In this document: piece after piece, positions 1 through 64,000 of the stretch | Numbering within the stretch: the first letter of the stretch is position 1 | Layout: every line of letters begins with the position of its first letter | From: Candidatus Kaiserbacteria bacterium | GTDB taxonomy: Bacteria; Patescibacteriota; Minisyncoccia; Phycocordibacterales; Phycocordibacteraceae | Assembly (NCBI GenBank): GCA_963813065.1 | Contig: CAWEXP010000004.1 | Location: 7,267-71,266, forward strand | Reading direction: 5' to 3' | Length of the DNA: 64,000 bases | The notes under the pieces: model-generated | What the model saw: only the letters and a program-made list of their open reading frames with translations | What the model was told of the DNA's origin: nothing | Database searches by the model: none | Translations under genes and position numbers: made by a program

Positions 1-125
1 AATAATTTGAGTGCCACACGAACTTTTTTGCACTTGAACTCGCCGTCCACAATACCGACATTCCAAGTCACTCTCAGCGACTGGAAGACGATTCTTGTTT
101 CCGTCGCGACTTGAGCCGGCAACAT
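1..125 (-). CDS. Partial ORF running off the window start (MLPAQVATETRIVFQSLRVTWNVGIVDGEFKCKK...). Product unknown.
   Basis: Manual translation of the minus strand from ATG at 125..123. Below the 60 aa cutoff of the ORF track. No homology recognised. Confidence 0.2.
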   Translation of the reverse strand, partial: MLPAQVATETRIVFQSLRVTWNVGIVDGEFKCKKVRVALKL

Positions 126-393
126 GTTTCTGAATAAAGGTCCACTCGGCAAGTACGCGAATCCGATGACAACACGGACACTTCACGAGCAATCTACGCA
201 CAATAATCACTTCGTCGTTCTGGCATTTGACAAGGTGAACAGCGGCTTTGATGGTCTCAGTGTGTGCTTGCTCCCACTTCCGCATCACTTTCTCAGACTG
301 CGGCCGCGGGGTGAGCTTCGGCGCTTGTATCTTCACTCTGTTCATTTTCGGCATCTCGGTCTCCCATGCCAGTTTCCAGCTGAACCCTAACGC

Positions 394-430
394 AAAACCC
401 GCCACTCGTCGAGAGTGGCGGGTTTTGATT
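394..430. terminator. Rho-independent terminator hairpin (cccgccactc/gagtggcggg), flanked by an A run and a T run.
   Basis: GC-rich inverted repeat at 398-423 followed by TTTT. The reverse strand gives hairpin plus TTTTGCGTT downstream of the 441..1511 gene stop. Confidence 0.6.
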
Positions 431-440
431 GTAAAAATGT

Positions 441-1511
441 TTACGCGATCGAGTAGCGGCCGTCCTTGAAGCACTTGAAGTACTTCGGATCGTTGAGGTT
501 CACCAAAATGGTGTTGTCCTTTACGAAGCGTGCCTTCTTGACGTGCTTGATGACCTCTTCCTTCTTCATCGGGCCATCCTTCTCGAGGACTTCGCGGACG
601 ACATCGCGGACAACGCCCGGCGTGTAGCCCCACTCGGCGAGCGCGTAGAGACCGCGGCCCACCAGCACGAAGCGCGGATCCTTAATCAGCTCGTTGTGCG
701 TGGTTGCGACGTGCGCCTTCTTGGAGAAGAGCGTACCAATCGCCTTCGAGACTTCAGAGAAATGCATCGGCTCGCCCTTACGCTTGATGGTGAGGTACGC
801 ATAGTCGCGCACGCCCTTGGTGCGGATGGCCGGCGCCGACGCGCGGCCCCACTCCGCGAGCGGATTCTTGCCGATATGCTTGGAGAGGGAGAGCCAACGC
901 TTGAGGACTTCCTCTTTCTTGTAGGCATCGTTGACACCCTTGAGCTCGTCGAGGAAACGGTCGAGCAGTTCACTCTCGGGAATCACTTCCGCGTCAGAGA
1001 GCGAGGTGTAGAGCTTACCGAGCGCATCGTGGACCTTCTTGGCGGTCTCCTGGTCGATGTGCCAGCGCGCATAGAAATCATCGGTCTCGCGCTCACGGAC
1101 AAAGGTGGCACCGACCACAAGGAGGAAGCGCATGCGATTGCGGCCCTTCTCGTCCTTGGCAAGGGTGGCGAGGAGTTCCTCTTCAGGAACGATGACGCCG
1201 AGCGATTCGACGGCCTTGGCGACCTCGTCGAAGGCGCCCTTGGCCTCGGCAAAGGCCTTGCTAGAGCGAATGGCATCGAGACCCGCGGCCTCAATCTGAC
1301 GGACGCGCTCGCGGGTGATGCCGGAGCGGTCGCCGATGGCCTCGAGCGTCTCGCGCTCTTGAGGCGACCCCAACCCAAAGCGCCGGACGAGCACATCACG
1401 GGCACGCTCAGAGGCGGCTCCGAGAAGCTTTTTGACCAGCGAAACGCTATCGAAACGGAAGGAGACGACTTTCGCCGCCGGGGTCTTTTTGGGGTTCATA
1501 ATTTTTGCCAT
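441..1511 (-). CDS. Sigma-70 region-4-like HTH protein with a C-terminal HARE-HTH domain (transcription factor).
   Basis: ERVRQIEAAGLDAIR is region-4-like. The C-terminus ...MHFSEVSKAIG...VLVGRGLYALAEWGY resembles HARE-HTH. Start ATG at 1511 is about 50 nt downstream of an extended -10. Confidence 0.55.
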   Translation of the reverse strand: MAKIMNPKKTPAAKVVSFRFDSVSLVKKLLGAASERARDVLVRRFGLGSPQERETLEAIGDRSGITRERVRQIEAAGLDAIRSSKAFAEAKGAFDEVAKAVESLGVIVPEEELLATLAKDEKGRNRMRFLLVVGATFVRERETDDFYARWHIDQETAKKVHDALGKLYTSLSDAEVIPESELLDRFLDELKGVNDAYKKEEVLKRWLSLSKHIGKNPLAEWGRASAPAIRTKGVRDYAYLTIKRKGEPMHFSEVSKAIGTLFSKKAHVATTHNELIKDPRFVLVGRGLYALAEWGYTPGVVRDVVREVLEKDGPMKKEEVIKHVKKARFVKDNTILVNLNDPKYFKCFKDGRYSIA

Positions 1512-1557
1512 GGATAATGTGTTCTAGTTATATCAAATGCTAATAAAATAGTCAACT

Positions 1558-1575
1558 GCGGCGGATTATACCACC
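1558..1575 (-). promoter_or_regulatory. Extended -10 promoter TGGTATAATCCGCC. The leuS stop codon TAA lies inside the TATAAT.
   Basis: Reverse complement of ggattatacca at 1563-1573. The same motif recurs at 5007-5016 and 26929-26938. Confidence 0.5.
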
Positions 1576-4430
1576 AGGTTGAGGATTCTGCCTGGCACGT
1601 ACACTACTCTCTTAGGCTCCTTCCCCGCAAGTCCTGCGGCGACTGCCGGCAAAGCCTTCGCCGCCGCGAGCGCATCCTCCTGCGAGGCATCTGCCGAGAG
1701 CGAAATGGAGCCTTTCCGCTTGCCCGCAACCTGCACCACGACCTCGACTTCGTTCTCGACGAGGAGCGCGGGATCGTAGGTCGGCCACGGCGCCCGATGT
1801 ACACTGCCCTCGCCTCCTATTTTCTCGAACAAATCTTCCGCGAGATGCGGCGCGAAGGGCGCGAGCATGATGACGAAATCTCTGAGTACGAGTGGGGATA
1901 TCTTACTTTGCATCCCCTCGGCTTCAAGGTAATTCAAGAGTGTCATGAGTGCGGCAATGGCTGTATTGAATTTAAAGCGGTCGCAATCTTCGGCAACTTT
2001 CTTCGCCGTCTTTGCGAGCGCGCGTTGGATGTTTTGATTCTCGAAGTCGGACACGGCGTGTCCGACTTTTTCAATCAAACGCACGATGCGGTCCAAAAAC
2101 TTTCGCATGCTCGCGACGCCGTCGAGATTCCAGGGGTAGCTACCCGGCTCATTGTAGGGGCCGATGAAGGCGAGATACACGCGCACTGCGTCGGCGCCGT
2201 ATTCGCCCACCATGTCATCGGGGTTGATCACATTCCCCTTCGACTTACTCATTTTCTGTCCATCAGGACCGAGGATGATGCCGCGATTGAAACGCTCGTG
2301 GAAAGGTTCGCTGGTCGGCACGAGCGCGAGATCGTAGAGCGCTTTGTAGAAGAAGCGCGCATAGAAGAGATGCATGGTGGTATGCTCGCTCCCGCCCGAA
2401 TAGCGGTGCACCGGCAACCACTTTTTCATCAGCGCGAGATTGGAGAACTCGTTCACATTCTTCGGGTCGAGATAGCGGGTGAAGTACCACGAAGAATCAA
2501 CGAACGTATCGAGTGTGTCGTACTCGGGCGTCCAGCCTTCGCCGAAAAGTTTCGTCACGCGCTCGCGCAATTCATTTGACGACGCGAGCGGCGACTTCCC
2601 CGTCGGCTTGAAGTCGACATCGGTCGGCAAGAGCCACGGCAGGTGCTCGGCCGGTATCGCATGCGGCTTGCCCTCTGGATCGTAGACGATGGGGATCGGG
2701 CAACCCCAGTAGCGCTGGCGACTCACGAGCCAATCGCGGAGACGGTACTGCGTGGTCATCTCCCCGCCCGCGAGTGCAACGATCTCTGCCGCTACCTCGC
2801 GATTATTTCTACCAGTGAATTCACCGGAATTAATGAGATACCCGTCTCCAGTCAGAGCAACCTCGGTATGGAGTAATTGCCACATCTGCTTCTGGTGCGC
2901 AGGAACGAGACGATTGAGGACTTCATCTTCGCTCACCCATACGAGCGTATGCTTCGCGGATTCAGACGTATCAATCGCGCCTTGTTTGCTCAACGAGTCC
3001 ACTTCGGCCAAAAGTGCGTAAGCGTGTGCGCAACGATTTTCACCTTTGTGCGAGGCGCAATACCGTGCGGCTGTAATCCACTGCGCACGATGTATGATGC
3101 GAATGTCTTCAAGTGCGGCCTCTTCGCGGATCTCCATGAGCGCCGCCTCTCCGGGCGTTTGTCCCGGCTCGATGCCTCCCATGATCGCGGTTGTGATGCC
3201 TTCGAGCGTTCCGTGCCAATCCAGAAGAGCGAACTTGCCCGTCGACTTGTCGCGCAGATGCACAATCACGGTATCGCGCTTCACTTCCTTAAACTCGGGA
3301 CGTGGCGGATTGCCGGGATCATCGGCACACGGCACCACGACCTGGACGACGGGAATGTTGAACTTCTGCGCAAATTCGAAATCGCGCTCGTCGTGCGCAG
3401 GGACGGCCATGATGGCGCCCGTGCCATAGGAGGCGAGCACGTAGTCAGCAATAAAAATTGGAATCTCTTCTTTCGTCGCGGGGTTAATCGCCGTCACGCC
3501 CTTGAGCTCGACGCCGGTTTTCTCTTTATGCTCTGAACGCTCGCGCTCAGTTTTTTTCTGGGTCGCCTCAATATACGCTTCGATTTCTTTTTTATTTGAA
3601 ACGGCGTCCGACAGGGACGCAACGAGGGCGTGTTCGGGTGCCAGCACGAGATACGTCGCGCCAAAGAGCGTATCGGGTCGCGTGGTGAAAATCTCAATGG
3701 GCTGGACATCGGATGTCCTAACTTCGAATTTGATTTTCGCGCCCTCCGACTTTCCGATCCATGCGCGCTGAGCGTCTTTTATTTCGTCACGCCACGGCAG
3801 AGGGTCGAGATCTTTGAGGAGTCGCTCGGCGTACTGTGTGATTTTCAAAAACCATTGCGTGAGCATTTTTTCTTCGACCGGCGTGCCGCACCGATCGCAA
3901 CAACCATCTTTGACCTGCTCGTTGGCGAGCACGGTTTGATCCTTGGGGCACCACTTAACCGCCGCAAGGCGTCGCTCGGCGAGTCCGTGTTCGAAGAATT
4001 TTGCGAAGAGCCACTGCGTCCATTGGTAATACGAGGGATCGCAGGCGACGACCTCTTTGCTCCAATCGAAAGACGCACCCATCGAGGCGAGCTGGGTCTT
4101 CATCCGCTCAATGTTGGCGAGTGTCCAGGCCGAGGGGTCAGCGCCATGCTTGAAGGCCGCGTTCTCTGCCGGCAGGCCGAACGCGTCGAAACCAATCGGG
4201 AACAACACGTTCTTGCCCTGGAGGCGCAGGAAGCGCGCATAGATATCGGTGACCGCGAAGGCGTACCAGTGCCCGATGTGGAGGTCGCCCGAGGGATACG
4301 GGAACTCGACGAGCAGGTAGTACGGCTCTTTCGCCTCGTCTGCGAGATCGCATTCGTTCAGCTTCAGCTCTGCCCATTTCGCTTGGGCTTTTTTTTCAAT
4401 TTCTTTGTGGTCGAATGTCATGCCTAGCAA
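1566..4430 (-). CDS. leuS: Leucine--tRNA ligase
   Basis: 954 aa. HIGH motif (SGDLHIGHWYAF) and KMSKSKGN present. Full-length class I aaRS with the typical LeuS N-terminus. Confidence 0.95.
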   Translation of the reverse strand: MLGMTFDHKEIEKKAQAKWAELKLNECDLADEAKEPYYLLVEFPYPSGDLHIGHWYAFAVTDIYARFLRLQGKNVLFPIGFDAFGLPAENAAFKHGADPSAWTLANIERMKTQLASMGASFDWSKEVVACDPSYYQWTQWLFAKFFEHGLAERRLAAVKWCPKDQTVLANEQVKDGCCDRCGTPVEEKMLTQWFLKITQYAERLLKDLDPLPWRDEIKDAQRAWIGKSEGAKIKFEVRTSDVQPIEIFTTRPDTLFGATYLVLAPEHALVASLSDAVSNKKEIEAYIEATQKKTERERSEHKEKTGVELKGVTAINPATKEEIPIFIADYVLASYGTGAIMAVPAHDERDFEFAQKFNIPVVQVVVPCADDPGNPPRPEFKEVKRDTVIVHLRDKSTGKFALLDWHGTLEGITTAIMGGIEPGQTPGEAALMEIREEAALEDIRIIHRAQWITAARYCASHKGENRCAHAYALLAEVDSLSKQGAIDTSESAKHTLVWVSEDEVLNRLVPAHQKQMWQLLHTEVALTGDGYLINSGEFTGRNNREVAAEIVALAGGEMTTQYRLRDWLVSRQRYWGCPIPIVYDPEGKPHAIPAEHLPWLLPTDVDFKPTGKSPLASSNELRERVTKLFGEGWTPEYDTLDTFVDSSWYFTRYLDPKNVNEFSNLALMKKWLPVHRYSGGSEHTTMHLFYARFFYKALYDLALVPTSEPFHERFNRGIILGPDGQKMSKSKGNVINPDDMVGEYGADAVRVYLAFIGPYNEPGSYPWNLDGVASMRKFLDRIVRLIEKVGHAVSDFENQNIQRALAKTAKKVAEDCDRFKFNTAIAALMTLLNYLEAEGMQSKISPLVLRDFVIMLAPFAPHLAEDLFEKIGGEGSVHRAPWPTYDPALLVENEVEVVVQVAGKRKGSISLSADASQEDALAAAKALPAVAAGLAGKEPKRVVYVPGRILNLVV

Positions 4431-4468
4431 GGTTAAACCTTAAGAATATGCATCAAGGTTTAACCTTG

Positions 4469-5002
4469 CTAGTCGCGGAAGCGCTTCCAACCAATCCAAA
4501 CCAGCGCGCCGAGTCCGATTGCGGCGATCAGCAAACGAATCCACTCTCCCGCCGTCCCCCAGTACTGCGCCGAGGCGATGACAAACGCGATGACGCCGCC
4601 ATAGGAGAGACCGCTCGACACGATTGAGGAACCAATCGGCACGAAGCCAATAATGAGCGCGAGGATGCCGAGACCGACCATGAGCACAAAGGCATAGAGA
4701 TTGTGTTGGTCGCTCGCCGCCTGGTAGAGCGGCTGGCACTTTGCGTATAGATCGCAATAGCCTGTTGTGGCCGGAGCGGCGCCCTTGGCAGGAAGTGGCG
4801 CAGGAGCATTCTCGGTCCAGACACCGCCCGCAGAATCGCAAGCAGAAGCGGTCAGCGTCGTGGACACATTGCTCGGGCAGTAGGTGTTGTAATCGGGCGC
4901 CGGCAGAGCGAGGCTGGTGAGGACACCAAAGAAAATATTCAAAATGACGACGATGCCGACGAGGAGTGCCCACCGGACAAACTTTGGGTGTTTGTTTTCC
5001 AT
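4469..5002 (-). CDS. Hypothetical integral membrane protein. Start placed at MENKHPKF; leaderless.
   Basis: Hydrophobic helices. ATG at 5002..5000 lies 6 nt downstream of TATAAT. The upstream residues in the ORF track (YNPP) are simply the promoter read in frame. Confidence 0.45.
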   Translation of the reverse strand: MENKHPKFVRWALLVGIVVILNIFFGVLTSLALPAPDYNTYCPSNVSTTLTASACDSAGGVWTENAPAPLPAKGAAPATTGYCDLYAKCQPLYQAASDQHNLYAFVLMVGLGILALIIGFVPIGSSIVSSGLSYGGVIAFVIASAQYWGTAGEWIRLLIAAIGLGALVWIGWKRFRD

Positions 5003-5006
5003 CGGC

Positions 5007-5016
5007 GGATTATACC
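5007..5016 (-). promoter_or_regulatory. Extended -10 TGGTATAATCCGCCG immediately 5' of the ATG; leaderless transcript predicted.
   Basis: TATAAT then 6 nt then ATG. Same motif as at 1565 and 26931. Confidence 0.45.
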
Positions 5017-5083
5017 ACAATAGATAACACAAAGACCACAGGGAGGCCGTAGCCTTTGTGGTCTTGAAATGGATCTCGCCGCG

Positions 5084-5557
5084 CTAGTCCGCAAACGGCG
5101 AGTAGTGATGTGGACTGCCGTTGCAACTGTGGACCTCCGAGGTACCTGCATAGTTGGTCGGCGCAGGTTCTCTTGCGAACGCTCTCCGGGATTCCAGTGT
5201 ATCGGCGACAAGCCGATATCGATGAGGCTGACCCGTACAGTGATCGTAGGCAATCGCGAATTGATCGCTGGTGCCTGTAGCGGAGGTGCTGGCAGAATCC
5301 GACGCGCCGATCAGATTGACCGCAACGCCGTTGGACTCGGCAACCGTACGGCCTTTTGGCGGATAGATAAGATGCCAAGAGTCATCCGCGGCAACTTTCG
5401 CTTGTGCGATAATCGCCGCCGTCGTGCCGTTCACCTTATGAGGGGTGAACCGATCGGCCGAATAGCGAGCGAGGCCCACAACAGCGAAAGTGGCCAGAGC
5501 AACCACAATGATTGGGAACGCAACCGAACGCTTCTTAGGTTTTGAAGAACTGGTCAT
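5084..5557 (-). CDS. Hypothetical membrane-anchored or secreted protein
   Basis: N-terminal hydrophobic segment PIIVVALATFAVVGL. No recognisable domain. Confidence 0.4.
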   Translation of the reverse strand: MTSSSKPKKRSVAFPIIVVALATFAVVGLARYSADRFTPHKVNGTTAAIIAQAKVAADDSWHLIYPPKGRTVAESNGVAVNLIGASDSASTSATGTSDQFAIAYDHCTGQPHRYRLVADTLESRRAFAREPAPTNYAGTSEVHSCNGSPHHYSPFAD

Positions 5558-5697
5558 AGCACGAAACCTTTCTCATTGATGTGGTGCCGCGGTAGCGGCC
5601 TGGGAAAGAGGTTAGCATAGTCTTGCGTCTTTGTCAATACTATGCCATTTTCGGCTTATCTGATACTCTTCCCGCGGAATCAACAAGGAGAACTCCG

Positions 5698-6090
5698 ATG
5701 GCCAGCAGTGGCAATCTTAATGGTACCGACTGGGAGAAATACCTATCGGCTCGACAAACGAAACTGATAAAAATCGCGACGGCTCCCGTCCGCGAGGCCT
5801 TGGCACTCTGGCTTGCCGATGAGGATGACTGGGCGGCGGCACTCGTCTTGGCCGCGCGCACCGACCTCAGCAAGCCGCGCTATACCGAACTCTTGCTGAG
5901 CAATAGTTGGCCGCTTCGCGTCGCGCTCTGTCACAATTCGGCATTGCCGCTCCGACTCCTGCGACGGCTCGCCAAGGTGTCTGCGGGGAGTCCGCCGCCA
6001 GAAGCGGACGACTGCGAATGCTTCAAGCCCGACCACCTGGTGCGGATTGCGCGCGCGGCGCTCCGCAAACGGCTCGTGCATAAAAAATAA
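5698..6090 (+). CDS. Hypothetical protein; start chosen at MASSGNLNG.
   Basis: AGGAG Shine-Dalgarno 8 nt upstream of ATG at 5698. Terminator follows. Confidence 0.4.
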   Translation: MASSGNLNGTDWEKYLSARQTKLIKIATAPVREALALWLADEDDWAAALVLAARTDLSKPRYTELLLSNSWPLRVALCHNSALPLRLLRRLAKVSAGSPPPEADDCECFKPDHLVRIARAALRKRLVHKK

Positions 6091-6124
6091 AACCAAGCGC
6101 GCTGATTACAGCGCGCTTTTTTGT
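6090..6124. terminator. Bidirectional rho-independent terminator (agcgcgctg-atta-cagcgcgct plus T6).
   Basis: Perfect 9 bp stem. T run on the plus strand and T-rich run on the minus strand downstream of the ychF stop. Confidence 0.7.
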
Positions 6125-6150
6125 TAGCTATGCTACGTAAAACGAGTACG

Positions 6151-7254
6151 TCACGCGGCGTGCAAGAACACCATCACATCGCCGTCGACGACGACGTAAT
6201 CCTTCCCTTCTGTCCGCACCTTGGCGGCTTCGCGCGCGGCGGCATAGGAGCCGGCGGCGATGAGGTCCTTAGTTGAAACGACTTCTGCGCGAATAAACTT
6301 ATCTTTGAAATCGGTGTGGATGGCGGCACCCGCAATCGGCGCGGTACTGCCGCGAGGGATGGTCCACGCGCGCGTCTCCTTGGGCCCGGTGGTGAAAAAG
6401 GATATGAGCCCGAGCGTCTCGTACGCGCCGCGGATAAAATCCGCGAGCCCGTCCTCTTGCGCGCCGAGCTCTTGGCGGAAGCTGGTGCGATCTTCGTCGG
6501 CGACATCATTAAGGTCGCGCTCGGTCGCGGCGTCCACCTTCACGTAGCGACCGCCGAGCTCGTTGATGAGTTCGTAACAGCGCTCGGCGCGACCATCATT
6601 CAATTCGTCGAGATTGTGTCCGCCGCTCTTGCGATTCAGCGCGTAGAGAATCGGCTTCATGGTGAGCAGATTCAAGTGCGTGATGAGTTCGCGTTCCTCG
6701 CCCGTCAGCCCCGCGTGGAGCGCGAGCTTGCCGGCCGCGAATGCTTGCTCCAATTTCGCCAGTGCGACGTCCTCGGCGGGCGCACTCTTCACTCCCGCAC
6801 GAATGTCGGTCGCGATGCGATCGCGACGCTTGCGCACCTGCTCGGCGTCCGCGAGCGTGAGTTCGAGATTAATGACCTCGATATCCTTGTACGGCTCGAC
6901 GTCGGTGTCGACGTGGATGATGTTCGGGTCGTCGAAGAAACGCACGACCTCGAGAATCGCGTCCGTCTCGCGAATGTGCGAGAGGAATTGGTTGCCGAGC
7001 CCAGCGCCCTCGGCCGCGCCCTTGACCAACCCGGCAATGTCGACGAATTCGATTGCCGCCGGTATCACCTTCTCGCTCGCGGAGAGTTTCGCCAGGGCGT
7101 CGAGTCGTTCATCGGGCACGCCGACCACGCCGACACTCGGGTCGATGGTACAGAAGGGATAGTTCTCCGCCGGTACGCTCGCCTTGGTGAGCGCGTTGAA
7201 GAGCGTGGACTTCCCCACGTTGGGCAAACCGACGATACCTATCTTCAGAGCCAT
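6151..7254 (-). CDS. ychF: Ribosome-binding ATPase YchF (Obg-family GTPase).
   Basis: MALKIGIVGLPNVGKSTLFNALT P-loop. TGS-like C-terminus. 367 aa. Confidence 0.95.
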   Translation of the reverse strand: MALKIGIVGLPNVGKSTLFNALTKASVPAENYPFCTIDPSVGVVGVPDERLDALAKLSASEKVIPAAIEFVDIAGLVKGAAEGAGLGNQFLSHIRETDAILEVVRFFDDPNIIHVDTDVEPYKDIEVINLELTLADAEQVRKRRDRIATDIRAGVKSAPAEDVALAKLEQAFAAGKLALHAGLTGEERELITHLNLLTMKPILYALNRKSGGHNLDELNDGRAERCYELINELGGRYVKVDAATERDLNDVADEDRTSFRQELGAQEDGLADFIRGAYETLGLISFFTTGPKETRAWTIPRGSTAPIAGAAIHTDFKDKFIRAEVVSTKDLIAAGSYAAAREAAKVRTEGKDYVVVDGDVMVFLHAA

Positions 7255-8842
7255 ATGCGCAATAGAGTGTTGTTATTGGGATACGACCGCGGACACGGAG
7301 TTGTTCCTGTGTCCCTACGATTTTCTCCACGACATCTACAACTATCGCGCGTTTTTCACTAAAGTTCAAGTTTGGAAGATACTCTCGCGCACGGGAAGCG
7401 TCGTACTCAATCTCTTCCCGTGTTGGCGGGGTTGCAGAGCGATACACTGCCTCCTGTTGGAGTGCGCCGACCCTCTGTGTTTCAAGTGCCGAGATTTGTT
7501 CTCGCACAGGCATGATGTAGTTCTGCAACTCTTCGAGTGAATACAGCCCGGCAGCATACGCCCTGTTGTACCTCTCCTCTTGTGTCCGCAACTTCCCAAT
7601 CTCCTTTTCGATGAGAGGGACGTCCGCCGCCGCTTCTTTGTTATCTGCCCGGAGCGCGGCACTATGTTCGAGATACGCGGCTTCCAGTAGTTCGGGTGAG
7701 GTCATCAGTGATGCCAACTTGTTCCAAAGCGATCTCGTCTGCTACACGAGCATTTATTGGGTGTTCGTAGCATGTACGCGGCAGCGGAAAACAAAGTATC
7801 TTGTCGGAACAGTCGTAGTAGAGATACTTTCCTCGTTTCCGCGCTGCGCCCGTACGCTTTCGTCCGCACGCACACTCCACCCTCCCACCCAGAAGATAGT
7901 CGTACTTCTTATTCCGTGGATTGAGTTTCGCGTGCTCTCCCAGTTTGTTGCGCACAGCATCGAAGAGTTCTTGGTCAATGATGGCAGGAACCGGGACGGT
8001 CATCCATTCATCCGCTGGACGTGGTTTCCGGCTACTCTTCTTCATCTTGCGGTACTTATCCTTGTTGATTGGGTTCTTTGGTACTACGGCGATGGAACTT
8101 CGATAGTGCGCTCGTCCGACATACGCCCCGTTTCGGAGCATTGTAGTGAGCGTACTTGTGCTCCACACGCCGCGCTTGCTCTTGCGTGGCTTGATAGCCA
8201 GCGTCTGCAACTTGCGAACTACCTGTCGGATAGTAAGACCCTCATTCGCAATCCACTTGAAAATCATCCGTACCACACGTGCCTCCTCCTCGTTTATCTC
8301 GTAGTACCCATGCACGCTATCCTTCTTCGGAGTGTAGTTGTACCCGTAGAGAGGCGAACTGACGAGAATGTGTCCTTCTTTGATTTTGCGAAGTTTGCCG
8401 AGGCGAAAACGCTCGTTTATCTTCGCGCGTTCGTATTCCGCGAAAAGTCCGCGGACGCCGTGGATATCTTGTCCTCCGGGTTCTTGGGGGCGGTAATGGT
8501 AACGAAGATTACCTCGATGCCAGCGTCTCGCAGTTCATCCATCACAAGTTCCTGATACGAATACCGACGAGCGAGACGGTCTGGGTCGTAAATCAAGACT
8601 GCTTCCCAGAGTTTTGAGTCTGCATCCTGTCGTAGGGCATCTAGTGATGGTCGAGCGAGGACATCGCCGCTCCATCCATCGTCAATGTATTCCTTTACGA
8701 TAGTCAGCCCATTCTTACCCGCGAACTCTCGCACAGCGCCCAGTTGCGTCTCGATAGTACCGTCTTCTTCCTGACGAGCAGTAGAGACGCGAGCATAAAC
8801 CGCTACCAGTTTATTGCTCTTCGTAAGTGTTTCGTTGTTCAT
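7255..8842 (-). pseudogene. Large serine recombinase (resolvase-family catalytic domain, recombinase domain, Zn ribbon, coiled coil) broken into three frames by at least two frameshifts.
   Basis: Fragment 8417-8842 has VAVYARVSTARQ. The middle fragment has LFAEYERAKINERF and GYYEINEEEARVV. Fragment 7109-7717 is the coiled-coil tail and runs into ychF. The first frameshift sits at a G5/C5 run near 8483-8493. Confidence 0.7.
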
Positions 8843-8844
8843 GG

Positions 8845-9042
8845 TTATTTCTTTTTAGTATTCACGTGCCTATCCATGAACTTTTTGACCTCGCTTTTGG
8901 GTATGCGCCAAAGCGCAGTGTTCCCGTCGCCCAACTTATAGCCCTTCAACGCTCCCTTTCGGAGCCAGCGTTCCACCGTTCGCTCGTGGACGTTGAAGTA
9001 TTCGGCAACTTCTTTGCGAGAGAAAGTCCATGGCGTAAGCAT
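8845..9042 (-). CDS. xis: Excisionase/Xis-AlpA family HTH protein.
   Basis: 65 aa. EVAEYFNVHERTVERWLRKG...WRIPKSEV is HTH_17-like. Sits 2 nt upstream of the recombinase. Confidence 0.65.
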   Translation of the reverse strand: MLTPWTFSRKEVAEYFNVHERTVERWLRKGALKGYKLGDGNTALWRIPKSEVKKFMDRHVNTKKK

Positions 9043-9056
9043 AGTTTGTAATGTGC

Positions 9057-9257
9057 CTAGTTGTCAACCGCATGTTTCTGCTGCCTGTACATAACTCCAT
9101 CTCGATACATCGCATTGAAGAGGACGGCATACGCACGCTTCAGAGCGGTCTGCCGCACCTCGACCGGCTCATCCGACTCTTCGTATACGAGCGTCATCTC
9201 GACGCGTTCAGGTCGAGGCGGACGTTTTTCTTCATTGCTGTGGCTGGTAGCGTTCAT
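9057..9257 (-). CDS. Small hypothetical protein (66 aa).
   Basis: ORF only. Lies in the island next to xis. Confidence 0.3.
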   Translation of the reverse strand: MNATSHSNEEKRPPRPERVEMTLVYEESDEPVEVRQTALKRAYAVLFNAMYRDGVMYRQQKHAVDN

Positions 9258-9663
9258 TGCGGTTTAGACACCTTCGGTTTCTGCCCATCCGCTCCGAGGA
9301 GACAGCGAGAGAAACTATGTAGAAGAGACCGCGCCGAGGAAGAGTGGGTAGATGTCGAGCCGTCGCCGGACAACATTACGGTTTGTAGGAATGGTTTTGG
9401 GTAGTCATTCGACGACCCGCACAGTGTCCCTTTTCGCCCGCCTGCCAACTCCCCTCCTCCTTGGCGAAACTCCTTCTGCCCCGTTGGGCGCGCGGTCTAA
9501 CCGCGCGTAGTAACGAGGCACAAGGGAATATCCCGTTTGGTTGTTTTTATTCCGTGGTGGTGAGATAATCCCAGCCACGTTGGTCTCTTGATGTGCTGGC
9601 GAAGGTGTGTCCAGAACCCTTCGCCTATAAGTAATGGCGAAAAGTCCTCGGATTTTCCGATGT

Positions 9664-9692
9664 AAAGCAAAAAGCCCCGTAGTTCGGGGCTT
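9664..9692 (-). terminator. Rho-independent terminator (gccccgaactacggggc plus T5) after the 276 aa gene.
   Basis: Hairpin at 9674-9690 with a T run on the minus strand. Confidence 0.6.
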
Positions 9693-9713
9693 TCGCAACT
9701 ATCAGGAGTTTAT

Positions 9714-10544
9714 TTACTCCTCGGTGACGTCACCGGAATAGACACCGAACGTGTCGACCATTGTCGATTTCATTTGGTATGCCTTCTCCTTTCGGTAGTC
9801 GTAAAATGGGTCTTCGGAAATACCGAAAAACGTTTTCAACAGTCCGGCGAGGCGCTGTTTTATCTTCTTGTTACTGACATCGGCTTTGGGGTCTCCCCAA
9901 GCCACCCGACCGTCATTTTTTGCTAGAGCAAGGAGGAACGCCCATTGAACGTCGGGCTTGCCGGTTTTGTTGTTACGAAAACCCATTTCGGTAAAGTCCA
10001 CGAGGTGCATCTGTTTTCCAATCCGAACCTCTAACGTATGCCCGTCCTTGACGGTCATTATGATGTCCTCCCAGTTTGTGTTAGATGGTATCCAGCCGGG
10101 AGTACGCACACGCTTTGGATTATCTTGTTCCTCTTGCGGTCGACCCAGCGTCTTTCGCAACTCATAAAGCCACTCCAACCTCTGGGCGGTTTCCTTTCGT
10201 ATGTTGCGTAAAAGTGTTTGCGATGCCTGTGAGCGTTGGTCGCCATAGGCAAGTCCACCTTTCAGGTACGGCACGTCGTAGGATGCAGAAAAGCGCTGCG
10301 CAATGTCGCGCTGTGGATGCCGTGGCTTCGTCAGTCCTTCTTGCTGCATGTATTCCATTACTGCCACTCTCCACAAGGAAAAGCGGTTATGGACATCTAC
10401 TGCGAGAGCGGGGTTATCGGAATAGATAGCGTCGCCTTCTTGCGCCATCCGTGTTATCTCAATGCCCACTTGAATAAGGTCGTCGAGCGACTCCCATTCG
10501 ACTGGCGGCACGTGAACGACATTCTGTTTGTGAAGTTTGCTCAT
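9714..10544 (-). CDS. Hypothetical protein (276 aa) in the defense island. ATGA start/stop overlap with the upstream 264 aa gene.
   Basis: No recognisable domain. Translational coupling, rev-comp of tcat at 10541-10544. Confidence 0.5.
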   Translation of the reverse strand: MSKLHKQNVVHVPPVEWESLDDLIQVGIEITRMAQEGDAIYSDNPALAVDVHNRFSLWRVAVMEYMQQEGLTKPRHPQRDIAQRFSASYDVPYLKGGLAYGDQRSQASQTLLRNIRKETAQRLEWLYELRKTLGRPQEEQDNPKRVRTPGWIPSNTNWEDIIMTVKDGHTLEVRIGKQMHLVDFTEMGFRNNKTGKPDVQWAFLLALAKNDGRVAWGDPKADVSNKKIKQRLAGLLKTFFGISEDPFYDYRKEKAYQMKSTMVDTFGVYSGDVTEE

Positions 10545-11335
10545 GTTCTTTCGGTAGCCCGCGTCTTCGCTCCTATCATCTTGACCTGCGCCACCAACGT
10601 CTCCAAGAACCAGAGAGCATCCGCTTCTCCCGGCTCTTCGGTATTGCCGGTGTGAGCCACGCCGCTGGCATCACCCCGATACGCGTAGAGTTTTTCGAGG
10701 ACGCCTTGTTGTGCGGCAGCGACGACACCTCTATCACGGAGGACACGCAACGCTGCGGTGTAGTCCTTCTGTCCGGCAAGTGCTTTGACGTAGTCCTCCA
10801 TCGCAATAGCAAAATCCTTCACGATGTCATTTGCACTACGTCCACGTGTGAGCAGGTCATGGAGGGCACGTTGGAAGAAATCAAGCGCCTCGGCTGACTG
10901 TTCGCCAAGCGTTTTCTCTACCGCATCGACATTCTGCGCGGTCTCTTGGGGTATCACCAGAACGACCTCTCCGTTCTCGTTTATTCCGTACACGCTTCCC
11001 GCAGTCCTGAACGCGACCGCAACATCGCGCAATGTTTCGTCGTATGTCTGCTGGTACAAGTTTGCATGAACGAGATGAAGGAAAATCTCGGTTGCCTCAA
11101 ACACCTCGTCGTATGAGCCGCGACGGATGGCGTCCAGTCCTATTTTGTTGAGGCGCACACTGGTTTCGTGGTCAAGTTGTCCACGATTGAGAAAGTAGCC
11201 CTCATTACCAATCCCGATGTGGTAGCCGGTGCGAGCATCTACAATCGCTGCCAGTCGACTGCGCAAACCGTCAGATGCCTGTTCATAGCCGGAGTATTCG
11301 GTCTGTATTTTGTTGCGGGCGCGAAAGTAAGCCAT
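10541..11335 (-). CDS. Hypothetical protein (264 aa) with an Abi_C/HEPN-like C-terminal motif.
   Basis: C-terminus LEKLYAYRGDASGVAHTG...EADALWFLETLVAQVKMI resembles an Abi_C/TIGR02391-like R...AH.G motif. Weak, from memory. Confidence 0.45.
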   Translation of the reverse strand: MAYFRARNKIQTEYSGYEQASDGLRSRLAAIVDARTGYHIGIGNEGYFLNRGQLDHETSVRLNKIGLDAIRRGSYDEVFEATEIFLHLVHANLYQQTYDETLRDVAVAFRTAGSVYGINENGEVVLVIPQETAQNVDAVEKTLGEQSAEALDFFQRALHDLLTRGRSANDIVKDFAIAMEDYVKALAGQKDYTAALRVLRDRGVVAAAQQGVLEKLYAYRGDASGVAHTGNTEEPGEADALWFLETLVAQVKMIGAKTRATERT

Positions 11336-11341
11336 GGGTGG

Positions 11342-11935
11342 TCAGGCGACTTTTACTTCACGGTAATAGCCGTTCTCCTGCTTGAAGTAATAGAGTACTT
11401 CTTTGTAAGGAGTTTTGCGCTGAAACTCGTTTTTCGGCAATCCATTGAAATGGCAGTAGATGAGCGGGAAGTTGTGGTACTCGTCGCCCTCCAAGGAGAC
11501 GAAGTCAATCCATTCGTAAGGAACCTTACCTGCCGGGAATACAACGAACTCGTGCTGTGTGCTACCGCGCACTAACTCCACTGTGCCATCTTCCCGCTCA
11601 TTCGCGCCAACAGGCATGTCCATAAAAAACTCCACTCCGTCGAAACGGCACTCCTTCATTTCCGCTTTCAGGTCGACCCAGTGCTTACTGTTCACACCGG
11701 ACGGATACTCCTTTCGGTGTCGCTTGGTGTCTATAAGACGCACCTCACTTGCGTACTGCTTATAGCGTACGTTCATCTCCAACTCGCGCAGTTTCTTTTG
11801 TACGGCTTCCCGATGTTGCAACAACTGCCGCTCCGAGCGTTGTCGGGAAAGCCAGAATGTAACGAATGGAGAAATGACGGCGAGTAGTGCCAGCAGTGCC
11901 GTAATCCAAGTGTAGTTTTCATTGAACCAGTTCAT
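11342..11935 (-). CDS. Hypothetical protein (197 aa) with one N-terminal TM helix and a cytoplasmic domain.
   Basis: WITALLALLAVISPFVTFWL TM helix. Packed 6-7 nt from its neighbours. Confidence 0.45.
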   Translation of the reverse strand: MNWFNENYTWITALLALLAVISPFVTFWLSRQRSERQLLQHREAVQKKLRELEMNVRYKQYASEVRLIDTKRHRKEYPSGVNSKHWVDLKAEMKECRFDGVEFFMDMPVGANEREDGTVELVRGSTQHEFVVFPAGKVPYEWIDFVSLEGDEYHNFPLIYCHFNGLPKNEFQRKTPYKEVLYYFKQENGYYREVKVA

Positions 11936-11942
11936 AGTCTAT

Positions 11943-12281
11943 TCATCCTTTCTTGAAAATGCGCACGACGGCATCGACCACATACTTTGCCGGAGCAATA
12001 AACGCGGTGCCCGCCTTCTTCCACAGCATCTTTGTCTTCCATGGATAAGCAGTGCCGCATTTATGACAGTTGAGCGGAACATCCTGACCCCCGCCGCCAG
12101 CGATACCATCAAAGTGATGGTATCCCCGTATGTGAGCGCTACAGTGCAAACAGACATGGGTCGTTGCGCTGCCACATCGACGGCAGAACTCCTCACGTTC
12201 GGTTGGGTAGGTGTCATAGTATTCGGTGATTTGATGACCCCATCGTTTACACACCTGCATTGTGTCGTAGTGGTCGCTCAT
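11943..12281 (-). CDS. Cys/His-rich zinc-ribbon protein (112 aa).
   Basis: CRRCG...CLHCSAH...CHKCG motifs. Lies 4 nt downstream of the GmrSD-like gene. Confidence 0.4.
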   Translation of the reverse strand: MSDHYDTMQVCKRWGHQITEYYDTYPTEREEFCRRCGSATTHVCLHCSAHIRGYHHFDGIAGGGGQDVPLNCHKCGTAYPWKTKMLWKKAGTAFIAPAKYVVDAVVRIFKKG

Positions 12282-12285
12282 GAGT

Positions 12286-14073
12286 TCAATCGAGCAAATG
12301 CATCACGAATGACCTGCGCCATGCGCTTTCGACGCACTCTGTGAGGAAGTGCGGGTACTCCATGTTCTGCCACCCCTCCGGGAGCGCGTGCCAATAATAC
12401 GCTTCTTTGCGCGCCGCCTCGTCGCCATTGAAGCGGGCGAGGTATCCGGGGAAATACACGCTCGGTGGATTGTCGCTAATGTCATTGTTGTCGCCCCACT
12501 CGACGAGCGCGTAGTTAGCGACTTGGTTGATTTCTGCGAAGTCCTTTACTCCGATGCGAGCAAGGTATTTGCGCGGAAAGAGGTGGTGCCGCTCCAACGC
12601 CGCCCGCTTCTCTTTCACGCCGTCTTCCAAGAGTTGCGAGGTCGTAAGATTGGAGAAGAGGACGCGAGCACCAAGGATGTTCAGCGCTGCATAGTAAGCA
12701 AACATCGCCGGGTTGCGCGCGGCACCGCTCACGAGTCCGCTGGTCGGGAGAGTGATGTTCCAGTAGTCATCGGTGATTTCGGTTTCGATGATTTTGGAAA
12801 GAATGTTCTCCAACGTCTCGCCTCCGAACTTCGCCTCACCAAAACGGGCAGAGCCGAAAAGCGCACGTCCGCGCTGGATAGCGCCGAGGTCTTCCTCCAT
12901 TTGGGTCTCTGCTGATTTGGTGTACCGACCGGTAAGTGAGATGAAGAAGAACCAGCGCGCAATAAGTTTTCGTAGCGACGGTGCCTCCATGTTGAAGTCG
13001 TATTTCCCTATGAGGAAGAGCGTGTAGGCGTACATGATGTTGTACGAAGAAGTAATCATGCCGCCGCGTGTGTACCCCGCTTCTTTGAGTGCTTTGAGGA
13101 ACTCGTGCCAGTTGTTGAGGTTGAGGGTCTTCTCTTGCGTCTCCTTCAGGATGGCGAACTGCTCTTCGCGTCGCTCGTTGCTGAACTCTTCGGTCTTCAG
13201 GTCTTTCCCGCGCAGGATGCTGTAAGCGTATTTCAGGCGGGCACGGTTGAAACCAAAACCGACAGCGACACGAAGCATCTGGTCTGGGTCGGGCTGGAAA
13301 ATGTAGTTGAAGGGTGTCGCGTGTCCTTCTGCGGGTATGCGGGCAGCACGAGCGAAGTTCTCCAACGCGAAACGCCCCTCATCCCAGAACACAGACATGA
13401 GAGTGAGCACGAAGTCCGTCTCTTTGAGACGTTTCCCTTTGCTGTTGATGCGCACGAAAATCTGTGCCACTTCTTCCTCGGATGCGGTTGAAGAGATTTC
13501 GAGTACCGAAAAGAGGAAGTGCTCCAAGCCGCGTAACTTCCCAATGGCATCCGCTGCTTTATTCTCTTCTTCGCTGGTAAGTCCGCGTGTCGAGCGCAGT
13601 TTCTCCAAGTAATCATTTGTGAAGCGGTTGAAGTTCTCGGTGCCCCATACTTCTGCAATGTCTTGAATGTATGCGGGGTCGTTTTTCGTGCTGGCGTCGG
13701 GCACAACGAACAGTTCTTCAACCGGATTGAAGGCGATGACGACCCTCTCTTTCTCGTAGTCTTCGCGGACAATCTCTTTACCCTTCACAACCGCGAAAAG
13801 CGATGTGAGGCGCTGCTGACCATCCACAATGAGGAAACGCGGAATGTGGTGCTTTGCCTCATCGCCGATGGTCTTGGTGTTGGCTTGATGGACATTCTCC
13901 CAGAAAAGCAGGTGCCCTATCGGGTAGCCACGGTACATACTGTCGAACAGGTCGCGGACTTGGGTGTTCTTCCAGACAAACGGTCGCTGAATGTCAGGCA
14001 AGCCAATGACGCCTCGGTCGATGTCTTCGATGAGACCCATCAGTCGATACTCTGTGCTCTTGAAGAGTGCCAT
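12286..14073 (-). CDS. GmrSD-like type IV restriction/defense nuclease (DUF262 ParB-like N-terminal domain plus DUF1524 His-Me finger C-terminal domain).
   Basis: DGQQRLTSL motif (DUF262). C-terminus ERHHLFPRKYL...NYALVEW (DUF1524-like). 595 aa. Confidence 0.75.
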   Translation of the reverse strand: MALFKSTEYRLMGLIEDIDRGVIGLPDIQRPFVWKNTQVRDLFDSMYRGYPIGHLLFWENVHQANTKTIGDEAKHHIPRFLIVDGQQRLTSLFAVVKGKEIVREDYEKERVVIAFNPVEELFVVPDASTKNDPAYIQDIAEVWGTENFNRFTNDYLEKLRSTRGLTSEEENKAADAIGKLRGLEHFLFSVLEISSTASEEEVAQIFVRINSKGKRLKETDFVLTLMSVFWDEGRFALENFARAARIPAEGHATPFNYIFQPDPDQMLRVAVGFGFNRARLKYAYSILRGKDLKTEEFSNERREEQFAILKETQEKTLNLNNWHEFLKALKEAGYTRGGMITSSYNIMYAYTLFLIGKYDFNMEAPSLRKLIARWFFFISLTGRYTKSAETQMEEDLGAIQRGRALFGSARFGEAKFGGETLENILSKIIETEITDDYWNITLPTSGLVSGAARNPAMFAYYAALNILGARVLFSNLTTSQLLEDGVKEKRAALERHHLFPRKYLARIGVKDFAEINQVANYALVEWGDNNDISDNPPSVYFPGYLARFNGDEAARKEAYYWHALPEGWQNMEYPHFLTECVESAWRRSFVMHLLD

Positions 14074-14088
14074 ACCTAGTATTATCTC

Positions 14089-15378
14089 CTACTTCTGACC
14101 CTCAATAAGAGGCACGTTCTCTGTAGCAATCTTTGATGGCAATCGGGGTTCTTCGTCAATGGTTTGCACCGTCTCTGCTTCGATTTGGAGTCGCCCGCCC
14201 AGATTGTCTATCACCTCTATTTTCGGCATCACACGCGAGTCCCACGAGTTCGCAGCGCTGTTGAACTTCTCGGTCGCTTTGGAGAGCGAACTACCGATAC
14301 CAACGAAGTGCCCAATGAACGCTTTGAGCCGGGCACCGAGGTCGATGACCTCCGTTGCCAACTTCGATGCGTTCTCAACTGACTTGTGTTGCCGCCATGC
14401 GTGCGCGATGAGAAGAATGAGTGGCATGATGGTCGCCGGACTGGCGAGCATGACTTTCTTCTCCTGTGCTTCGCGGTACAGGTTGGTATCGTGCTCGAAC
14501 ACGGCTCGTATCGCCGCTTCACCGGGTACGAACATAACGACGTATGGGATACGCTCGTCGAGATGCTTTTGGTATTCCTTACTCGAAAGGGCTTTGATGT
14601 GCCCACGGAGGTTCTGCGCGAACTTGCTCAAATGTTCCTGCTTCTTCTCTTCGTCCTTCTCTTCGACTGCCTTGAAAAACTCTTCCAGCCCTGCCTTGGA
14701 GTCGATAGCCAACTGCAAGCCGCCCGGAAGGTTTACCACCACGTCTGGACGCAAACGCTCGGCTTCGTCGTTCGTAAGGGTCTCTTGAATGTGGAAGTCG
14801 ATACCTTCCGTGAGTCCTGACTCTTCGAGGAGGTTCTTCAGTACCGTCTCGCCCCAACGACCGCGCACAGCGCTTGCGGACGAAAGCACTGTTTTGAGTG
14901 ATGTCGCCGACTCCTGCATCTTCACACCGGCGTCGAGGACGTTCTTGATGCTCTCGCCGAGTGCACCGAACTGCTCGCCACGCTCCTTTTCGAGGGCGCT
15001 TATCTTCTTCTCTACGGTTTCGATAGACTTGTTGACGCCTTCGGCGATTTTCTCGAAGCCCTTTTCCTTGCTCTCGATTGCTTGGGTATGTGATTTCTGT
15101 ACGCGCTCGAACTCCGAGAGAAAGTCCTTGGAGTGCTCGCGCATAACATCTCCGGCAATCGCCTTGAACCGCGCTTCCAGTTGCCCGACATCTTTCGACC
15201 GCTCTTCGAGAGCGCGTTTCTCCACGGCGATTTCTTGGTCTTTCGCGCGAAGTTCTACATCCTTTGCTTGGATTGCGGCGTTCTTCTCGACAAGTGCCTG
15301 CTTGCTCTTGGAGGAAGCGATGAAATACCCCGCTCCGCCCCCGATTGCCAACGCGATGATGAACCAGAAGTATTCCAT
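14089..15378 (-). CDS. rmuC: DNA recombination protein RmuC.
   Basis: N-terminal TM (MEYFWFIIALAIGGGAGYF), long coiled coil and RmuC nuclease-like C-terminus. The ORF-track N-terminal extension to 16293 is an artifact overlapping hsdR. Confidence 0.8.
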   Translation of the reverse strand: MEYFWFIIALAIGGGAGYFIASSKSKQALVEKNAAIQAKDVELRAKDQEIAVEKRALEERSKDVGQLEARFKAIAGDVMREHSKDFLSEFERVQKSHTQAIESKEKGFEKIAEGVNKSIETVEKKISALEKERGEQFGALGESIKNVLDAGVKMQESATSLKTVLSSASAVRGRWGETVLKNLLEESGLTEGIDFHIQETLTNDEAERLRPDVVVNLPGGLQLAIDSKAGLEEFFKAVEEKDEEKKQEHLSKFAQNLRGHIKALSSKEYQKHLDERIPYVVMFVPGEAAIRAVFEHDTNLYREAQEKKVMLASPATIMPLILLIAHAWRQHKSVENASKLATEVIDLGARLKAFIGHFVGIGSSLSKATEKFNSAANSWDSRVMPKIEVIDNLGGRLQIEAETVQTIDEEPRLPSKIATENVPLIEGQK

Positions 15379-15398
15379 GATGTTATAGGTTATCTCTG

Positions 15399-17861
15399 CT
15401 AATCTTTGCCACCGAACGCGTACACCCGCTCCTTCAGCCCGCGCACGAAGCCGAAGAGACCCTCTGGGTACTTCGCTTGGATGATTTCCTTCTTCGCGTT
15501 CATGTTGGGCAGGAGGAACGCCTCCGACGAGAGGTTCTCTTCGCCGCCGCTCTTGTACTTCTCCATGATGTCGCGGATGGCTTCGCCGATGTCTTTGCCG
15601 TAGTGGTCGAGCATCTGGGCATTGGCACGCATGAACTGCTTGACGCGGTCTTCGCGGGTCAGGAGCGGAGCATCGAAGGCGATGTGGGCTATCACGTCGA
15701 AGGCGTCGCTGTCCTCCAAGTTCTCGATGGACTTGATGAGCGGGATGTTGACGCGCTTCGCCTCCAAGTCCGCGATAAGGCGCTCGCGCTTCTCCGGGTC
15801 GAGCCAGACCGCACGCAGTTCGTCGGTCGTGTGCACCATCTCGGCTATCTTCTCGCCGGAGTATTTGCGATACTCCGCCTTCGAGAGTTTTATGCCGTCG
15901 AACTCTATTTCTATTTCCTCGTCGACCGTAACTACGATGCCTTTGACGGTTATCTTCTTCGGCGCACCCTTGAGCGGCTTCAAGCGGAACTCGTACGGCG
16001 TTTCCTCCTCGGACTTGTGCGGTTCGAGACGCTTGGAGAGACCTTTGTAGTCCGCGTGCTCGACGCGTACCGTAACCTCGTCGTTCGAGGGCAGACCGAA
16101 AATCTTGAAGAAGCCGTCGGCGTCCGTCTTGCCAATCTTCTCCCAGCGTCCCAGTTTGACCTTCACCACAGCACTCGCCACGTGCTCCTCGGTCTTGTTG
16201 TCGACTACGATGCCGGTAATCAGTTTGTCGAAGGGCGCTATCGGCTCCGCCGGAGGCGTAGGCGGTGCTGGCGGCTTCGGTGCAACGTCCCACTCGTCCA
16301 AGAGCCGGGTCGCATTGGTGAAGTCAATGATGCGGAAGAAACCCTTGCCCTCGAAGAGCCGTGAGCCGCGCCCCATAATCTGCTTGAAGAGCACGCGCGA
16401 GGCGATGGGGCGCATGAACACGATGTTCTGCACGTGCGGGATGTCCACGCCGGTCGAGAGCAGGTCGACCGTCGTAGCGATGACCGGCATCGGGCGCTCC
16501 TTGTCGCGGAAGAGCGTGAGGTCGTCCTTGTCCTCCGCCACGACACGCGCGGCGTAGTCCTCGCGCCCCTTCAGTTCGTTCAGTTTGTCCTTCACTGCTT
16601 GCGCGTGCGCCATGTCGACACAGAAGACAATGGTCTTGCCGTACTTGTTCGTATCGTCGAGTACCTCGATGACCTTCTGCGAGAGCAGGTCTATCTGTTC
16701 GGGGATGGTAACGGCGCGTTCGTACTCGGAGGGTTCGTAGAAGTCCTTGATGTCCTCCGGCTCGACTTCGTCGTCGTAGATAACCTCTTCTGCCGCAGCG
16801 ACGGAAAGACCCTTGCGATAGAGGTTCGTGGTTACCTTGTAGATTTTATACGGCACGAGATAGCCGTCTTGGATTGCTTCTCCGAGAGAGTATTGGAAGA
16901 CCGGCTCGCCGAAGTAGTCGTACACGTCGATGTTGTCTTCGCGCCGCGGCGTCGCGGTCATGCCGAGTTGCGCTGCACCACCGAAGTGCTCCAAGATGTC
17001 GCCCCAGTCGCCGTAGCGGGAGCGATGGCACTCGTCGATGATAACGAGGTCGAAGAAGTCGGAGGGTATCTGCTTGTACAGGTCGCCTGCGAAGAGCGTC
17101 TGGTACGTGGCGAAGTAGATGTCGCGGTTGCGGTTGAAGTCGCCGCCCTCTATCTTGGCGCGCGCCTCACCGAACGGCTCGAAGTCGCGGCTGTAGGCGT
17201 CATCGCGCAGGATGATGCGGTCGCAGAGGAAGAGCACGCGGTGTATGGACTTCGATTTGACGAGTTTCCAGACAATCTGGAAGGCAGTGAAGGTCTTGCC
17301 GGTGCCGGTCGCCATCGTGAGAAGCGTCGTCTTCTTGCCCTTGGTGATGTTCTCGACGACCGCCTTTATCGCGGTCTCCTGATACGCACGCGGGCGCTTC
17401 GTGCCGCTCACGTGGAGTGGGTATTCGAGCGCGGAGAGGTTCTTGTCTTCAAGCCCTTTCCACTCTACGTATGCCTTGAACATCTCTTCAGGCGAGAGGA
17501 AGGATGAGACCTCCTCCGGGGCTTTCATCGTGCGACGGTCGTAGAGGTACGTGGTCTTGCCGTTGGAGATGTACGCGAAGGGCACGTCGAGGCGCTGCGC
17601 GTAGTCCTGCACCTGCGTCATGTGCTTCATCGGGTCTTCGTCCTCCGCCTTCGCTTCGAGCACCGCTACTGTTACGTTCTGGTAGATGAGGACGTAGTCG
17701 GCGAAGAGCGCCGTGGGCAGGCGCTTGTATTCCTCGCCTTCGACGTAGAAGCGGTCGTCGGAAATGGGATAGTTGCGGAGCAGATACTCCTCTTTCCACC
17801 CGGCATCATGTATCTGCGGGTCGATGAGTTTTACGCGCGTGTCGTCTTCGGAGTAAGCCAT
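15399..17861 (-). CDS. hsdR: Type I restriction enzyme R subunit HsdR. Carries an inserted carboxypeptidase-regulatory-like beta-sandwich domain and an EcoEI_R_C-like C-terminus.
   Basis: TMATGTGKT Walker A. IIDECHRS DEAH box. ITGIVVDNKTEEHV...TDADGFFKIFGLP CarbopepD_reg-like segment. C-terminal ELRAVWLDPEKRERL... Confidence 0.9.
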   Translation of the reverse strand: MAYSEDDTRVKLIDPQIHDAGWKEEYLLRNYPISDDRFYVEGEEYKRLPTALFADYVLIYQNVTVAVLEAKAEDEDPMKHMTQVQDYAQRLDVPFAYISNGKTTYLYDRRTMKAPEEVSSFLSPEEMFKAYVEWKGLEDKNLSALEYPLHVSGTKRPRAYQETAIKAVVENITKGKKTTLLTMATGTGKTFTAFQIVWKLVKSKSIHRVLFLCDRIILRDDAYSRDFEPFGEARAKIEGGDFNRNRDIYFATYQTLFAGDLYKQIPSDFFDLVIIDECHRSRYGDWGDILEHFGGAAQLGMTATPRREDNIDVYDYFGEPVFQYSLGEAIQDGYLVPYKIYKVTTNLYRKGLSVAAAEEVIYDDEVEPEDIKDFYEPSEYERAVTIPEQIDLLSQKVIEVLDDTNKYGKTIVFCVDMAHAQAVKDKLNELKGREDYAARVVAEDKDDLTLFRDKERPMPVIATTVDLLSTGVDIPHVQNIVFMRPIASRVLFKQIMGRGSRLFEGKGFFRIIDFTNATRLLDEWDVAPKPPAPPTPPAEPIAPFDKLITGIVVDNKTEEHVASAVVKVKLGRWEKIGKTDADGFFKIFGLPSNDEVTVRVEHADYKGLSKRLEPHKSEEETPYEFRLKPLKGAPKKITVKGIVVTVDEEIEIEFDGIKLSKAEYRKYSGEKIAEMVHTTDELRAVWLDPEKRERLIADLEAKRVNIPLIKSIENLEDSDAFDVIAHIAFDAPLLTREDRVKQFMRANAQMLDHYGKDIGEAIRDIMEKYKSGGEENLSSEAFLLPNMNAKKEIIQAKYPEGLFGFVRGLKERVYAFGGKD

Positions 17862-17863
17862 AG

Positions 17864-19063
17864 TTATGTTTGCATAGCGAACGATTGGTTGAGCACCGAG
17901 GAGCGCAAAGCGGTGAAATGTTCCTGTTGCCTATCAAACAGTTGTTCGATTTGGTTTGTTGTGGAGGTCATCTTCTCCAACTCATCGGCAAGCCGTTCTT
18001 GTTCTTTGAGGTCAGGTTCGCCATTCTTCATCGGTATTCCCAGTTTTACTTTCACGAGGTCGGTTTTGGTTATGTGGCGCAGCCCAGCCCCTCCGTGCGA
18101 GTTGGCTATCATCTCATCGAGTTTTTCATTGACCGCGTACTTCAAGTACCTGCGAGAAAGCAGGTCTGTTTTCGGAACGGCGTTGAAGATGTGCTGATTG
18201 AGTATCGCCTTGCCTCTGCTCCAAATAAATGCGCCAAAGGATGTGCCGGGTGTTCCTGACCATGCAATCAACAGGTCTCCGGTGTCTATCAAGAAGCGCT
18301 CTTCAACTGGATGCTCGTAGTGGTTGTATTTTGCGTCAGGGTTATTGAGGTTCTGTATCCGAACAATCGGCAATCCTTTCGCTGACCAATCGGTCTCCTT
18401 GAACGCCCGACCATTTTGCAGGTCAAGCACTTCTCCGAGTGCTATTTCAGCAAAGTCAGGTCTCTGCAAGAGTTCTCTCGCAACGCCAAAACCCAAGGAC
18501 TTTGCCAGCCGTTCGTTGGCTTCGTTTGTACGCACACCTTTTTCTACCTCTGCAAAAACCATTTCTAATCTGTCCGCGATGCGTTTCTGCTCGGCGAGGT
18601 CGGGTTTGCCGTTCGAGAACGGAATGGAAATCTCGATTTCGTTGAGTAGTTCGCGATTGAGAGCCGGGTATTGCGCACCCTGTGTCAAAGCGGTCGTCTG
18701 GTCAACGAAACCATCTGATAACGCGCAATAGAGCAGAAAGCGAGGTTCGAGGTCTGACGACTTCTCTATAACAAAGAAGCCAGTTGATGCGATGGCACCG
18801 TCGTACTCCTTCGGCACTACAGCAAATCCACGCAAATAAGGTCTCACGCTGGCAATCAGTAAATCGCCTTCTCGTACTACTCTACGCGCCCTCGAAGGAG
18901 CGTTTGAGCGGGAGAGTGTTTTTGGGTTCACAACTGTACCGCCCTTCACCGCATCGATGTCGATGTACGTAAACTGCGCAGGCAAATCACCCGGACTTAT
19001 TGAGTGGGTGTTTATTGAGAAGAGCGTGCTTCCGAGTTTTTCTTTACGCCATTCCATACTCAT
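17864..19063 (-). CDS. hsdS: Type I R-M specificity subunit HsdS (two target-recognition domains).
   Basis: Duplicated TRD architecture with conserved central and distal coiled regions. 4 nt overlap with hsdM. Confidence 0.9.
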   Translation of the reverse strand: MSMEWRKEKLGSTLFSINTHSISPGDLPAQFTYIDIDAVKGGTVVNPKTLSRSNAPSRARRVVREGDLLIASVRPYLRGFAVVPKEYDGAIASTGFFVIEKSSDLEPRFLLYCALSDGFVDQTTALTQGAQYPALNRELLNEIEISIPFSNGKPDLAEQKRIADRLEMVFAEVEKGVRTNEANERLAKSLGFGVARELLQRPDFAEIALGEVLDLQNGRAFKETDWSAKGLPIVRIQNLNNPDAKYNHYEHPVEERFLIDTGDLLIAWSGTPGTSFGAFIWSRGKAILNQHIFNAVPKTDLLSRRYLKYAVNEKLDEMIANSHGGAGLRHITKTDLVKVKLGIPMKNGEPDLKEQERLADELEKMTSTTNQIEQLFDRQQEHFTALRSSVLNQSFAMQT

Positions 19064-20703
19064 TTCGCCACCGCCTTTTTCAGCGAGGTCAAAAGTGTCT
19101 CTATCTCGCGCTGGTTCTTCTCTATCTCACCAATGATTTCCACGGGCGGCAAGAGCGCTTCACTCTCTGCGCTGTTGGGGTTCTTTGGCGAAATGTCCCA
19201 GCCACGTTCTCGGATGGTCTCCCCCGGGACAATCCACGAAGTATCCGAGACCTCGCGCTTCTTCCACTTCTCGAAGACCTCCTCCAAGTGCTCGTCCATC
19301 ACGTTTTTCTTCTTGGTGAACTTGCCCTGTACCTCGCCGTACCAGATTTCCTTTGTCGCACCGGTCTTCTCGAAGAAAACGAGGTTGGTTTTCACGCCCG
19401 CACCCATCTGCGCGAAAGTGCCCTGCGGAAGCGAGATGATTGCAGAGACGTTGAACTTCGTCAGGAGGTCTTCGCGTATGCGAGCCATGGCTCCGCCGCC
19501 GAAGAGGATGTTGCCTTCGGGAAGAATGACACCGCAACGTCCTCCGTTTTTGAGACGCTTCATTACGTATTGGAGCGCGAGACCTTCAGTTGCGCCCACT
19601 TGTATCGGGTAGTTGTTCTGTACCGTCTTCGGCTCTTCAGCGCCGAACGGAGGGTTGGTGAGGATGACATCGACCTTCTCACTCTCCGGCATGTTGTGCA
19701 CGTCCTCCATAAAGGTGTTCGTGCGCGTGATGTTCGGCACGAGGACGTGGTGGAGAATGAGGTTCATCGTGCCGATGAGGAATGGCAACGGCTTCTTCTC
19801 TTGACCATAGAGCGTTTTGGTTTGCAGCGTCTTCCATGCGCGGACATCCTTCGTGGAGTTCTCATAGATGTGATTGAAACTCTCAACGAGGAAGCCGCCG
19901 GAGCCAACGAACGGGTCGAGGACGGTCTCGCCCAACTGCGGGTTCACGATTTTGACCATCAGCCGGATGAGCGGGCGCGGCGAATAGAACTCGCCCGACC
20001 AGCCACCTTCGCTGCCCATCGCTTGCAGGATTTCTTCGTACACCTGCGAGAGCAGGTTGGTGTCTTGGAAGTGATGCTTCTCTATCTTGTCGAGTATCTC
20101 GATGACATCGAGCAGGTTGTGCGGCGAGCGGATGCGGTTGCCCGGCAGTTCGCGGAAAATCTCCCCGATTTTGTCGCGGCGCGGGTCGCCCTTCAGTGCT
20201 TGCAGGTACGGGAACAGTTTTTGATTTATGAAAAAAATGAGTTCGTCTTTGTCCTTCCAATCCTTCTTCGCCCACGCCGACCACTGATACTCGGCGTCGA
20301 TGACCGGCTGATACTTCCGTCCCTCCGCCTCTTCGAGTTCTTTCAGTTGCGCTTCGACGCCCTCAAACACTTTGAGGAAGAGGAGCCACGAGAACTGTTC
20401 GATGTAGTCCTTCGCACCGACGCCATCGTCGCGGCGGAGGATGTCGCAGACGTGTTTGATGTCCGCCTTCGTCAAACTCTCGCGCTTGCTCACCATCTCT
20501 TTCTCGATGCCACGCACGACCTCCGGCGCTTCGCCTTCAACAAACGCTTTGAGGGCACTCGCCGAGATGCGCCACGTACCGCCGACCTTCTTGGCTGCGA
20601 GTTTCTTATCGTGGATGTAGCGGAAGGCAGTGCGCTCGCTCACGTGGAGCAGGTCGGCTACCTCATCGAGCGCGTAGAGTCGGTCGGTCGTGGTTTCGTT
20701 CAT
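19060..20703 (-). CDS. hsdM: Type I R-M N6-adenine methyltransferase HsdM with an N-terminal Xis/MerR-like HTH fusion.
   Basis: TNPPFG motif. N-terminus ALDEVADLLHVSERTAFRYIHDKKLAAKKVGGTWRISASAL is HTH_17-like. Confidence 0.9.
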   Translation of the reverse strand: MNETTTDRLYALDEVADLLHVSERTAFRYIHDKKLAAKKVGGTWRISASALKAFVEGEAPEVVRGIEKEMVSKRESLTKADIKHVCDILRRDDGVGAKDYIEQFSWLLFLKVFEGVEAQLKELEEAEGRKYQPVIDAEYQWSAWAKKDWKDKDELIFFINQKLFPYLQALKGDPRRDKIGEIFRELPGNRIRSPHNLLDVIEILDKIEKHHFQDTNLLSQVYEEILQAMGSEGGWSGEFYSPRPLIRLMVKIVNPQLGETVLDPFVGSGGFLVESFNHIYENSTKDVRAWKTLQTKTLYGQEKKPLPFLIGTMNLILHHVLVPNITRTNTFMEDVHNMPESEKVDVILTNPPFGAEEPKTVQNNYPIQVGATEGLALQYVMKRLKNGGRCGVILPEGNILFGGGAMARIREDLLTKFNVSAIISLPQGTFAQMGAGVKTNLVFFEKTGATKEIWYGEVQGKFTKKKNVMDEHLEEVFEKWKKREVSDTSWIVPGETIRERGWDISPKNPNSAESEALLPPVEIIGEIEKNQREIETLLTSLKKAVAK

Positions 20704-20711
20704 GAAGCCAT

Positions 20712-20739
20712 CCTATACCCGCCCGCCCCGTTTGTCAAC
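20712..20739 (-). promoter_or_regulatory. Candidate sigma-70 promoter for hsdM (TTGACA, 16 nt spacer, TATAGG). The ATG is 8 nt downstream, so possibly leaderless.
   Basis: Reverse complement of tgtcaa at 20734-20739 and cctata at 20712-20717. Additional TTGACA-like boxes nearby. Confidence 0.3.
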
Positions 20740-20803
20740 ACTTGTCTTGTCTATAACTCTACTTGACACAACATGACATAGAGTCCTATTGGGTGCCCCA
20801 TCG

Positions 20804-21115
20804 TTAGAATACGGCTCCTTTACTTGATTTTATCATACCTCCGCACTTCGAGCACTGGTCTCCTGACTCCAAAAAAGACCCTATTTCGCCGCAACGGGGG
20901 CATTTCGTATCGTTTTCCATCATCTCGACTACCTGCCCGCAACCAGCACAGTACCGCTCGGAGGTGTATCGAGCGACATACTGCTCGTTTGCCTGTCCTA
21001 CAGGCACCTTGGCGAGGTTCGGCGGCGTATCCGGTTTCCACTCTGGCACGTCCTGCACGAGGCGCACACGGAAGTTGCAGGACAAGTTCTCGCAGCGGAG
21101 GATGAGCGAGTTCAT
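20804..21115 (-). CDS. Zinc-ribbon protein (103 aa), last gene of a 4-gene translationally coupled cassette.
   Basis: CAGCG...CPRCG...CSKCG. ATGA overlap with the upstream gene. Confidence 0.4.
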   Translation of the reverse strand: MNSLILRCENLSCNFRVRLVQDVPEWKPDTPPNLAKVPVGQANEQYVARYTSERYCAGCGQVVEMMENDTKCPRCGEIGSFLESGDQCSKCGGMIKSSKGAVF

Positions 21116-21447
21116 GGCTTCGACTCGTCTTCAATCGCCTTTCGTCCTTCCTTCACTTTGTCCTCAAAATCATGGCGTGCGAGCAGGTCGAAGAAGCCGA
21201 CCATGTCGTTGTCCACGATAGACGTATCAGCCGAGCCGCTCGGCTTTGCGACGAGCCGCTCGTGCTCCAAATCGTGTTCAAGTATCGTTGCGGTGCTACC
21301 GATGTCGTCCGACCCGGTGCGCTTCATAAGCGAGAGAAGCCACCCGGCAACGTACTCCCTGTTCTTCGCGGCTATGGGGTACAGATTTGGAAAGTCTCTC
21401 TCGGTAAGGTCGACGCCCAAGATGTTGATGGTCGCGTGCCGCGTCAT
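21112..21447 (-). CDS. Hypothetical protein (about 111 aa, start MTRHATIN).
   Basis: ATGA overlaps at both ends (21112-21115 and 21444-21447). The ORF-track N-terminal extension is R/S-rich and probably not translated. Confidence 0.35.
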   Translation of the reverse strand: MTRHATINILGVDLTERDFPNLYPIAAKNREYVAGWLLSLMKRTGSDDIGSTATILEHDLEHERLVAKPSGSADTSIVDNDMVGFFDLLARHDFEDKVKEGRKAIEDESKP

Positions 21448-21626
21448 GCGAGTCCGAGAAGATGCGTAATGAGCGCTATGAACACGACTGCGAGACCGAG
21501 AACGAGCACCGCTATGGCTGCTGGCACGAGACCGGCGAAGACCATCACGAGATGGTTGAACCAACTGGCGAGCGTCATGCGCTTGCCGTCGTCTTCCCAC
21601 ACCTCGTACCAGTGCTGCGTACTCAT
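21444..21626 (-). CDS. Small membrane protein (60 aa).
   Basis: One or two hydrophobic helices. ATGA coupled to both neighbours. Confidence 0.3.
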   Translation of the reverse strand: MSTQHWYEVWEDDGKRMTLASWFNHLVMVFAGLVPAAIAVLVLGLAVVFIALITHLLGLA

Positions 21627-22180
21627 GGCTTCATCTTCTGCGTTCGCCCCTTACCATCGACCACGAAGTCGGGGGCGTTCCTGTCGTTCCATCGCTCGAC
21701 CGTTCGCGCCTTTCGGATTGACCAGACGATGAGTGCGCCTCCGAGTAGGAAGATGAAAACACTCACACCATAGGATGCGTCCGTAGAGTTGGTCTTTATG
21801 ATGCCGAGTCCCATGAGCACGAAGACAAAGCCGAGCAGCCGTAAACTCTGTATCGTTTTCGTAGCATCCTCCATTCGCCGCTGCACATGCAATCGCTTTT
21901 CGGCTGGTGATTTCAACTCTTCGAGAACCGACGCCCGGCGTTGTCGATGAAGCGCGTATCTTACGAGAATGACGGAAGCGATAACCGAACCGAGTATGAA
22001 AACGAGTACCCACGGGTCAGTCCAGTGCCAGATGAGCGTAGAAAGCACGAGTGCTGCGGCGTAGCAGACAAGTGCGGTGTTGGAAAAAGGTTTTGGTAGT
22101 TTGAGTTCGCTTGGGCGCATGGGATTGCGCCGGGCGGTCGCAGAGAACCCGCCACGGGCTACGGCTTGCGCCGTACGCAT
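21623..22180 (-). CDS. Membrane protein with four predicted TM helices (start may be MRPSELKL at 22120).
   Basis: Two hydrophobic hairpins separated by a basic helical linker. First gene of the coupled cassette. Confidence 0.4.
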   Translation of the reverse strand: MRTAQAVARGGFSATARRNPMRPSELKLPKPFSNTALVCYAAALVLSTLIWHWTDPWVLVFILGSVIASVILVRYALHRQRRASVLEELKSPAEKRLHVQRRMEDATKTIQSLRLLGFVFVLMGLGIIKTNSTDASYGVSVFIFLLGGALIVWSIRKARTVERWNDRNAPDFVVDGKGRTQKMKP

Positions 22181-22368
22181 CAGTTTCCCAATGCGGCACG
22201 TAATGCGACCCCATGACGGGTTCTCTACGCATTACGTGTCTCCCGACCATGCCACCGTTACCGATGGTTTAGGTCGTCGCCCTTGCGGGCTATTCGTGTG
22301 TCTTCCCCTCACAAGAAGGGTTACTGATAAGTGTAGCGCATTTGCTACCAAGTGCTACCAAGTGTTCA

Positions 22369-22926
22369 TCACTCCTTACACTCGGCTTTCCTCTCCCGCT
22401 CGTACTGGTCTAGATAGGCGGAGAGCGATGGCGAAGAGAGAACACGGCTGGGCGTTTTTGCCATTGACTTCGAGTACCCGGCGGCAAGCAGCATGTCCCC
22501 GTAGTGCAACCATCTGCGACCATTATCCGATAAGATTTCTACGAGTCGGAGTTGCCGAGAATTGAGCGTCTGATGCCTTCCGGTTGGCAAGACAGCGCAT
22601 TCTTTTTCGCTTCCCACGTCCCCCTTATTTCCCTCATCTTCCGATGTGTTTCTGCTGCCCGTACCTTGGCTCATCGCGTCGCACCCGTTCCACCATCTTC
22701 CACCATCTTCCGATAAGTTTTCAGTGGAAAGAGAGGGTTGCGTCATTACCTCTTGGCTATCTGCTGGGGTAGCCACGTACCCCTCTTTTCCAGTACCTTC
22801 CGATGAGTTGATAGTATCCTTCTGTTCAATGTTCATACGTTTTTGTAACCTAGATAATAACGAAGCCCCGCCCACGCCTTTTCGACCCGTCTGCCGCTCT
22901 CCTTTCCCATGTGTGCAAGTTCTCAA
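22369..22926 (-). CDS. Phage terminase small-subunit-like HTH protein with a low-complexity SEG/SED-repeat N-terminal region.
   Basis: C-terminal LNSRQLRLVEIL...GDMLLAAGYSKSMAKTPSRVLSSP resembles the TerS P27 family AGYS..A motif. Repeated cttccgat and ccaccatctt DNA repeats. Confidence 0.3.
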   Translation of the reverse strand: MRTCTHGKGERQTGRKGVGGASLLSRLQKRMNIEQKDTINSSEGTGKEGYVATPADSQEVMTQPSLSTENLSEDGGRWWNGCDAMSQGTGSRNTSEDEGNKGDVGSEKECAVLPTGRHQTLNSRQLRLVEILSDNGRRWLHYGDMLLAAGYSKSMAKTPSRVLSSPSLSAYLDQYERERKAECKE

Positions 22927-23221
22927 TCTTCCATTCGAGTTCTACAGGGGTCGTGATGATAGGCGCATAGGGCTTCTTATTACTAACGGGTAGCAGCGCA
23001 ACGACTCGCTCCACTTCCGATGTCCCAAAGCGCCGCAAGACCCGCTCCATGGCGGCACGCTGGGACTTATTGGGGTAGAGACGCTTGTAACTTGGGTTTA
23101 CCGCCGCGAACCGCCCAACCATCTCGTTCACGAGAGCACCAATGCTTGTCGAGCGCCGTAAGCCCTCAAATAGCGAGATTTGGACTCGTACACTTCCCTC
23201 CGCTTTTCGCGCTCGTTCCAT
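22850..23221 (-). CDS. Hypothetical protein, possibly a phage or plasmid replication/regulatory remnant.
   Basis: ORF only. Overlaps the previous ORF frame, so the true start is uncertain. Confidence 0.25.
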   Translation of the reverse strand: MERARKAEGSVRVQISLFEGLRRSTSIGALVNEMVGRFAAVNPSYKRLYPNKSQRAAMERVLRRFGTSEVERVVALLPVSNKKPYAPIITTPVELEWKIENLHTWERRAADGSKRRGRGFVII

Positions 23222-23224
23222 AGG

Positions 23225-23449
23225 TCATTTGGCGGCTTCAGCGCCCGTATCAACAGTGGAGTATGAAAATCGTCTTGGAGCCGGGTTTTTGGCTCGTAGC
23301 GCTTTGGAAACTGTCCGGTAGTCCGGCGGCGGTAGTTGTATTACAAACTCAAACGGGATGCCTTTCGTTGTGCCATTTATTTCGTGGGCATGGTGTATAG
23401 AGTTCAGACCATGCCGATTCGTAACATGATTCAAACCTACCGCGCGCAA
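23225..23449 (-). CDS. Small hypothetical ORF (74 aa).
   Basis: ORF only. Adjacent to an AT-rich noncoding stretch. Confidence 0.2.
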   Translation of the reverse strand: MRAVGLNHVTNRHGLNSIHHAHEINGTTKGIPFEFVIQLPPPDYRTVSKALRAKNPAPRRFSYSTVDTGAEAAK

Positions 23450-23633
23450 GGATAAAAAGAAAGGTCGTTTTTGCCAAACAACCTGACATGCATGAATGAA
23501 TGTTGATTTGTTTGCCCAATTCCGATGTGTGGATAATGTTGAAATGTGTTGCTTTTGTGCTAACCTAAAGACAGGTCGGTTGGCTTAACGCCTAGCTACC
23601 CTCTCAGCGTATGGTAGGACCGCAAGGGACTGA

Positions 23634-23672
23634 CCACAAAAGCGCCTCATGATTTGTCATGGGGCTTTTTTG
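23634..23672. terminator. Bidirectional terminator hairpin (gcctcatga-tttg-tcatggggc) with flanking A/T runs, after the DUF3800 gene.
   Basis: 9 bp stem with one G-U pair. T6 on the plus strand. TTTTGTGG on the minus strand after the stop at 23647. Confidence 0.55.
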
Positions 23673-24537
23673 TAGCATCAGTACCCCACGGAACTTTCAC
23701 TGCATCGGGAACTTTTACCAAACCATATCCGGCAATCCGTCCTTTAACATTGTGATAAAAATTCTCTGTAATACGGGAGAAAAAAGAGTATTCAACTAAT
23801 GCGTTCCCTTCCGGCGATTCCCAGCTGTCGCCATGTTGTACGAACTGACGGAATATATTGTAAGCAACCGTATCGGCAAGCTGAAGAAAATTTGAATTGC
23901 ACGATTTTTCGAAACGTACACATGCGTGCGAATATTTCTTTTGGTATGAACCGAGATTGAGATCTCTTTTAGAAATCCTCAGGAGCGTACCATGATCGTG
24001 TTTCTGAGACTTGATACTTTCCTCCATTTGGTCAAAAACAATCTCGGCACCACTATTTGGATGTAGTTCGACCCGATCGAACAAGACCTGTGCCAACTCT
24101 TGAAATGGCGTTACCTTCGTTCTTTTCGCGTTATAGAACCGTTTATCAATGATAAACGCTTGAATCTGAATACTCTCACGATTTTTCTCAAACAGACTAT
24201 ACCAAGCATTCTCAACAAACCGTTTAAGGGTCTCTTCGGTAATGGCAAATGGTTCAAGATATTTCTTACGCCGTTTTATCGGAATGCGTAGCCACTCTGA
24301 TTTTATCTCGACGTGTTTTGTACCAAAGTACTCATGTTTCAAAGCGTCTATTTCCGGATTTATTCGGGCAACAGCCTCAGTTGATACATATATGCCAGCA
24401 AGCACGAAGTAATTTCCACGCCAAAATTTTATGTTTTCGTTGATGCGAGCTGGTGGTTTCAATATGAACTCATGGGCATAAGGAGTTTCCCAATCTTTAG
24501 AGCCACTATCATCAACAAAGAAGAACGGTTTGTCCAT
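23647..24537 (-). CDS. DUF3800-family protein (defense-island associated), in a distinctly AT-rich segment.
   Basis: N-terminal FFVDDSG and C-terminal FLQLADTVAYNIFRQF match the DUF3800 signature. GC clearly lower than the flanks. Confidence 0.65.
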   Translation of the reverse strand: MDKPFFFVDDSGSKDWETPYAHEFILKPPARINENIKFWRGNYFVLAGIYVSTEAVARINPEIDALKHEYFGTKHVEIKSEWLRIPIKRRKKYLEPFAITEETLKRFVENAWYSLFEKNRESIQIQAFIIDKRFYNAKRTKVTPFQELAQVLFDRVELHPNSGAEIVFDQMEESIKSQKHDHGTLLRISKRDLNLGSYQKKYSHACVRFEKSCNSNFLQLADTVAYNIFRQFVQHGDSWESPEGNALVEYSFFSRITENFYHNVKGRIAGYGLVKVPDAVKVPWGTDATKKPHDKS

Positions 24538-24554
24538 ACTTCAAGTTGGCCTTT

Positions 24555-25058
24555 CTAATTCTGAGGAAACGCACGGAAACGGATGTACCAAAAGAGTGCG
24601 AGGAGGAGTGCGGTCGCGAGGATGTAGAGTGCGACCGCGGAGCCGAGGGCGATGGCCGGTACCTGGCCGAGCGCGAGGAGCGCGAGGAACCACCATGCGG
24701 AGAAGATGCCCGCCGAGCCGAGCGCGAAGGCGATTCGCTTTTTCGAGAGCAGCCACGAGAGGAGGATGATGAGGAACGCGAGCGCCGTCTGGATCCAGTA
24801 CGCACTCTGGAGCGCCGGTGCGGGCACGACCTGACTCGTGTATGCACTAATCACGAGCCCGAGCGACGCGAGCAAGAGGAGCGACATGCCCCAGCGGAGC
24901 CCGTGCGCGATGTTGCGCAGATGTGCGCGCTCGGCCGTGTCGATGACGCCATCGCGCGCCGCGCGGAAGTACGCGATCTCGGCCCATACCGCGTAGCCCG
25001 CGCCGATGACGGCGCCGAGTGCCTGGATTGCGACGAGTACGGCAGTGAGGGTCGTCAT
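24555..25058 (-). CDS. Hypothetical 4-TM membrane protein.
   Basis: 167 aa of alternating hydrophobic helices. Confidence 0.45.
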   Translation of the reverse strand: MTTLTAVLVAIQALGAVIGAGYAVWAEIAYFRAARDGVIDTAERAHLRNIAHGLRWGMSLLLLASLGLVISAYTSQVVPAPALQSAYWIQTALAFLIILLSWLLSKKRIAFALGSAGIFSAWWFLALLALGQVPAIALGSAVALYILATALLLALFWYIRFRAFPQN

Positions 25059-25060
25059 AG

Positions 25061-25291
25061 TTAGCGTTGCAAGAGCGGTGCGAGCTCGGCGCGATATTTT
25101 TTCATCACCTCCATTGCGGCTCGAGTCTCGCTCTCGCCACCCTTTTTTCGGCGTTCGATCTCCTCGCCGATTTTTTTAAATAGTTCTGGATTCTTGCTCA
25201 CAAGCGTCGTCATCATCTCCCGCTGGCCTGCGGGCAAATCTTTCAACTTCCAGTTCGCGTATTGGCGGATGAGGAAACTCTGGACAGACAT
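25061..25291 (-). CDS. Small hypothetical protein (about 76 aa, start MSVQSFLIRQ).
   Basis: The ORF-track upstream extension is Cys/Ser-rich and overlaps the speH 3' end. Confidence 0.3.
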   Translation of the reverse strand: MSVQSFLIRQYANWKLKDLPAGQREMMTTLVSKNPELFKKIGEEIERRKKGGESETRAAMEVMKKYRAELAPLLQR

Positions 25292-25319
25292 GTGGGCAGT
25301 ATACCACCGCGCGGGCGCG

Positions 25320-25771
25320 CTAGTTTTTGTGCAGATCGAGCCGCACGGGCACGCCGAGCACGGGCTTCCTTGAATGAAAAAACTTTTGGACTGAAACAAA
25401 AAAAGCGAGGACCTGCTTGTCGTGATTCGCGTGGATATTGCAGAGGTGCGTGTTGACGATGGCCGAGCCGTACTCGGGCCAGGTGTGGATGTCGATGGCG
25501 CTTTCGCCGATCCAGGCGAGATAGGTGTAGCCGTGCTGTTCCTCGTCGCTATAGCGCTCGACCGAGGAGCCGAAGAGGGTCAGGCCAGCGCCCCGCACGA
25601 GGTCGTCGATCTTGGTCCGCATCTTGGCCAAGTGGTCGGGAGTGCCGACAATGAGGCGATCTGCTTTCTTGCAATGGTAAAAGGCGGCGGGTTGGATTAC
25701 GCTTTGCGGCGGCTCGTCGAGTTCTGCGAGGTCATGTAAATCTTTTTCTTCCACGCGCGCAGTATGCGGCA
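25320..25771 (-). CDS. speH: S-adenosylmethionine decarboxylase proenzyme (pyruvoyl-dependent, SpeH type).
   Basis: ESAIDIHTWPEYGSAIVNTHLC matches the SpeH ES|HISIHTWPE processing motif. Start chosen at MPHTARVEEKDL. Confidence 0.65.
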
Positions 25772-25868
25772 TTGTGCGCAGGATGCAAGACCTGCGAGGC
25801 CAAAATCCAAAAAACTGTGGATAAACCCGCACACCAAATGTTGGTGTGCGGGTAACTGCACAACCCCC

Positions 25869-25895
25869 TTGACCCAATCCCCACGGGTGTATAAT
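25869..25895 (+). promoter_or_regulatory. Promoter of the SWIB gene (TTGACC, 15 nt spacer, TGTATAAT extended -10).
   Basis: ttgacc at 25869-25874. tgtataat at 25888-25895. About 38 nt leader to ATG at 25934. Confidence 0.5.
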
Positions 25896-25933
25896 GCCCG
25901 GGTCTCTGACACTAATCAAAATTAACTTTCACT

Positions 25934-26194
25934 ATGGCAACAAAGAAAGCAAATCCCGCGTTCATGAAGCCCCACAATCTCTCGCCTGAACTCGAGGCAG
26001 TCGTTGGCAAGGGCCCGCTCTCACGCCCGGAGATTACCAGCAAGCTCTGGGAGTACATCAAGGCACACGATCTCCAGAACCCGAAGAACAAGCGTAACGT
26101 CCTCGCGGATGCCAAGCTCGAAGCCGTCTTCGGCAAGAAGGAAGCGACGATGTTCGAAATGGCCGGGTTCGTCTCCAAGCACCTGCTCGACTAA
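25934..26194 (+). CDS. SWIB/MDM2-domain protein.
   Basis: PELEAVVGKGPLSRPEITSKLWEYIKAHDLQNPKNKRNV...MFEMAGFVSKHL is the canonical SWIB domain. Confidence 0.8.
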   Translation: MATKKANPAFMKPHNLSPELEAVVGKGPLSRPEITSKLWEYIKAHDLQNPKNKRNVLADAKLEAVFGKKEATMFEMAGFVSKHLLD

Positions 26195-26212
26195 TCCTTA
26201 CTCATTCAAAAC

Positions 26213-26245
26213 AAAAACCGCCCAAGGGCGGTTTTTGTTTTTGTG
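26213..26245 (+). terminator. Rho-independent terminator (aaaaccgccc-aag-ggcggttttt).
   Basis: Perfect stem then TTTTTGTTTTTG. Confidence 0.75.
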
Positions 26246-26273
26246 CTTGCACTACGTAGCTTTAGCGAAGTAG

Positions 26274-26346
26274 TGGACCCTGGGGGATTCGAACCCCCTA
26301 CCTCTGCAATGCCATCGCAGCGCTCTACCAAGTGAGCTAAGGGCCC
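26274..26346 (-). tRNA. tRNA-Ala (anticodon GGC).
   Basis: Manual cloverleaf. Acceptor GGGCCCT/AGGGTCC with G3:U70. Anticodon loop ATGGCAT. T loop TTCGAAT. Confidence 0.8.
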
Positions 26347-26360
26347 TGAACAAAAAGATA

Positions 26361-26924
26361 TTACCCCGCCAAAAGATAAAACGCGAGGGCAATGCTCACT
26401 GCCGCCCACGCGAGGCCGCCGAGAATGTCGAGGAGTTCGTGTTGGCGGACAAAGACCGTCGAAACCGCGATGCAGAGCGCAATCGCCCAGATAAGGATGG
26501 CGAACGGCGGGAACGCGAGCGCGAGGAAATAGCCCGAGATAATCGAGAGATAGACGTGCGAGCTGGGGAACGCGTTTGCGAACCCTTCGTGGTGATAAAT
26601 CTCCTTCAAGACGCGGCGCAATTTCCCCTGTCCGACATTGAAGGGGTGCCGGAAACCCGTCGGGAAGAGATACCAGAAGAGCGCGGCAGAAAAGGAAGCG
26701 ATGGCTATCGAGGTATAAAACATGCTAGCGACGGGCGAGAAGAAGAGCGTCACGAACGCAAAAATGACGAAGGGAAAGAGGCTGACATACGGCACAACGA
26801 AGAGCGGCACAAGCGGTACGCGCCTATCCCACGCCGTCTTCCAGTAGTGTCGCGCATGGCGGCGGTTCAACGGGCCCCAGAGCGAGATACCAAAGAGCGC
26901 GACGACCAGCAAGAGCAGAGTCAT
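26361..26924 (-). CDS. PAP2-family membrane phosphatase (undecaprenyl-diphosphatase-like); leaderless start MTLLLL.
   Basis: PSSH and VRQHELLDILGG PAP2 motifs. ATG at 26924 lies 6 nt after TATAAT. Confidence 0.65.
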   Translation of the reverse strand: MTLLLLVVALFGISLWGPLNRRHARHYWKTAWDRRVPLVPLFVVPYVSLFPFVIFAFVTLFFSPVASMFYTSIAIASFSAALFWYLFPTGFRHPFNVGQGKLRRVLKEIYHHEGFANAFPSSHVYLSIISGYFLALAFPPFAILIWAIALCIAVSTVFVRQHELLDILGGLAWAAVSIALAFYLLAG

Positions 26925-26928
26925 GAGC

Positions 26929-26938
26929 GGATTATACC
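26929..26938 (-). promoter_or_regulatory. Extended -10 TGGTATAATCCGCTC for a leaderless PAP2 mRNA. The aminotransferase stop TAA lies inside the TATAAT.
   Basis: Reverse complement of gagcggattatacc at 26925-26938. Confidence 0.45.
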
Positions 26939-28143
26939 GCGGAGTCGAGGTATGCACGGACATTCTCCGCGATGGTGCGGATAGTTTTTTCGAACTGTGC
27001 ATCATCTTGCTCGAGAAGCGTGAGCCGGAATCCGTAACGGTCGGAGTTGAAGCCGGAGGAGAGCGCGACGACGCAGATGCCGGTCTTTGCGAGGAGCTGG
27101 TACGCGAATCGCTGGTCGAGCTGGACGCCGTCGAGATACGGCGCGATGACTGCCCTCGCCTGCTCCGAAATGTTAAGTGACTGCTCTTTTTTTAAAACGC
27201 CATCACGGAAAACGACGGTCAGATAGAACGCGCCGTGCGCTGGGTGCAAAATAATTTCTGGAATCGCGGAGAAAATCTCGCACGCGAGTTTGCTCTTGCG
27301 GTCGTAGCTCGCCGTGCGCTCCGCGAGATACGGCAAGTAGCGCGCGTCGCTCATCACCTCGGGCAGGACTTTCTGCGGGAGCGTCGTCGAGCAGACCTCG
27401 AGCATCTTCGAATCAATCAGTGAGCGTGTGTAGCGGTCGAAGTTGCGGTCGGCAGAGCGATTGTAGAACTCGGCCCAGCCACAGCGGCTCCCGGGCCAGG
27501 GGAACTCCTTCGAGATGCCGCGTAGCGCAATCCCCGGCACCTCGCCGATGACCGAAGCGAGCTTCTTCATCATCGCGCCGTCGTAGGCAAGGTTGGAATA
27601 AATTTCATCCGAGATAATAAAAAGTTTGTAGCGACGCGCGATATCCACCATCTGCGCGAGCGTTTCCTGCGGATAGACGAAGCCCGTCGGATTGTCGGGA
27701 TTAATAATCAAAATGCCCGCAATCGAAGGATTATTCTGTATCTGTTCTTCGAGGTTCGCCACATCTGGTGCCCAACCCTTCTCTGGGTCGAGCCGGTAGG
27801 TCAGCGCGGGCGCATCGGCGTGCGCCGCCTCGGCCGAAGAATGTGTCGGGTATGCGGGGTTCGGCCCAATGACGCGCGCACCGGCGTTGAGGTTGGTATA
27901 GAGTTTCGAAATTGCGTCGCCGAGACCATTGAAAAATAAAATATCGTCGGCCGTAATCTGGATGCCGCCCTCGAGATTGCGCTCCTGCGCGATGTACGCG
28001 CGCGTGGCGTCGAGGCCGGCCGTCGGCGAGTAGGCGTAGGTCGCGGGGTCAGCCGCCGCTCTCTGCACAATCTCGCGTATCCACAGCGGCGGTGCGAAGC
28101 CCTTCGCGACCGGGTCGCCAATATTCTCCCAAACAATGGGCAT
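26932..28143 (-). CDS. PLP-dependent aminotransferase, class I/II.
   Basis: 403 aa. SKEFPWPGSRCGW Schiff-base lysine region. NPDNPTG motif. Confidence 0.8.
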   Translation of the reverse strand: MPIVWENIGDPVAKGFAPPLWIREIVQRAAADPATYAYSPTAGLDATRAYIAQERNLEGGIQITADDILFFNGLGDAISKLYTNLNAGARVIGPNPAYPTHSSAEAAHADAPALTYRLDPEKGWAPDVANLEEQIQNNPSIAGILIINPDNPTGFVYPQETLAQMVDIARRYKLFIISDEIYSNLAYDGAMMKKLASVIGEVPGIALRGISKEFPWPGSRCGWAEFYNRSADRNFDRYTRSLIDSKMLEVCSTTLPQKVLPEVMSDARYLPYLAERTASYDRKSKLACEIFSAIPEIILHPAHGAFYLTVVFRDGVLKKEQSLNISEQARAVIAPYLDGVQLDQRFAYQLLAKTGICVVALSSGFNSDRYGFRLTLLEQDDAQFEKTIRTIAENVRAYLDSAV

Positions 28144-28256
28144 GCCGAGTTTCTCGATCTCTTCGCGAGCGCGACTATCGCGCGAATCTCATAATGCAAT
28201 TGGTCCGCGCCGGGGTGTACGAGATTGGTCCGCATGAGCCTCATATACTACCGTAC

Positions 28257-28439
28257 TTAAAAATACTCCCCACCTTTGACATCGAAGGTGCGCTGGTCGA
28301 ACGAGACGACCATGTACCAGCCCCAGCAAATTTTTTCATTTTTTGCGCCGATGAAATCGAACCAATATTCGGGAACTTCTCGAAGTATTCGACCCAGAGT
28401 TACCGGCTCCTCGTCCGCCGGGTCGAACCTCATCATCAT
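28257..28439 (-). CDS. Small hypothetical ORF (60 aa).
   Basis: ORF only. Confidence 0.2.
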   Translation of the reverse strand: MMMRFDPADEEPVTLGRILREVPEYWFDFIGAKNEKICWGWYMVVSFDQRTFDVKGGEYF

Positions 28440-28441
28440 TT

Positions 28442-28796
28442 TTATCGGTGACGTTCCACCGCGACACTGTAGTGATCGCCGTCCTCGAAGGCACCACTAA
28501 AGATGACGGGCAGTTTTTCTTTCTGCAGAAAATAACGCAGGTCGTCGACCGTGCCGCCCGACTTGGCGAAGACGTGGCCGCCAATCTGCTTGACCGCGTG
28601 GATGAGCCCCTCGTGCTCGGTGCCGATCTCCATCGTCGCGTCGGCGAGTTGCGCGAGCTGGGCCTCGGAAAAATTCTTTGCCGAAATAGGAGAGGAGAAT
28701 CTTGAGTGACGCCGGGCCGCAAAAACCGGCACTCTGGGTGAAGTGCTGTACGGCGACGCCCGCAGGCGCTATGAGTTTGTTCCCGTCGAATGGCAT
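28442..28796 (-). pseudogene. C39-like (papain-fold) peptidase gene split by a frameshift in an A5 run.
   Basis: VQHFTQSAGFCGPASLKILLSYFGKEF is a C39 Cys motif. It continues in another frame as SEAQLAQLADATMEIGTEHEGLIHAVKQIGGHVFA... Confidence 0.4.
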
Positions 28797-28798
28797 GT

Positions 28799-28869
28799 GG
28801 ACCTAGGGAGAATCGAACTCCCGCCTCGTCAATGCGAATGACGCGTAATACCACTTTACTATAGGCCCG
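28799..28869 (-). tRNA. tRNA-Ala (anticodon CGC).
   Basis: Manual cloverleaf. Acceptor GGGCCTA/TAGGTCC with G3:U70. Anticodon loop TTCGCAT. TGGTATAAC -10-like box 10 nt upstream. Confidence 0.75.
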
Positions 28870-28906
28870 TATAGGTTGTTATACCACGAACGGAAATTAT
28901 TTTCAT

Positions 28907-28921
28907 CGGGCCGCCGGGAAC
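28907..28921 (-). repeat. tRNA-Pro 3'-end remnant (tcgggccgccgggaa).
   Basis: 15 nt identical to the 3' acceptor/T-stem of tRNA-Pro(GGG) at 29085-29099. Sits in the 215 bp intergenic stretch between tRNA genes. Confidence 0.5.
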
Positions 28922-29085
28922 CGCGAGTACGCATTCTTCCGCGACTCTCGCCTCGCCGCCGCTCGGCTCGGTCGTGTCCGCGCCTCGGCATCGCGCACTG
29001 CTGTGCGTGATAGGCCTGCGGCTTTCGATTCCCAACGTTCAGCGCGCAGGCGCTGAACTGCGGCCCTCACTCCGCCTTGCTTCGT

Positions 29086-29156
29086 TCGGGCCGCCGGGAA
29101 TCGAACCCGGTCTGCATGACCCCCAGCCATGCGTACTACCAGCATACGCCGGCCCG
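29086..29156 (-). tRNA. tRNA-Pro (anticodon GGG).
   Basis: Manual cloverleaf. Acceptor CGGGCCG/CGGCCCG. Anticodon loop CTGGGGG. T loop TTCGATT. Confidence 0.75.
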
Positions 29157-29170
29157 TCTTCTTGAGCGTA

Positions 29171-29620
29171 TCAGTTGAGTAGGATGATGCCAAGGTTGAG
29201 CGTTGCGGCATACGAGACCCAGAGCAGATATGGCAGGAGGAGCCATGCCGCGGTGCGCGACTGGCGTGCAAAGAGAAACACGAGCCAGAGAATGAGCATC
29301 CAGAGCAAGACGATAATCGCAAATGCAAATCGCGACGCGTGGAGCCCGAAAAAAATAATCGACCAGAGAGCGTTCAGCACGAGCTGTAGGAAAAATATTT
29401 TAATCACAAACGCACGACCCGACCGCCGAGCACGCCACACGAGGAGCGCGGCGATGCCCATCAGGAGATACAGCGTCGTCCATACCGGCGCAAAGACCCA
29501 CGCGGGCGGCGTCCACGAGGGTTGTACGAGATGCGCGTACCACGTTGTGATCTGCGAGGTCGTGAAGAGTGAACCGATGGCTCCGGCAATAAAAGGAGAA
29601 ACGAAACAAAGCGTCGGCAT
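29171..29620 (-). CDS. tspO: TspO/MBR tryptophan-rich sensory protein.
   Basis: PSWTPPAWVFAPVWTTLYLLMG and five TM helices. Confidence 0.8.
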   Translation of the reverse strand: MPTLCFVSPFIAGAIGSLFTTSQITTWYAHLVQPSWTPPAWVFAPVWTTLYLLMGIAALLVWRARRSGRAFVIKIFFLQLVLNALWSIIFFGLHASRFAFAIIVLLWMLILWLVFLFARQSRTAAWLLLPYLLWVSYAATLNLGIILLN

Positions 29621-29682
29621 ACACCAGCGAGGCATAGATGTATGGTAGCACTCGCGCTTCTCCTCTTCCGAGCTGTCCTCTG

Positions 29683-29753
29683 TCGGGCCGCCGAGAATTG
29701 AACTCGGTCCTTACGCACCCGAAGCGCATGTACTACCGGCATACTCCGGCCCG
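29683..29753 (-). tRNA. tRNA-Pro (anticodon CGG).
   Basis: Manual cloverleaf. Acceptor CGGGCCG/CGGCCCG. Anticodon loop TTCGGGT. Confidence 0.75.
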
Positions 29754-29777
29754 ACACAAGACATCTCTATCGCACAG

Positions 29778-29851
29778 GTGGGCGGTACAGGATTCGGACC
29801 TGTGACCTTACGCGTGTGAAGCGTACGCTCTAACCAACTGAGCTAACCGCC
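29778..29851 (-). tRNA. tRNA-Val (anticodon CAC).
   Basis: Manual cloverleaf. Acceptor GGGCGGT/ACCGCCC. Anticodon stem-loop TACGC-TTCACAC-GCGTA. T loop TCCGAAT. Confidence 0.8.
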
Positions 29852-29928
29852 CTAAACCAAGCTTCGCTTGGTCGGGCGAACGCCGCATGGCGGCGTTATA
29901 GCCCTCGCACACCATACCAGACCCGAGC

Positions 29929-30888
29929 CTAGATGCCCAGATTCGCGATTGCTGTTTTCACTTCGTTGATCGGGAGCGAGAAGCCGATATTCTCCGAACC
30001 TTGCACCGTCGCGACGTTCACGCCGATGGCCTCACCATTGAGCGTGACCAACGGGCCGCCCGAGTTGCCGGGATTGATGGCCGCGTCGGTCTGGATGACG
30101 CCGTTGAGGGTCTCGGAGGCGCCGGTCTCGGCATCGGCGGCTGTGATGCTCCGATTCAGTCCCGAGATGACACCGGTGGAGACCGAATTATTATATTGTC
30201 CAAGCGCATTCCCCACCGCGAAAACCGACTCACCGAGCGAGAGTGTCGAGGAATCGCCGAGTGGAAGCGTCGGGTAGCCACTGCCCGCGATTTTCACCAC
30301 CGCGAGATCGTTGGTCGACGATCGCCAGACGACAGTGCCGGTCGCCTGTTTGCCGCTCGCGAGGAGGACGGTGTAGGTCGCGTCGGCGTCGGGCACGACG
30401 TGCTTGTTGGTCAAGATGTATCCCGAAGAGCGGATGATGAAACCGGTGCCCGCCGCGACTTGCTGAGTCGTCGTCCCCACTTGCTGATACACCGGCACCT
30501 GCATGCCGAATCCACCGAAGAACGGATCGTTGCCAAAAGGATTCTCGTAGGTGACCTGCAATTGCGGCACGACTTTGCTCTCGACAATCGAAACGACTGC
30601 GGGTGCCGCGGCCGCAACGGCATTCTGGAGACTCTGGTCCTCGGATTTATTGACGATGGTTTGGCGATGTTGGAGCTCGCTGATGTTCGCCGCCGCTTGT
30701 GCCGCGGTGGTGCTCGCCGTGGTGGCAAGTGTCGCGAAACGCACGTTCAATTCTTCAAGCGACGTCTTGAGATTCGAAACGGAGGCGTTGAGCGATTCAA
30801 CGCGTTGGTATTCAATCAAACTAACGACGGCAATAATCAACACGGCACACAACGTCGCGAGCCACACTTGTTTATTGAGGCCTTTCAT
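29929..30888 (-). CDS. Trypsin-like serine protease (S1C DegP/HtrA family, no obvious PDZ), N-terminal TM anchor.
   Basis: TNKHVV (His), NDLAVVKI (Asp), GNSGGPL (Ser) catalytic triad motifs. Start chosen at MKGLNKQVW. Confidence 0.8.
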   Translation of the reverse strand: MKGLNKQVWLATLCAVLIIAVVSLIEYQRVESLNASVSNLKTSLEELNVRFATLATTASTTAAQAAANISELQHRQTIVNKSEDQSLQNAVAAAAPAVVSIVESKVVPQLQVTYENPFGNDPFFGGFGMQVPVYQQVGTTTQQVAAGTGFIIRSSGYILTNKHVVPDADATYTVLLASGKQATGTVVWRSSTNDLAVVKIAGSGYPTLPLGDSSTLSLGESVFAVGNALGQYNNSVSTGVISGLNRSITAADAETGASETLNGVIQTDAAINPGNSGGPLVTLNGEAIGVNVATVQGSENIGFSLPINEVKTAIANLGI

Positions 30889-30927
30889 ACGTTCTAGTAT
30901 ACGCGACCAGGGCACGGGTTGTTTTGG

Positions 30928-30960
30928 ATAGAAAAAGCCCCGGCAATTAAGCCGGGGCAA
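30928..30960 (-). terminator. Rho-independent terminator after the flotillin gene (gccccggc-ttaatt-gccggggc plus T5).
   Basis: Hairpin at 30937-30958 with a T run on the minus strand. Confidence 0.65.
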
Positions 30961-30975
30961 ACGAACAAAGAACGG

Positions 30976-32976
30976 TTAGGCCGTGGGCGGAGGAGCGACT
31001 GTTGCCAACACGGGAGGCGCTGAGGCTTCAACCACAGGCTTCGGCGTCTCGATGCTCTTATCGGTGACGTTCTTGAGGAACTTCATCGCCAGAGCCTCCA
31101 GTCCGCCACCCTGTCCTGCCACCAAGATTTGTGGCATGAAGGGCTGACTGCTTTCGGCAAGCGCGCGAACGACGTTGATGATGGTCGTTCCTTCATCGCC
31201 AACCGCATCGCGTTGTGCCTTTAAGCCCACTGCCACCGCCAGACCTTGCGCTTCGACTTGGACGGCGCTGGCCTTGCCAACCTTTTCGAGCTTGAACGCC
31301 TCGCCTTCGGCAGACTTTTTCACTGCCTCTGCCAAGTTGGCGGCAATGCTTATGCCGACCTCGGACTTCGCCAGGGCAGCCTGTTGATCAGCCTTGCCGC
31401 GCGACTGTTCGAGCGTGAGACGTTCAGTCTGTGCCCTTTCTTCGGCCTTGTAGGTCTCTTGTTGCTGAGTCGCCACTTCGCGAGCCTGCAACACATCAAC
31501 GATCGCCTTGGGCAAGACGACGTCCTGGATGTAGACGCCGCGCGTTTCGACTCGATAGTCAGCAAGTTTTGCCTTGATATGTTGTTCGGCATCCTGCTGG
31601 ACCTTCGCACGGTCTTGGATGAACTGGACCGCTGCCATGCTTTGCAACTTGTCACGGAAGTGGTTGCCCACCGCCGCCTGCAGAACCTCGTTGACGAGGT
31701 TATACATGGTACCTACCATCGAGATTACTTTCGGCGCTTCGGTGTCCGGCACGTGGATCTGCACCTGCAGATCGATGCTGAACTCGAACCCTTCCTTCGA
31801 CTTCGCGTCGATGGCCTTGAGTTCTTTGTCGAGATTGTGCGCCTTCGAGTCCGCCTCGGCCCAGTTGAGGGTCAAGATGGCCGTCGGTACTTTCTCGACA
31901 TTGTAACAACGCGGATTGATGGCGTATTTGCCGGTGCGAAGCGATTCGCGCCATACGCCACGATGTCCAGGACGCACTAGGGAACCGAACTTGAATTCGG
32001 CACCGGAGGTGTCTTCGGTCGCGAGACCGACATAGGCCTTCACCACCGCCACTTCGCCCTGGTTGACGACGAGCATCGGTACCATCTCGACCGAAACCAG
32101 AAATGGATTCAGCGTGTACGCACCGTAGAGGAGCGGATCATGCTGAAGACCGATACGTCCGCCGTTGTCGACGAATTTCTGGAAGTCCTGGTAGTTATTG
32201 TGGAGGACATTCTTGTTAGAAAGAATGGTTTCCACCAGGGTACTGTCGGCCATCGTGGCCTCGGATTCCAACTTAGATATGTCGTCGAAGTCGCCGAGTC
32301 GGTTTGCGATGGCGCCCTTAGGAATCGGCGCGCCGTCGAACGTGGTCACAATGCCGATCATATCGACGATCTGACCATCGCGTTCGTGTTTTGGCTCAAT
32401 GCGTGTCACTTCGAGCTGGTTTTGCTGGAGACCGAACGCATCCGGCGTGAGACCGCCCTTTTGGTATACCTTTGCCTGGATTTCCTCGTCGATCGGCAGA
32501 CCGAAGACCTGATCCCGTGTGATGACGATAAAACCAAGCGGATGGATTGGGGCCACGGTGCCCGGCGGAAGTACCGGACGCTGGAGACCTTTCTGGCCGT
32601 GGTTATCAACGAATGCCTTCAGGTCCTGGAAGTTTCCGAATTCCGGTTTGTAATCAGCCGACTTCGCACCGGTCGGCAACGCATCGCCGACTTGTGAGAT
32701 GACGACACCGATTTGCCCGGCTGGGATCTGGACCCAAGGGTGACGCGTAACCGCATAGAGCGGCCAAAGTTTGAATTGCAGTCCCGGCTTCAAGAGGTCG
32801 GCCTGATAGCCCGCTTCGCCATTGAAGGCGATGGTTCCACTGGTGAGCTTCTTGAAGCTGAACCGCTTTCGAACGAGACCCATCTCAGTCGCCCCGATGT
32901 TGCGGAACGACAGGAATAACGTGAAGAGAACGAGAATCGAGAGTACCAGTACCGGTACTCCAAGTATGATCGACAT
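30976..32976 (-). CDS. Flotillin-like SPFH/band-7 domain protein.
   Basis: 667 aa. N-terminal TM, SPFH core and long EA-rich coiled coil. Start at MSIILGV. Confidence 0.8.
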   Translation of the reverse strand: MSIILGVPVLVLSILVLFTLFLSFRNIGATEMGLVRKRFSFKKLTSGTIAFNGEAGYQADLLKPGLQFKLWPLYAVTRHPWVQIPAGQIGVVISQVGDALPTGAKSADYKPEFGNFQDLKAFVDNHGQKGLQRPVLPPGTVAPIHPLGFIVITRDQVFGLPIDEEIQAKVYQKGGLTPDAFGLQQNQLEVTRIEPKHERDGQIVDMIGIVTTFDGAPIPKGAIANRLGDFDDISKLESEATMADSTLVETILSNKNVLHNNYQDFQKFVDNGGRIGLQHDPLLYGAYTLNPFLVSVEMVPMLVVNQGEVAVVKAYVGLATEDTSGAEFKFGSLVRPGHRGVWRESLRTGKYAINPRCYNVEKVPTAILTLNWAEADSKAHNLDKELKAIDAKSKEGFEFSIDLQVQIHVPDTEAPKVISMVGTMYNLVNEVLQAAVGNHFRDKLQSMAAVQFIQDRAKVQQDAEQHIKAKLADYRVETRGVYIQDVVLPKAIVDVLQAREVATQQQETYKAEERAQTERLTLEQSRGKADQQAALAKSEVGISIAANLAEAVKKSAEGEAFKLEKVGKASAVQVEAQGLAVAVGLKAQRDAVGDEGTTIINVVRALAESSQPFMPQILVAGQGGGLEALAMKFLKNVTDKSIETPKPVVEASAPPVLATVAPPPTA

Positions 32977-33051
32977 GCAGAGTCTCCCTGCTTGTTGACA
33001 AAGAACCTCCTCTTGCGAGGAAGTAGCGAGCACGATGCCCATCTGGAGAGA

Positions 33052-33080
33052 ACCTTAACGCAGACTGGACTCCCTGTCAA
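33052..33080 (-). promoter_or_regulatory. Candidate promoter of the flotillin gene (TTGACA, 17 nt spacer, TAAGGT).
   Basis: Reverse complement of tgtcaa at 33075-33080 and acctta at 33052-33057. GAGGAGG SD further downstream. Confidence 0.3.
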
Positions 33081-33088
33081 AACTTTTG

Positions 33089-33197
33089 TGGACCCTAGCG
33101 GATTTGAACCGCTGACCCCCTCATTGCAAATGAGGTGCTCCCCGCCCGACCGAGCGGCCCTGTGGAGCTCGGCCGTTCGGGCGGGTACCAGCTGAGC
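33089..33197 (-). pseudogene. Partial tRNA-Ala(UGC) copy (D-stem to 3' end, lacks the 5' acceptor strand) carrying a 45 nt GC-rich hairpin in the D-loop.
   Basis: GCTC-AGCTGGTA-[CCCGCCCGA...TCGGGCGGG]-GAGC then CCTCA-TTTGCAA-TGAGG, T arm, AGGGTCCA. It sits 11 nt downstream of the intact tRNA-Ala(UGC). Confidence 0.55.
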
Positions 33198-33208
33198 GAA
33201 CGACTGTG

Positions 33209-33281
33209 TGGACCGTACCAGATTTGAACTGGTGACCTCCTCATTGCAAATGAGGCGCTCTACCAACTGAGCTAACGGCCC
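33209..33281 (-). tRNA. tRNA-Ala (anticodon UGC).
   Basis: Manual cloverleaf. Acceptor GGGCCGT/ACGGTCC with G3:U70. Anticodon loop TTTGCAA. Confidence 0.85.
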
Positions 33282-33520
33282 TGATCTATTTGTTTTGCAA
33301 GGAATCGACGGCCAGCCGCCGTCTTGAAATATAATTCACGATTCCTAGCTTCTTCAAACGTATCAAATTCCTCAATATACACAACTTTGAGTTCTTGCAT
33401 TCGTGAAGTTGTGCGTGTATGTCCACTTCTATGTTCGCGTAGTCTTCTTTCAAGATTATTCGTCATCCCTTTATATAGTTTTCCATTTTTATCTCGAAGA
33501 ACGTAAGAAATGAACTTCAT
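33272..33520 (-). CDS. GIY-YIG nuclease-domain protein (URI/YhbQ-like, 82 aa) in an AT-rich insert. Its ATG overlaps the ddl stop (TAATG).
   Basis: YVLRDKNGKLYKGMTNNLERRLREHRSG is the GIY-YIG motif. Local GC is far below the flanks. The stop overlaps the tRNA-Ala 5' end. Confidence 0.7.
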   Translation of the reverse strand: MKFISYVLRDKNGKLYKGMTNNLERRLREHRSGHTRTTSRMQELKVVYIEEFDTFEEARNRELYFKTAAGRRFLAKQIDQGR

Positions 33521-34449
33521 TATCGTTCTAATGCCAAATTGACCAGATGCCCAAGAAAGTCAGGAAGCGGAACGCCAACCGAGGAGAGCGCGAGCGCCAT
33601 CGGGGAGCCCGCGCCGAGCCGCGGGAGCGGACTGGTCTCGAGATAGTAGACACCCGAGGGTGCGACGACGAAGTCGCTCTCGGAGTAGTGACGCAGGTCG
33701 AGCGAGCGATGCAGGAGCTTGGCGGCTCGCGTGAGCTCTTCGCGCGCGACGCGCGAAAAGTTGCCCGGACAGACGAGTCGCTCCTCCTCGCCCACAAGCG
33801 TAGACTCGACCGAGGGCAAGACGTAGAGTGCTTCGCCACGCAAACCCTCGACCACTGCAACCGAGGCACGCGGACCGCGAATGTATTCTTCGACCAGCAC
33901 GGCCGGTGCTCCCTCGGCAAACAGTTTCTCAATTGCAGAGAGCACGTGTGCATAGCCACCGACGACTGACGCGCCAACCGGCCCCCACCCCACTGGCTTC
34001 ACCACCACGGGCTGGGAGAACGCGCGGATAATTTCGTGGACGTTTCCTTCAATCGCACGCGCGTCGTCGAGATAGCGCGAGGAGGGCGTGAGCAAGCCAG
34101 CTTCCTGCGCACGCGCTTTCGCCATCAGCTTATGCAGAGCGACATGCGCGTTGAAAGCCTCACTGCCGCTGTAGGGCACGCCCGCTCTCTGCAGAATTTT
34201 CTGCACTTCGCCGTCCTCGCCATACTCGCCGTGGAGGGCGATGAGCACGACATCGAGCTGGCGGAGCGCGCGATCGGGCGTCGTGGGGCGACCGCGGTCG
34301 TGCCACGCGCCGCTTTTATCGATATAGATGTCGCGCGTTTGAAAGCGCTCCTCGGGCAGTTTGGAGAGCATCACCGCGCCCGTCGCGAGCGATGCCTCGT
34401 GCTGGCGTGATGGCCCGCCTCGCAGAACGCCGACGACCGTGCCTTGCAT
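33520..34449 (-). CDS. ddl: D-alanine--D-alanine ligase.
   Basis: VGVLRGGPSRQHEASL, LIALHGEYGEDG and ATP-grasp motifs. 309 aa. Confidence 0.9.
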   Translation of the reverse strand: MQGTVVGVLRGGPSRQHEASLATGAVMLSKLPEERFQTRDIYIDKSGAWHDRGRPTTPDRALRQLDVVLIALHGEYGEDGEVQKILQRAGVPYSGSEAFNAHVALHKLMAKARAQEAGLLTPSSRYLDDARAIEGNVHEIIRAFSQPVVVKPVGWGPVGASVVGGYAHVLSAIEKLFAEGAPAVLVEEYIRGPRASVAVVEGLRGEALYVLPSVESTLVGEEERLVCPGNFSRVAREELTRAAKLLHRSLDLRHYSESDFVVAPSGVYYLETSPLPRLGAGSPMALALSSVGVPLPDFLGHLVNLALER

Positions 34450-34453
34450 GAGA

Positions 34454-35101
34454 TTAGTGTACCGCCTCCCCGCGATATACGAAATACGAGTAGATCACGG
34501 GCACCAGTACCGCAACGCCGATTGGTGCAAAAATCCACCAGAGCGCAAACTGTGGCTCGATGAGTCCACCGAGGAAGATGGTGACGCCCGCCGCCTTGAA
34601 GAGGATGCTGGCGAGGTGATGGGTCTTCCGCCAGACCGTATCGCTCGAGATAGTCCACGGCGTGCGAATGCCGACGAACCAGTTGCGCTTGATCTTGATC
34701 AATAAGAAGCCGATGATAAAGATGAGGATGCCGAGCGCCGGCATAATGGCGCTGAGCATATTGACCTGCCAGCCGAGGTTGATGCCGAGCATGAGTGCGT
34801 AGACGTATGCGAGGAAGGAGACGATGAGGAACCAGAGGAAATCGTACACATAGCGGAAACTCTTGAAATGTCGATCGAGCGGATCGATGCGCGGCAGAAG
34901 CGCCCAGACGCCGATAATGAAAAGCATAATGAACGGCAGAAGGAATGTGCCCCAGAACTTTCCCAGCACGCCGTTCGGGTGGCCCGTCGCATTCCAGTGC
35001 GAGATAAGATGCGCGGGGAGCGCAGGATACACGAGCGCGCCGGTGATGAAGCACGCGATAACGATGATGAAAAGTAGGGTGCCGACAAATTTTGGTCTCA
35101 T
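34454..35101 (-). CDS. SdpI/YhfL-family membrane protein.
   Basis: NWFVGIRTPWTISSDTVWRKTHH signature. Start chosen at MRPKFVGTL. Confidence 0.55.
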   Translation of the reverse strand: MRPKFVGTLLFIIVIACFITGALVYPALPAHLISHWNATGHPNGVLGKFWGTFLLPFIMLFIIGVWALLPRIDPLDRHFKSFRYVYDFLWFLIVSFLAYVYALMLGINLGWQVNMLSAIMPALGILIFIIGFLLIKIKRNWFVGIRTPWTISSDTVWRKTHHLASILFKAAGVTIFLGGLIEPQFALWWIFAPIGVAVLVPVIYSYFVYRGEAVH

Positions 35102-35145
35102 CCCACAAGTATACCAATAAAAAAACCGGCGGCGTGGGCCGTCGG

Positions 35146-35469
35146 TTAGTGTGTCGGGGGCAATAAAGGGTCGCGTTTTTCGAGAGGGACGTAGTTCCGC
35201 ACCCCCTCGATGACGGACGCCATGTAGATTGCTCCGCACGCGTCGCAGTAATACTGATGATAGACCGTGAAGTTATCGAGCAAGCTCTGTGGCGTCGGCG
35301 TCGAGCCGAGGACCAACTGATGCGCATTAGGATTGGCCCCACTCGCATGATCGGTGATCGTTGCTTTCCCGCAGTTGCAGGCTAGTTCGGTATCGAAGTT
35401 TTGACAATACTTCGTTCGTGCCGCGACCAGAGCGTGCGTGCACCGGTCGTTTCTCGATTGACCAGACAT
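35146..35469 (-). CDS. Hypothetical Cys-rich protein (107 aa).
   Basis: ORF only. CNCG...CDACG motifs. Confidence 0.3.
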   Translation of the reverse strand: MSGQSRNDRCTHALVAARTKYCQNFDTELACNCGKATITDHASGANPNAHQLVLGSTPTPQSLLDNFTVYHQYYCDACGAIYMASVIEGVRNYVPLEKRDPLLPPTH

Positions 35470-35516
35470 CGCAGGCTCCTATAGACAACTCTGGAGAAAA
35501 TAATAGCTTGCGCTTT

Positions 35517-36872
35517 TTACCCACGCAAGCCGCGCGAGCGAGCGCGACGATGCCGCGCGAGTGAGAAACGATGTGCCTCAGCATTCGCCCGCACCGCATC
35601 AACCTCGGTGACGCCCGCGAGGCGTGCGCCGATTACTTCGCGGGGGCGATGGCGCTCATCCTTGACCACTGCCGCCACAGGAATCGAGATGCCCGCGTCG
35701 GCGAGCACCGCCTCGGCCGCCTTCTTCTGTGGCTTGCCGCCGTCCACAACGATGGCACTGGGCAATTCCCACTCTGGGTGCCCGAGTCGACGTGAAAGAA
35801 TTTCGCGCAATGAGGCGATGTCGTTATTCAAATTCCGCCCATGTTTGGACTTCGTAAGTCCCTTAGCGCCCGGACTTACGAAGTCCCCGCCCCGAATGCG
35901 AAAAGTCCGGTAGTCTTTTTTTGCCGGTACGCCATCAATCAGCACAGTCATCACACCGACCGCATTGGTACCCGCGAGATGCGCGGTATCGTAGGCTTCA
36001 ATCCGGTATCCACTATTCCCTGCTATAGCAGATTTTTGTGGATACCTCCCCGTCTCACGACTCTCATCTTTAATAAGAGAGACGTCCTGGATATGATCGA
36101 GCGCAAAGAGTTGTCGTCGCGCGGTAGCCGCATCCTCGAAACGCTCTTCGCGCGCGGCAAGAGTCATCTCGCGCATGAGCGTCTTGCGCAATTCTTTGCC
36201 GCGCCCAGCCAGAAACAGCGTGACATTGCGAATCGACTTCAAATACTGCTTTCGATCGTAGTCGCGGGGATACTGCCCTATCTGCGTATTGAATTCTATT
36301 TTTGCGCGGTGATGTTTGTTGGTGGCGATGACCGGTTTCTCGGTATCGAAGAATGGGAAAATGCGTCGAATGAGTCGCAAGCCTTCGCGCAACTGCGGGC
36401 CGGAGGGATAGGGGCCGAAAATCGCCCGCAAGGCGACGCCTTGGGAAGTTGCCTTTAAGGCGTCGCCTTGAATACGGCGATTCTTAAAATCGAGATCTTT
36501 GCCGCGCACGACGAGTACGCGCGGAATGTCTTCTTTCGTGATGACGGCGTAGAGAAAGGTCGAATCATCTTTGCCATCGCTGTTCGCTGGCGGCATATGT
36601 TTCTTAATCAACACCGCCTCGCGCACCAGCGCCTCGAGCACGGTCGGTGTCGGCTCGTAGGCGAGACCGTCAGCCCGCGTCACCATGTCCACGATGCGCG
36701 GCCCGCGTGTGGCGATCAGGTCGTCGTCGAAATAGCTTCGCACGCGATCGCGCAGGCTGGTCGCCTTGCCCACATAGAGAATCTTCCTGCCCTGTTTAAA
36801 AAAATACACACCCGGCACGTCGGGCAGATCATATTTCTTGAGTTCGGCTCGTTCCATATCGTTAGTGTGCAA
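35517..36872 (-). CDS. uvrC: Excinuclease ABC subunit C (GIY-YIG, UVR and RNase-H-like endonuclease domains; no C-terminal HhH). Carries two in-frame palindromic-element insertions.
   Basis: VPGVYFFKQGRKILYVGKATSLRDRVRSYF (GIY-YIG). MREMTLAAREERFEDAATARRQL (UVR). RIEAYDTAHLAGTNAVGV. Extra IQGDALKATSQGVALRA and GDFVSPGAKGLTKSKHGRN segments versus canonical UvrC. Confidence 0.85.
   Translation of the reverse strand: MHTNDMERAELKKYDLPDVPGVYFFKQGRKILYVGKATSLRDRVRSYFDDDLIATRGPRIVDMVTRADGLAYEPTPTVLEALVREAVLIKKHMPPANSDGKDDSTFLYAVITKEDIPRVLVVRGKDLDFKNRRIQGDALKATSQGVALRAIFGPYPSGPQLREGLRLIRRIFPFFDTEKPVIATNKHHRAKIEFNTQIGQYPRDYDRKQYLKSIRNVTLFLAGRGKELRKTLMREMTLAAREERFEDAATARRQLFALDHIQDVSLIKDESRETGRYPQKSAIAGNSGYRIEAYDTAHLAGTNAVGVMTVLIDGVPAKKDYRTFRIRGGDFVSPGAKGLTKSKHGRNLNNDIASLREILSRRLGHPEWELPSAIVVDGGKPQKKAAEAVLADAGISIPVAAVVKDERHRPREVIGARLAGVTEVDAVRANAEAHRFSLARHRRARSRGLRG
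35847..35886. repeat. Palindromic element type A pair (GGACTTCGTAAGTCC, 10 nt spacer, GGACTTACGAAGTCC) inside uvrC, in frame.
   Basis: Inverted 15-mers. Left flank cccatgtt is shared with the uvrA and uvrB copies. Encodes ...PGAKGLTKSKHG... Confidence 0.8.
36430..36469. repeat. Palindromic element type B pair (AAGGCGACGCCTT, 14 nt spacer, AAGGCGTCGCCTT) inside uvrC, in frame.
   Basis: Two inverted 13-mers, each a small hairpin. Encodes IQGDALKATSQGVALRA, which is absent from canonical UvrC. Confidence 0.7.
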
Positions 36873-36894
36873 TACAAGTCGGTTTTAGGCGAGA

Positions 36895-36924
36895 CTTGAC
36901 ATATCGCGAAGTAATCGACTATGG
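36895..36924 (+). promoter_or_regulatory. Sigma-70 promoter (TTGACA, 18 nt spacer, TATGGT) for the small membrane protein gene.
   Basis: Boxes at 36895-36900 and 36919-36924. AAGGAG SD before ATG at 36961. Confidence 0.5.
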
Positions 36925-36960
36925 TGCACGAGTTCGCAACCGCCCGACAAGGAGATTGTC

Positions 36961-37233
36961 ATGACTGTTCTAGCCTTGATCATTATGTGGGGAGGTACCG
37001 CCGCGCTTATGTGTCTCGCCTGGTATGTCTACCAGAACTGCAAGACGCCAGAAGAATTCGAGCTCGGCGCCAAACAAATCCTTGGACTTTTCATCGTCAT
37101 TTTCGCTCTCGTCAGTCTCTTTGACTTCTGTAACGACACTATGCATTGGTTCTACTTCGGTCTCCTCGGTTCGCTCGCCGTCGGCACTACAACCGTGGTT
37201 CGCCGAATCTTCTGGCCACAGCCAGCCGTCTAA
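36961..37233 (+). CDS. Small membrane protein (90 aa, 3 TM).
   Basis: Strong SD, hydrophobic helices, terminator downstream. Confidence 0.5.
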   Translation: MTVLALIIMWGGTAALMCLAWYVYQNCKTPEEFELGAKQILGLFIVIFALVSLFDFCNDTMHWFYFGLLGSLAVGTTTVVRRIFWPQPAV

Positions 37234-37235
37234 AC

Positions 37236-37263
37236 CACAACCGCCCTCGGGCGGTTTTTTCTT
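37236..37263 (+). terminator. Rho-independent terminator (aaccgccctcgggcggtt plus T6).
   Basis: Stem at 37239-37256 plus T run. Confidence 0.75.
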
Positions 37264-37276
37264 ACTTTGCGAGAGC

Positions 37277-37305
37277 TTGACAAGAACTCTATTGGCGTGT
37301 ATATT
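37277..37305 (+). promoter_or_regulatory. Sigma-70 promoter (TTGACA, 17 nt spacer, TATATT).
   Basis: Boxes at 37277-37282 and 37300-37305, upstream of ATG at 37344. Confidence 0.5.
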
Positions 37306-37343
37306 GGCATGCGAGAGTTCACCGTCAATAAGGGAATGGTGTC

Positions 37344-37652
37344 ATGAGCAATTCGAGCATCAAAAACAGCATAGACCATGTCTTGCTGAAAGATCCGCCG
37401 AAATCCGAAGACCGGGACGGCGCCATCGCGCAGCTGAGGCGCCTATCGGCGAAACAGCTCGCGAACTTGTGCGAAGATCTCGACTATCTTCTTTCGCTCC
37501 GTAATCATCCGGTGCGACTCGAACTGACGAAGGTCTACAACAGTCGCCGTGCGTTTTACCAAAACGTACGTCGCGTGCAAGAAGTCGCCAATCAATATCG
37601 CGTTCGCACGGCAGAAGAGCGCGGATACAACCCTGAAGAGATATATGTTTAA
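37344..37652 (+). CDS. Hypothetical protein (102 aa).
   Basis: ORF with promoter and terminator. No domain recognised. Confidence 0.4.
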   Translation: MSNSSIKNSIDHVLLKDPPKSEDRDGAIAQLRRLSAKQLANLCEDLDYLLSLRNHPVRLELTKVYNSRRAFYQNVRRVQEVANQYRVRTAEERGYNPEEIYV

Positions 37653-37664
37653 CGCCCTTTGAGA

Positions 37665-37730
37665 GACCGGGAGCAATCCCGGTCTTTTCTTTATCTAAAA
37701 GTTAGGACACGGCGTGTCCTAACTTTTTTA
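37665..37730. terminator. Two tandem terminator hairpins. The second (gttaggacacggcgtgtcctaac) is bidirectional and overlaps the uvrA stop.
   Basis: Hairpin 37665-37684 plus T run. Hairpin 37701-37723 flanked by an A run and a T run. Confidence 0.65.
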
Positions 37731-40439
37731 TTTCTTTAATTTCCGCTTCAACACTTTCGCGAGATACTGGCCGGTGTAGGAGTGCTCGTTGTCGGCGACT
37801 TCTTCCGGCGTGCCCTTCGCGATGACCTTGCCACCCTTCACGCCACCCTCAGGGCCGAAGTCGATGAGATAATCGCTCGACTTGATGACATCGAGATTGT
37901 GTTCGATAACCACGACCGTGTTGCCGCGACGCACGAGCTCCTGCAAAATTTCTATCAGCTTGCGCACGTCCTCGTAGTGGAGGCCGACCGTCGGCTCGTC
38001 GAGGAGATAAATCGTTTTCATCACCATCGGGCGATAGAGCTCCGAGGCAATCTTCACGCGTTGGGCCTCGCCACCCGAGAGCGTCGTTGCCGATTGGCCG
38101 AGGGTGAGATATTCCAAGCCGGTCGCCTTCAGAGATTCGAGTCGGTCAGAGATCGCGGGAATGTCTTTGAAAAATTCAAGCGCTTCCTCAACCGTCATCT
38201 GCAGGACTTCATAAATATTTTTGCCATGGAAGCTGACTTCGAGTGTCTCTTTCATAAAGCGCTTGCCCTCACAGACATCGCACGTGACGTACACCGTCGG
38301 GAGGAAATGCATCTCGACCGCGATCTGCCCGTTGCCCTGGCAGGCCTCGCAGCGGCCGCCCGGGACGTTGAAGGAGAAGCGGCCCGGCCGCCAGCCGCGC
38401 GCACGCGCCTCCGAGGTCGCGGCGAAGAGGTCGCGAATATGCGTCATCGCGCCGGTGTAGGTTGCGGGATTGGAGCGCGGCGTGCGCCCAATCGGCGACT
38501 GATCGATCAGCACGGTGCGACCGACGTACTCGGTGCCGGCCATCGAGGCGACGTGCTGGAGCTTGGCTTCCCTCTTCGCGAATCGCGCCGCAAGATTTTT
38601 ATGCAAAATATCGTAGAGGAACGTCGACTTGCCACTTCCGGAGACGCCCGTGATGCAGACCAGCTTGCCGAGCGGCACATCCACATTTTGATTCTTCAGA
38701 TTGTGGAGTGTCGCACCACGAATCATAATCTTGCCCTTCTCGCTTTCGCGGCGATCCTCGGGTGTCGGGATTTCTTTTTCGAGGCGCAAATAATCGAGCG
38801 TAACGGAGCCCGAGTCGTTGTGCGGCGTGGTCAGGAGGTCGTCGAGCCAGCCTTGCAGCGACGACCTTCCCGCCGTGCGTGCCCGCGCCCGGACCAATGT
38901 CCACAATGTAGTCGGCGGCGTAGATAGTATCCTCGTCGTGCTCGACGACCACGATGGTGTTGCCGAGCTCCTTCAGCGCAAGCAGAGTCTTGATGAGGCG
39001 ATCATTGTCGCGCTGATGGAGACCGATGGTCGGCTCATCGAGCACGTACAAGGCACCCGTGAGCCCCGGCCGAGCTGGGACGCGAGACGGATGCGCTGGG
39101 CCTCGCCGCCGGAAAGGGTCGCGGCCGAGCGATCGAGGGTGAGATAGTCGAGACCAACATTGAGCATGAAGGTGAGGCGGCTGTTGATCTCGCGCAAGAT
39201 TGGTGCGGCGATATCTTTTTTCATTTCCGAAAGTTCGAGCGAATCGACAAACTTCTTCGCGTCGCCGATGGACATGTTCACAAAGTCAACAATGTTCACA
39301 CCCAGCCCATGTTCGGACTTCGTAAGTCCGGATTCCGAAGAGGACTTACGAAGTCCCCCCATTCCCTCCGACTTCAAGTACACCCGCAAAGCCTCGGGGC
39401 GCAGGCGCTTGCCGAGACAGACCGGACACACTTCCTCGGAAAAAAGTGACTCGGTGCCGAGACCGTTACAGGCCGGGCACGCACCATAGGGAGAATTGAA
39501 GGAGAAGAGTCGCGGCTCCACCTCCGGAAATGAGGCACCGTCCTCGGGGCAAATAAATTTCGACGAGAGCGTCTCGGTCGTGCCGTCCGCGTGTTTAATT
39601 TTTACCAACCCATCAGACTCTTTGAGCGCCAGCTCGAGCGCCTCGGAGAGTCGTTCACGCGCGCCTGCGGTCGAACGCGAGAATTCAGAAACGAAAATAG
39701 TGTCGACAACCGCGTCGATGTCGTGACGCTTGTTGCGGTCGAGTTCGATCTTCTCGCGGAGCGACTGCGATCTTCCCATCAATCATCACTTTTTCATATC
39801 CCTTGCCGAGAAGGTCGTAGAGCAGTTGGTAGTACTCGCCTTTGCGACCGACGACCACCGGCGCATAAATAGTCACTGCGCTCTTGTCGACAACGACCAC
39901 ATCTGCCAAGGTCGAACCTGAGAATTCGGATTTAAGGTTCGACCTTGACGCCGTGCGTCGACGCGCGTGAGCACCATTTTGATCATTTCTTCTTTCGACA
40001 ATTTTACAATCGGGACATCGTGATGGATGCAGTACGCCTGGCCCGCGCGCGCATAGAGGACGCGGAGATAATCGTAAATCTCGGTCACCGTCGCCACCGT
40101 CGAACGCGGATTGTTGGAACGACTTTTTTGGTCGATAGAAATCGCGGGCGAGAGGCCGGTAATCTCATCCACGTCTGGTTTCGCCATCTGGTTGAGGAAT
40201 TGTCGCGCGTAGGCGGAAAGCGATTCGACATAGCGACGCTGACCCTCGGCAAAAATAGTGTCGAACGCGAGCGAGGACTTCCCCGAGCCCGAGAGGCCGG
40301 TGATGACCGACATCGCCCCGCGCGGCAATTGTACGTTGATATTTTTCAAATTATGGGTGCGCGCACCCTTCACCACGAGCCAGTCGCTCCCGTGCTTGTG
40401 TTCGTGTATCTCCTTCGCGCTTTGTTTTTTGGTTGCCAT
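37728..40439 (-). pseudogene. uvrA: Excinuclease ABC subunit A with at least four frameshifts (five overlapping ORF fragments). One in-frame palindromic-element insertion.
   Basis: Fragments 39873-40490 (MATKKQ...[25 protein letters not shown]), 39685-39909, 38973-39782 (Zn finger CPVCLGKRL..., [16 protein letters not shown]), 38599-39051 ([13 protein letters not shown]...GPGAGTHGG) and 37728-38906 (second ABC domain). Confidence 0.8.
39315..39356. repeat. Palindromic element type A pair (GGACTTCGTAAGTCC, 12 nt spacer, GGACTTACGAAGTCC) inside uvrA, in frame.
   Basis: Encodes GGLRKSSSESGLTKSEHG inserted between the VYL... and ...MSIGDA segments, relative to E. coli UvrA. Flank cccatgttc. Confidence 0.8.
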
Positions 40440-40495
40440 GTATGGTAATCGCCCGTCCGTGGCGGGACAGGTTCGGGCGCATTCTAGCATTGAAC

Positions 40496-42614
40496 TTAGC
40501 TTCCAGAAAGCGGCTTGCGCGTGCGACCTTTTTTCTTCGGGCCCGTGCCTTCAAGTTTATAAATCTCGTCACGGATGAGTGCGGCCGTTTCGAAATCAAG
40601 TTTCTCGACCGCTTCCGCCATCTCGTCGCGCTTCTGCTTGATGAAGGCCGTCGGGTCATCGCGGTACGCAAGCTTGTCGAGCACGAGGAGTTCGTCAATC
40701 GTCTTCTGGTGCTCGGTGCGCATCGACGCGGCAATGTCGTGAATCTCTTTGTGGATGGTCTGCGGAGTGATGCCGTGCGCCTGGTTATAGGCGAGCTGGA
40801 TGGCGCGACGACGATTCGTCTCCCCAATCGCCTTCTCGAGAGAGCCGGTCATGACGTCGGCATAGAGAATCACTTTACCGAGTACGTTACGAGCGGCTCT
40901 GCCGATGGTCTGGATGAGCGACGTCTCCGAGCGCAGGAAACCTTCTTTGTCGGCGTCGAGAATGCCCACGAGCTCCACCTCGGGCAAATCCAATCCCTCG
41001 CGCAGGAGGTTCACGCCGACGAGAATGTCGAACTTCCCTTTGCGGAAGTTGGTGAGAATGTCGATGCGGTCAATCGTCTTTACGTCGCTGTGGAGGTACT
41101 CAGCTTTTATTTTTTTCTCGCGCAAGAATTGTGCCAAGTCCTCGGCCATCTGTTTGGTGAGCGTGGTCGCGAGCGCTCGGCCACCGCCCTTGATGGTCTT
41201 CTCTGCTTCTTCAATAAAATCCGCCACCTGTCCAATGTAGGGTTTCGTAAATCCTACATGCTCGGAATGTGGGGACTTCGTAAGTCCGGACATGGGCTCG
41301 GCTCCTTCAGTTACTGGACGAATCACCAGTTCGGGATCAATGAGACCCGTTGGGCGAATAATTTGTTCGACCACTTGCTCGGAGTGCGCCTTCTCGTACG
41401 GCCCCGGTGTCGCGCTCGTGTAGAGTGCTCTGACCAATCCGATTTTCAAATTCTTCGAAGCGAAGCGGACGATTGTCGCGCGCCGAAGGGAGGCGGAAGC
41501 CGTATTCGACAAGCACATCCTTGCGCGATTTGTCGCCCGCATACATGCCGCCAATCTGCGGGACGGTGACATGCGATTCGTCGATGACCGTTAAGAAATC
41601 TGCTGAGCCGTCTTTTTTATGAGGAAAGTATGACAAAAGAGTGTGCGGCGGTTCGCCGGATGCGCGACCGTCGAAGTGGCGTGAGTAATTCTCGATACCG
41701 CTCGTGTAGCCAATCTCGCGGATGAGCGCGAGGTCGTGGAGCGTGCGACGCTTCAAGCGTTCGGCCTCGAGCGGTTTCTCCTCGCGCTTAAACTTCGCGA
41801 GCTGTCCTTCGAGCTCAAGCTTGATGTCTTCGATAGCGCGCACACGTTCCTTTTCGCTACTCACGAAGTGCTTGGCCGGAAAGACGAACACCGAATCGGG
41901 CTCGACCACTTTAGCGCGCGAGACCGGGTCGAGCTGGTGCACCGAAGAAACGACATCGCCATCGAAGGTCGCGCGATAAATCACCTTTTCGTTCACCGGC
42001 ATGAACTCGACCGCATTCCCCACTGCGCGGATCTTGCCCGGCTCGAGGTCGGCATTGGTCCGCTCGAAATAAATCCGGATGAGCTGGCGAATCAATCCTG
42101 CGCGACCACCTTCAATCGCCTTGCCGCGCACAATCTTCACGTGCACTTTCTCATATTCCTCGGGCGAGCCGAGACCGTAAATCGCGGAGACCGACGCGAC
42201 GATAATCACATCCTTGCGCGTGAGTAGCGCTTGCGTCGCCGCGTGGCGGAGACGGTCAATCTCGGCGTTAATCATCGCCTCTTTCTCGATGTACGTATCG
42301 GAGTGCGCAATGTACGCCTCGGGCTGGTAGTAGTCATAGTAAGAAACGAAATAGTGCACCGCGTTCTCGGGGAAAAATTCGCGATATTCCTGCGCGAGCT
42401 GAGCTGCGAGCGTCTTATTGTGCGCGAGGACGAGGGTCGGCTTGTCGAAGTGGGCAATAACATTGGCACAGGTGAAGGTCTTGCCCGAGCCGGTGACGCC
42501 GAGCAGAGTCTGGTGGCGCATGCCCTTCTCTAACCCCTCCTCGAGTGCGCGAATGGCCGCCGGCTGATCGCCTGCGGGCTGGTAGGGGCTCTGCAACTTG
42601 AAATTGCGCGACAT
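40496..42614 (-). pseudogene. uvrB: Excinuclease ABC subunit B with one +1 frameshift near 41430-41445. One in-frame palindromic-element insertion.
   Basis: N-terminal fragment 41337-42614 (GVTGSGKTFTCANVIA...FEEFENRIGQ). C-terminal fragment 40496-41572 (ALYTSATPGPYE...LVGVNLLREGLDLPEV...UVR tail). Junction ggtcagagcactctac. Confidence 0.8.
41240..41285. repeat. Palindromic element type A pair in uvrB (degenerate GGTTTCGTAAATCC plus GGACTTCGTAAGTCC, same orientation), in frame.
   Basis: Encodes MSGLTKSPHSEHVGFTKPYI between PVTEGAE and QVADFIEE. Flanked by ATGTAGG/CCTACAT and ATGTGG/GGACAT inverted ends. Confidence 0.75.
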
Positions 42615-42666
42615 AATGCTCCAGTGTATAGTAAAACCAGAAACCTTGCACGAAAGGAATGCCGCA

Positions 42667-43043
42667 TGACTGAATCTCCCGGCGAGACCGCAATGCGTCT
42701 CTGGAATACGTACCTAAGCACCCCGAAGAAGCTCGAGAAACTGCATGGCATCAGAAATTTTCTCTTCGCACTGGCCCAAGAACAACTCGTGAAGGATGGC
42801 GTCCGGGAGATCCCCATGAATGCTCAAACATTCAAGAACCTTCCTGAACACGAATTGGTAGTGATACTGGCAGTCATCGAAGGGAACCTCCAAGACGACT
42901 CCGCGAGAGCGACGGCCGAGCTCAAACAGCTCAACGCAAAACTCAAGAAGCTGGTCGACCTCGTGGTACAAAAACGCCTCATTGCCAGCGACCCGTCTCT
43001 GGACACTCTTGTAGCCCAGGCGTCTACCTATCAGCGCCGATAA
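42667..43043 (+). CDS. Hypothetical protein (start MTESPGETAM).
   Basis: ORF plus terminator. No domain recognised. Confidence 0.4.
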
Positions 43044-43052
43044 ACGACTCTG

Positions 43053-43080
43053 ACGACCGGAATAATCCGGTCTTTTTATT
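43053..43080 (+). terminator. Rho-independent terminator (gaccggaataatccggtc plus T5).
   Basis: Stem at 43055-43072 plus T run. Confidence 0.7.
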
Positions 43081-43088
43081 TTTCATAA

Positions 43089-43112
43089 AGAAAAACCCGC
43101 CGGTGGCGGGCA
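43089..43112 (-). terminator. Rho-independent terminator for the minus-strand lipoprotein gene (cccgccaccggcggg plus T5).
   Basis: Stem at 43096-43110 with a T run on the minus strand. Confidence 0.65.
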
Positions 43113-43121
43113 GGATGGTAC

Positions 43122-43463
43122 TTATTTTTGATCGGGGATCTGCAAGGCACCAGCTTTTTTGAATTGGTTGCGGAAGAACAGCACTTCGGCGGCAAAACAC
43201 GTGCGTTTATCATTGACCCATTTGTCGTACGCATCTTGGGTAGCGCCTTCCGCAATTTTTGGCTCTTTTTCTTTATAGTAACCGTCGCAGTAGCCAATGG
43301 AATAGAGCTTGATGGCCGCCACGATAGCGGCTTCCTGTTTGCTCACCTGCGGAGCTTCCGTAGTGGGATCTTCCAGCGCTACGGGCCGCGGACTGCAACA
43401 AGCAGCGGATGCGGGCAGAGCGAACAAAACAAGCGCGGCGCCGGCACAAAGAACTGAACGCAT
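43122..43463 (-). CDS. Secreted or lipoprotein-like hypothetical protein (113 aa).
   Basis: Signal peptide LVLFALPASAACC. Confidence 0.45.
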   Translation of the reverse strand: MRSVLCAGAALVLFALPASAACCSPRPVALEDPTTEAPQVSKQEAAIVAAIKLYSIGYCDGYYKEKEPKIAEGATQDAYDKWVNDKRTCFAAEVLFFRNQFKKAGALQIPDQK

Positions 43464-43517
43464 GAGGAACTCCTGTGGTTGGACTATCCGCCACGGTACG
43501 CGGAATGGGGTGGTACG

Positions 43518-44741
43518 TCAAGCGTAATAATTCCGCACGAAATCGTCGCGATAGGTGTCGAAGGTGCCATCGAGAATCGCCGCGCGAGCACCGTCGACGA
43601 GCGAGATGATGAAGCCGAGATTATGGAGCGAGCAGATGACCGAGCCAAGCATCTCCTTGGAGCGGATGAGGTGCGCGACATAGGCACGCGAGAATCCTTC
43701 AACTCCTGCGATAGGAGTTTCAGGATCTAACGGACCAAAGTCATTTTTATATTTTTCGCCAGTCAAGTGAATGATGCCTTTCTTTGTATAGATAGAGCCG
43801 TGCCGACCAATGCGTGTGGGCGCGACGCAATCGAAGAGGTCCATACCGTTCGCAATGCCCTCGAGGATATCGCCCGGCTCGCCGATGCCGAGGAAATGCC
43901 GCGGCAATTCATCGGGCAATTCGCCGACGGCGGCCTGGAGCGCGCCGCGCATATCTGCCTTGCTGAAGGAGCCGCCAATACCGATGCCATCGAAACCGAG
44001 CGAGGCGATCTCGCGCGCGCTTTCTTTCCGCAAATCTTCGTGTCGCCCGCCCTGCACTATTCCAAAAATTCCCTGCGTTTTACTGGCTTCAAGATTTTGC
44101 CGATGTGCCTTCAGAGAACGCGCGGCCCACTTGTGTGTGCGTTCCATCGCCTCGCGTTGATACTCGTAGGGCTCGGTGGGCGAGGTACATTCGTCGAAGG
44201 CGAAGAACATATCGGCGCCGAGCGCGTGTTGAATCTCGATGGAACGCTCGGGCGTGAAGCGATGGAGCGAGCCGTCGAGATGACTGGTGAAGGTGACGCC
44301 TTCGTCGTCGACAATAGCGAGCTGTCCATGTTGCGATGCAACGCCCTCGTCATAGACAGAAATATCGAGGTTTAACCTCGATGAGGATTCTTCTTTGGTA
44401 AATTTTGAAATCTCGCGACCGAATGCCGCGCCGAGCGAGAAAACTTGGAATCCGCCCGAGTCGGTCATCGTAGGGCCTTTCCAATTCATAAACTGCGCGA
44501 GGCCGCCACCTTCCTGCACAATCTGCTCGCCCGGCGAGAGGTAGAGATGGTAGGTGTTCGCGAGCACGACCTGTGCGCCAAGAGCCGCGAGCTGGCTCGG
44601 TAGGACGCCCTTCACGTCGGCCTTGGTGCCGACAGGGACGAATGCAGGCGTCTGGATGACGCCGTGCGGCGTCGTGAGGATGCCCGCTCTTGCCCTGAGC
44701 GAAGTCGAACGGGTCTGTATCTCGAACCGGAGTGCACTCAT
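43518..44741 (-). CDS. tgt: Queuine tRNA-ribosyltransferase (tRNA-guanine transglycosylase).
   Basis: 407 aa. TPHGVIQTPAFVPVGTKADVKG, MTDSGGFQVFSL and Zn-binding C-terminus. Confidence 0.9.
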   Translation of the reverse strand: MSALRFEIQTRSTSLRARAGILTTPHGVIQTPAFVPVGTKADVKGVLPSQLAALGAQVVLANTYHLYLSPGEQIVQEGGGLAQFMNWKGPTMTDSGGFQVFSLGAAFGREISKFTKEESSSRLNLDISVYDEGVASQHGQLAIVDDEGVTFTSHLDGSLHRFTPERSIEIQHALGADMFFAFDECTSPTEPYEYQREAMERTHKWAARSLKAHRQNLEASKTQGIFGIVQGGRHEDLRKESAREIASLGFDGIGIGGSFSKADMRGALQAAVGELPDELPRHFLGIGEPGDILEGIANGMDLFDCVAPTRIGRHGSIYTKKGIIHLTGEKYKNDFGPLDPETPIAGVEGFSRAYVAHLIRSKEMLGSVICSLHNLGFIISLVDGARAAILDGTFDTYRDDFVRNYYA

Positions 44742-44856
44742 CTGCCCACTCTAGCACGAGCTTGACAATATCCTATAGTCCGTGTACCCTATTAGGCAGA
44801 GAGGCCAGTGGTTTCGAGATTCGAATCCACCGCCCTCAAAGGTAAGGAGTTGTTCG

Positions 44857-45588
44857 ATGAAATACATGTTCGCAAAAATCGCAGGCGCGATTGTTCTCGC
44901 AGTTGCACTGAGCGGATGCGGGGCCGTCTCGGCCTTGTCGGGCGGATTCATTGACTCGGGAAGAGCTCCTTCTGGAGTCTTCAACGGTAGCAGTAACCAG
45001 CAAATGTCGAAGGTCAAGTTGTTCAAGTCGGACTATGACCCGAGAACCGGGAAAAATCCGATTCTGTACAAACAGTATCAAGCTGTAGCGGATCTCGCTG
45101 AACGTCTTGGTATCCAGATCAAGTGGCAGACATCGTCCAAAGGCCAGGCTTGTTTGACCAACGGCGCTCCGTACCTCATCGCCGGTACTGCTGGCGGAGC
45201 CACGGAAGGCGCTTTTGCCCCCTCGGCGCTCGTTCCGGCCGCCGTGGTCAATGGAACTACGTATACGCTCGGTGGTTGCGTAAACGGTTTGGTCGTCCAC
45301 TCTTACGGAGGCGACTCTGCCTCTGGCGACTCGATCGAAAAAGCGATGCGCGACATCGAAAACGACGGCACGGAATACATGGTGGTGGTTGGCACGAAGA
45401 CAGTCAAAGATAAGGACGGTAAAGAACACCAGGAAGACATTACCGAATCGCTCTTCCACAACCTCCATGTAACCGCGTCATACGATGACAGCGGCAATCG
45501 CGATGATGCGCCGGCGCCAGAATTCGCCAAGCACATGCCGGACTTCCACGGCGCGGCGGTTGGTGTTCCGACGACGCAGAATCACTAA
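44857..45588 (+). CDS. Lipoprotein, function unknown.
   Basis: AAGGAG SD. Lipobox LAVALSGC. Terminator downstream. Confidence 0.5.
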   Translation: MKYMFAKIAGAIVLAVALSGCGAVSALSGGFIDSGRAPSGVFNGSSNQQMSKVKLFKSDYDPRTGKNPILYKQYQAVADLAERLGIQIKWQTSSKGQACLTNGAPYLIAGTAGGATEGAFAPSALVPAAVVNGTTYTLGGCVNGLVVHSYGGDSASGDSIEKAMRDIENDGTEYMVVVGTKTVKDKDGKEHQEDITESLFHNLHVTASYDDSGNRDDAPAPEFAKHMPDFHGAAVGVPTTQNH

Positions 45589-45612
45589 CTCCTCGTACCT
45601 TCAGATAACGAC

Positions 45613-45648
45613 ATTCGCGCAGGCCCTGGCCTGCGCGAATTTTTCTTA
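45613..45648 (+). terminator. Rho-independent terminator (attcgcgcaggcc-ctggcctgcgcgaat plus T5).
   Basis: 13 bp stem at 45613-45640 plus T run. Confidence 0.75.
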
Positions 45649-45663
45649 CTTATATTTGAGAAT

Positions 45664-46191
45664 CTATTTCCCTGCTTGCACGCTCCGGAGACGCACTTGG
45701 AAGACGAGTGTCGCATTCGGCGGAATCACGTTGCCCGCGCCCTGTGCGCCATAACCGAGCGTGGGCGGAATGACGAGTGTGCGTACACCGCCAACCTTCA
45801 TGCCCGCAACACCTTCGTCCCAACCCTTAATCACCTGCCCGGCGCCGAGCGTGAAGGTGAATCCGGTGGTGCCGTGATTCTGCGATGCATCGAAGACGGT
45901 GCCGTTGGTCAGCTCGCCGACGTAATCGACGGTGACCGAATCGCCTGCCTTGGCGACGGCACCCGTGCCGACGGTGTCGTCGCGCACTTCGAGCTGTGTT
46001 GCGTCAGGGATGTTCATAGTGGTGGTAGTTGCTTGAGTTTGAGTAGTGGTGTCAGCGGGATTCGTGGCAGTTTGTTGCGCAGGCGTTGTCTGCACCGGAG
46101 CACCGAAGGGCCAGAGACCAGGGAAAATAAAGAACGAAATGACAATGGCGAGTGCAAGCGCGACAGCGATACCAGTTTGGGTTTGGTTCAT
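45664..46191 (-). CDS. FKBP-type peptidyl-prolyl cis-trans isomerase with an N-terminal TM anchor.
   Basis: GQVIKGWDEGVAGMKVGGVRTLVIPPTLGYG...ATLVFQVRL. Confidence 0.8.
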   Translation of the reverse strand: MNQTQTGIAVALALAIVISFFIFPGLWPFGAPVQTTPAQQTATNPADTTTQTQATTTTMNIPDATQLEVRDDTVGTGAVAKAGDSVTVDYVGELTNGTVFDASQNHGTTGFTFTLGAGQVIKGWDEGVAGMKVGGVRTLVIPPTLGYGAQGAGNVIPPNATLVFQVRLRSVQAGK

Positions 46192-46206
46192 GGTGAGAAA
46201 AGTATA

Positions 46207-46503
46207 TCAGGACTGCTGGAACTCTTTAAACTTCTTGACCTCGTCGGCAACCGCGGCCTTCGCCACCTCTTCGTGGCCGGGCACCGTCGTATCGAGGAAT
46301 GTTTTGAGCGCGACGGGATCGGCCGCCTCGGAGAGCTTGGCAAATTCTTCACGTTTCTCGGCAGGCATCTTCTCGAGCACCGCGATAGTTGCCGCTTGGA
46401 GCGCCACCTCGCCGAACTGCGCGATAAGTTGCTCCTGCTCTGCGGCCGCGAGGTCGCTGATGCCCAGATCTGCCGCTATTGCTTTCATCATGTCATCTTG
46501 CAT
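46207..46503 (-). CDS. Hypothetical acidic protein (98 aa).
   Basis: ORF only. Confidence 0.35.
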   Translation of the reverse strand: MQDDMMKAIAADLGISDLAAAEQEQLIAQFGEVALQAATIAVLEKMPAEKREEFAKLSEAADPVALKTFLDTTVPGHEEVAKAAVADEVKKFKEFQQS

Positions 46504-46533
46504 GGAGAGATTGTATCACGTGAATAAAAAATG

Positions 46534-46758
46534 CTACGGAACCTTGGGGACACGGTGCGCGAGATCGTCGATGCTCGGCAAATGCTTTGGCAAGTCCGGA
46601 TTGAAGATGGTTCCCACGACGCCTCTTTCGCTCGTAGCAATCTTCACCGCGTTCTCCGTCGGATCCCAGTAGACCTGACTAATTTGCGGATTTGGAATGA
46701 TGCCCAAGATGGGCTTCGAGGAGTCGAAATAGACGATAGCCTTATGATCTGCCGTCAC
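46534..46758 (-). CDS. Hypothetical protein (74 aa or longer; start uncertain).
   Basis: ORF only. Confidence 0.3.
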   Translation of the reverse strand: MTADHKAIVYFDSSKPILGIIPNPQISQVYWDPTENAVKIATSERGVVGTIFNPDLPKHLPSIDDLAHRVPKVP

Positions 46759-46836
46759 CCAATCGAGCGCCTCTTGACCGCGCCTTGCGAGCTCGCCGCC
46801 ATAGACAATTTGTGCCGTACCGTCAGGGCTGGTAAA

Positions 46837-48996
46837 TCAATCAGCAACATGCTCGTCGACACGCAGACCCCACTTGTTCGGCAAAATATTCTCGTGCCCC
46901 GCAATTGGCGGCTCGGGATGCTCGGCACTTACTTCAGTCGGAGTGGTAGGCGCAGTTTCTGCCGAAGCCGGCGCGGTGTGCCCAGGGATAGCGTCGGCAT
47001 GCGTTGGTACGGACGCCGGCGCGGCCGCCTCGGCAGGCGCCGCGCCAGTGTGGTCTGCGCCCAGAACCACTTCATGCTGGGGAGTCGGCGTGACGGCGCC
47101 CTCATGCCCCGCCGGAGCCGCGTGTGCCGCTTCGGGGTGATACGGCGGTGTAGGCGTCGGCGTATGCTCAGGAGCTTGAACAAAATCCTGTTGAGTTGGG
47201 TTGAGGCGATGAAGTGTTGGGTCATCGATATGTACCTGATGGTCCGCACCAATGGTGATATGCGCGTTCGGATCAATCGCGATGCTCGTACCATCGGCGT
47301 TGTAGAAATGATGATCGGTCGCGATACGATGCACCACGCCGTCGATGGTCTGTTCGTTCGCCGTCACGAGCTTGTAGAGATCGCTATTTTTATCAGCGAT
47401 GGTATTCGGGTCAATATGCTGTTTCCAAATCTCCGCAGCCTCGCGCTTCAAGCTGTATTCGTAGCCATGCCCATGTGCGACACCCTCGGTCGGCATCGCG
47501 TGTGCCTCGGGCGGATGTGCCGAGACAGTCGCAGGCGTATGTTCAACTGGTGCCGAATGGTGGCCAAGCAAATTGCCGAACCATTCTCCGACACCGAGCG
47601 CTTCGAGTCCCATCACTGCGCCCTGACCAAGGAGCATGGTGCCCCCCATGTAGAGCATGGCTTGCCTCGCCGAACGCATATTTTTCTCCCGTTCCGTCGC
47701 ATTCGCGTACTTATGAGTGGGGTCCGCGGCAATCTTTGCATCAAGACTTTTACGTCGATTCATGCCAAAGCCGATGCCGCCCACAACGCGCTGAAGATAC
47801 ATGCCACCCAAGAGAATGCCCGAGACAATCGGTGCCACACCTGAAGTGAGCGCGGCCCCTCCGACGAGCGCTCCTGTGATTGCCAGCTTCTTGCTCCAAT
47901 GCAGTTTGTTATATGCCTCGATATTCTGCGTGATGTGCTTTTCCGACCAGACTCCAAGCTTCTTGCCACGCTCTTTCCAATCATCTTTATCTTTCGCAAG
48001 AAATGCCGTCATCTCTTCCGGACTCTTGTTTCGTTTGTGACCCTCTTGCATACCCATAATGAGCGAACGCAACTTGTCCTTCCATTCTCGACGTGTCTCC
48101 GGAGGATTCTTGCCAATGACTTCCCCAATCGTCACCATTGAACCAGGTTCGATGGTTTCTCCTTCCTTTGCCTCGTCCTCCCTCAGCGTATCGAGTGATG
48201 CTGATTCCTCACCACGTGCGGCACGTTCTTCCGCGTGGAGTTGGTCCTCGAGAGCTTGCATTTTTGATTCGATGTCGGGAATCTTCACCCCAGGGCGCGC
48301 CGCCTGTTCCTCGAGATCCTTTATTTGGGCCTTGAGTTCATCAGCGCGAATTTGGTGCTGTGCTGTCGTGCGCTGTTTCTCTGCAGCGCGGATTTGTTCT
48401 TCTGCGGCAAGTACTTTTGCTTCTCTTGTTGTATCCTTGAAACCTTCATGTGCTTTTTCGGCCTGTTCGAGCGACGCGACTTCAGCACGAGCCGACCCAA
48501 TTTTTTCCTCTGCGGTTTTCAAAGCTTCGCCCTTATCCTCACCGGTCTGCGCAAGTGCTTCACGCGCATCACGCGCAGTTTTCTCCATCGCCGCCTGTTC
48601 TTCAGTCGTTCGCGGTGCCGACTCAACCGATGGGAAAATGAGAGAAGATTTTTCGGTGGGAACCGTGGCAGGCTCTACTTCTTTTTGGGGCAGTTTCGCG
48701 CGATTATTTTTATATGTCTGTAAACGGCCTGCATTGCGTTCAATTTCTTCGTGGCGGCGCTGTGATTCAAGGATGTCTCCAGCTGCTTTGCGTACGGCAG
48801 CGGCGTGCTCTTCGGCCTCAACATTAGGATCGGTGAATGAAATCTTTTTGGGCTGTTCAATCTCGAGGGGCGCTGGTTCTGCGGGTAATTCGAGCACGGC
48901 CTCATCAGGCTTCGTGGCGTGCACTTCGCGCACGACATCGGCAAAAGTCATTTCCTTATCTTGTTTCTTCGGTGGTTCGGGCGGAATTGTCTCCAT
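46837..48996 (-). CDS. Large membrane protein (719 aa). Long N-terminal coiled coil, central TM helices and a His/Pro/Ala/Thr-rich C-terminal tail. Possible partner of the upstream VirB4-like ATPase.
   Basis: EAK-rich coiled coil at residues 60-280. TM segments LAITGALVGGAALTSGVAPIVSGILLGGMYL and GGTMLLGQGAVMGLEALGV. No enzymatic motif. Confidence 0.5.
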   Translation of the reverse strand: METIPPEPPKKQDKEMTFADVVREVHATKPDEAVLELPAEPAPLEIEQPKKISFTDPNVEAEEHAAAVRKAAGDILESQRRHEEIERNAGRLQTYKNNRAKLPQKEVEPATVPTEKSSLIFPSVESAPRTTEEQAAMEKTARDAREALAQTGEDKGEALKTAEEKIGSARAEVASLEQAEKAHEGFKDTTREAKVLAAEEQIRAAEKQRTTAQHQIRADELKAQIKDLEEQAARPGVKIPDIESKMQALEDQLHAEERAARGEESASLDTLREDEAKEGETIEPGSMVTIGEVIGKNPPETRREWKDKLRSLIMGMQEGHKRNKSPEEMTAFLAKDKDDWKERGKKLGVWSEKHITQNIEAYNKLHWSKKLAITGALVGGAALTSGVAPIVSGILLGGMYLQRVVGGIGFGMNRRKSLDAKIAADPTHKYANATEREKNMRSARQAMLYMGGTMLLGQGAVMGLEALGVGEWFGNLLGHHSAPVEHTPATVSAHPPEAHAMPTEGVAHGHGYEYSLKREAAEIWKQHIDPNTIADKNSDLYKLVTANEQTIDGVVHRIATDHHFYNADGTSIAIDPNAHITIGADHQVHIDDPTLHRLNPTQQDFVQAPEHTPTPTPPYHPEAAHAAPAGHEGAVTPTPQHEVVLGADHTGAAPAEAAAPASVPTHADAIPGHTAPASAETAPTTPTEVSAEHPEPPIAGHENILPNKWGLRVDEHVAD

Positions 48997-48997
48997 A

Positions 48998-51724
48998 TTA
49001 TTTCGTCAGATAACGCTCACGAATCATATTCTCTACGGTAGCACGGTCACGCCCATAGGTGAGCGCGGACAACTGCACAAGGTCTTCGATTTGTCCTGGG
49101 TTGCCGACCGGATAATCGGGCGTTTTGAGATCAAATGGTTTCTGCGGCACGCCCTTTGCCAGAATTTTCACGTACGCATTTCTATTTTCAACATTGACGA
49201 AGTCGAGTGCCTGGAACACGGGCGCGAATTGCTTGGCAAAAAATTCGGCATCTTCTTCGCCGACACGGAAGACGGCCATGTTACCCACATTGCCGAAGAC
49301 GGCGTCGCGCGTTTTCTCCTCGATCTGCGCGAGGAATTGATGCGCGACCGTGAGCGACAATTTATATTTACGCGCCTCCGAGAGAATGCCCGGAATCGAG
49401 TCAGTGGTGACGTTCTGGAATTCATCTATATATAAGTAAAACGGAGAGTGGCTGGCGCGCGGATCGTCGGCGCGCGAGAGCGCGGACATGAAGAGCTTGC
49501 CGACGACGATGAGGCCGAGCAGATTCGCATTCTTCTCCCCGAGTCTGCCTTTCGAAAGGTTGATGAGCAGAATTTTCTTCGTATCCATCACCTCGCGGAA
49601 ATTGAAGGAAGAAATCTGCTGGCCGACAATGGGGCGAATGAAGTCATTGGCGGTGAAATCGTCGAACTTGTTGGTGATGTAGGGGACGATATTTTCGAGT
49701 GAAGCTTCCCCACCCGCCTTGGTCGCAATTTCTTGCCAGAATTGATTCACAATCGGATTCAAACTCTTCGCGAGCTTCTGTTTGCGGAACTCGCTGTTGG
49801 CGAGCACGCGCGCAATGTCGAGAATGGTCGAGCCGCTCGCGGGATCCTCCATCACGAGCTGGGTCGCATTGCGGAAATATTGTTCGAAGGCGGGACCCAT
49901 GCTCTCGGGCACGTCGCCATAGAGTCGGCGGAAAATCATCAAGAGCTCGTTGACGATAAAGGTCTTCTGCTCTGGGTGTGCTGGGTCGTATTCCAAGAAA
50001 TTTAATCCGAACGGACGAGACAAATCGGCCGGGTCGAAATAAATGACGTCCTTGTACCGCTCGGGCGGCACGGCCGCGAGCACATCGAGAATGTCCGAGC
50101 CGTGCGGATCGATGAAGCAACACCCCTCACCCGCCTTGATGTCCTGGATAATGAGCGACTTCAAGAGGCCGGTCTTACCAGTGCCGGTCTGACCAATCAC
50201 ATAGAGGTGGCGCAGGCGATCCTCGGGCTCGAGATACACTTTCGTTTCTTGGCCGCGATAATTATTCATACCAACGAGCACGCCCGATTGCGGGAGCGAG
50301 AGCGGCGCTGGCGCGTGCGTGAAGCGCGATTGCTTCAGGTGCGGCGAGGATTCGATACCCTTTGGCGGGAAATGGTAGAGCGTTGTAAGTTCGCGGAGCG
50401 AGAGCGGGAGCGCCTCTCGATCAGGAATACGGAAGGAAAAATCGCTCAAGATTGCGTTGGCCTTGCTGCCCGCAAGTGGACGCACGAATTCGAGCCGATT
50501 GCCCTGCGTATTCGTAAACTGATTGAAGGCCGCCTCGAGCTCGCCGAGCACTTGGCCAGCCTTACCGGCGTCGCGCGAAGAAACTGCAAGTCGAATGCTC
50601 GCGCCGACGATGGGCGCAGAAATCTTTTTTTCTAATTGCTCAATCTCGGCCTTGTTGGCCTCGGCCTGGCGCGTCTCGGCCTGCTTCGCCTTCTCCGCAT
50701 CCTTGGGCTTACTCGAGAAGAGCGCCTTGCTGAAGTCGCGCGTGAGCTCGCCCAGCGCAGTCTCGGGCGCCGAGAATGCGACCGAGCGTTTCTCGCCTTT
50801 GCGCAGTGCGCCGAGAATTTTTCGATAATGCTGAACGTGTCGCTCGCCGCGTGGTTCGATAATAATCTGGAGCGCGGCGCCTTCGTGCGTGTGGTCAATC
50901 TTGGCAAACGCATTCAGCACCGCATTTAATGGGTCATAATCGAAATCGTTGTAATCCTTGAGCGGAAGCGCGGGATGCGCAGGGAGCGTCGCGCGCGAGA
51001 CCACCGCCGTGCCACCCTCGGCGAAGATGTTGTAGTCGTTTAATTGCGGCGAGAGATGTGCCGCGGGGAAAATCGCGAGAATTTGTTTTTCAAAAAGGTC
51101 GCGCTTGGCGTTTGGTATCGCGGCATAGAATTGGAGCTCGGGGCTGTCGGCGGGCACCGCGAGCTCGAGCGCGTAATACGCGGGCTCGCCCCGCGCGGAC
51201 GACTCGACCGAGAGCAGACCAGAATAAAATTGTTCCATCGCGCTAATAAGCTCCTTCAACGTCTTTGCGCGCTCCTCGGGCGCCGAAGCGGGCGCGGGGA
51301 GCGCGATCTCGTAGAGCGTCATGCGAAGCGCCTGGAAACGGGGCGCCTTCTCGTCGAAACCAACCGTCGGCAGACCTGCGGCGATATAGCGGACGAGGTA
51401 GCGATGGAAATCGTCGGCGAGGCGCGGATTATTTAATCGCTCGACCACGGCGAGCGCATTCTTGATGCCCTGCTTCTCGAGGGTCGGCAATAATTTCTTG
51501 ATGGCTTCTTCGCCACCACCGAGGTCGAGCTCGGTCAGCACCGTATTCGCAACACTCTCTGCCACCGCGTTCTCGATGCGATAGTTCTCGGCGAGAATCT
51601 CGGCGGGCGCGCTCGCGTGCGCGTGCAATTGTTCAGCTACGATTTCTTCGCGCTTCACGGGGGAACCCTCGGGGTGCGCCGCAGAGAGCTCAGCCTCCTT
51701 CTGCGCAATCTGTGCGCGCAACAC
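48998..51724 (-). CDS. VirB4/TraC-like (AAA_10/DUF87-type) P-loop ATPase of a type-IV-secretion or conjugation-like apparatus.
   Basis: 908 aa. Walker A VIGQTGTGKTGLL. Walker B YLYIDEFQNV. RK...xQ motif EARKYKLSLTVAHQ. Confidence 0.55.
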   Translation of the reverse strand: MLRAQIAQKEAELSAAHPEGSPVKREEIVAEQLHAHASAPAEILAENYRIENAVAESVANTVLTELDLGGGEEAIKKLLPTLEKQGIKNALAVVERLNNPRLADDFHRYLVRYIAAGLPTVGFDEKAPRFQALRMTLYEIALPAPASAPEERAKTLKELISAMEQFYSGLLSVESSARGEPAYYALELAVPADSPELQFYAAIPNAKRDLFEKQILAIFPAAHLSPQLNDYNIFAEGGTAVVSRATLPAHPALPLKDYNDFDYDPLNAVLNAFAKIDHTHEGAALQIIIEPRGERHVQHYRKILGALRKGEKRSVAFSAPETALGELTRDFSKALFSSKPKDAEKAKQAETRQAEANKAEIEQLEKKISAPIVGASIRLAVSSRDAGKAGQVLGELEAAFNQFTNTQGNRLEFVRPLAGSKANAILSDFSFRIPDREALPLSLRELTTLYHFPPKGIESSPHLKQSRFTHAPAPLSLPQSGVLVGMNNYRGQETKVYLEPEDRLRHLYVIGQTGTGKTGLLKSLIIQDIKAGEGCCFIDPHGSDILDVLAAVPPERYKDVIYFDPADLSRPFGLNFLEYDPAHPEQKTFIVNELLMIFRRLYGDVPESMGPAFEQYFRNATQLVMEDPASGSTILDIARVLANSEFRKQKLAKSLNPIVNQFWQEIATKAGGEASLENIVPYITNKFDDFTANDFIRPIVGQQISSFNFREVMDTKKILLINLSKGRLGEKNANLLGLIVVGKLFMSALSRADDPRASHSPFYLYIDEFQNVTTDSIPGILSEARKYKLSLTVAHQFLAQIEEKTRDAVFGNVGNMAVFRVGEEDAEFFAKQFAPVFQALDFVNVENRNAYVKILAKGVPQKPFDLKTPDYPVGNPGQIEDLVQLSALTYGRDRATVENMIRERYLTK

Positions 51725-51809
51725 GCCAGCTCCTCCTCTGGACTCGCAAGCTTAGGCGCTGATTCCATAGGGCGAAGTATATCAAATATTTTCTGCTACA
51801 CTGCGACAC

Positions 51810-52436
51810 ATGCACGCATTCCTCCTCGCGCTTCTGCACCTCGACCCGGTCGCTATCTTGATGGCGGGCGGCTACGTGGGCATCGCGCTCATCGTTTTCG
51901 CGGAGACGGGCATCTTGCTCGGCATCATCTTCCCCGGTGATTCGCTCCTCTTCGCCGCGGGGCTCCTCGCGGCAGGCGGATTCTTCAATCCGGTCGCGCT
52001 CATTATTATTGTGCCCAGCGCCGCCGTACTCGGCGGCGTCTTCGGGTATTGGTTCGGCACGCGCATCGGCCCGCGACTCTTCACGCGAGAGGACGCGCTC
52101 ATATTTAAACGTGCACACGTCGCGCGTACGCAAGCGTTTTTCGAGAAGTATGGCGCTCGCGCGATCTTGCTCGCGCGCTTCGTGCCAGTCGTGCGCGCGT
52201 TCGCGCCCGTGCTCGCGGGCGTTGGGCACATGCCCTACCGCCGCTTTTTCCTCTACAATCTCATCGGCGGCGTCGCCTGGGGCGCGGGCGTTGTCGCGCT
52301 CGGGTACTTCCTTGGCTCACTAATCCCGAACAGCATCCACTACGTCCTCCCGCTCTCGCTCCTCGTCATCGTGATTTCTTTCGTGCCGATTATTGCAGAG
52401 TATTACTCAAGTTCCCGATCTGGGTATAGTAATTGA
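51810..52436 (+). CDS. dedA: DedA/SNARE-associated (VTT domain) membrane protein.
   Basis: FPGDSLLFAAGLLAA...ARFVPVVRAFAPVLAGV. Confidence 0.8.
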   Translation: MHAFLLALLHLDPVAILMAGGYVGIALIVFAETGILLGIIFPGDSLLFAAGLLAAGGFFNPVALIIIVPSAAVLGGVFGYWFGTRIGPRLFTREDALIFKRAHVARTQAFFEKYGARAILLARFVPVVRAFAPVLAGVGHMPYRRFFLYNLIGGVAWGAGVVALGYFLGSLIPNSIHYVLPLSLLVIVISFVPIIAEYYSSSRSGYSN

Positions 52437-52605
52437 GGAACGACGGGACGGCGAAGAAGAGCCCGATGAGCGGGATGACGATGAGCGCAGCGGTTATGAT
52501 GCCCGTCCAGAGCATCCATTTCCGCACGGTCTCAGCAGCTCTATAAGCCGCATCTACTTTTTTCTCGAGTGCGTCGAGACGCGCCGCTAGCTCGGGATCA
52601 ATCAT
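52390..52605 (-). CDS. Small membrane protein (71 aa).
   Basis: ORF with one TM. Overlaps the 3' end of dedA on the opposite strand. Confidence 0.25.
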   Translation of the reverse strand: MIDPELAARLDALEKKVDAAYRAAETVRKWMLWTGIITAALIVIPLIGLFFAVPSFLNYYTQIGNLSNTLQ

Positions 52606-52608
52606 GGA

Positions 52609-52947
52609 CTATTTGTCGTCGCCCCAGGAGTTGAAGACCCAATTGATGATGGCGAGTACGAGTGCGAAGAGGAGCGCGGAACCAAAACCGCCCACCGAGA
52701 AGCCCGGCACAATGAGCGCGGCGAGGAGTACGAGACAGGCGTTGATCACGAGCGAGAAGAGACCGAGCGTCAGGATGTTGATCGGGAGCGTTAGCACGAG
52801 AATAATCGGTTTGATAAAGAGATTCAGCGCACCGAGTACGACGGCCGCGATGAGCGCGGAGATCGGCGTAATCGAGATACCCGGGACGACGAACGCGGCG
52901 ACGAGCAATGCGACCGCCGAGATGAGCCAGTGCAATAAGATTTTCAT
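52609..52947 (-). CDS. DUF360/holin-family-4-like membrane protein.
   Basis: ALIAAVVLGALNLFIKPIILVLTLPINILTLGLFSLVINACL is PF04020-like. Start at MKILLHWL. Confidence 0.5.
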   Translation of the reverse strand: MKILLHWLISAVALLVAAFVVPGISITPISALIAAVVLGALNLFIKPIILVLTLPINILTLGLFSLVINACLVLLAALIVPGFSVGGFGSALLFALVLAIINWVFNSWGDDK

Positions 52948-53047
52948 ACAAGAAGTATAGCAAATAGTTCTGGCCTTCTTTACCATACTTGACAGAACAC
53001 TTACAAATTATACAGTCGTACCGAAACCTAGTCCTTTGGAGGACCCT

Positions 53048-53305
53048 ATGGCAACCAAGCCGCAGAACGAACGTCCCTTCCGACACCAGGGGCCCCATGG
53101 CTCGGAGCTCAGCGCCGAGCGTTGCGATTTCAAGGGCGTCACCACACTCGCGACGCCGCGCCACCTCTCGAGAAAACAGTTCGCGCAAGATGTGGCGGCC
53201 ATTATCGGCTATCATGCGGCGATCATCTTCCCGGAATTCCCCGCCGGCACGCCATTCTCCGGTTATGATTCCGTACTCCAGAATCTAACCATTGTCGAAA
53301 TCTAG
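53048..53305 (+). CDS. Hypothetical protein (85 aa).
   Basis: GGAGG SD. Terminator downstream. Confidence 0.35.
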   Translation: MATKPQNERPFRHQGPHGSELSAERCDFKGVTTLATPRHLSRKQFAQDVAAIIGYHAAIIFPEFPAGTPFSGYDSVLQNLTIVEI

Positions 53306-53321
53306 TCCGAGTATTTCCCTA

Positions 53322-54501
53322 TCAACAACCCCGCTTCGGCGGGTTTTTCTTTAGTGATGATGGCTGTGTGTTTGCGAATGTTCCGACGACCAGCGAGTCA
53401 GCAAAAATATCGCGGCGAGTCGTCGTGATGGGCACCGCGAGCACAATCCCGAGAGAGCCGACGATGGCGCGGACGACCTCCGTCGCGAACATTTCGTGAT
53501 TAATAGTCTGGAGGAAAGATTCGTCACCATAGGATTGGAAGAGGAGCAGGAGCGGTAACGAGACGCCGACGTAAGCGATGGCGAGCGTGTTGACCAGGGC
53601 GCCGATGTGTTCGCGACCCATGCGCAGGGCGCGCTGGAAGAGGTGTGTGCGCGACAGGCCAGGATTCGCTCGGAGCAATTCCTCGACTGCAACGGCCTGA
53701 CCGATGGCGGCGTCATAGAGGATACCGAGCGCGCCAATCAGCATCGCGCCGAGCAAGAGGCCGACGAAATTAATCGAACCTTTCGTCGCGAAATTAAGGT
53801 AGACCGCGCTCTCATCGGCGAAACCGGAGAGCTGGGTTGCAGAGACCGCCACTTGAGCAATGACTGCCGTCACCGCGACCGTCGCGACGAGGCCCAAGAC
53901 CGCCGCGCTCGTGGTGCGATTCACGCCGTGGGTTAGATACGAGCCGAGAATGACGATAAGCCCCGCGACACCAGCGGCGACGAACAGCGGATTGTAGCCA
54001 GCAGAAATGCCAGGCAAGAGCGCATAAAAAACAAGCAAGATACTGACGGCGAGCGAGAGTAAGCCACGGAGCCCCGTCCAGCCACCGACCAGAATCACCA
54101 CGAGCACGAAGACGCCGAGCAAGATGCCGAGCGCCGGCAAGCGATCGGGCTCGAGGACGTTATAGATATCGAGTCCTTCAGAAAGATTGGTGGTATGGGT
54201 AAGGAAAAAAATATCGCCGGATTTCATGGCGAGATAATCGTTCTGCACCTCGACCGTCTTCCCCGCGTCGCTCCCCGAGAGCACGAGCGCCCTGAGCCGT
54301 CTGGTACGTCGCGCTTGTGTCAGTGCCGGGGATATTTTTAATTTGAGAACTTTCGATTGAAACGACTTGCGCTTTCTCGGTCACAATCGTTTCGTTCGTT
54401 GATTGCTCGCCGGGCGCGGCGGCGTGCGCCGTGCCTACCGACAGGCAGGCGACCGGCGCAATGAATACGAGCGAGAGGAATAAGAAAAATCGCCAGCTCA
54501 T
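53322..54501 (-). pseudogene. YibE/F-family membrane protein split by a frameshift near 54285-54330.
   Basis: N-terminal signal-peptide and extracellular part in ORF 54178-54525. TM core in ORF 53322-54284. Confidence 0.55.
53325..53352 (+). terminator. Rho-independent terminator (aaccccgcttcggcgggtt plus T6). It overlaps the 3' end of the minus-strand yibE/F-like gene.
   Basis: Stem at 53327-53345 plus T run. Confidence 0.65.
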
Positions 54502-54502
54502 A

Positions 54503-55225
54503 TCAGCCGGCGATGTGCACTGCAACGAATATCAACGCGGCTCCCGCGAGAGTCGCGAGGGTGGTGAAGAGGCGCGGATGCCGATGATGGCTCTCGGGAA
54601 TCAGGTCGCTCGCCGAGATGTAGAGGAAGAATCCGGCGAAAACCGCGAGCACGAGGCCGATAGCAGAATCGCTGATATGGAAGAAGAGGGTCGAGAGGAT
54701 GCCGAGCACAGGGGCCAGCGCGTCGGCGAGGAACCAACGAAATGCCTGACGCATTGAGCCGCCACTGCGCAGGACGAGATTCACGGTGTTCACGCCATCA
54801 GAGAAGTCGTGCACGAGGACGGCGACTGCAATGATGACGCCAACCGCCGTCGAGACCTGGAAGCCAATGCCGATGCCCACGCCGTCGAGGAAACTGTGAA
54901 TCGAGAGCGTAGCAGCGCCGAAACTTGCTCGTGCTGGATTCGCTCCGTCGTGGTCATGGTCGCCATGCGTGTGGAAGAGTACGGTGCGATCAAGCACGAG
55001 ATAGCCGAGGAAGCCCAGGCCGATGGCGAAGAGAATCGTTTCCGGCGTGTGATACGCGATGCCAATCGCAACCGCCTCCTTCGCGAGATCGAAGAGCGCA
55101 ACGCCGAGCACCGCTCCCGCCGAGAATCCGAGTAAGAGATGCAGACGGTCCTTCAGCTTGAGCGCGACCGAGCCGCCGATGAGAGTGGCGAGGAAGGCTC
55201 CGCAGGCGATGAGGATGAGAATCAT
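54503..55225 (-). CDS. zupT: ZIP-family zinc transporter.
   Basis: HSFLDGVGIG and HDFSDG motifs. 240 aa. Confidence 0.85.
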   Translation of the reverse strand: MILILIACGAFLATLIGGSVALKLKDRLHLLLGFSAGAVLGVALFDLAKEAVAIGIAYHTPETILFAIGLGFLGYLVLDRTVLFHTHGDHDHDGANPARASFGAATLSIHSFLDGVGIGIGFQVSTAVGVIIAVAVLVHDFSDGVNTVNLVLRSGGSMRQAFRWFLADALAPVLGILSTLFFHISDSAIGLVLAVFAGFFLYISASDLIPESHHRHPRLFTTLATLAGAALIFVAVHIAG

Positions 55226-55264
55226 AGGGTGGTCTCCGTAAGAAAGGACAGACTGGTAGGTATA

Positions 55265-55595
55265 CTAATGCAAGTAATTCGCATTTGCAAGACCGCAGTG
55301 CGCACAGATGAACTGGTGCTGATGTTTCCCCTCCGCGGCAAGCGCGTAGTGCATGTGCTGATGTCCGACATCCACACGCCGCACGATACCCGCCTCGGCC
55401 AGCGCTTCAATGGCACGATAGAGATTGGTGATATCAATGCGCGTGCCGAGCTTCTTCGCGAGCGAGTCGACTGACACCGGCTTCCCTATTTTCTCGAGCG
55501 CTCGAGCAGAGCCACGCGCCCGAAGGTCGCGCGGAATCCGGCCGCACGTAGCATTTTCGCGAATCGAATATCGTTGCTTAGACGTGTTTCCATGC
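55265..55595 (-). pseudogene. zur: Fur-family regulator (probably Zur, next to the ZIP transporter) split by a frameshift near 55480.
   Basis: N-terminal piece METRLSNDIRFAKMLRAAGFRATFGRVALLE. C-terminal piece SVDSLAKKLGTRIDITNLYRAIEALAEAGIVRRV...HQHQFICAHCG. Confidence 0.6.
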
Positions 55596-55704
55596 GTTCA
55601 TGGTATCGCAAACGCGATTGATTCGCAATTGCAAGCCCTGCCCTATCAGAGCCAGCCCTATGCCATCCGTACACGGATGGCCGGGCGATCGTGCAAAGCA
55701 TGAT

Positions 55705-56298
55705 TTAGCCGAGGGCAACGAGGCAAAAGATGACGATGAGTGTGCCGAGCACGGTACCGCCCCAGGCGAGCGCGAACCCTTCGGTCAGTGTTTCGACACG
55801 GAACTCGACCTCACGCATGCTACGACCTGCGGCGACAAATTCCCCATTTCCCACCGCGGCAAGCACCACCGCTTGGCGCACGCCTGGCTCGGGTTGCCAG
55901 GTGAAAAAGGTCTCGCCTGCGGGCGTCACGACCGGGACGCCGAGTGCCGCCGAAGGTCGCCACGTTTTAGTGTCGAAGACACCGGCTGGCAAATGCGGTG
56001 GCGCACCATTGAGCACGGCCGAGGATTCGAGCGGCGTACCATCAGCATCATAGACCGCAATCCAGGGTGCGAGACTGGTCGCGACATCAACCGGCACGAT
56101 GCCGCGCTGGACGAGCTCGGCGGGCACACCTCCCTGCGACAATTGTGTCGCACCGTCCTCAGCCATTTGGACCTGCGGGTCGTTGAGCGAGAGACGATAA
56201 TTCTGCTGGACGCCCCAGTACGCGAAGAGGAAGATACCAGACGTCGCCACGGCAATCGGTAACCAGACCGCAAAAGCACGTGCAAATGGTTTTTTCAT
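55705..56298 (-). CDS. Hypothetical membrane-anchored protein (N- and C-terminal TM).
   Basis: Start at MKKPFARAFAVWLPIAVA. Confidence 0.4.
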   Translation of the reverse strand: MKKPFARAFAVWLPIAVATSGIFLFAYWGVQQNYRLSLNDPQVQMAEDGATQLSQGGVPAELVQRGIVPVDVATSLAPWIAVYDADGTPLESSAVLNGAPPHLPAGVFDTKTWRPSAALGVPVVTPAGETFFTWQPEPGVRQAVVLAAVGNGEFVAAGRSMREVEFRVETLTEGFALAWGGTVLGTLIVIFCLVALG

Positions 56299-56357
56299 AT
56301 ACCCATGATAACGCTTGCCCGCCCGTAGCGGTTTCGCGGAGGCGGGCGCCACCGTGA

Positions 56358-57053
56358 TTATTTCAACAGAGGATCAATCGCGGCCTGGAAGGTCGCGTAA
56401 GGGTACGCGCCCGCGATCATCTGCGTGCCAATCACGAAGGACGGCGTTGCCGAGATGCCGAAGTTGGCCGCCTCAGCCTTGTCTGCGTTGATCGCTGTGT
56501 CGTAGGTTGCCTGATTCGCCGTGACATTCGCGGTCACCTTTTTCACGTCGATGCCACTCACCGAGCCCGTCACCTTAAGAACGAACGTGAGATTGTCGGC
56601 GGCACTCAAACTATTTTCTTGCGGCTCCTGCGAATAGAGCGCAGTGCGCCATGCGCCGAACTGCGCCGGATACAGCGCCCAGACCGCACGCGCGTACTCG
56701 GCATCAACCATCGAGTCCGGACCGAGGAATGCGAAATCTTTGAAGACGACTTTCACTTTTCCTGCCGTGACATAGTTCTGCACGATTTGGGGCAAAGTTT
56801 CGGTCTCGAATTTCTCGCAGTACGGGCACTGATAGTCGCTCCACTCGGCGATGGTCACCAGCGCGGTCGCCGAGCCGATGAAGGGCTCGCCGTCGGTCTT
56901 CACGTCTTTAACGTTCACGCTCGGTGCCGGAGGCGTTGTGCCGGTCCCCACGCCCACTTGTGCGGGGTGCGAGCCGTTCCAGAGCACCGCACCGCCGATA
57001 AAGAGCCCGGCAAGCACCACCGCCGCGGGCAAAAAATATTTATTGTTTTCCAT
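56358..57053 (-). CDS. DsbA-family thiol:disulfide oxidoreductase with an N-terminal TM anchor.
   Basis: CPYC active site within IAEWSDYQCPYCEKFE. The ORF-track upstream extension is not coding. Confidence 0.7.
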   Translation of the reverse strand: MENNKYFLPAAVVLAGLFIGGAVLWNGSHPAQVGVGTGTTPPAPSVNVKDVKTDGEPFIGSATALVTIAEWSDYQCPYCEKFETETLPQIVQNYVTAGKVKVVFKDFAFLGPDSMVDAEYARAVWALYPAQFGAWRTALYSQEPQENSLSAADNLTFVLKVTGSVSGIDVKKVTANVTANQATYDTAINADKAEAANFGISATPSFVIGTQMIAGAYPYATFQAAIDPLLK

Positions 57054-57101
57054 GCGCAGAATGATAGCATACGCGAGGAACGCACAACCGCGGAGATTCC
57101 T

Positions 57102-57590
57102 ATGAAAATCGCAGTCCTCGGTATCATTGTTGACCCGCGCAGTCGTGACGTCTTGCTCGCGGAGAAAAAAGATGTCGAAGAAATCGGCGCACGCATCGTT
57201 ACTGGTCCGGGTGGCAAAATTGAGCCGCCCGAGACGCCAGCGCAGTGCCTCGTCCGCGAGACGCGCGAGGAATGGGAGCTGGAGCTCGACCCGAACTCGA
57301 TACGCGAAGTCGCGCTGGTTGATTGTTATGCCGCCGGCATTCTCGACTTCCGTGTCCACGTCCTTGCGGCGCACATCGCGTCAGGCGTCCCGAGCGAGAC
57401 GCGCGTCTTCAAGAAACCGCGCTGGTATCCGCGCGATGCACTACCACTCGCCAAGATGTTCGAGGGCGATCGATACTGGTTCCCGCAGGCCGTGCACGGT
57501 GCACGCTTCCGCGCGAACGTGTACTATCTCGACCGTGCGAAGAATCTTGACCCGAATCGCAAACCAGAATTTTTCCCGCTCGAATCCTAA
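57102..57590 (+). CDS. NUDIX hydrolase.
   Basis: Nudix box GGKIEPPETPAQCLVRETREEWEL. GGAG SD. Confidence 0.8.
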   Translation: MKIAVLGIIVDPRSRDVLLAEKKDVEEIGARIVTGPGGKIEPPETPAQCLVRETREEWELELDPNSIREVALVDCYAAGILDFRVHVLAAHIASGVPSETRVFKKPRWYPRDALPLAKMFEGDRYWFPQAVHGARFRANVYYLDRAKNLDPNRKPEFFPLES

Positions 57591-58078
57591 CCCCTCTGCC
57601 ACTCGCCGCGCGTACCCGCGCGGCGTTTTTCTGTCATCTCGAGCTCTTCGTAGATGCCGTCAATCAGTTCGTAATCCTTCGCCTCGGCCAGCGTGATCCA
57701 GGCATACTGGTCGGTCTCGGCTTCTTGGAGGACGACATCCCCGCTCTCCCAATCCGCCATGCAGGAGATGACGAGCGAGGGTGCCGCGTCGTCGTGGATA
57801 GTCGCGAGACTCGTCACATATTCGATATTTTTTATTTCCAACCCTGTTTCCTCGCGCACCTCGCGACGGAGCGTTTTCTCCAACACGTTGTACCAGTAGC
57901 CAGACGTATCCTTCGGTGTGTTGGCGTAGTCCGCGGTCTCGAGCTTCCCGCCCGGGACCGTCCACATGAGGGGCCAGCGTTTCTTGTTCAGCGAGCGACG
58001 CGTAATCAAATATTTCCCGTCCTTCACGACAATCGCCGTGATTGCGACCTCGTGCAGATAGTGCGATGTGGTTTCCAT
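57587..58078 (-). CDS. NUDIX hydrolase (second copy, convergent).
   Basis: Nudix box GGKLETADYANTPKDTSGYWYNVLEKTLRREVREETGL. Confidence 0.8.
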   Translation of the reverse strand: METTSHYLHEVAITAIVVKDGKYLITRRSLNKKRWPLMWTVPGGKLETADYANTPKDTSGYWYNVLEKTLRREVREETGLEIKNIEYVTSLATIHDDAAPSLVISCMADWESGDVVLQEAETDQYAWITLAEAKDYELIDGIYEELEMTEKRRAGTRGEWQRG

Positions 58079-58158
58079 GCCCGACAGTATACGCTACCCT
58101 TGCCGCATTTCCACAATTGTGATTTAAAGAATGGAGAAGTTGTTTGGAAAGGGAAAAC

Positions 58159-58971
58159 ATGACACTTCCTATCGATCTGGTTCTCGTCCGCCATGGGCAG
58201 TCCGAGGGCAATGCACTGAAGCGGCGTTCCGAAGCGGGCGACCGCGAGGCATTTACGGAAGAATTCTTACGCAGGCACACGGCGAGTTGGCGTCTTACCA
58301 CGGCCGGTAGGCTCCAGGCATTTCAGGCGGGATCGTGGCTTAATAAAGAATTTTATGGTCACGGCATCACGTTCGATCGTCTCTATACCTCGAACTACTA
58401 TCGAGCCATGGAAACTGCCGCCGGGCTGAAACTGCCTGACGCCTCCTGGTATCAAGATTTCTACTTGACCGAACGTGATTGGGGCGATCTCGATAAATGC
58501 ACCGACGACGAGCGTCAAGAAAAATTTGGCGACGCGCTCAAACGGCGCGAAGACGAGCCTTTCTTCTGGCGGGCGCCGAACGGCGAACGCTTTGTCGAGC
58601 TCTGCCTTCGCGTTGATCGGCACTTGAGCACGCTCCACAATAGCTGTAGCGACAAACGAGTCTGTATTGTCTGCCACGGCGAGGTGATGCGCGCTTTCCA
58701 AGTGCGTATCGAACGCCTAAGCCAAGAACGGTTCCGCGAACTACATCTCTCGGAAAATTCAGATGATCGGATTCACAATTGTCAGATTATCCATTATTCG
58801 AGAAGAAATCCGAAGACGAAAGCTGTCGAGCCATACTGTAACTGGGTCCGCATGGTGCGCCCGACCGTGAGCCCCGCGTGGGACACGGGGTGGCGCCAAA
58901 TTACGCGCTCCCAGTATTCCAATGAAGACTTGCTGGCGATTGTCTCACAGGTCGAATCGATGGTGCGATGA
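58159..58971 (+). CDS. Histidine phosphatase superfamily protein (phosphoglycerate-mutase-like).
   Basis: LVLVRHGQSEGN RHG motif. Later CHGEVMRAF. Confidence 0.75.
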   Translation: MTLPIDLVLVRHGQSEGNALKRRSEAGDREAFTEEFLRRHTASWRLTTAGRLQAFQAGSWLNKEFYGHGITFDRLYTSNYYRAMETAAGLKLPDASWYQDFYLTERDWGDLDKCTDDERQEKFGDALKRREDEPFFWRAPNGERFVELCLRVDRHLSTLHNSCSDKRVCIVCHGEVMRAFQVRIERLSQERFRELHLSENSDDRIHNCQIIHYSRRNPKTKAVEPYCNWVRMVRPTVSPAWDTGWRQITRSQYSNEDLLAIVSQVESMVR

Positions 58972-59034
58972 ACTCGAGCCTGACGCATGTGCGTCGGGCT
59001 TTTTTATTACCAGATGACTCGTTATACTTACTCA

Positions 59035-59337
59035 ATGACTCCCTTTGCCGAGAAGGTGCGGGCGACGGTTGCGAAAATTCCAAAAGGAAAGGTCGCGACC
59101 TATGGGCAGATTGCACGGCTCGCGGGCCGGCCACGCGCCGCACGAGCCGTTGGCCAGCTGATGGCAAAAAATAAAGATACGAAGAAATGCCCCTGTCATC
59201 GTGTCGTGGGCGCGAATGGTGCCTTGGTCGGCTACGCCTTCGACGGCGTCTCGATGAAACGCAAAAAACTCATCGACGAAGGTGTCTCCTTCTCGGGTGC
59301 TCGCGTCAATTTGAAAGTATCGCTTTGGAAGAAATAG
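59035..59337 (+). CDS. MGMT-family methylated-DNA--protein-cysteine methyltransferase DNA-binding domain protein.
   Basis: GKVATYGQIARLAG...PCHRVVGANG active-site PCHR. Confidence 0.75.
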   Translation: MTPFAEKVRATVAKIPKGKVATYGQIARLAGRPRAARAVGQLMAKNKDTKKCPCHRVVGANGALVGYAFDGVSMKRKKLIDEGVSFSGARVNLKVSLWKK

Positions 59338-59351
59338 CGTATAGTGCGCCT

Positions 59352-60056
59352 ATGTCAATGCGCATCAACAAGTATCTCGCCCAGCAGGGCCACTCAACGC
59401 GCCGCGGCGCGGATGTGCTGATTGAGCAGAACAAGGTCTACGTCAACGGCGCGCTCGCCGTGCTCGGCCAGCAGGTCGAGGAAGGCGATGTCATCGAGGT
59501 CAAGCATGGGCGCGAGAAGCCCAAGGCCTACACCTACCTCGCCTACAACAAGCCCCGCGGCGTCATCACTCACTCGCCCCAGGGCGAGGAGGAAGATATT
59601 CGCGCGGCGCTCGCGGGCATCCCCGAGGCCAAGCATCTCTTCCCCGTCGGCCGCCTCGACAAGAATTCACACGGCCTGATGATTCTCACCAACGACGGCC
59701 GTATCACCGACCGTCTCCTCAATCCCGAGCACGACCACGAGAAAGAATATAAAGTGACGACGACCGAAAAGTTGCGCGACAGTTTCGCCGACCACATGAG
59801 CGCGGGCGTGGATATCGGCGACTATGTCACCAAGCCCGCCAAGGTCACGCGCGACGGTGACTACTCATTCCACATTGTGCTTGCTGAGGGCAAGAAGCAT
59901 CAGATTCGCCGCATGGTCGACGCGCTCCACAACGGCGTTGCCGACCTCGAACGCGTGCGGGTGATGAATATTAATTTGGGTAAACTGAAAGAAGGCTCCG
60001 TCCGCCGCATCGAGGGCGCTGAGCTTGCTACCTTTTTGAAAAGTTTGGGACTCTAA
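59352..60056 (+). CDS. rsuA: Pseudouridine synthase, RsuA/RluB family (S4 domain plus catalytic domain).
   Basis: MRINKYLAQQGHSTRRGA (S4). FPVGRLDKNSHGLMILTNDG. KKHQIRRM. Confidence 0.85.
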   Translation: MSMRINKYLAQQGHSTRRGADVLIEQNKVYVNGALAVLGQQVEEGDVIEVKHGREKPKAYTYLAYNKPRGVITHSPQGEEEDIRAALAGIPEAKHLFPVGRLDKNSHGLMILTNDGRITDRLLNPEHDHEKEYKVTTTEKLRDSFADHMSAGVDIGDYVTKPAKVTRDGDYSFHIVLAEGKKHQIRRMVDALHNGVADLERVRVMNINLGKLKEGSVRRIEGAELATFLKSLGL

Positions 60057-60953
60057 TTACGGCGCAACGACGGCCCACATATTCCCGACACCTTGCCCGA
60101 GCGTGTCGCCCGAGTTCACGTCATTCTTGAAGAAGTAGAGCGGATTGCCCTTGTAGGTCACCTGGAGCGAACCATCGGCGCGCAAAGCCGATCCCACCGC
60201 GCCCGGAATACCTGCCTGCACATTCGCGAGCGCACTCGTTGTGGCGACCAGATACGGCGGCCAATTGAGTGCGCACTGCTCGACGCAATCAGAGATCTGC
60301 GGCAAACCTTTGGTAATCATATAGATCGTCTTGCCGCTCGAGCCGATAAGGTAGGTGCCGAGTTTTTTGCTTGCGTCGGTACCGAGGAGCAAGTTCCCTC
60401 CTGCGTACATATTTGCGGGGATCTCGGCGAGCGTACCGTGCGTGACGTAGAGATATTTCGAAACGCCCGTCGAGGGCTGGGCGCTCATTGGTTCTCCGGC
60501 GGCGCGATCGGCATAATTGAAAACGGCTTCGCCATATTCGACCTGCGTCGCTTGCGGCGCGATGCGATCACCGAGCAAGATGGCATTGGTACCGATCGCA
60601 CCGCTCGTGGTCGCGAGTGCGACCACGGCATAGAAGAACGTGCCGCTCCCACCCGTGCTCTGCATGAGGATGAGTGCGGTATCGCTTAGGCCATCGCCAC
60701 TGAGGTCGCCGGTCGCCTCATTGCCGAAGACTTGCGTGATAATTTTTTCGGCTGAACCAGGCGCGGCAGGTGTCTCGGCCTGACCATTGACGAGCGTTAC
60801 GGGCTGACCATCAATGATGTAGGTCGTATTTTTATAATCAGTATGCACGACCTTCGGCGTGTGCGCCACGGGCGCGGGCGAGTGCCCGAGCCAATACCAA
60901 CCGCCAAGAGCGGCGAGGAGAATCACCGCCGCGGCGAACAAATAGTTCTTCAT
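60057..60953 (-). CDS. Secreted protein with COG4315-like tandem Y/F-x-x-D repeat domains at the C-terminus.
   Basis: Signal/TM MKNYLFAAAVILLAALG. C-terminal TIYMITKG...NWPPYL...LQVTYKGNPLYFFKND...GNMWAVVAP. Confidence 0.5.
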   Translation of the reverse strand: MKNYLFAAAVILLAALGGWYWLGHSPAPVAHTPKVVHTDYKNTTYIIDGQPVTLVNGQAETPAAPGSAEKIITQVFGNEATGDLSGDGLSDTALILMQSTGGSGTFFYAVVALATTSGAIGTNAILLGDRIAPQATQVEYGEAVFNYADRAAGEPMSAQPSTGVSKYLYVTHGTLAEIPANMYAGGNLLLGTDASKKLGTYLIGSSGKTIYMITKGLPQISDCVEQCALNWPPYLVATTSALANVQAGIPGAVGSALRADGSLQVTYKGNPLYFFKNDVNSGDTLGQGVGNMWAVVAP

Positions 60954-60955
60954 AA

Positions 60956-61357
60956 TTATTCCGTCGTCTTGCCGTCGAAGTGATCGTGCGATTCATCGGC
61001 CTCGGCATCGGCCTTCGTCTTGTGGATGGTGCCGTCGATATGATTCGGCGGCGCGTAGACCGTGTAGAGCTTCATCGGTTTATCGCTCGAGGTATTAATA
61101 ATATTGTGGAGCGTGCCTTGCGGGACGACAATCGCGAAACCATCTTTAATCTCGTGTTCGACGCCATTGAGAATGGCCTTCCCTTCTCCGGCCTCAACGC
61201 GAATAAATTGATCGAGCTGGTGCGTCTCGGCGCCGATTTCTTCAAGCGGCTTGAGACTCATCACCACGAGCTGGACATGCGTGTCGGTGTACAGCACTTT
61301 GCGGAAATACTCGTTTGCGAGCGACTCTGCTTCGATGTTTACGGTGTATCCTTTCAT
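60956..61357 (-). CDS. Cupin-domain protein.
   Basis: Start MKGYTVNIEA. Cupin-like H...E...H pattern HVQLVVM...GVEHEIKDG...PQGTLHNI. Confidence 0.55.
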   Translation of the reverse strand: MKGYTVNIEAESLANEYFRKVLYTDTHVQLVVMSLKPLEEIGAETHQLDQFIRVEAGEGKAILNGVEHEIKDGFAIVVPQGTLHNIINTSSDKPMKLYTVYAPPNHIDGTIHKTKADAEADESHDHFDGKTTE

Positions 61358-61398
61358 ACCGCAAGTATAGCACTCCCGCATCGGGACGCCGTCGGGTG

Positions 61399-62415
61399 CT
61401 AGGCGAGCGGATTGGGGCGGTCGAGCAAGAATGCCTCAGCGTTGTGGACAACCTTTACCATCGTCTCGAGCGCTTCGAGCGGATAATTGCCGCTCGCGGT
61501 CTCGTCTGAGAGCATGACCGCGTCACTGCCATCCCAGACGGCGTTCGCGACGTCCGAGACTTCGGCGCGCGTCGGGCGCGGGTGGTTCACCATCGAGATA
61601 AGCATTTGCGTCGCGGTAATGGTCCCCTTGCCGTACCACTGCGCGTGGCGGATGAGCCCTTTCTGTACGACGGGCAGAGTCTCAATGGGCACTTCGATGC
61701 CGAGGTCGCCGCGCGCAATCATGATGGCGTCGGAAGCGCGCGTGATTGAATTCATATGTTCGATGGCGAGCGCGGTCTCGATCTTGGCGACGATCTGTGC
61801 GCGATCGCCCACAATCTTGCGCAGATGATGCACGTCGTCGGCCGATTGAACGAAAGAAATTGCAATCATATCCACGCCCTGCTCGAGGCCGAACTGCGCA
61901 TCACGAATATCCTTCGCGGTCAGTCCGGAATTAGAAAGCTTGGTGCGCGGGACGTTGACGCCCTTGCGCGAGTGGAGGATGCCGCCGCGGATAACGCGTG
62001 CCTCGATGCGACTCCCCTCGACGCGCTCGGCGATGAGTTCCATCTCACCATTGGCCAGATAAATCGGGTCGCCCACTTCGATGTCGATATGCAGGCGCGC
62101 ATGGTCGATGAAGATGCCGCCTGTGTCAGATTTTTTCGTTGAAAAAGAAACGAGCTCATTCTCGACCAGCTTGATACCCTCCTTGGGCAAGTCGCCAACG
62201 CGAATGCGCGGGCCCTGGAGGTCCTGCAAAATGCGAACGGGGCGCCCGACCGTTTGCTCTGCAGAGCGGATGAGCGCAATCCACTCGGCGAAGCTCTCAT
62301 AGGTGCCGTGCGAAAAATTAAGTCGGGCGATGTCCATGCCCGCAGAGACGAAGGCCTCGATTTTTTCTTTCGAGGCCGAGGAAGGACCGATGGTTGCAAT
62401 TATTTTGGTACGCAT
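61399..62415 (-). CDS. pyk: Pyruvate kinase (338 aa; lacks the usual C-terminal regulatory domain).
   Basis: MRTKIIATIGPSS. K+/Mg site. MIARGDLGIE. MLSDETASGNYP. Confidence 0.9.
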   Translation of the reverse strand: MRTKIIATIGPSSASKEKIEAFVSAGMDIARLNFSHGTYESFAEWIALIRSAEQTVGRPVRILQDLQGPRIRVGDLPKEGIKLVENELVSFSTKKSDTGGIFIDHARLHIDIEVGDPIYLANGEMELIAERVEGSRIEARVIRGGILHSRKGVNVPRTKLSNSGLTAKDIRDAQFGLEQGVDMIAISFVQSADDVHHLRKIVGDRAQIVAKIETALAIEHMNSITRASDAIMIARGDLGIEVPIETLPVVQKGLIRHAQWYGKGTITATQMLISMVNHPRPTRAEVSDVANAVWDGSDAVMLSDETASGNYPLEALETMVKVVHNAEAFLLDRPNPLA

Positions 62416-62454
62416 ACTATGAACCTACCTGCTCGCGGCGCAGAAGTCAAAACT

Positions 62455-63960
62455 TTAATTTTCCAAATCGAGAATATCGTCGATGCGGACTTGCGCGACG
62501 AAGTCGGGGACGTGGCTGACGAGAATCATCGCGCCGCCGTACTCGCCGAGCGCGGTAGCGATGACCGGCAAGTGGCGGAAGTTGATGTGGTTGGTCGGCT
62601 CGTCGAGAATGAGGAGTCCGGGCCGCTCGAGCACGAGTGAGGCGAAGGCGACGAGCCCCTTCTGCCCTTCGCTCAAGCTCCCAATCTTGGTGAACATGGT
62701 CTCGCCCGTGAGCAAGAAGCCAGCGGCGATGGTGCGCATTTTTTGTTCGTCGGGTTGGCCCATCGCGTGCATCAGCGCCGCGTGGACCGTGCTCTCGAAG
62801 TCGAGTGTTGAGAAATCTTGGCGATAGTAGCCGACCTTGGTGCCCGGCGCGATGATCGCACCCTCTGCGGTGCCACGCGCGATGTGTTCGAGGAGCGTGC
62901 TCTTGCCGATGCCGTTGGGGCCTTTGAGCAAGAGGTGGCCGCCGCGACGGAGCTCGACGTGCGCCTTTTTGGTCTGCGGTTTTTTACCTTGCCTACCGGC
63001 GGGCAGGCCTTTTAATACGGTATAAGAATTGAGCGTCAAAATATTTCCGCCGATGCCTTCTTGCGCAGGAATCGTGAAGGGGCGGATGGTGCGATCCTCT
63101 TTGCGCACATCCACCTTGGCCTCTTCCATCTCCTCGACCTCGGTGCGCATCTTCTTGGCGACGAGACGCATCTTGCCACCCTTCTGCGCGAAGAAGTTCG
63201 CCTTGTCCTTGTTCTCTTGAATCTTCTTCGCGAGCTGAGCATTCTTCCGGTTCTCGCGCTCGATGCGCGCCGTGATGTCCGAAAGCACATTAGTGTAGTT
63301 ACCCTGATACTGCTCGACTTTTTGCGTGTAATTGTCGAGATAGAGCACGCCGGTGGTGAAGGCGTTGAGGAACGCGGCATCGTGCGAGATCACGATGCAG
63401 GTTTTGTCGTAGTCGATGAGGAACTGCGTGAGGTGCTCGATACCCGCCTTGTCGAGATTGTTCGTCGGCTCATCGAGCAAGAGGAGGTCCGGGTCCTGGA
63501 TAAGCGCCGAGGCGAGCAAGAACCGCGCCTGCTGGCCGCCGGAGAAGGAGCGCACGATGCGATCGTGCACTTTCTCGTGATGCTTCAATCCCGCTGCTTC
63601 GAGCACGGCGTCGATGCGGGGGTCGATGTCGTAGATTGGTGTATTAAAATAGCTGACGAAGAATGCGCGCACGGTCAACTCCATCTTCTCCCGTGGGATC
63701 ACCTGCGCCGCCGTCGCGACCGTGAGGCCGTGCCCCGTGAGAATCCTCCCCGACTCGGGCGCGAGCTGGCCCACCATGAGCGCGAAGAGGGTCGACTTGC
63801 CCGCGCCATTCTGCCCCATGATGGCGAGCTTCGATCCACGGCGCACGAGGAAATCGACCTCGTCGAGGATAGGTTTGTTCACGCCGTATTCGAACGAAAC
63901 TTTCTCGAAGCGCAGAACGCTCTCGTCGCGTGCCATCGGTGGAGTATTACTTCGCCTCAA
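62455..63960 (-). CDS. ABC-F family ATPase (two tandem ABC domains, no TM).
   Basis: Two Walker A sites GQNGAGKST and GPNGIGKST. Signature LSGGQQ/LSEGQK. Interdomain linker. Confidence 0.85.
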   Translation of the reverse strand: MRRSNTPPMARDESVLRFEKVSFEYGVNKPILDEVDFLVRRGSKLAIMGQNGAGKSTLFALMVGQLAPESGRILTGHGLTVATAAQVIPREKMELTVRAFFVSYFNTPIYDIDPRIDAVLEAAGLKHHEKVHDRIVRSFSGGQQARFLLASALIQDPDLLLLDEPTNNLDKAGIEHLTQFLIDYDKTCIVISHDAAFLNAFTTGVLYLDNYTQKVEQYQGNYTNVLSDITARIERENRKNAQLAKKIQENKDKANFFAQKGGKMRLVAKKMRTEVEEMEEAKVDVRKEDRTIRPFTIPAQEGIGGNILTLNSYTVLKGLPAGRQGKKPQTKKAHVELRRGGHLLLKGPNGIGKSTLLEHIARGTAEGAIIAPGTKVGYYRQDFSTLDFESTVHAALMHAMGQPDEQKMRTIAAGFLLTGETMFTKIGSLSEGQKGLVAFASLVLERPGLLILDEPTNHINFRHLPVIATALGEYGGAMILVSHVPDFVAQVRIDDILDLEN

Positions 63961-64000
63961 TTGCGGCGATGAGCTGGTCGAGTTTGCTGTTGAGCAGATC

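Follow-up and report, generated by a model that had tools for sequence, protein, structure and literature searches.

Pipolins that encode a large serine recombinase (LSR) integrate at ychF in Actinomycetota (Mateo-Caceres et al., 2024; PMC11551731). In Streptococcus pneumoniae, according to work cited in PMC8637289, expression of ychF is reported to be under the control of a defective prophage whose integrase gene directly precedes ychF. Furthermore, islands that insert into the end of a gene and regenerate that gene have been described for dusA-specific integrases (PMC4482086) and for tRNA genes (Islander; PMC4383910). In such islands the target is split, its lost end is replaced by a surrogate carried on the element, and the far border can be recognised by the displaced fragment; their integrases are tyrosine integrases and their direct repeats are tens of bases long. 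SXT, which inserts in the 5′ end of prfC, is an island of this gene-regenerating type. Integrase genes that contain their own attP are found in the Myxococcus phage Mx8 (intP/intX) and in the Sulfolobus virus SSV1, where the recombinase gene has its 3′ end altered or split upon integration, so that the encoded protein differs between the integrated and the free form. Both are tyrosine recombinases, and we are not aware of a large serine recombinase for which such an arrangement has been described.

The locus described here lies in a window of 64,000 nucleotides on contig CAWEXP010000004.1, from a genome of the Patescibacteria (CPR; Paceibacterota). The window holds a defence island, acquired horizontally, whose LSR integration module adjoins ychF; it is an integrative element of the LSR type at approximately 7238-23415 (16.2 kb). 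An initial annotation of the same DNA had described a defence island with a serine-recombinase module beside ychF, and gene content (Pfam), composition and an empty site agree with it. The island is already known in kind, given that ychF was previously reported as a target of serine-recombinase pipolins. With these it shares the large serine recombinase, the ychF site and exchangeable defence systems stored in islands (PMC11551731). Whereas the pipolins are defined by a gene for primer-independent PolB (piPolB), no PolB was detected in an intact sister element (L081) or in the main ORFs of the window element, where every minus-strand ORF of at least 100 aa without an in-strand rival was scanned with Pfam. 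The host also differs (Patescibacteria as opposed to Actinomycetota), and the main text of PMC11551731 does not use the word attP and gives neither an attP inside the LSR ORF nor a replacement of the ychF 5′ end.

In the splitting of its target, the surrogate end and the displaced border fragment, the ychF element resembles the dusA, tRNA and SXT islands; unlike them, it uses a serine recombinase and has no repeat beyond a few bases. It resembles Mx8 and SSV1 in the altered 3′ end of its recombinase gene, here in a serine and not a tyrosine recombinase. Like the S. pneumoniae prophage, it is a decayed integrated element with the integrase gene immediately upstream of ychF; in the cited account of that prophage, however, attB lies between the DUF951 gene and ychF, not inside ychF, and the recombinase and the host are different. 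The best explanation, which we hold to be highly probable, is an LSR-moved 16.2-kb element that carries attP inside its own LSR ORF, crossed over in ychF codons 4-5 and is now decaying.

Borders of the element and reconstruction of the att sites

All genes of the region lie on the minus strand, as do the att sites, the displaced recombinase end, the AT-rich stretch and the RNA described below. A compositional break is present at both ends of the element: the tetranucleotide distance is 25.7 inside the island compared with 14.9 ± 2.6 outside, and the GC content is 0.543 compared with 0.571-0.575 in the flanks. In the relative L003 the site is empty, with the homolog of the host gene o24555 (24555-25058, next to ychF in the closest relatives) approximately 40 nt from the ychF ATG; L001 also has this homolog, with one extra gene. 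No LSR or displaced LSR tail was found in either. Both comparisons, with the ychF region of relatives and of composition across the island, had been proposed in the initial annotation.

The ychF gene (6151-7254; Pfam MMR_HSR1 and YchF-GTPase_C) is intact, encoding 367 aa with 79-81% identity to its counterparts in L001 and L003. Its start codon and codons 1-4 (7254-7240) come from the element, not from the host. The YchF N-terminus without the element consists of M, two to three residues and IG at nearly all of 80 loci, and next to an LSR it consists of M, six residues and IG, as in the attP mimic. The P arm of the window is atypical, with the ATG 9 nt downstream of its usual position, resulting in MALKIG and not a start of the MSSxKLxIG type.

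The attR site (7215-7275; P arm and B′ arm) was recognised by comparison with attP-type genes (L083, L085, L098 and L099), the attB of L001, L003 and L005, and the attL of the window. Its minus strand reads GCGCAT ATG GCT CTG AAG ATA GG/T ATC GTC GGT TTG CCC, where the slash follows the proposed crossover dinucleotide GG (7239-7238). The attL site (23391-23451; B arm and P′ arm), found by att reconstruction and of the same architecture as in L027, L049 and L063, reads TTTGAATC ATG TTA CGA ATC GG/C ATG GTC TGA ACT on the minus strand; it contains the displaced native ychF start (ATG 23427-23425, MLRIG), with its GG at 23415-23414. Rebuilding attB and attP from these hybrid sites yielded a ychF start of the native type together with an LSR of full length. 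The rebuilt attP is ...GAAGATAGG/CATGGTCTGAAC... and the rebuilt attB is ...CGAATCGG/TATCGTCGG..., the latter encoding MLRIGIVGLPNVGKST, which is identical to the N-terminus in L005.

We infer that the crossover took place within ychF codons 4-5 (Ile-Gly), at about the GG of Gly5; wobble-base statistics and a restored RHG motif favour this GG rather than the neighbouring AT. The junction had initially been placed at about 7255-7330 and marked by a hairpin at 7300-7323. It shifts instead into the gene itself, to the GG at 7239-7238, and the hairpin lies in LSR coding sequence and is absent from six of the eight homologous 3′ ends. The search for direct repeats of the junction, also suggested at that stage, returned chance-level 10-mers, and no direct repeat above chance is shared by the attL and attR ends; repeats are not expected for a serine recombinase.

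LSR genes located away from ychF ("class B" genes: L083, L085, L098 and L099) contain a ychF-like stretch at the 3′ end in the +1 frame, for example ATG TCG AGT TCA AAA CTA GCA ATA GGC AT (MSSSKLAIG), and ychF is a candidate target of these genes, for example in Bradyrhizobium. Both ends of one element are visible solely in this window, the attL of sister loci being beyond the 10-kb flanks, and attL and attR could in principle be products of separate events, the cargo having turned over between them.

The recombinase gene and its decay

The LSR gene (7240-8842) is truncated at attR and lies in three pieces, from 8842 to about 7240, with Resolvase, Recombinase and Zn_ribbon_recom domains (Pfam). 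The resolvase catalytic domain (PF00239, E 7.7e-22) includes the serine motif VYARVSTARQ, the Recombinase domain (PF07508) matches with E 1.4e-19, and the zinc ribbon (PF13408) scores 24.7 bits, slightly below the cut-off of 25.3. In tblastn, P0004 (the intact 547-aa LSR of L081) aligned in three segments in two frames, with 73-80% identity in the N-terminal two thirds; identity to 120 homologous full-length LSRs is 57-66%. The ORF is not intact, and the frameshifts noted in the initial annotation were located against P0004: one nucleotide is deleted between 8465 and 8462, and a g is inserted at 7730, both outside homopolymers. As read from its sequence, the recombinase gene is a pseudogene in this assembly.

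The missing 3′ end of the gene is found at 23228-23413, 16 kb from the remainder (tblastn of native class B tails, best E 1e-7). This displaced tail comprises 61 codons (HGLNSIHHAHEINGTTKGIPFEFVIQLPPPDYRT...AAK and a stop) and is fused directly after the native-type ychF start MLRIG (ATG 23427), forming attL. When the two halves are joined at the GG, they give a 597-aa protein that aligns over nearly its full length with class B proteins at 55-58% identity and in which the class B motif DRHG is restored.

The LSR open frame runs out of frame through ychF to a stop at 7109. The initial annotation was right about this read-through and mistaken in taking it for decay, as intact sister genes do likewise: P0004 also reads through into ychF, and among the 120 closest LSR homologs a strict out-of-frame ychF P-loop signature ends the protein in 59, with a native tail in 46. 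Read-through into ychF is thus a property of intact LSR genes of this family and not a sign of decay, and it arises from the position of attP within the LSR ORF.

Real signs of decay are the two non-homopolymer frameshifts and the lack of a recognisable replication gene. The element has begun to decay, with both att sites and the defence genes still undamaged; short of a recombinase acting in trans, it is probably a defence island fixed in place. The earlier view that recombinase decay has immobilised the island is plausible; it depends on two indels in this assembly. The element might still be mobile if the frameshifts were assembly or sequencing errors, or were bypassed by an LSR encoded at another locus of the genome. 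In favour of this, neither att site is damaged, nor is the xis-like gene or the displaced tail ORF, and the frameshifts are known from one assembly of the stretch, genomes of this kind usually being metagenome bins. However, the two indels share a single gene of 1.6 kb and lie outside homopolymers, whereas approximately 13 kb of neighbouring ORFs are uninterrupted, including genes of 820, 595 and 547 aa. In addition, no replication gene of the kinds found in sister elements was recognised, and genomes with an attL-only fossil indicate that decay is common at the ychF site. Continued mobility is considered unlikely, and loss of mobility through decay is the more probable reading.

Cargo genes and sister elements

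Profile scans recovered the hsdM-hsdS-hsdR, rmuC, unknown cassette and xis genes claimed in the initial annotation. The xis gene (8845-9042; 65 aa) is excisionase-like (Pfam HTH_17, E 6e-13) and conserved directly upstream of the LSR, which its homologs adjoin in L081, L082, L086-L089, L091 and L096; it is a candidate directionality factor or regulator. An ORF-poor spacer with several strong hairpins (9043-9713, no strand assigned) occupies the place of the replication gene in sister elements. Searches of this spacer found no protein remnants and no nucleotide homolog in the fetched loci; its folding z is -5.4 on both strands, with controls reaching -4.8.

A four-gene cassette of unknown function follows (9714-12281; Pfam, PADLOC, PHROGs and NCBIfam scans), comprising u276 (9714-10544, with a relative in L086), u264 (10541-11335), u197 (11342-11935, with an N-terminal membrane helix by eye) and a DUF2321 gene (11943-12281). 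The u264 protein is PDC-S32-like: its similarity to this PADLOC profile (E 1.6e-10) covers positions 93-273 of 285, and PF18863 (AbiJ_NTD4) is present in a homolog with 65% identity. Further mobile elements of Patescibacteria contain u264 homologs but lack the remaining cassette genes. The next gene (12286-14073) encodes a GmrSD-like, putative type IV restriction enzyme (PADLOC HEC-05 and PDC-M55C). Its DUF262 half, as first annotated, is confirmed (Pfam GmrSD_N, PF03235, E 9.5e-33); the DUF1524 half has no Pfam match at E <= 0.01, with an ERHHLFP...N motif visible by eye.

The rmuC gene (14089-15378; Pfam RmuC, E 2.7e-79) encodes 429 aa from the ATG at 15378, a start read from the translation. 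A complete type I restriction-modification operon (15399-20703; Pfam) comprises hsdR (15399-17861; HSDR_N, ResIII, Helicase_C and EcoEI_R_C), hsdS (17864-19063; Methylase_S in two stretches, corresponding to two target-recognition domains) and hsdM (19060-20703; N6_Mtase and HsdM_N, with an N-terminal HTH_17). With type I restriction-modification, RmuC, the GmrSD-like enzyme and the PDC-S32-like gene, the cargo is predicted to be one of anti-phage defence. Three small ORFs without a family follow: a zinc-ribbon protein (20804-21115) and ORFs of 162 aa (21112-21600) and 185 aa (21623-22180). A LOOT RNA (Rfam RF03000; 22160-22275; 84.2 bits against a gathering score of 46.4, model positions 1-121) is the sole copy in the window and lies inside the element; it is also found in L084, L086, L091, L102 and L104. 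Towards attL lie o22369 (22369-22926) and o22850 (22850-23221), neither with a Pfam or PHROGs match. The latter shares 40% identity over 83 aa with part of the HTH_36 protein encoded at L084:7483-8223, in the element L084.

Integration has recurred at the same site in other Patescibacteria, where sister elements carry different restriction, restriction-modification or other defence cargo. Intact sister elements lie directly upstream of ychF in the order xis-LSR-ychF...leuS in L081, on the P0010 contig and in L082, L084, L086, L087 and L088; the arrangement holds in six of six loci with downstream DNA. Their replication genes differ, being a primase-helicase (AAA_25 in L081) or a Toprim gene. 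Three further genomes (L027, L049 and L063) retain a fossil attL of this architecture without an LSR, at a distance of 1.6-4.3 kb upstream of ychF.

That the region is a decayed prophage and not a non-viral integrative element seems very improbable. LSRs are common phage integrases, and o22369 contains by eye a TerS-like motif (AAGYSKS...), the source of the phage remnants in the initial annotation; this resemblance is at motif level and without profile support in Pfam or PHROGs. Against a viral origin, no credible structural or packaging match was found among the ten ORFs scanned against PHROGs, including all at the attL end, and no virion structural or packaging Pfam family in any ORF of the region. 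An IMG/VR scan found no relatives of the LSR clade, and the LSRs of phages in the collection reach at most 31% identity. Furthermore, the intact sister elements combine a primase-helicase or Toprim gene with defence cargo and have no virion genes within 10 kb. These observations favour a non-viral integrative element.

The DUF3800 stretch outside the element

Between attL and o24555 lies an AT-rich stretch (23428-24554) with a DUF3800 gene (23647-24537; Pfam DUF3800). The stretch (GC 0.42) is absent from relatives, and no DUF3800 match was found in any fetched locus. The initial annotation counted this gene as part of the island and set the right edge at about 24545; it falls outside the element, which ends at attL at about 23414, and is a separate, compositionally distinct insertion. 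A single 17.3-kb island at 7255-24545, ending on the right with the DUF3800 gene and joined to the host in the non-coding or hairpin sequence at 7255-7330, just before the ychF start, is a very improbable reading. Everything between ychF and o24555 is indeed extra relative to L003, and the entire stretch is compositionally atypical. However, the displaced LSR tail and native ychF start (23413-23427) lie 1.1 kb inside that right border, the GC content of the DUF3800 stretch (0.42) matches neither that of the element (0.54) nor that of the host (0.57), conserved LSR-derived sequence extends through the ychF ATG, and the hairpin is not conserved.

Proposed mechanism and implications

The LSR is proposed to have moved the element into ychF of a Patescibacteria host. 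The attP of this LSR family lies within the 3′ part of the LSR's own ORF, in a stretch that mimics the ychF 5′ end (ATG, a few codons, then ATH-GG) and would recombine with attB at about the Gly5 GG, in ychF codons 4-5. With attP inside the LSR ORF and imitating the ychF 5′ end, integration would therefore cut off the LSR tail and give ychF a substitute start. The element would insert inside ychF yet supply the start and first codons, leaving ychF intact, and the native ychF start would be left 16 kb upstream, at attL. The last 61 LSR codons would likewise be left at attL, and the integrated LSR gene would therefore end in out-of-frame ychF sequence. The recombinase gene would first have been split by the insertion and later broken by the two frameshifts.

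A wider, clade-wide reading is tentative and rather doubtful. In this widespread LSR clade, a flexible linker may precede a final conserved beta-strand (IPFEFxIxLPPP); attP would sit in the linker-encoding part of the gene, so that each integration would remove the final strand and each excision would restore it. If this is true, the free and integrated element would make two different recombinases, and loss of the tail would serve as an inbuilt switch for the directionality or activity of a serine integrase, comparable to Mx8 IntP/IntX. The orphan LOOT RNA would, under the same reading, be a hallmark of Patescibacteria mobile elements with serine or tyrosine integrases. The element would also take over the start codon and upstream region of ychF, a conserved GTPase gene.

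Gene content, foreign origin and borders of the island

Profile searches bore out the gene list of the initial annotation. The genes, all on the minus strand, are ychF (6151-7254), a large serine recombinase (LSR) in three pieces (8842 to ~7240; Resolvase, Recombinase and Zn_ribbon_recom profiles), the HTH_17 gene called xis (8845-9042), four genes without a family (9714-12281), a GmrSD_N protein (12286-14073), rmuC (14089-15378), hsdR, hsdS and hsdM (15399-20703), small ORFs (20804-23221) and a DUF3800 gene (23647-24537). The GmrSD-like gene had been assigned DUF262/DUF1524 domains; GmrSD_N was recovered by profile, while the DUF1524 half is recognisable as a motif only. A "TerS-like" ORF had no support in Pfam or PHROGs, and the prophage/TerS reading was rejected because profile support is absent. 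HsdM (19060-20703) carries an N-terminal, excisionase-like HTH_17 domain (residues 12-57) before HsdM_N and N6_Mtase.

The expected compositional discontinuity was found at both ends, in tetranucleotides and in GC. Tetranucleotide distance from the remainder of the window, calculated over 3-kb windows, is 25.7 inside the island vs 14.9 +/- 2.6 outside, and the correlation to background is 0.71 inside vs 0.92 outside; both measures shift at ~7 kb and ~24-25 kb. GC is 0.543 at 7237-23413, 0.421 at 23428-24554 and 0.571-0.575 in the flanks, which sets the right-hand 1.1 kb apart as a third compositional type.

The closest YchF relatives come from metagenome-assembled Paceibacterota/Patescibacteria, at loci L001 (79% identity) and L003 (81%). 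Comparison with the ychF region of these relatives yielded the empty site: in L003 the homolog of o24555, the host membrane-protein gene at 24555-25058, stops ~40 nt before the ychF start, and in L001 one extra gene lies between the two. LSR sequence is absent from both loci. The right border, previously placed at 24545, has to be moved, given that a displaced native ychF start and LSR tail sit at ~23.4 kb. The LSR element thus spans about 7238-23415 (16,176 bp with the core counted once).

The remaining stretch between the far end of the element (attL) and o24555 (23428-24554) consists of the DUF3800 gene and a 219 nt spacer. The gene (GC 0.41, GC3 0.39) begins 17 nt past the o24555 stop, and 219 nt separate its end from the displaced native start of ychF. 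Found in none of the fetched relatives and lying outside the LSR element, this stretch was acquired separately at the same variable position. Beside the gene, Rfam gave no match up to E 0.1, hence none of the RNA motifs that PMC5737381 associates with DUF3800. The tRNA-Ala gene at 26273-26346 was considered as an alternative att site and dropped, there being no supporting junction. It belongs to a cluster of seven tRNA genes downstream of the island (26273-33281) which includes three further tRNA-Ala genes, two of them adjacent tRNA-Ala(TGC) genes (33088-33281); the stretch from 30 to 34 kb is moderately atypical in composition. The defence island is real, with its borders corrected and its mobility module in decay.

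Reconstructed attachment sites, with attP inside the recombinase gene

Read-through of the last recombinase fragment into ychF had been taken as decay. However, the intact recombinase P0004, carried by relative locus L081, enters ychF out of frame in the same way, and its last residues DRHRRTPERREVHPL are a shifted reading of IGIVGLPNVGKS. Among the 120 closest LSR homologs, 59 end in this strict out-of-frame ychF signature (class A), 46 have a longer native tail of the form ...NHVEFKTxHRHGxNxxRH...IPFEFxIxLPPP... (class B) and 15 have unclassified tails, most of which resemble a looser class A signature. Class B genes are found away from ychF (L083 from Bradyrhizobium, L098 and L099), and the DNA encoding their tails resembles the start of ychF in the +1 frame. 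The tail region of L083 reads ATG TCG AGT TCA AAA CTA GCA ATA GGC AT, that is MSSSKLAIG, and those of L085, L098 and L099 are similar. This ychF-like stretch is identified as the putative attP, lying within the recombinase ORF. In L098, 1 kb downstream of a class B LSR with an intact tail, there is an attL-like second copy (12668-12790) in which MSSLSIGFVG... is fused to a tail 83% identical; the arrangement could be tandem or nested.

Searching the window with class B tails recovered the missing LSR piece at 23440-23270 (best E 1e-7). On the minus strand attL reads ...TTTGAATC ATG TTA CGA ATC GGC ATG GTC TGA ACT..., a native-type ychF start (MLRIG, ATG 23427-23425) fused to the LSR tail HGLNSIHHAHEINGTTKGIPFEFVIQLPPPDYRT...AAK*. 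The element end at ychF, attR, reads ...GCGCAT ATG GCT CTG AAG ATA GGT ATC GTC GGT TTG CCC.... The rebuilt pre-integration junctions are ...GAAGATAGG|CATGGTCTGAAC... for attP and ...TTACGAATCGG|TATCGTCGGTTTGCC... for attB, with the predicted crossover at the bar. When the left side of attR and the right side of attL are joined at GG, a 597-aa LSR results in which the class B "DRHG" motif is restored. It aligns over nearly the whole class B length at 55-58% identity to the five proteins compared (e.g., residues 3-583 to 10-584 of the 591-aa homolog P0069). The other two halves give a ychF starting MLRIGIVGLPNVGKST, exactly as in relative locus L005.

The host protein gives independent support for these att sites. 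Where the element is lacking, at nearly all of 80 fetched ychF loci, YchF begins with M, 2-3 residues and IG (e.g., MLKIG, MSLSIG); YchF next to an LSR begins with M, 6 residues and IG (MAGSKLQIG, MSSTKLAIG, MSGSKQTIG, MSHSTLSIG), matching the attP mimic.

For serine integrases, a fixed site orientation requires a non-palindromic central dinucleotide. We infer that crossover occurs at GG rather than at the adjacent AT, because GG is non-palindromic and because the base after it behaves as host-derived in class A (N in 27, Y in 15, H in 15 and D in 2) and is almost invariant in class B (32 of 44 with H).

Other placements of the junction did not survive. The stretch 7255-7330, initially proposed as the junction, is LSR coding sequence. 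Its hairpin at 7300-7323, which sits in the codons for GTQEQLRV, was rejected as a junction or regulatory mark: it is conserved only in the window and the closest sister, L081, and does not form in six other homologous 3' ends. Comparison of 7200-7340 with 23200-26400 for direct repeats gave chance-level 10-mers only; a lack of repeats between the ends is expected because the enzyme is a serine recombinase. Candidate cores TA (7264/24540) and TATGG (7252-7256/24537-24541) were abandoned after the displaced tail was found at 23.4 kb.

The native tail was examined by modelling P0087, a class B protein, with AlphaFold2 (mean pLDDT 73). Residues 498-516 (...LQIYGHIPV) are predicted to form a beta-hairpin, 518-542 a linker of low confidence and 543-552 a final strand, corresponding to the IPFxFxIxLP motif. 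The linker is the part encoded by the attP, ychF-mimicking DNA; placed there, this DNA would be free to match ychF while not constraining the fold. Solved structures cover the catalytic domain only and leave out the tail. Dozens of integrated LSR genes stay open without the final strand, which suggests that the tail-less form still works for something, presumably excision.

A family of recombinases at ychF

Of 8,000 scored candidates, 3,291 are homologs of the frame-repaired LSR below E 1e-20, so the clade numbers thousands at least, and the best 120 are 57-66% identical. Close relatives were absent from phage, plasmid and IMG/VR collections (best identity 32%). An intact 547-aa LSR occurs on two Paceibacterota contigs, L081 and that of P0010. 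Both have the same HTH_17 gene, a 55-59-aa ORF and an AAA_25 gene upstream, and ychF directly downstream with leuS further on. In the window, leucyl-tRNA synthetase (1566-4430) carries a NUDIX insertion (residues 388-514) behind its editing domain, as does that of L081 (16522-19395). All six loci with downstream sequence (L081, L082, L084, L086, L087 and L088) have ychF after the LSR, with host YchF 44-84% identical to that of the window.

Cargo differs between sister elements yet is always restriction or defence: type I R-M and GmrSD in L081; Z1, two methylases, GmrSD-HNH and DUF2130 on the P0010 contig; a C5 methylase, a PD-(D/E)XK nuclease and Schlafen/AlbA_2 in L084; and an N6/N4 methylase in L086. 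Replication genes also vary (AAA_25 primase-helicase in L081, Toprim in L091).

Within the four-gene cassette of the window, u264 matches the PADLOC candidate PDC-S32 (E 1.6e-10), and a 65%-identical homolog carries AbiJ_NTD4. Homologs of u264 occur in other Patescibacteria elements bounded by tyrosine integrases, where the other three cassette genes do not accompany it; run ERR11630400 contains an identical u264 gene. A second gene, u276, shows homology to a portion of a 598-aa protein in L086. The cassette was rejected as one conserved system since only u264 recurs elsewhere, and its genes are treated as separate cargo or backbone genes.

A single copy of the orphan motif LOOT RNA (RF03000) lies inside the element (22160-22275, minus strand). 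Five other loci with this RNA are Patescibacteria mobile elements, three with a ychF-type LSR and two bounded by tyrosine integrases (L084 4839-4973, L086 3246-3365, L091 1206-1323, L102 5715-5834 and L104 587-706); none was found in the non-element flanks scanned. An ORF begins 50-70 nt downstream of the RNA in L102 and L104, and the identical 3' end shared by the window and L091 contains GGGAAACTG-ATG, the next ORF start.

The site itself has a precedent. In Actinomycetota, ychF has been named as an integration site of LSR-encoding pipolins, which likewise serve as defence-gene platforms (PMC11551731); the window element lacks piPolB and is not a pipolin. It shares regeneration of a split target gene with tRNA-gene and dusA islands, for which this is classical (PMC4383910, PMC4482086). 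No description of attP inside a serine integrase gene was found in the literature searched. In Mx8 and SSV1, whose integrases are tyrosine recombinases, attP does lie within the integrase gene.

Signs of decay in the mobility module

That the recombinase is broken by frameshifts was confirmed in this assembly. Compared with P0004, one nucleotide is deleted between 8465 and 8462 (DKI^LHGV) and a g is inserted at 7730 (ADEI^LWNK); neither indel lies in a homopolymer, and the large genes around the LSR are uninterrupted. The element has no recognisable replication gene, and no remnant of one was detected in the 671-nt spacer at 9043-9713, where the sisters have theirs. The element had been called immobilised. 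The two frameshifts and the missing replication gene favour this, but attL, attR, the HTH_17 gene and the displaced tail ORF are all intact and the indels are seen in one assembly; hence loss of mobility is judged only likely. Looking for an independent assembly through identical sequences of ychF, xis and the N-terminal LSR fragment gave no match on record.

The spacer, between u276 and xis, is ORF-poor; it contains an obvious terminator hairpin, along with several long hairpins rich in GC. A structured RNA was considered here and rejected, as its folding z of about -5.4 on both strands is near that of controls (down to -4.8) and there is no Rfam match; nor was a homolog found in the fetched loci. 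One tool, with 20 shuffles, gave a z of -10.8, against -5.4 in our own recalculation.

Three other Patescibacteria loci keep only an attL fossil, with no LSR left, 1.6-4.3 kb upstream of a working ychF (L027 1270-2960, L049 5600-10010 and L063 8060-10010), and L016 (73-186) retains only the last 38 LSR codons. In the three fossils a native ychF start is joined to an LSR tail, which supports the att model independently. All four loci appear to represent more advanced stages of this decay.

Implications

Base-level attB, attP, attL and attR are now available for an LSR clade of thousands of members at least, many of them in Patescibacteria, a group in which little is known of mobile elements or defence repertoires. 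Genome engineering, too, can make use of serine integrases whose sites are defined. For annotation, a recombinase ORF "reading into" its neighbour can be the sign of an att site and not of a defect. Some 20 bases of a nearly universal gene make up the target, which may explain why recombinases 57-66% identical are found across phyla. A small-genome organism has gained a complete defence set (type I R-M, RmuC and GmrSD-like) that was then probably fixed through decay of the mobility genes, and intermediate and end stages of this fixation are visible in other genomes.

Follow-up and report, generated by a model that had tools for sequence, protein, structure and literature searches.

Small membrane proteins that protect a host cell are well known from temperate phages, in which genes of the sie/rex type sit in the lysogeny modules (lactococcal Sie2009, TP-J34 Ltp, lambda RexA/RexB); lambda RexB is a channel with four transmembrane (TM) segments and has RexA as its partner. 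Holins have a charged C-terminal tail, the mRNAs of type I toxins have long folded 5' UTRs, and HK022 put and Bacillus EAR are processive antiterminator RNAs. The LOOT RNA motif is Rfam family RF03000 (Weinberg et al. 2017, PMC5737381). It is classed by Rfam as an sRNA gene, and the CaCoFold paper described it with ~43 bp, six helices and unusual cross-covariations (PMC7657543). Neither a function nor a gene context of LOOT was found in the literature searched. In the window, i.e., the whole stretch of 64,000 nucleotides from a Candidatus Kaiserbacteria bacterium analysed here, four small genes (A to D) make up the first operon that follows a LOOT RNA, next to a type I restriction-modification (R-M) operon.

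The four genes and their conservation

The genes of the operon are the following:

21623 to 22120, minus strand: gene A, basic inner-membrane protein of 165 aa with four predicted TM segments (hydropathy, and the 165-aa homologue P0004)
21444 to 21626, minus strand: gene B, membrane peptide of 60 aa with a short charged N-terminus and hydrophobic residues 22–60 (hydropathy)
21112 to 21447 from its ATG, minus strand: gene C, acidic (pI 5.0) soluble two-module protein of 111 aa
20804 to 21115, minus strand: gene D, putative Zn-ribbon protein of 103 aa (Cx4C plus three CxxC)

An earlier note on this DNA had described these four ORFs and three ATGA junctions, all of which were confirmed on the minus strand (A/B at 21623–21626, B/C at 21444–21447 and C/D at 21112–21115), and its picture of a tightly packed operon of small membrane, soluble and Zn-ribbon proteins inside a mobile defence island was borne out. 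The strict co-translation that it had deduced from the junctions is not conserved, as in L002, the one close homologous locus, a 2-nt spacer replaces the B/C overlap and D is missing. Hydropathy analysis, suggested earlier as a check of TM topology, predicted that A crosses the membrane four times and that B has a single long hydrophobic stretch. According to the positive-inside rule A would adopt an N-in/C-in orientation, and its sequence displays basic loops and a highly charged C-terminal tail. The eight Cys residues of D are arranged as four pairs. Between the 3' end of D and the start of hsdM (20703) there is a gap of 100 nt.

The maximal ORF of A spans 21623–22180 and would code for 185 aa. 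As judged from the comparison with L002, translation of A starts at M21 of this reading (position 22120), since its homologue P0004 (81% identical) is 165 aa long and substitutions of the coding type are seen only from codon 21 onwards: codons 1–20 carry no synonymous and one non-synonymous change, while change in codons 21–185 is found mostly at third positions. The R/S-rich N-terminal extension, suspected from the beginning to be non-coding, indeed shows no coding-type change and overlaps the LOOT RNA, whose core covers 22180, the ATG with which the spurious reading of 185 aa begins. The start codon at 22120 lies inside a predicted 6-bp hairpin.

Pairwise comparison with L002 gave dN/dS values of 0.19 for A, 0.09 for B and 0.125 for C. 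The ~330 bp carrying D are present in the window and missing from L002 (an indel); homologues of D were found at the equivalent position of the module in L144 (147 aa, E 2e-11) and L162 (148 aa, E 9e-13). These dN/dS values of 0.09–0.19 and the D homologues demonstrate, at the level of sequence, that A, B, C and D are real genes, with D evidently an optional member of the module. Thus conservation in related genomes, whose complete lack would have spoken against the cassette, was observed for A–C in L002 and for D in L144 and L162. In a word-indexed search of 5.8 billion proteins, A and C each had one other locus only, and D matched itself only.

The N-domain of C bears the motif FPNLY...LEHDLEHE and its C-terminal peptide (tail, residues ~75–100) reads IVDxDMVGFFDLLARxDxEDK. 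E57, D59 and H62 are invariant, and LEHDLEHE may be a metal site. Exhaustive HMMER searching of 1.84 billion representatives retrieved 18 relatives, split into proteins with the N-domain only (60–89 aa) and proteins with the C-module only (42–60 aa). The AF2 model of C (pLDDT 72.6) consists of a beta-hairpin and a helical bundle and matched no fold in PDB or BFVD; likewise, neither the N-domain profile of the family against PDB sequences nor a scan of every family member against Pfam retrieved any result. As far as sequence searches reach, C is therefore to be regarded as a new family of small acidic proteins. An identity of C as an RHH regulator was considered and rejected, given its acidic character, the predicted beta-hairpin and helical bundle and the lack of any DNA-binding match.

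The HMM and structure searches that had been proposed for A–D placed none of them in a known defence, holin or toxin family, no match above threshold being found in Pfam, PADLOC, PHROG or NCBIfam. PADLOC returned nothing for A, B and C, and for D only a 12.8-bit Zn-ribbon overlap with DrmB. The best Pfam match of D was DZR, sub-threshold with 18.1 bits against a cut-off of 27.3 but with the four Cys pairs present, and the AF2 model of D from a single sequence was unusable (pLDDT 43).

The LOOT RNA and its 3' extension

The non-coding features upstream of A are, in order of their discussion:

22160 to 22275, minus strand: LOOT RNA core, Rfam RF03000 (full-length cmscan match)
22279 to 22290, minus strand: P0, an extra 5' hairpin, GCCCGCAAGGGC, with a GNRA loop, directly upstream of the Rfam model
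22115 to 22306, minus strand: hyper-conserved non-coding block comprising P0, LOOT, Y and the start-codon hairpin
22210 to 22229, minus strand: segment X, CGUAGAGAACCCGUCAUGGG, apex of the long helix P3 and perfect complement of Y
22139 to 22158, minus strand: segment Y, CCCGUGGCGGGUUCUCUGCG, 3' extension of LOOT beyond the Rfam model and 20-nt complement of X

The cmscan match covered model positions 1–121 of 121 with 84.2 bits (gathering score 46.4; E 1e-15). The multi-hairpin build of LOOT, with GNRA and UUCG loops, covaries across the collected loci: in 15 of them, helices P1–P5 were 82–97% paired, most pairs showed double changes, and none of 500 shuffles reached the observed score. Compensatory changes were also present in P0 in most LOOT loci (77% of cells paired and three of four pairs double-changed in alignment A4). 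Both P0 and the 20-nt 3' extension are missing from the RF03000 consensus shown by cmscan. The block 22115–22306 has an RNA fold z-score of −6.97 and is ~99% identical to L002, as against 81% for the adjacent coding DNA; from P0 to Y a single position out of 152 differs, compared with a dS of 0.45–1.8 for the genes. By this measure, the LOOT RNA is the most conserved sequence of the locus.

The apical hairpin of the Rfam model was flagged as non-canonical for the window in the cmscan alignment. The duplex between X and Y reached z-scores of −2.8 to −6.6 in all 16 LOOT instances, its cells being paired at 88–89% compared with 43–52% in slid controls, with 11–13 pairs showing double changes and no shuffle out of 500 attaining the observed score. 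Since X directly abuts the 5' arm of P3, the P3 and X–Y helices cannot both form in full, and the X–Y pairing, backed as it is by covariation, suggests an RNA switch. That Y is solely the intrinsic terminator of an sRNA was also considered and dropped, as the terminator scan did not call the Y hairpin. In the window the 'U-tract' reads UUCUCU and pairs perfectly with AGAGAA in X.

Scans upstream of LOOT in the window, L123 and L147 yielded no consensus promoter, and the ~18 nt between the 3' extension and the start codon of A leave no room for one. The promoter of A–D would lie upstream of LOOT, with transcription passing through the RNA into the genes, and the P3 apex, pairing either locally or with the 3' tail, would act as a cis-acting switch that sets the expression of the operon. 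Such a switch could answer a ligand or a protein, or could work as an antiterminator similar to put and EAR.

The location of LOOT is relevant to its classification. Differently from the sRNA type assigned by Rfam, it sits 39–104 nt upstream of a same-strand ORF, usually for a membrane protein: at this distance the first ATG-initiated ORF contained a TM- or signal-like segment in 12 of the 14 evaluable instances, a count biased by the way the loci were gathered, i.e., through a LOOT sequence pattern and homologues of C. A first pattern of 15 bases was unspecific and returned 120 mostly chance loci, only L066 being real. Elsewhere LOOT heads proteins of 280–290 aa, membrane-anchored or secreted, and once a nuclease-like protein, and hence it is not a toxin-specific leader. 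Its position is no less compatible with a cis leader than with a trans-acting sRNA, although LOOT could act in trans as an sRNA. Named genomes with the same LOOT subtype were only Parcubacteria and Kaiserbacteria MAGs, and neither LOOT nor C found a match in GenBank phages.

Recurrence of the module and its neighbours

The order LOOT, one or more small membrane proteins, FPNLY/LEHDLEHE protein and, in some cases, Zn-ribbon protein recurs in at least six divergent lineages (window/L002, L140, L147/L146, L144, L162 and L163), and a LOOT RNA was present upstream in every C-family locus with upstream sequence. In L140 and L147, TM peptides of 43 aa overlap the C-like gene by ATGA and are positional analogues of B, with no detectable sequence similarity to it. 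An N-terminal motif of A, PSxLxLPKP[FW] with a TM segment, is weakly shared with 2-TM proteins of L150 and L140 (E 0.001, marginal). As homology of B is undetectable and that of A marginal, the designation as the same module relies on the C and D families, on LOOT and on synteny.

In L147/L146 the array runs from LOOT through the TM genes, the N-domain C protein, an HTH gene and a 51-aa gene to a serine recombinase, all co-directional with gaps of at most 159 nt, and in L146 the recombinase abuts a tRNA gene. In compact loci with enough sequence, the module adjoins an HTH gene. The corresponding genes of the window, together with those lying between module and recombinase, are listed below:

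22369 to 22926, minus strand: TerS-like HTH backbone gene upstream of LOOT (homology, synteny)
20710 to 20738, minus strand: hsdM promoter, TTGACA-17-TAGGAT (promoter scan, 10/12)
19060 to 20703, minus strand: HTH_17-HsdM, cargo (Pfam)
17864 to 19063, minus strand: HsdS, cargo (Pfam)
15399 to 17861, minus strand: HsdR, cargo (Pfam)
14089 to 15378, minus strand: RmuC, cargo (Pfam)
7109 to 9042, minus strand: element end, with an excisionase-type HTH at 8845–9042 (TIGR01764, 48.8 bits)
8417 to 8842, 7662 to 8315 and 7109 to 7717, minus strand: large serine recombinase in three ORFs

The C-terminal 54 aa encoded by the HTH gene at 22369–22926 are homologous to genes directly following the C-like gene in L146, L150 and L140. 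At the other end, the window recombinase is fragmented, with the Resolvase, Recombinase and Zn_ribbon_recom domains on separate ORFs. Because the module adjoins the TerS-like HTH gene and, in L146, also the large serine recombinase next to a tRNA, it looks like a backbone part of an integrating, prophage-like mobile element. The term prophage-like is a loose one, since IMG/VR viral contigs, in which the N-domain of C had no relative, and GenBank phages yielded no instance of the module.

The R-M genes behave differently. The −10 hexamer of the hsdM promoter ends 6 nt before the ATG, and its TTGACA is kept in L002; HsdM and HsdR are 96% identical to those of L002, HsdS only 29%. Besides the window/L002 lineage, only L140 has R-M genes close to the module, with two unrelated genes in between, and none adjoins it in L146 and L144. 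With its own hsdM promoter and its presence in only some lineages, R-M is neighbouring cargo: together with RmuC, GmrSD and other defence genes (the island also holds DUF2321 and DUF3800 genes by Pfam), it is carried between the module and the recombinase. The idea that R-M is the defining partner of the cassette was consequently not sustained, and the expectation of homologous cassettes near defence genes held in L002 and L140, where R-M is nearby, and failed in L146 and L144. For the annotation of defence islands, the lesson is that small genes abutting an R-M operon may belong to the element backbone and not to R-M. ATGA overlaps are commonplace in the island, being found also between hsdM and hsdS and at 10541–10544.

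Functional readings and comparison with known systems

As a whole, the locus is best explained, with middling confidence, as a LOOT-led operon on the backbone of the element, with R-M as cargo, that would code for a membrane exclusion or immunity complex under the control of LOOT. As for the function itself, our best guess, a tentative one drawn by analogy, is an element-encoded exclusion or immunity acting at the membrane level. In this picture, A and B would assemble into a small complex in the inner membrane. The acidic C would be anchored to it through the cytoplasmic N-terminus of B and through basic loops in A, and D would be a facultative partner that binds nucleic acid or protein; the carrier cell would thereby be guarded, in a sie- or rex-like manner, against superinfecting phages or related elements. 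Concerning the RNA, it is conceivable, though we would not rely on it, that LOOT is the cis switch heading the cargo/lysogeny operon of CPR serine-recombinase elements, in which Y toggles between the P3 apex and a downstream segment, thus gating the membrane-protein genes (plus the recombinase in compact elements), and A, B, C and, where present, D make up a dedicated membrane-anchored effector/regulator set.

Among the alternatives, it seems unlikely that the module serves to regulate the element, with C, held at the membrane by A/B, acting chiefly through its FFDLLARxDxEDK tail on recombinase/directionality or on an HTH regulator, thus coupling excision, integration or lysis-lysogeny to an envelope signal while LOOT controls the operon. 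The FFDLLARxDxEDK mini-proteins (42–60 aa) encoded no more than one gene ahead of serine recombinases in L141 and L158 would agree with such a role, as would the single co-directional array from LOOT to recombinase in L147/L146 and the retention of the C family across elements differing in membrane partners and cargo. On the contrary, C is an acidic protein lacking a DNA-binding fold, an excisionase-type HTH already precedes the recombinase in the window, the gene for one C-module protein, P0021, is followed by an ATPase or primase-like gene and not by a recombinase, and A–C are under purifying selection even though the window recombinase is broken.

The proposal of the earlier note, a membrane-disrupting abortive-infection effector, found no direct support in PADLOC, Pfam, PHROG or NCBIfam. 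In its fuller form, i.e., a module coupled to the type I R-M in which, upon infection, a soluble sensor (C and/or D) switches on A and B and the membrane is depolarised or permeabilised, in analogy with RexA/RexB, it appears rather improbable. A, with its four predicted TM segments and basic loops, and the small soluble partners C and D would suit it, as would the company of R-M, RmuC, GmrSD, DUF2321 and DUF3800 in the island and of a homologous HTH_17-HsdM R-M near the module in L002 and L140; against it, no PADLOC model matches any of A–D, hsdM has a promoter of its own, L140 has two genes between module and R-M and L146 and L144 no adjoining R-M, and the module follows LOOT and the element backbone, not R-M.

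We consider it very unlikely that the membrane peptides are toxins, either of an addiction (TA-like) or of a holin-like lysis system, with C as antidote or antiholin and the LOOT leader keeping translation off. B and the 43-aa peptides are small and hydrophobic over a single stretch, A has a holin-like charged C-terminal tail and its start codon lies in the predicted hairpin, and the genes are tightly coupled; however, the Pfam-scanned neighbours of the window cassette include no endolysin domain, PHROG gave no holin match, and LOOT also heads the larger membrane-anchored, secreted or nuclease-like proteins. Finally, it is hardly credible that the ORFs (D at the very least) are relics without function, left in an intergenic or leader region, a reading that could invoke the self-only match of D in the word-indexed search and the cutting of A to 83 aa by one gene caller but is already contradicted by selection and synteny data (dN/dS of A–C far below 1, syntenic D homologues with E 2e-11 and 9e-13, 18 C-family members in the exhaustive search).

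Returning to the reading of a LOOT-led membrane exclusion or immunity operon, LOOT gains a consistent setting, 39–104 nt upstream of membrane-protein operons near serine recombinases, and this, like the X–Y alternative pairing missing from the current Rfam model, yields a testable hypothesis on its function. In addition, the FPNLY...LEHDLEHE family with its FFDLLARxDxEDK peptide and its recurring membrane and Zn-ribbon partners is newly defined, and the same LOOT subtype occurs in MAGs of the CPR, a group in which phage defence and the biology of mobile elements are, as far as the sources consulted tell, little explored.

When compared with known systems, A–D resemble R-M controller (C) proteins in their small size and their place immediately before a methyltransferase gene, but they have no HTH, hsdM has its own promoter and a fused HTH_17, and, differently from R-M accessory genes, the cassette is found in other lineages without R-M, so that no consistent co-occurrence with R-M was observed. 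With type I TA systems and holins the operon shares very small hydrophobic peptides (B fits by hydropathy), a structured 5' leader and tight packing; it departs from them in that the same leader precedes large secreted proteins and, as to lysis cassettes, the charged tail of A is accompanied by neither an endolysin neighbour nor a PHROG holin match. Like riboswitches, put and EAR, LOOT is a structured RNA heading a long co-directional array in a phage-like element, with mutually exclusive pairings (P3/apical hairpin versus X–Y, possibly Y–Z) just before the first gene. The genes behind it are of mixed function, which speaks against a riboswitch for a metabolite, and the Y hairpin was not called as a terminator by the scan.

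A–D have no sequence or profile similarity to Sie/Rex genes and constitute an operon of three to four genes with a new acidic family, a Zn ribbon, a structured RNA at the head and a serine recombinase. As in the Sie/Rex genes, small membrane proteins (A and B, by hydropathy) are placed at the integration/lysogeny end, co-directional with a nearby recombinase, as in the L147/L146 array and in the window array ending with excisionase and recombinase, and among defence cargo; moreover, RexB and, by prediction, A both have four TM segments, and RexB works with a soluble partner.

Genes A to D

The four small minus-strand genes reported upstream of hsdM by the earlier note were recovered at the same positions:

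21623-22180, minus: gene A, maximal reading of 185 aa, four TM segments by hydropathy
21444-21626, minus: gene B, 60 aa, short charged N-terminus followed by hydrophobic residues 22-60 by hydropathy
21112-21447, minus: gene C, 111 aa counted from the ATG, acidic (pI 5.0), no Cys
20804-21115, minus: gene D, 103 aa, eight Cys arranged as Cx4C and three CxxC

Hydropathy and Cys pattern thus bear out the 4-TM protein, the membrane peptide and the triple-CxxC protein that it had described, and its ATGA overlaps were read from the sequence at all three junctions (A/B, B/C, C/D). Such overlaps also occur between hsdM and hsdS and at 10541-10544, and are no special trait of the cassette. According to the positive-inside rule, the basic N-terminus, central loop and C-terminal tail of A would be cytoplasmic. 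The hsdM start lies 100 nt downstream of D. On the minus strand, an identical 10-mer, GAAGCCATGA, forms the A/B (21617-21626) and C/D (21106-21115) junctions, so that A and C both end in ...KP; in the related locus L002 it is found at A/B only. It may act as a signal for coupling, or be left over from gain or loss of the D segment.

In a word-indexed search of 5.8 billion proteins, A and C were found at one other locus only, L002 (GCA_009712145.1), where A (165 aa), B and C lead directly into an HTH_17-fused HsdM (96% identical to that of the window), HsdS, HsdR and RmuC; D matched only itself. Between window and L002, dN/dS was 0.19 for A, 0.09 for B and 0.125 for C (0.04-0.05 for HsdM and HsdR), so that A, B and C are translated and constrained. 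L002 lacks the D segment, ~330 bp that in the window follow C and precede the hsdM promoter. Nevertheless D is no orphan, as it aligns with the Zn-ribbon proteins of equivalent modules in loci L144 (E 2e-11) and L162 (E 9e-13).

The LOOT RNA and the start of gene A

Identity between window and L002 reaches ~99% over 22306-22115, versus 81% in neighbouring coding DNA. This region holds the only copy in the window of LOOT, an already known RNA family first described by Weinberg et al. 2017 (PMC5737381) and reported in the CaCoFold paper with about 43 bp, six helices and 28 cross-covariations (PMC7657543). Neither a LOOT function or gene context nor any mention beyond these two papers was found in the literature searched. 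Alignment of LOOT with its flanks from 15 loci added P0 and Y to the Rfam model:

22279-22290, minus: P0, additional 5' GNRA hairpin
22160-22275, minus: LOOT core (RF03000), full-length Rfam match, 84.2 bits (gathering score 46.4), E 1e-15
22210-22229, minus: X, apex of the long helix P3, perfect 20-nt complement to Y in the window
22139-22158, minus: Y, conserved 3' tail CCCGUGGCGGGUUCUCUGCG, outside the Rfam model

From P0 to the 3' tail a single difference in 152 nt separates window and L002, against a dS of 0.45-1.8 in flanking genes, and the fold z-score of the region is -6.97. A duplex between X and Y (18-20 nt complementary) was predicted in 16/16 instances (window, L002, L123, L124, L130, L132, L133, L136, both L138 copies, L139, L140, L141, L144, L147 and L153), with z-scores from -2.8 to -6.6. 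The pairing is also supported by covariation: it holds in 88-89% of alignment cells, versus 43-52% with the partner slid, a comparison somewhat flattered by a test structure taken from the window; 11-13 pairs changed on both sides, and 0 of 500 shuffles reached the score. The basal P3 stem likewise has good support (82% paired, compensatory pairs 10/11). Since X borders immediately on the 5' arm of P3, with which its first two bases are shared, and lies only 1-6 nt from the 3' arm, the full 18-20-bp X-Y helix excludes P3. This leaves a pseudoknot or kissing complex that forms in part, or a two-state switch. Minimum free energy folds of at least 6 of 11 loci pair Y with a downstream segment, Z, ahead of the first start codon, suggestive of an alternative pairing.

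LOOT lies directly upstream of A and overlaps the ATG of its 185-aa reading. Over codons 1-20 of this reading the one difference from L002 is non-synonymous, while change is third-position-dominated in codons 21-102 and 103-185 (dN/dS 0.21 and 0.17). The start of A is accordingly placed, on sequence grounds, at M21 (22120), and the R/S-rich N-terminal extension, suspected from the outset to be non-coding, is LOOT RNA. An 83-aa call in the Logan copy of the contig was ruled out by coding-type change across codons 21-185. In the window ~18 nt separate Y from the ATG of A, with no Shine-Dalgarno-like sequence among them, and the ATG falls within a predicted 6-bp hairpin.

Upstream, two tandem copies of the 10-nt repeat CACTTGGTAG (~22345-22364, minus), just past the stop of an HTH gene, are followed by a small hairpin, CCCTTC-TTGT-GAGGGG (22305-22320, minus), kept in L002 with a different sequence (CCTCC...GGAGG). 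A promoter or operator may lie in this zone, or the LOOT transcript may begin here.

The recurring module and its element

Further LOOT RNAs were gathered by a specific LOOT sequence pattern; matches include MAGs of Candidatus Parcubacteria SURF_41 and Candidatus Kaiserbacteria RIFCSPLOWO2_01_FULL_54_13 and two IMG/VR contigs. In a separate approach, 1.84 billion representatives were searched exhaustively by HMMER with a C profile, which yielded 18 proteins:

60-89 aa: first group, matching only the N-domain of C (C-N)
42-60 aa: second group, matching only the C-terminal peptide of C (IVDDDLVAFFDLLARFDYEDK)
96 aa: P0005, the one protein matching both parts

The N-domain consensus is I.ILGV.IT...FPNLY..A..NP..L...LEHDLEHE, with P20, L22, E57, D59 and H62 invariant. 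The following arrangements recur:

L140: LOOT, 75-aa 2-TM protein, 43-aa TM peptide (ATGA overlap), P0005, TerS-like HTH gene, opposite-strand helicase, HTH_17-HsdM/S/R
L147/L146: LOOT, TM-anchored protein, 78-aa 2-TM protein, 43-aa TM peptide (ATGA overlap), C-N, HTH gene, 51-aa gene, serine recombinase, tRNA
L144: LOOT, 158-aa multi-TM protein, D-like Zn ribbon, C-N
L162: LOOT, TM proteins, C-N, D-like Zn ribbon (C before D, as in the window)
L163: LOOT, Zn-finger/2-TM protein, C-N

In this small sample, collected via LOOT and C themselves, a same-strand LOOT lies upstream at every C-family locus with upstream sequence, and in 12/14 evaluable LOOT instances the first ATG-ORF, 39-104 nt past the Rfam model, encodes a TM- or signal-like segment. 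Such a segment is also carried by the first product of the LOOT operons lacking C (L123, L124, both L138 copies, L141, L153). An N-terminal 'PSxLxLPKP[FW]' plus TM motif of A is weakly common to 2-TM proteins of L150 and L140 (E 0.001); B is an analogue of the 43-aa peptides by position only.

The window array, all on one strand, reads as follows:

22369-22926, minus: TerS-like HTH gene upstream of LOOT, homologous to the HTH gene after C in L140, L146 and L150
minus: LOOT, then A, B, C and D
19060-20738, minus: hsdM with its own promoter, TTGACA-17-TAGGAT (20738-20710, kept in L002)
17864-19063, minus: hsdS, followed by hsdR
14089-15378, minus: RmuC, defence-type cargo
12286-14073, minus: GmrSD, also matching PADLOC HEC-05 and PDC-M55C models
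11943-12281, minus: DUF2321 double-Zn-ribbon protein
minus: three genes without assigned function
8845-9042, minus: intact excisionase-type HTH gene (TIGR01764)
7109-8842, minus: large serine recombinase adjoining the housekeeping gene ychF, in three ORFs: Resolvase domain (8417-8842), Recombinase plus Zn ribbon (7662-8315), C-terminal part (7109-7717)

A DUF3800 protein (23647-24537, minus) is further defence-type cargo. The split recombinase may mean that the element is immobilised, or its breaks may be assembly frameshifts. Since the -10 hexamer ends 6 nt ahead of the ATG, the hsdM mRNA may be leaderless. The N-terminus of HsdM is an excisionase-like HTH_17 domain, and the same fusion (547 aa) occurs in L002 and L140. 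HsdS of the window and L002 (11674-12888) are 29% identical between HsdM and HsdR at 96%, which looks like a specificity-subunit swap inside an otherwise conserved operon.

Immediately past the low-GC end of the island, 7 kb of sequence (26273-33281, minus) hold seven tRNA genes; four are tRNA-Ala, and these have three different anticodons between them. tRNA genes are found a few kb or less from LOOT in L123, L124, L130, L138 and L139; in L146 a tRNA gene adjoins the serine recombinase. L138, a metagenomic contig, carries two same-orientation LOOT copies ~9 kb apart (506-624 and 9634-9744, minus), each with a TM-protein gene next and a serine recombinase gene nearby; between them lies an R-M-like set assigned by eye, made up of a Vsr-like gene and a probable methyltransferase or restriction enzyme of 416 aa that carries an HTH_17-like motif at its N-terminus.

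Possible role of the module

Because R-M follows the module only in the window and L002 and, two genes off, in L140, we read A-D as element backbone at the lysogeny/integration end, and R-M and the other defence genes as cargo before the recombinase. Operon transcription would run through LOOT, whose alternative pairings would set the read-through or translation reaching A; A and B would be inserted in the membrane, holding acidic C, and D where present, at its cytoplasmic face. The most likely role, tentatively proposed, is element-encoded exclusion or immunity, given that the module lies at the integration-proximal end of an integrating element, that its membrane partners turn over rapidly and that defence cargo lies alongside.

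Regulation of excision or of the lysis-lysogeny decision via the C tail is rather unlikely. That peptide (FFDLLARFDYEDK) occurs elsewhere as a free mini-protein of 42-60 aa, zero to one gene upstream of large serine recombinases in L141 (4141-4269) and L158 (317-499), and ahead of an ATPase or primase-like gene in L160 (206-373); these may be recombination-directionality or regulatory peptides. An R-M-coupled abortive-infection effector, as the earlier note had it, is unlikely. Homologous cassettes near defence genes, which the note had suggested looking for, occur in L002 and L140; in L146 the module leads straight into the recombinase. Nor did family and structure searches bring up a defence or other family: A, B and C had no match in Pfam, PADLOC, PHROG or NCBIfam, D had sub-threshold Zn-ribbon matches only, and the AF2 model of C (pLDDT 72.6; N-terminal beta-hairpin, three-helix core, disordered linker, two C-terminal helices) had no fold match in PDB or BFVD. 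A toxin/antidote or holin-like module is quite improbable, and non-functional ORFs are hardly credible at the dN/dS values of A-C.

With respect to the Rfam entry and the literature searched, the consistent cis context of LOOT, the addition of P0 and X-Y to it, its association with serine-recombinase elements and the C and D protein families appear to be new. In its proposed exclusion or immunity role, the module would resemble the sie and rex genes of temperate phages.

Follow-up and report, generated by a model that had tools for sequence, protein, structure and literature searches.

A small GIY-YIG nuclease gene running into a tRNA-Ala(UGC) gene, and a palindrome-split tRNA remnant, in a Kaiserbacteria-like genome

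The closest known system to the locus described here is that of the Ssn GIY-YIG nucleases with their NTS/SRM hairpin repeats. Ssn proteins, which are known in Neisseria, are single-domain GIY-YIG nucleases that bind and cut single-stranded DNA at hairpin repeats. These repeats flank the nuclease gene itself, an arrangement that recalls an IS (Chenal et al. 2025, PMC11893778). One of them, SsnA (94 aa), modulates transformation, and an analogy with REP/RAYT and IS200/IS605 has also been drawn for Ssn, in a paper that mentions neither tRNA nor Patescibacteria (PMC11893778). In phage T4, SegB is a free-standing GIY-YIG homing endonuclease encoded in a tRNA gene cluster; the gene is reported to be inherited preferentially, along with the tRNA sequence on its flanks, and to favour segmental amplification in tRNA regions (PMC2330249; PMC13096335). 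A literature search returned no account of CPR bacteria in which a GIY-YIG gene is fused to a tRNA gene, or of palindrome-split tRNA remnants, and the embedding of a GIY-YIG gene and hairpin in tRNA genes appears to be undescribed so far.

The locus is located in a 64,000-nucleotide stretch of DNA (hereafter the window) from a Kaiserbacteria-like MAG of the Patescibacteria; all the datasets used in this analysis are MAGs or metagenome assemblies. Homologs of the encoded D-Ala-D-Ala ligase (ddl) share 60-68% identity in Kaiserbacteria/Paceibacterota, the best 67-68%, which places the genome within the Patescibacteria, close to Kaiserbacteria/Paceibacterota. On the minus strand, UvrC is followed by an SdpI-like protein, ddl, the GIY-YIG ORF, a first and a second copy of tRNA-Ala(UGC) (copy 1 and copy 2), an SPFH protein, HtrA and tRNA Val/Pro/Pro/Ala, other neighbours being an aminotransferase, UvrA/B and TGT (Table 1). 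The SPFH protein was dropped as a synteny marker, since it is ~70% identical to proteins of unrelated bacteria. A BLAST search of positions 31.5-35.5 kb of the window against a phage collection gave generic tRNA matches only.

Table 1. Coordinates of the tRNA-Ala(UGC) pair, its palindromic insert and the adjoining genes in the window
Feature	Positions	Strand	Evidence or remark
ddl (D-Ala-D-Ala ligase)	33520..34449	-	Pfam PF01820/PF07478; conserved upstream anchor
Stand-alone GIY-YIG nuclease gene, 82 aa	33272..33520	-	PF01541, E = 6e-15
tRNA-Ala(UGC) copy 1, intact	33209..33281	-	ARAGORN; Rfam 73.2 bits, full length
11-nt spacer CACAGTCGTTC	33198..33208	-	Between copy 1 and copy 2
Copy 2 remnant nt 10-21, GCTCAGCTGGTA (D-stem 5' strand and D-loop)	33186..33197	-	Direct reading
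Palindromic insert, 45 nt, CCCGCCCGAACGGCCGAGCTCCACAGGGCCGCTCGGTCGGGCGGG	33141..33185	.	Between tRNA nt 21 and 22
Copy 2 remnant nt 22-73, GAGC...GGGTCCA	33089..33140	-	D-stem 3' strand, anticodon arm, variable loop, T arm, acceptor 3' strand, discriminator
Native 3' trailer AAAAGTTTTGA of resident tRNA-Ala	33077..33087	-	Motif AAGTTTTKGA of native loci

The predicted nuclease consists of a GIY-YIG domain (PF01541 over residues 5-69) with no second domain. The start of its gene overlaps the ddl stop codon (TAATG) and its end runs into copy 1: the final three codons and the TAG stop fall on nt 1-10 of this tRNA, the stop codon being nt 8-10. With a GC content of 37%, versus 56% for the window and 64% for ddl, the GIY-YIG module is compositionally foreign in this genome. 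In a profile search of the PDB, the protein matched only the UPF0213 proteins 1YWL (E = 3e-8) and 1ZG2 (E = 6e-7), and no family in NCBIfam or PADLOC corresponds to it. The exact protein has no entry in a collection of 15 billion proteins, and the gene has therefore probably never been called.

Copy 1 is a canonical tRNA-Ala(UGC) according to ARAGORN and Rfam. Copy 2 extends from the D-stem to the 3' end (33197-33089, minus strand) and matches copy 1 at 56 of 64 positions over nt 10-73. The initial annotation had described an intact tRNA-Ala(UGC) followed after 11 nt by a second copy running from the D-stem to the 3' end, and direct reading of the sequence confirms this description. Sequence comparison likewise bears out the identical anticodon arm and the near-identical acceptor 3' strand, in which one nucleotide differs. 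The T arm had also been called near-identical, which is true of the T-loop, the same in both copies, but is overstated for the T-stem, where three of the five pairs differ through compensating changes. Copy 2 is indeed devoid of a matching 5' acceptor strand, as nothing 5' of GCTC pairs with the 3' strand AGGGTCC; an MFE pairing of UGG-ACCC with GGGUCCA was judged to be due to chance. The hairpin of 9 + 6 bp previously noticed in its D-loop folds as DNA with -18.8 kcal/mol (z = -4.06; 0 of 200 shuffles fold equally well). The tandem pair is known from a single MAG assembly; L001, an independent contig that is nearly identical, ends within copy 1, at the repeat common to both copies.

A metagenome scan with ddl, giving the orthologous loci of ~27 related lineages, points to the copy that is native. 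In these 27 loci, one intact tRNA-Ala(UGC) follows ddl, and both the GIY-YIG gene and the palindrome are absent from all of them. A GIY-YIG gene is present at the ddl locus in three cases only (the window, L015/L016 and L028), with palindromes in all three (Fisher p = 2.5e-4), and its presence is thus sporadic at an otherwise conserved locus. Over nt 10-73 and without the hairpin, copy 2 matches the native tRNA of L116 at 61 of 64 positions and those of L004 and L109 at 58 of 64, versus 53-56 of 64 for copy 1 against the same natives. In addition, (i) the native tRNA-Ala linked to ddl in L116 has exactly GCTCAGCTGGTA as its D-arm, and (ii) the native trailer AAGTTTTKGA, found after tRNA-Ala in L004, L109, L113, L116 and L127, is found after copy 2 and is absent after copy 1. 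Because it is closer to the natives and has kept the native 3' trailer, copy 2 is taken to be the resident gene, and copy 1 would be a functional replacement tRNA that arrived with the AT-rich GIY-YIG ORF.

We consider it likely, with a probability of roughly three in four, that copy 2 is the resident tRNA-Ala(UGC), now dead, and that a selfish cassette composed of the nuclease gene and its own tRNA lies between ddl and copy 2. The cassette would comprise the GIY-YIG gene fused to copy 1 through the stop codon at tRNA nt 8-10. The resident gene would have been broken at the two sites preferred by the family, 9/10 and 21/22 (the edges of the D-stem 5' strand and D-loop), with loss of nt 1-9, and would now bear a truncated palindrome relic at 9/10 and an intact palindrome at 21/22. 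Copy 1 would supply the tRNA-Ala function, and for this reason the host would tolerate the loss of the resident gene.

The putative relic at 9/10 corresponds to the 11-nt spacer. In one palindrome subtype, the interior characteristically ends at its 3' side with the motif CAGTCGTTC. The 82 related loci contain this motif 29 times versus 1.9 expected, and 20 of these occurrences are followed by a GGGCGGG arm; in L086, the full CACAGTCGTTC is present and is followed by GGGCGGG. From this enrichment and the L086 case, the spacer is read as the relic of a second palindrome, whose 3' interior, without the GGGCGGG arm, stands at the resident site 9/10.

The window is one member of a recurrent family. 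The closest homologs of its GIY-YIG protein (60-77% identity, all ~80 aa, all from CPR bacteria) were traced to their contigs and completed with 80 loci from a profile scan (one genome per species); the relations between ORFs and tRNAs were counted in a non-redundant set of 85 ORFs, and palindromes in 83 loci. The homologs are 73-135 aa long. The stop codon lies within a tRNA gene for 67 of the 85 ORFs, at nt 8-10 (the conserved U8-A9-G10) in 51 and as TAG in 63, and 14 further ORFs stop ≤150 nt upstream of a tRNA. The tRNAs joined to ORFs represent 16 isoacceptors, specific for Ala, Thr, Phe, Val, Ile, Met, Asp, Arg, Lys and His. GIY-YIG ORFs with 78-82% identity to one another are associated with tRNAs for Phe, Thr, Lys and Ala, and one MAG carries a near-identical unit of palindrome and ORF on two different tRNA-Val genes, the flanking tRNA parts being local. 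Bacteroidota relatives (L105-L107) possess another palindrome at the same D-loop site. The protein profile retrieves 1,338 clusters (50% identity) at E ≤ 1e-10, and no relatives among viral contigs. At least one palindrome and a same-isotype tRNA fragment split by it are present in 75 of the 83 loci. The module, i.e. a nuclease ORF, an intact tRNA and a same-isotype palindrome-split fragment, is recurrent across Patescibacteria and on many isotypes, and the link to the adjacent GIY-YIG nuclease proposed in the initial annotation was right in spirit.

The palindrome itself is a conserved family element and not a local scar sequence. A search for further copies, as had been suggested, showed that the hairpin with its exact arms is unique in the 64-kb window, which contains seven tRNA genes. 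It belongs to the CCCGCCCG(AACG)...CGGGCGGG family, and its closest relatives are found in L089, L060, L074 and L070 (CCCGCCCGAACGRCCGA...TCGGTCGGGCGGG). No Rfam family was found for the palindrome or the downstream element, either in the window at gathering thresholds or in three related loci in E-value mode. The 83 loci contain 95 palindromes of 26-49 nt, of which 73 lie ≤120 nt upstream of the ATG, 17 lie ≤300 nt downstream of the ORF and 5 lie elsewhere; several loci have palindromes flanking the ORF on both sides. Insertion sites are 21/22 (GGTA^GAGC, the commonest), 9/10, 13/14, 10/11, the anticodon loop and the T-stem. The outer arms CCCGCCCG...CGGGCGGG are near-invariant across very distant lineages, and the interior is asymmetric, with AACG beside one arm. 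In the upstream position, 41 palindromes are in plus and 25 in minus orientation, and one common variant is the exact reverse complement of another. Wobbles in the outer stem (17 sense G.T versus 10 antisense) have no strand bias. A strand-specific RNA role was rejected on the basis of these two counts, neither of which is biased, and the presence of both orientations together with the unbiased wobbles leads us to read the palindrome as a DNA-level element.

By analogy with Ssn, the palindrome may be the cis element of the nuclease, which would bind it and cut alongside it, probably in the form of extruded or single-stranded DNA. Three observations run against the preferred explanation: the palindrome does not conform to the SRM motif, its copy number is low here and its subtype does not co-vary with the protein. 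It is conceivable, if rather improbable, that the palindrome is instead an independent MITE-like or structural repeat that survives in redundant tRNA copies, the GIY-YIG protein creating the redundancy with no action on the palindrome. An independent repeat would account for the two orientations, for the nesting of one palindrome inside another in L050, L067, L085 and L087, for the absence of co-variation between palindrome subtype and protein sequence (p = 0.24) and for a palindrome in L096 that is ~900 nt from the ORF and outside any tRNA. However, 90 of the 95 copies are beside the ORF, none is present in the 27 GIY-less loci and only one in 64 kb; moreover, such constancy of the outer arms over very distant lineages and the precedent of Ssn, in which such hairpins are nuclease cis elements, speak for the nuclease-linked reading. 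A common repeat unrelated to tRNA, which the initial annotation had envisaged for the hairpin, is true in its first part, since the palindrome forms a common repeat family, but not in its second, since this family is tightly tied to tRNA genes. The palindrome was also considered as conferring 'immunity' by protecting a recognition site in the D-arm. This was rejected as the whole explanation, since intact ORF-adjacent tRNAs often share the D-arm of the split copy (L051, L052); for the same reason, the D-arm sequence alone cannot determine cleavage.

An unlikely alternative, weaker than the preceding one, is that the module has been domesticated and regulates DNA uptake/recombination or the expression of the tRNA operon, with the palindrome acting mainly as an RNA-level insulator or terminator in a tRNA-promoter-driven transcript. 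Indeed, in 66 of the 83 loci a palindrome separates the ATG from the side of the native tRNA promoter, in some loci its 3' arm and GAGC form a Shine-Dalgarno-like box (GGGGAG), symmetric arms would make an orientation-independent RNA stem, and SsnA modulates transformation (PMC11893778). Against a host function stand the sporadic presence of the module at the ddl locus and its foreign composition, the many isotypes and nested remnants, which are marks of a mobile element, the hairpin-to-ATG distance, which varies between loci, and the position of the hairpin in the window, downstream of the ORF and not in a 5' UTR.

The selfish-cassette reading leaves several routes by which the remnants could have been generated. 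Most ORFs are preceded by a 5' fragment of the same tRNA, interrupted by a palindrome, and in ~30 loci this upstream fragment is 100% identical to the adjacent intact tRNA over nt 1-21, often over nt 22-38 too. As most split fragments are upstream and 100% identical to the adjacent tRNA, in-situ duplication or gene conversion fits better than simple displacement, and the displacement history of the window may be only one of several routes. A derivation of the upstream remnants from an earlier ORF-tRNA unit was rejected as a general rule, since a comparison of the 30 nt upstream of the remnant with the ORF 3' end bore it out only in L043 and L068. Most split copies elsewhere are bare 5' or 3' fragments. 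Downstream palindrome-split copies are present in ~11 loci as well as in the window, and an intact same-anticodon tRNA adjoins every one of them. The layout of the window (ORF, intact tRNA, then nt 8/10-21, palindrome and nt 22-76) is also found in L040 and L098, where the 3' part of the split copy is complete; in L028, which is the ddl locus of a second Kaiserbacterium, with an extra degraded upstream remnant fused to the ddl stop; in L087, L070 and L043, with remnants on both sides; and in L080, with three tandem units. L051 and L052 are variants of it. In L087, L043 and L070, the left and right palindromes have the same sequence in direct orientation, which suggests duplication of a palindrome-carrying segment.

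Neither plain D-loop insertion nor a Campbell-type crossover accounts for all of these configurations. Breaks at the tRNA D-arm would lead to duplication and gene conversion, and hence to the spread of the ORF and palindrome; the duplications could have come about through staggered breaks at either edge of the D-arm, through conversion of one copy by another or through recombination at the palindrome.

The pair had initially been annotated as a possible integrase-type att duplication or excision scar, in which an element once lay between the copies and left a 3'-partial duplicate, and this now seems very improbable. An intact tRNA followed by a same-sense copy without a 5' end does reproduce the classical attL/attR geometry, and some related loci have direct copies of the tRNA 3' end (nt ~56-75) located 80-160 nt downstream. 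Nevertheless, (i) Pfam annotation of the neighbours revealed no integrase or recombinase within ~10 kb of the tRNA pair, and only 11 nt separate the copies, (ii) the repeat begins at nt 10, well 5' of where att cores usually lie, (iii) the native sequence and trailer are on the partial copy and not on the intact one, which fits displacement, and (iv) the architecture, encountered in dozens of unrelated genomes and always beside a small GIY-YIG gene, is tied to GIY-YIG genes and the palindrome (75/83 loci) and absent from the 27 GIY-less loci.

The initial annotation had also allowed for a complete canonical tRNA overlooked in copy 2. The predictors call only 33160-33089, which is a tRNA-Ala for both ARAGORN and Rfam RF00005 (37.9 bits; gathering threshold 29) and keeps G3:U70. 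The acceptor of this call is only 5 bp long, its 5' strand GGGCC being taken from the hairpin loop; model positions 6-9 are deleted in the Rfam alignment, non-standard pairs are flagged at the base of the acceptor stem, and both a complete 7-bp acceptor stem and nt 8-9 are missing. Given the borrowed GGGCC and the deleted positions, this call is an artefact and no canonical tRNA; ARAGORN calls starting inside family hairpins also occur in L040 and L098. Copy 2 as a functional non-canonical tRNA, either with the palindrome removed like an intron (the intron-containing or permuted tRNA of the initial annotation) or with a start at the hairpin GGGCC, retains hardly any plausibility: both halves of the D-stem are preserved, as are the anticodon arm and the T arm, and the predictor call would agree with it, but neither the called tRNA nor the other exon set has a proper 5' acceptor strand, the palindrome occurs in both orientations without strand-biased wobbles, split copies are mostly truncated fragments, an intact same-anticodon tRNA is always adjacent, and no D-loop intron pathway is known in bacteria.

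More tentatively, and with somewhat less than even odds, these loci may represent a new class of tRNA-gene-specific mobile elements of Patescibacteria with Bacteroidota relatives, in which a minimal UPF0213/Ssn-like GIY-YIG nuclease and its cognate bulged palindrome would break the edges of the D-arm and duplicate or replace the tRNA, the host remaining viable and the nuclease being expressed only from the unprocessed precursor. Expression would be tied to the unprocessed tRNA precursor by the stop codon inside the tRNA: as this stop is U8-A9-G10, cleavage by RNase P would make the mRNA non-stop.

If this is true, CPR tRNA genes would be the habitat of a compact nuclease-plus-hairpin parasite that remodels loci through duplicates, chimeras and dead copies and confuses tRNA predictors. 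The range of Ssn-type hairpin-guided GIY-YIG nucleases would be extended to a new class of targets and to another phylum-level group, natural protein/hairpin pairs could be used for ssDNA tools, and the stop codon inside the tRNA would provide a testable case of expression coupled to tRNA processing. For annotation, ARAGORN/Rfam calls like 33160-33089 are best regarded as pseudogenes, and ORFs of 80 aa that run into tRNA genes should be annotated instead of being discarded.

Several known systems share part of these features. Archaeal tRNA introns are short inserts at stem/loop junctions, D-arm positions included, and archaeal intron-containing or split tRNAs resemble the locus in having a short insert at such a junction; they differ in that the host here is a bacterium, with no bulge-helix-bulge, no complete exon set, redundant fragments and palindromes in both orientations. 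The tRNA att duplications of integrative elements likewise associate an intact tRNA with a same-sense partial copy, whereas here there is no integrase, the segment reaches nt 10, a palindrome occupies the D-loop and a GIY-YIG gene is linked. REP/BIME-RAYT and IS200/IS605 also combine a small nuclease-type gene with short palindromes that occur in either orientation and can be nested; here, no HUH (Y1) transposase was found, the GIY-YIG gene being the sole associated ORF, and the palindromes, present in very few copies, have tRNA genes as their only targets.

SegB is a protein of ~220 aa. It shares with the present gene the embedding of a GIY-YIG nuclease gene among tRNA genes, and the sporadic presence at a conserved locus (3 present versus 27 absent) is a likeness to free-standing, Seg-like homing endonucleases. 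It differs as a multi-domain, site-specific dsDNA homing enzyme of phages, without palindromic insert, split tRNA remnants or ORF-tRNA overlap, whereas the protein of the window is a catalytic domain only, without a C-terminal DNA-binding domain.

The Ssn nucleases differ from the present system in four respects: (i) within ±500 nt of 83 ORFs, the SRM motif HGTCWYN(0-2)YYVSBRHN(0-5)WNVSBRGN(0-2)RNCYNB is matched only in L084, with 0 matches in the window, (ii) the palindrome here is local, with 1-3 copies, whereas the Ssn repeat is present hundreds of times, (iii) here the nuclease gene and a tRNA gene are fused, with hairpins located at defined positions within tRNA fragments, and (iv) the nearest solved structures to the protein here are UPF0213 proteins. 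The two systems nonetheless share a stand-alone GIY-YIG protein of ~80-95 aa (<150 aa) without a DNA-binding domain, and a gene flanked on one or both sides by GC-rich hairpin repeats of 20-50 nt, with an asymmetric part that gives them an orientation, in an IS-like layout.

The loop of the palindrome that splits the resident tRNA-Ala remnant of the window is GCTCCACAGGGCCGC, while the closest family members have the loop AAGTCAT instead. Within this loop, CAGGGCCG is an exact match to the junction between the end of the GIY-YIG ORF and the start of the intact tRNA-Ala(UGC), and it is because the loop holds CAGGGCCG that a spurious tRNA is called at the palindrome by ARAGORN and Rfam (33160-33089). 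The CAGGGCCG-bearing loop may have originated by slippage or by templated repair.

An independent, near-identical contig (L001, Logan ERR11630400, 4492 bp) spans the region from UvrC to GIY-YIG and ends within the intact tRNA, just past the anticodon arm common to both tRNA copies, consistent with the assembly having broken at the tRNA repeat. A number of contigs that carry the closest homolog (L016-L021) likewise terminate just past the ORF.

The SPFH/Band-7 gene that immediately follows the resident tRNA remnant (Table) encodes a protein 65-73% identical to proteins labelled Alphaproteobacteria (Rhizomicrobium) in the sources. Relatives lack the gene at this position, tRNA-Ala being followed there by HtrA or by the tRNA cluster, and the gene was likely acquired horizontally next to the tRNA. 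Elsewhere in the window, the two-ORF appearance of the UvrA-like and UvrB-like coding regions may reflect frameshifts, assembly errors or insertions.

Table. Coordinates of features in the window and in related loci
Feature	Location	Strand	Remarks
LOOT RNA motif (RF03000)	window 22160-22275	-	full-length match, 84.2 bits, E = 2e-14
DUF3800 gene	window 23647-24537	-	near the LOOT RNA motif
SPFH/Band-7 gene	window 30976-32976	-	666 aa; next after the resident tRNA remnant
Palindrome loop	window 33152-33166		contains CAGGGCCG
ORF-end/tRNA-start junction	window 33283-33276		matches CAGGGCCG
UvrA-like coding region	window 37728-39782	-	two separate or overlapping ORFs
UvrB-like coding region	window 40496-42614	-	two separate or overlapping ORFs
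Second recurrent element	L005 2830-2975		also in L042, L046, L068, L073, L044, L037
Second recurrent element	L015 815-925
Tandem units after intact tRNA	L080 1815-2210		three units

In related loci, a second recurrent element lies 80-200 nt past the intact cassette tRNA. In this element the T-arm or 3' end is copied in inverted orientation, a conserved core follows (for example GGAAGGGGTCGGGAAAC..., or CGGAACG...CGGGGTCGCGA...TTGTGACCA), and after the core tRNA nt ~56-75 are copied in direct orientation. The element had no match in Rfam and is absent from the window. Other palindromes also occur in tRNA remnants: a small one of another type, CCCGCCAGAATGAC...GTCGGGCTGG, is nested in the CCCGCCCG...CGGGCGGG palindrome in the upstream remnants of L050, L067, L075, L085 and L087, and the older remnants of L042, L056, L031 and L049 are split by other types (GGCCGAC...GTCGGCC, TCCCGA...TCGGGA, TCCGCCCGGATGAA...CCGTTCGGACGGG). 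Each tandem unit of L080 comprises a palindrome, tRNA-Ala nt 22-76 and a degenerate 5' piece, the first unit containing a run of N in the assembly.

In Bacteroidota (L105-L107; Allomuricauda and Rikenellaceae MAGs), the genes of nuclease relatives (46% identical) likewise lie 3' of a 5' tRNA fragment that is interrupted at the D-loop, and in L106 and L107 the palindrome is of a different type, CCTGCCTGCCGGCAGGCAGG. As for the NTS/SRM hairpin repeats of Ssn GIY-YIG nucleases (PMC11893778), the published SRM motif was matched in only one of the 83 GIY-YIG loci, L084; this locus, from a Minisyncoccia MAG, has a pair of canonical NTS/SRM hairpins of the Neisseria type, TGTCATTCCCGCGCAAGCGGGAATCCAG and a variant, on opposite strands within 500 nt of the GIY-YIG ORF.
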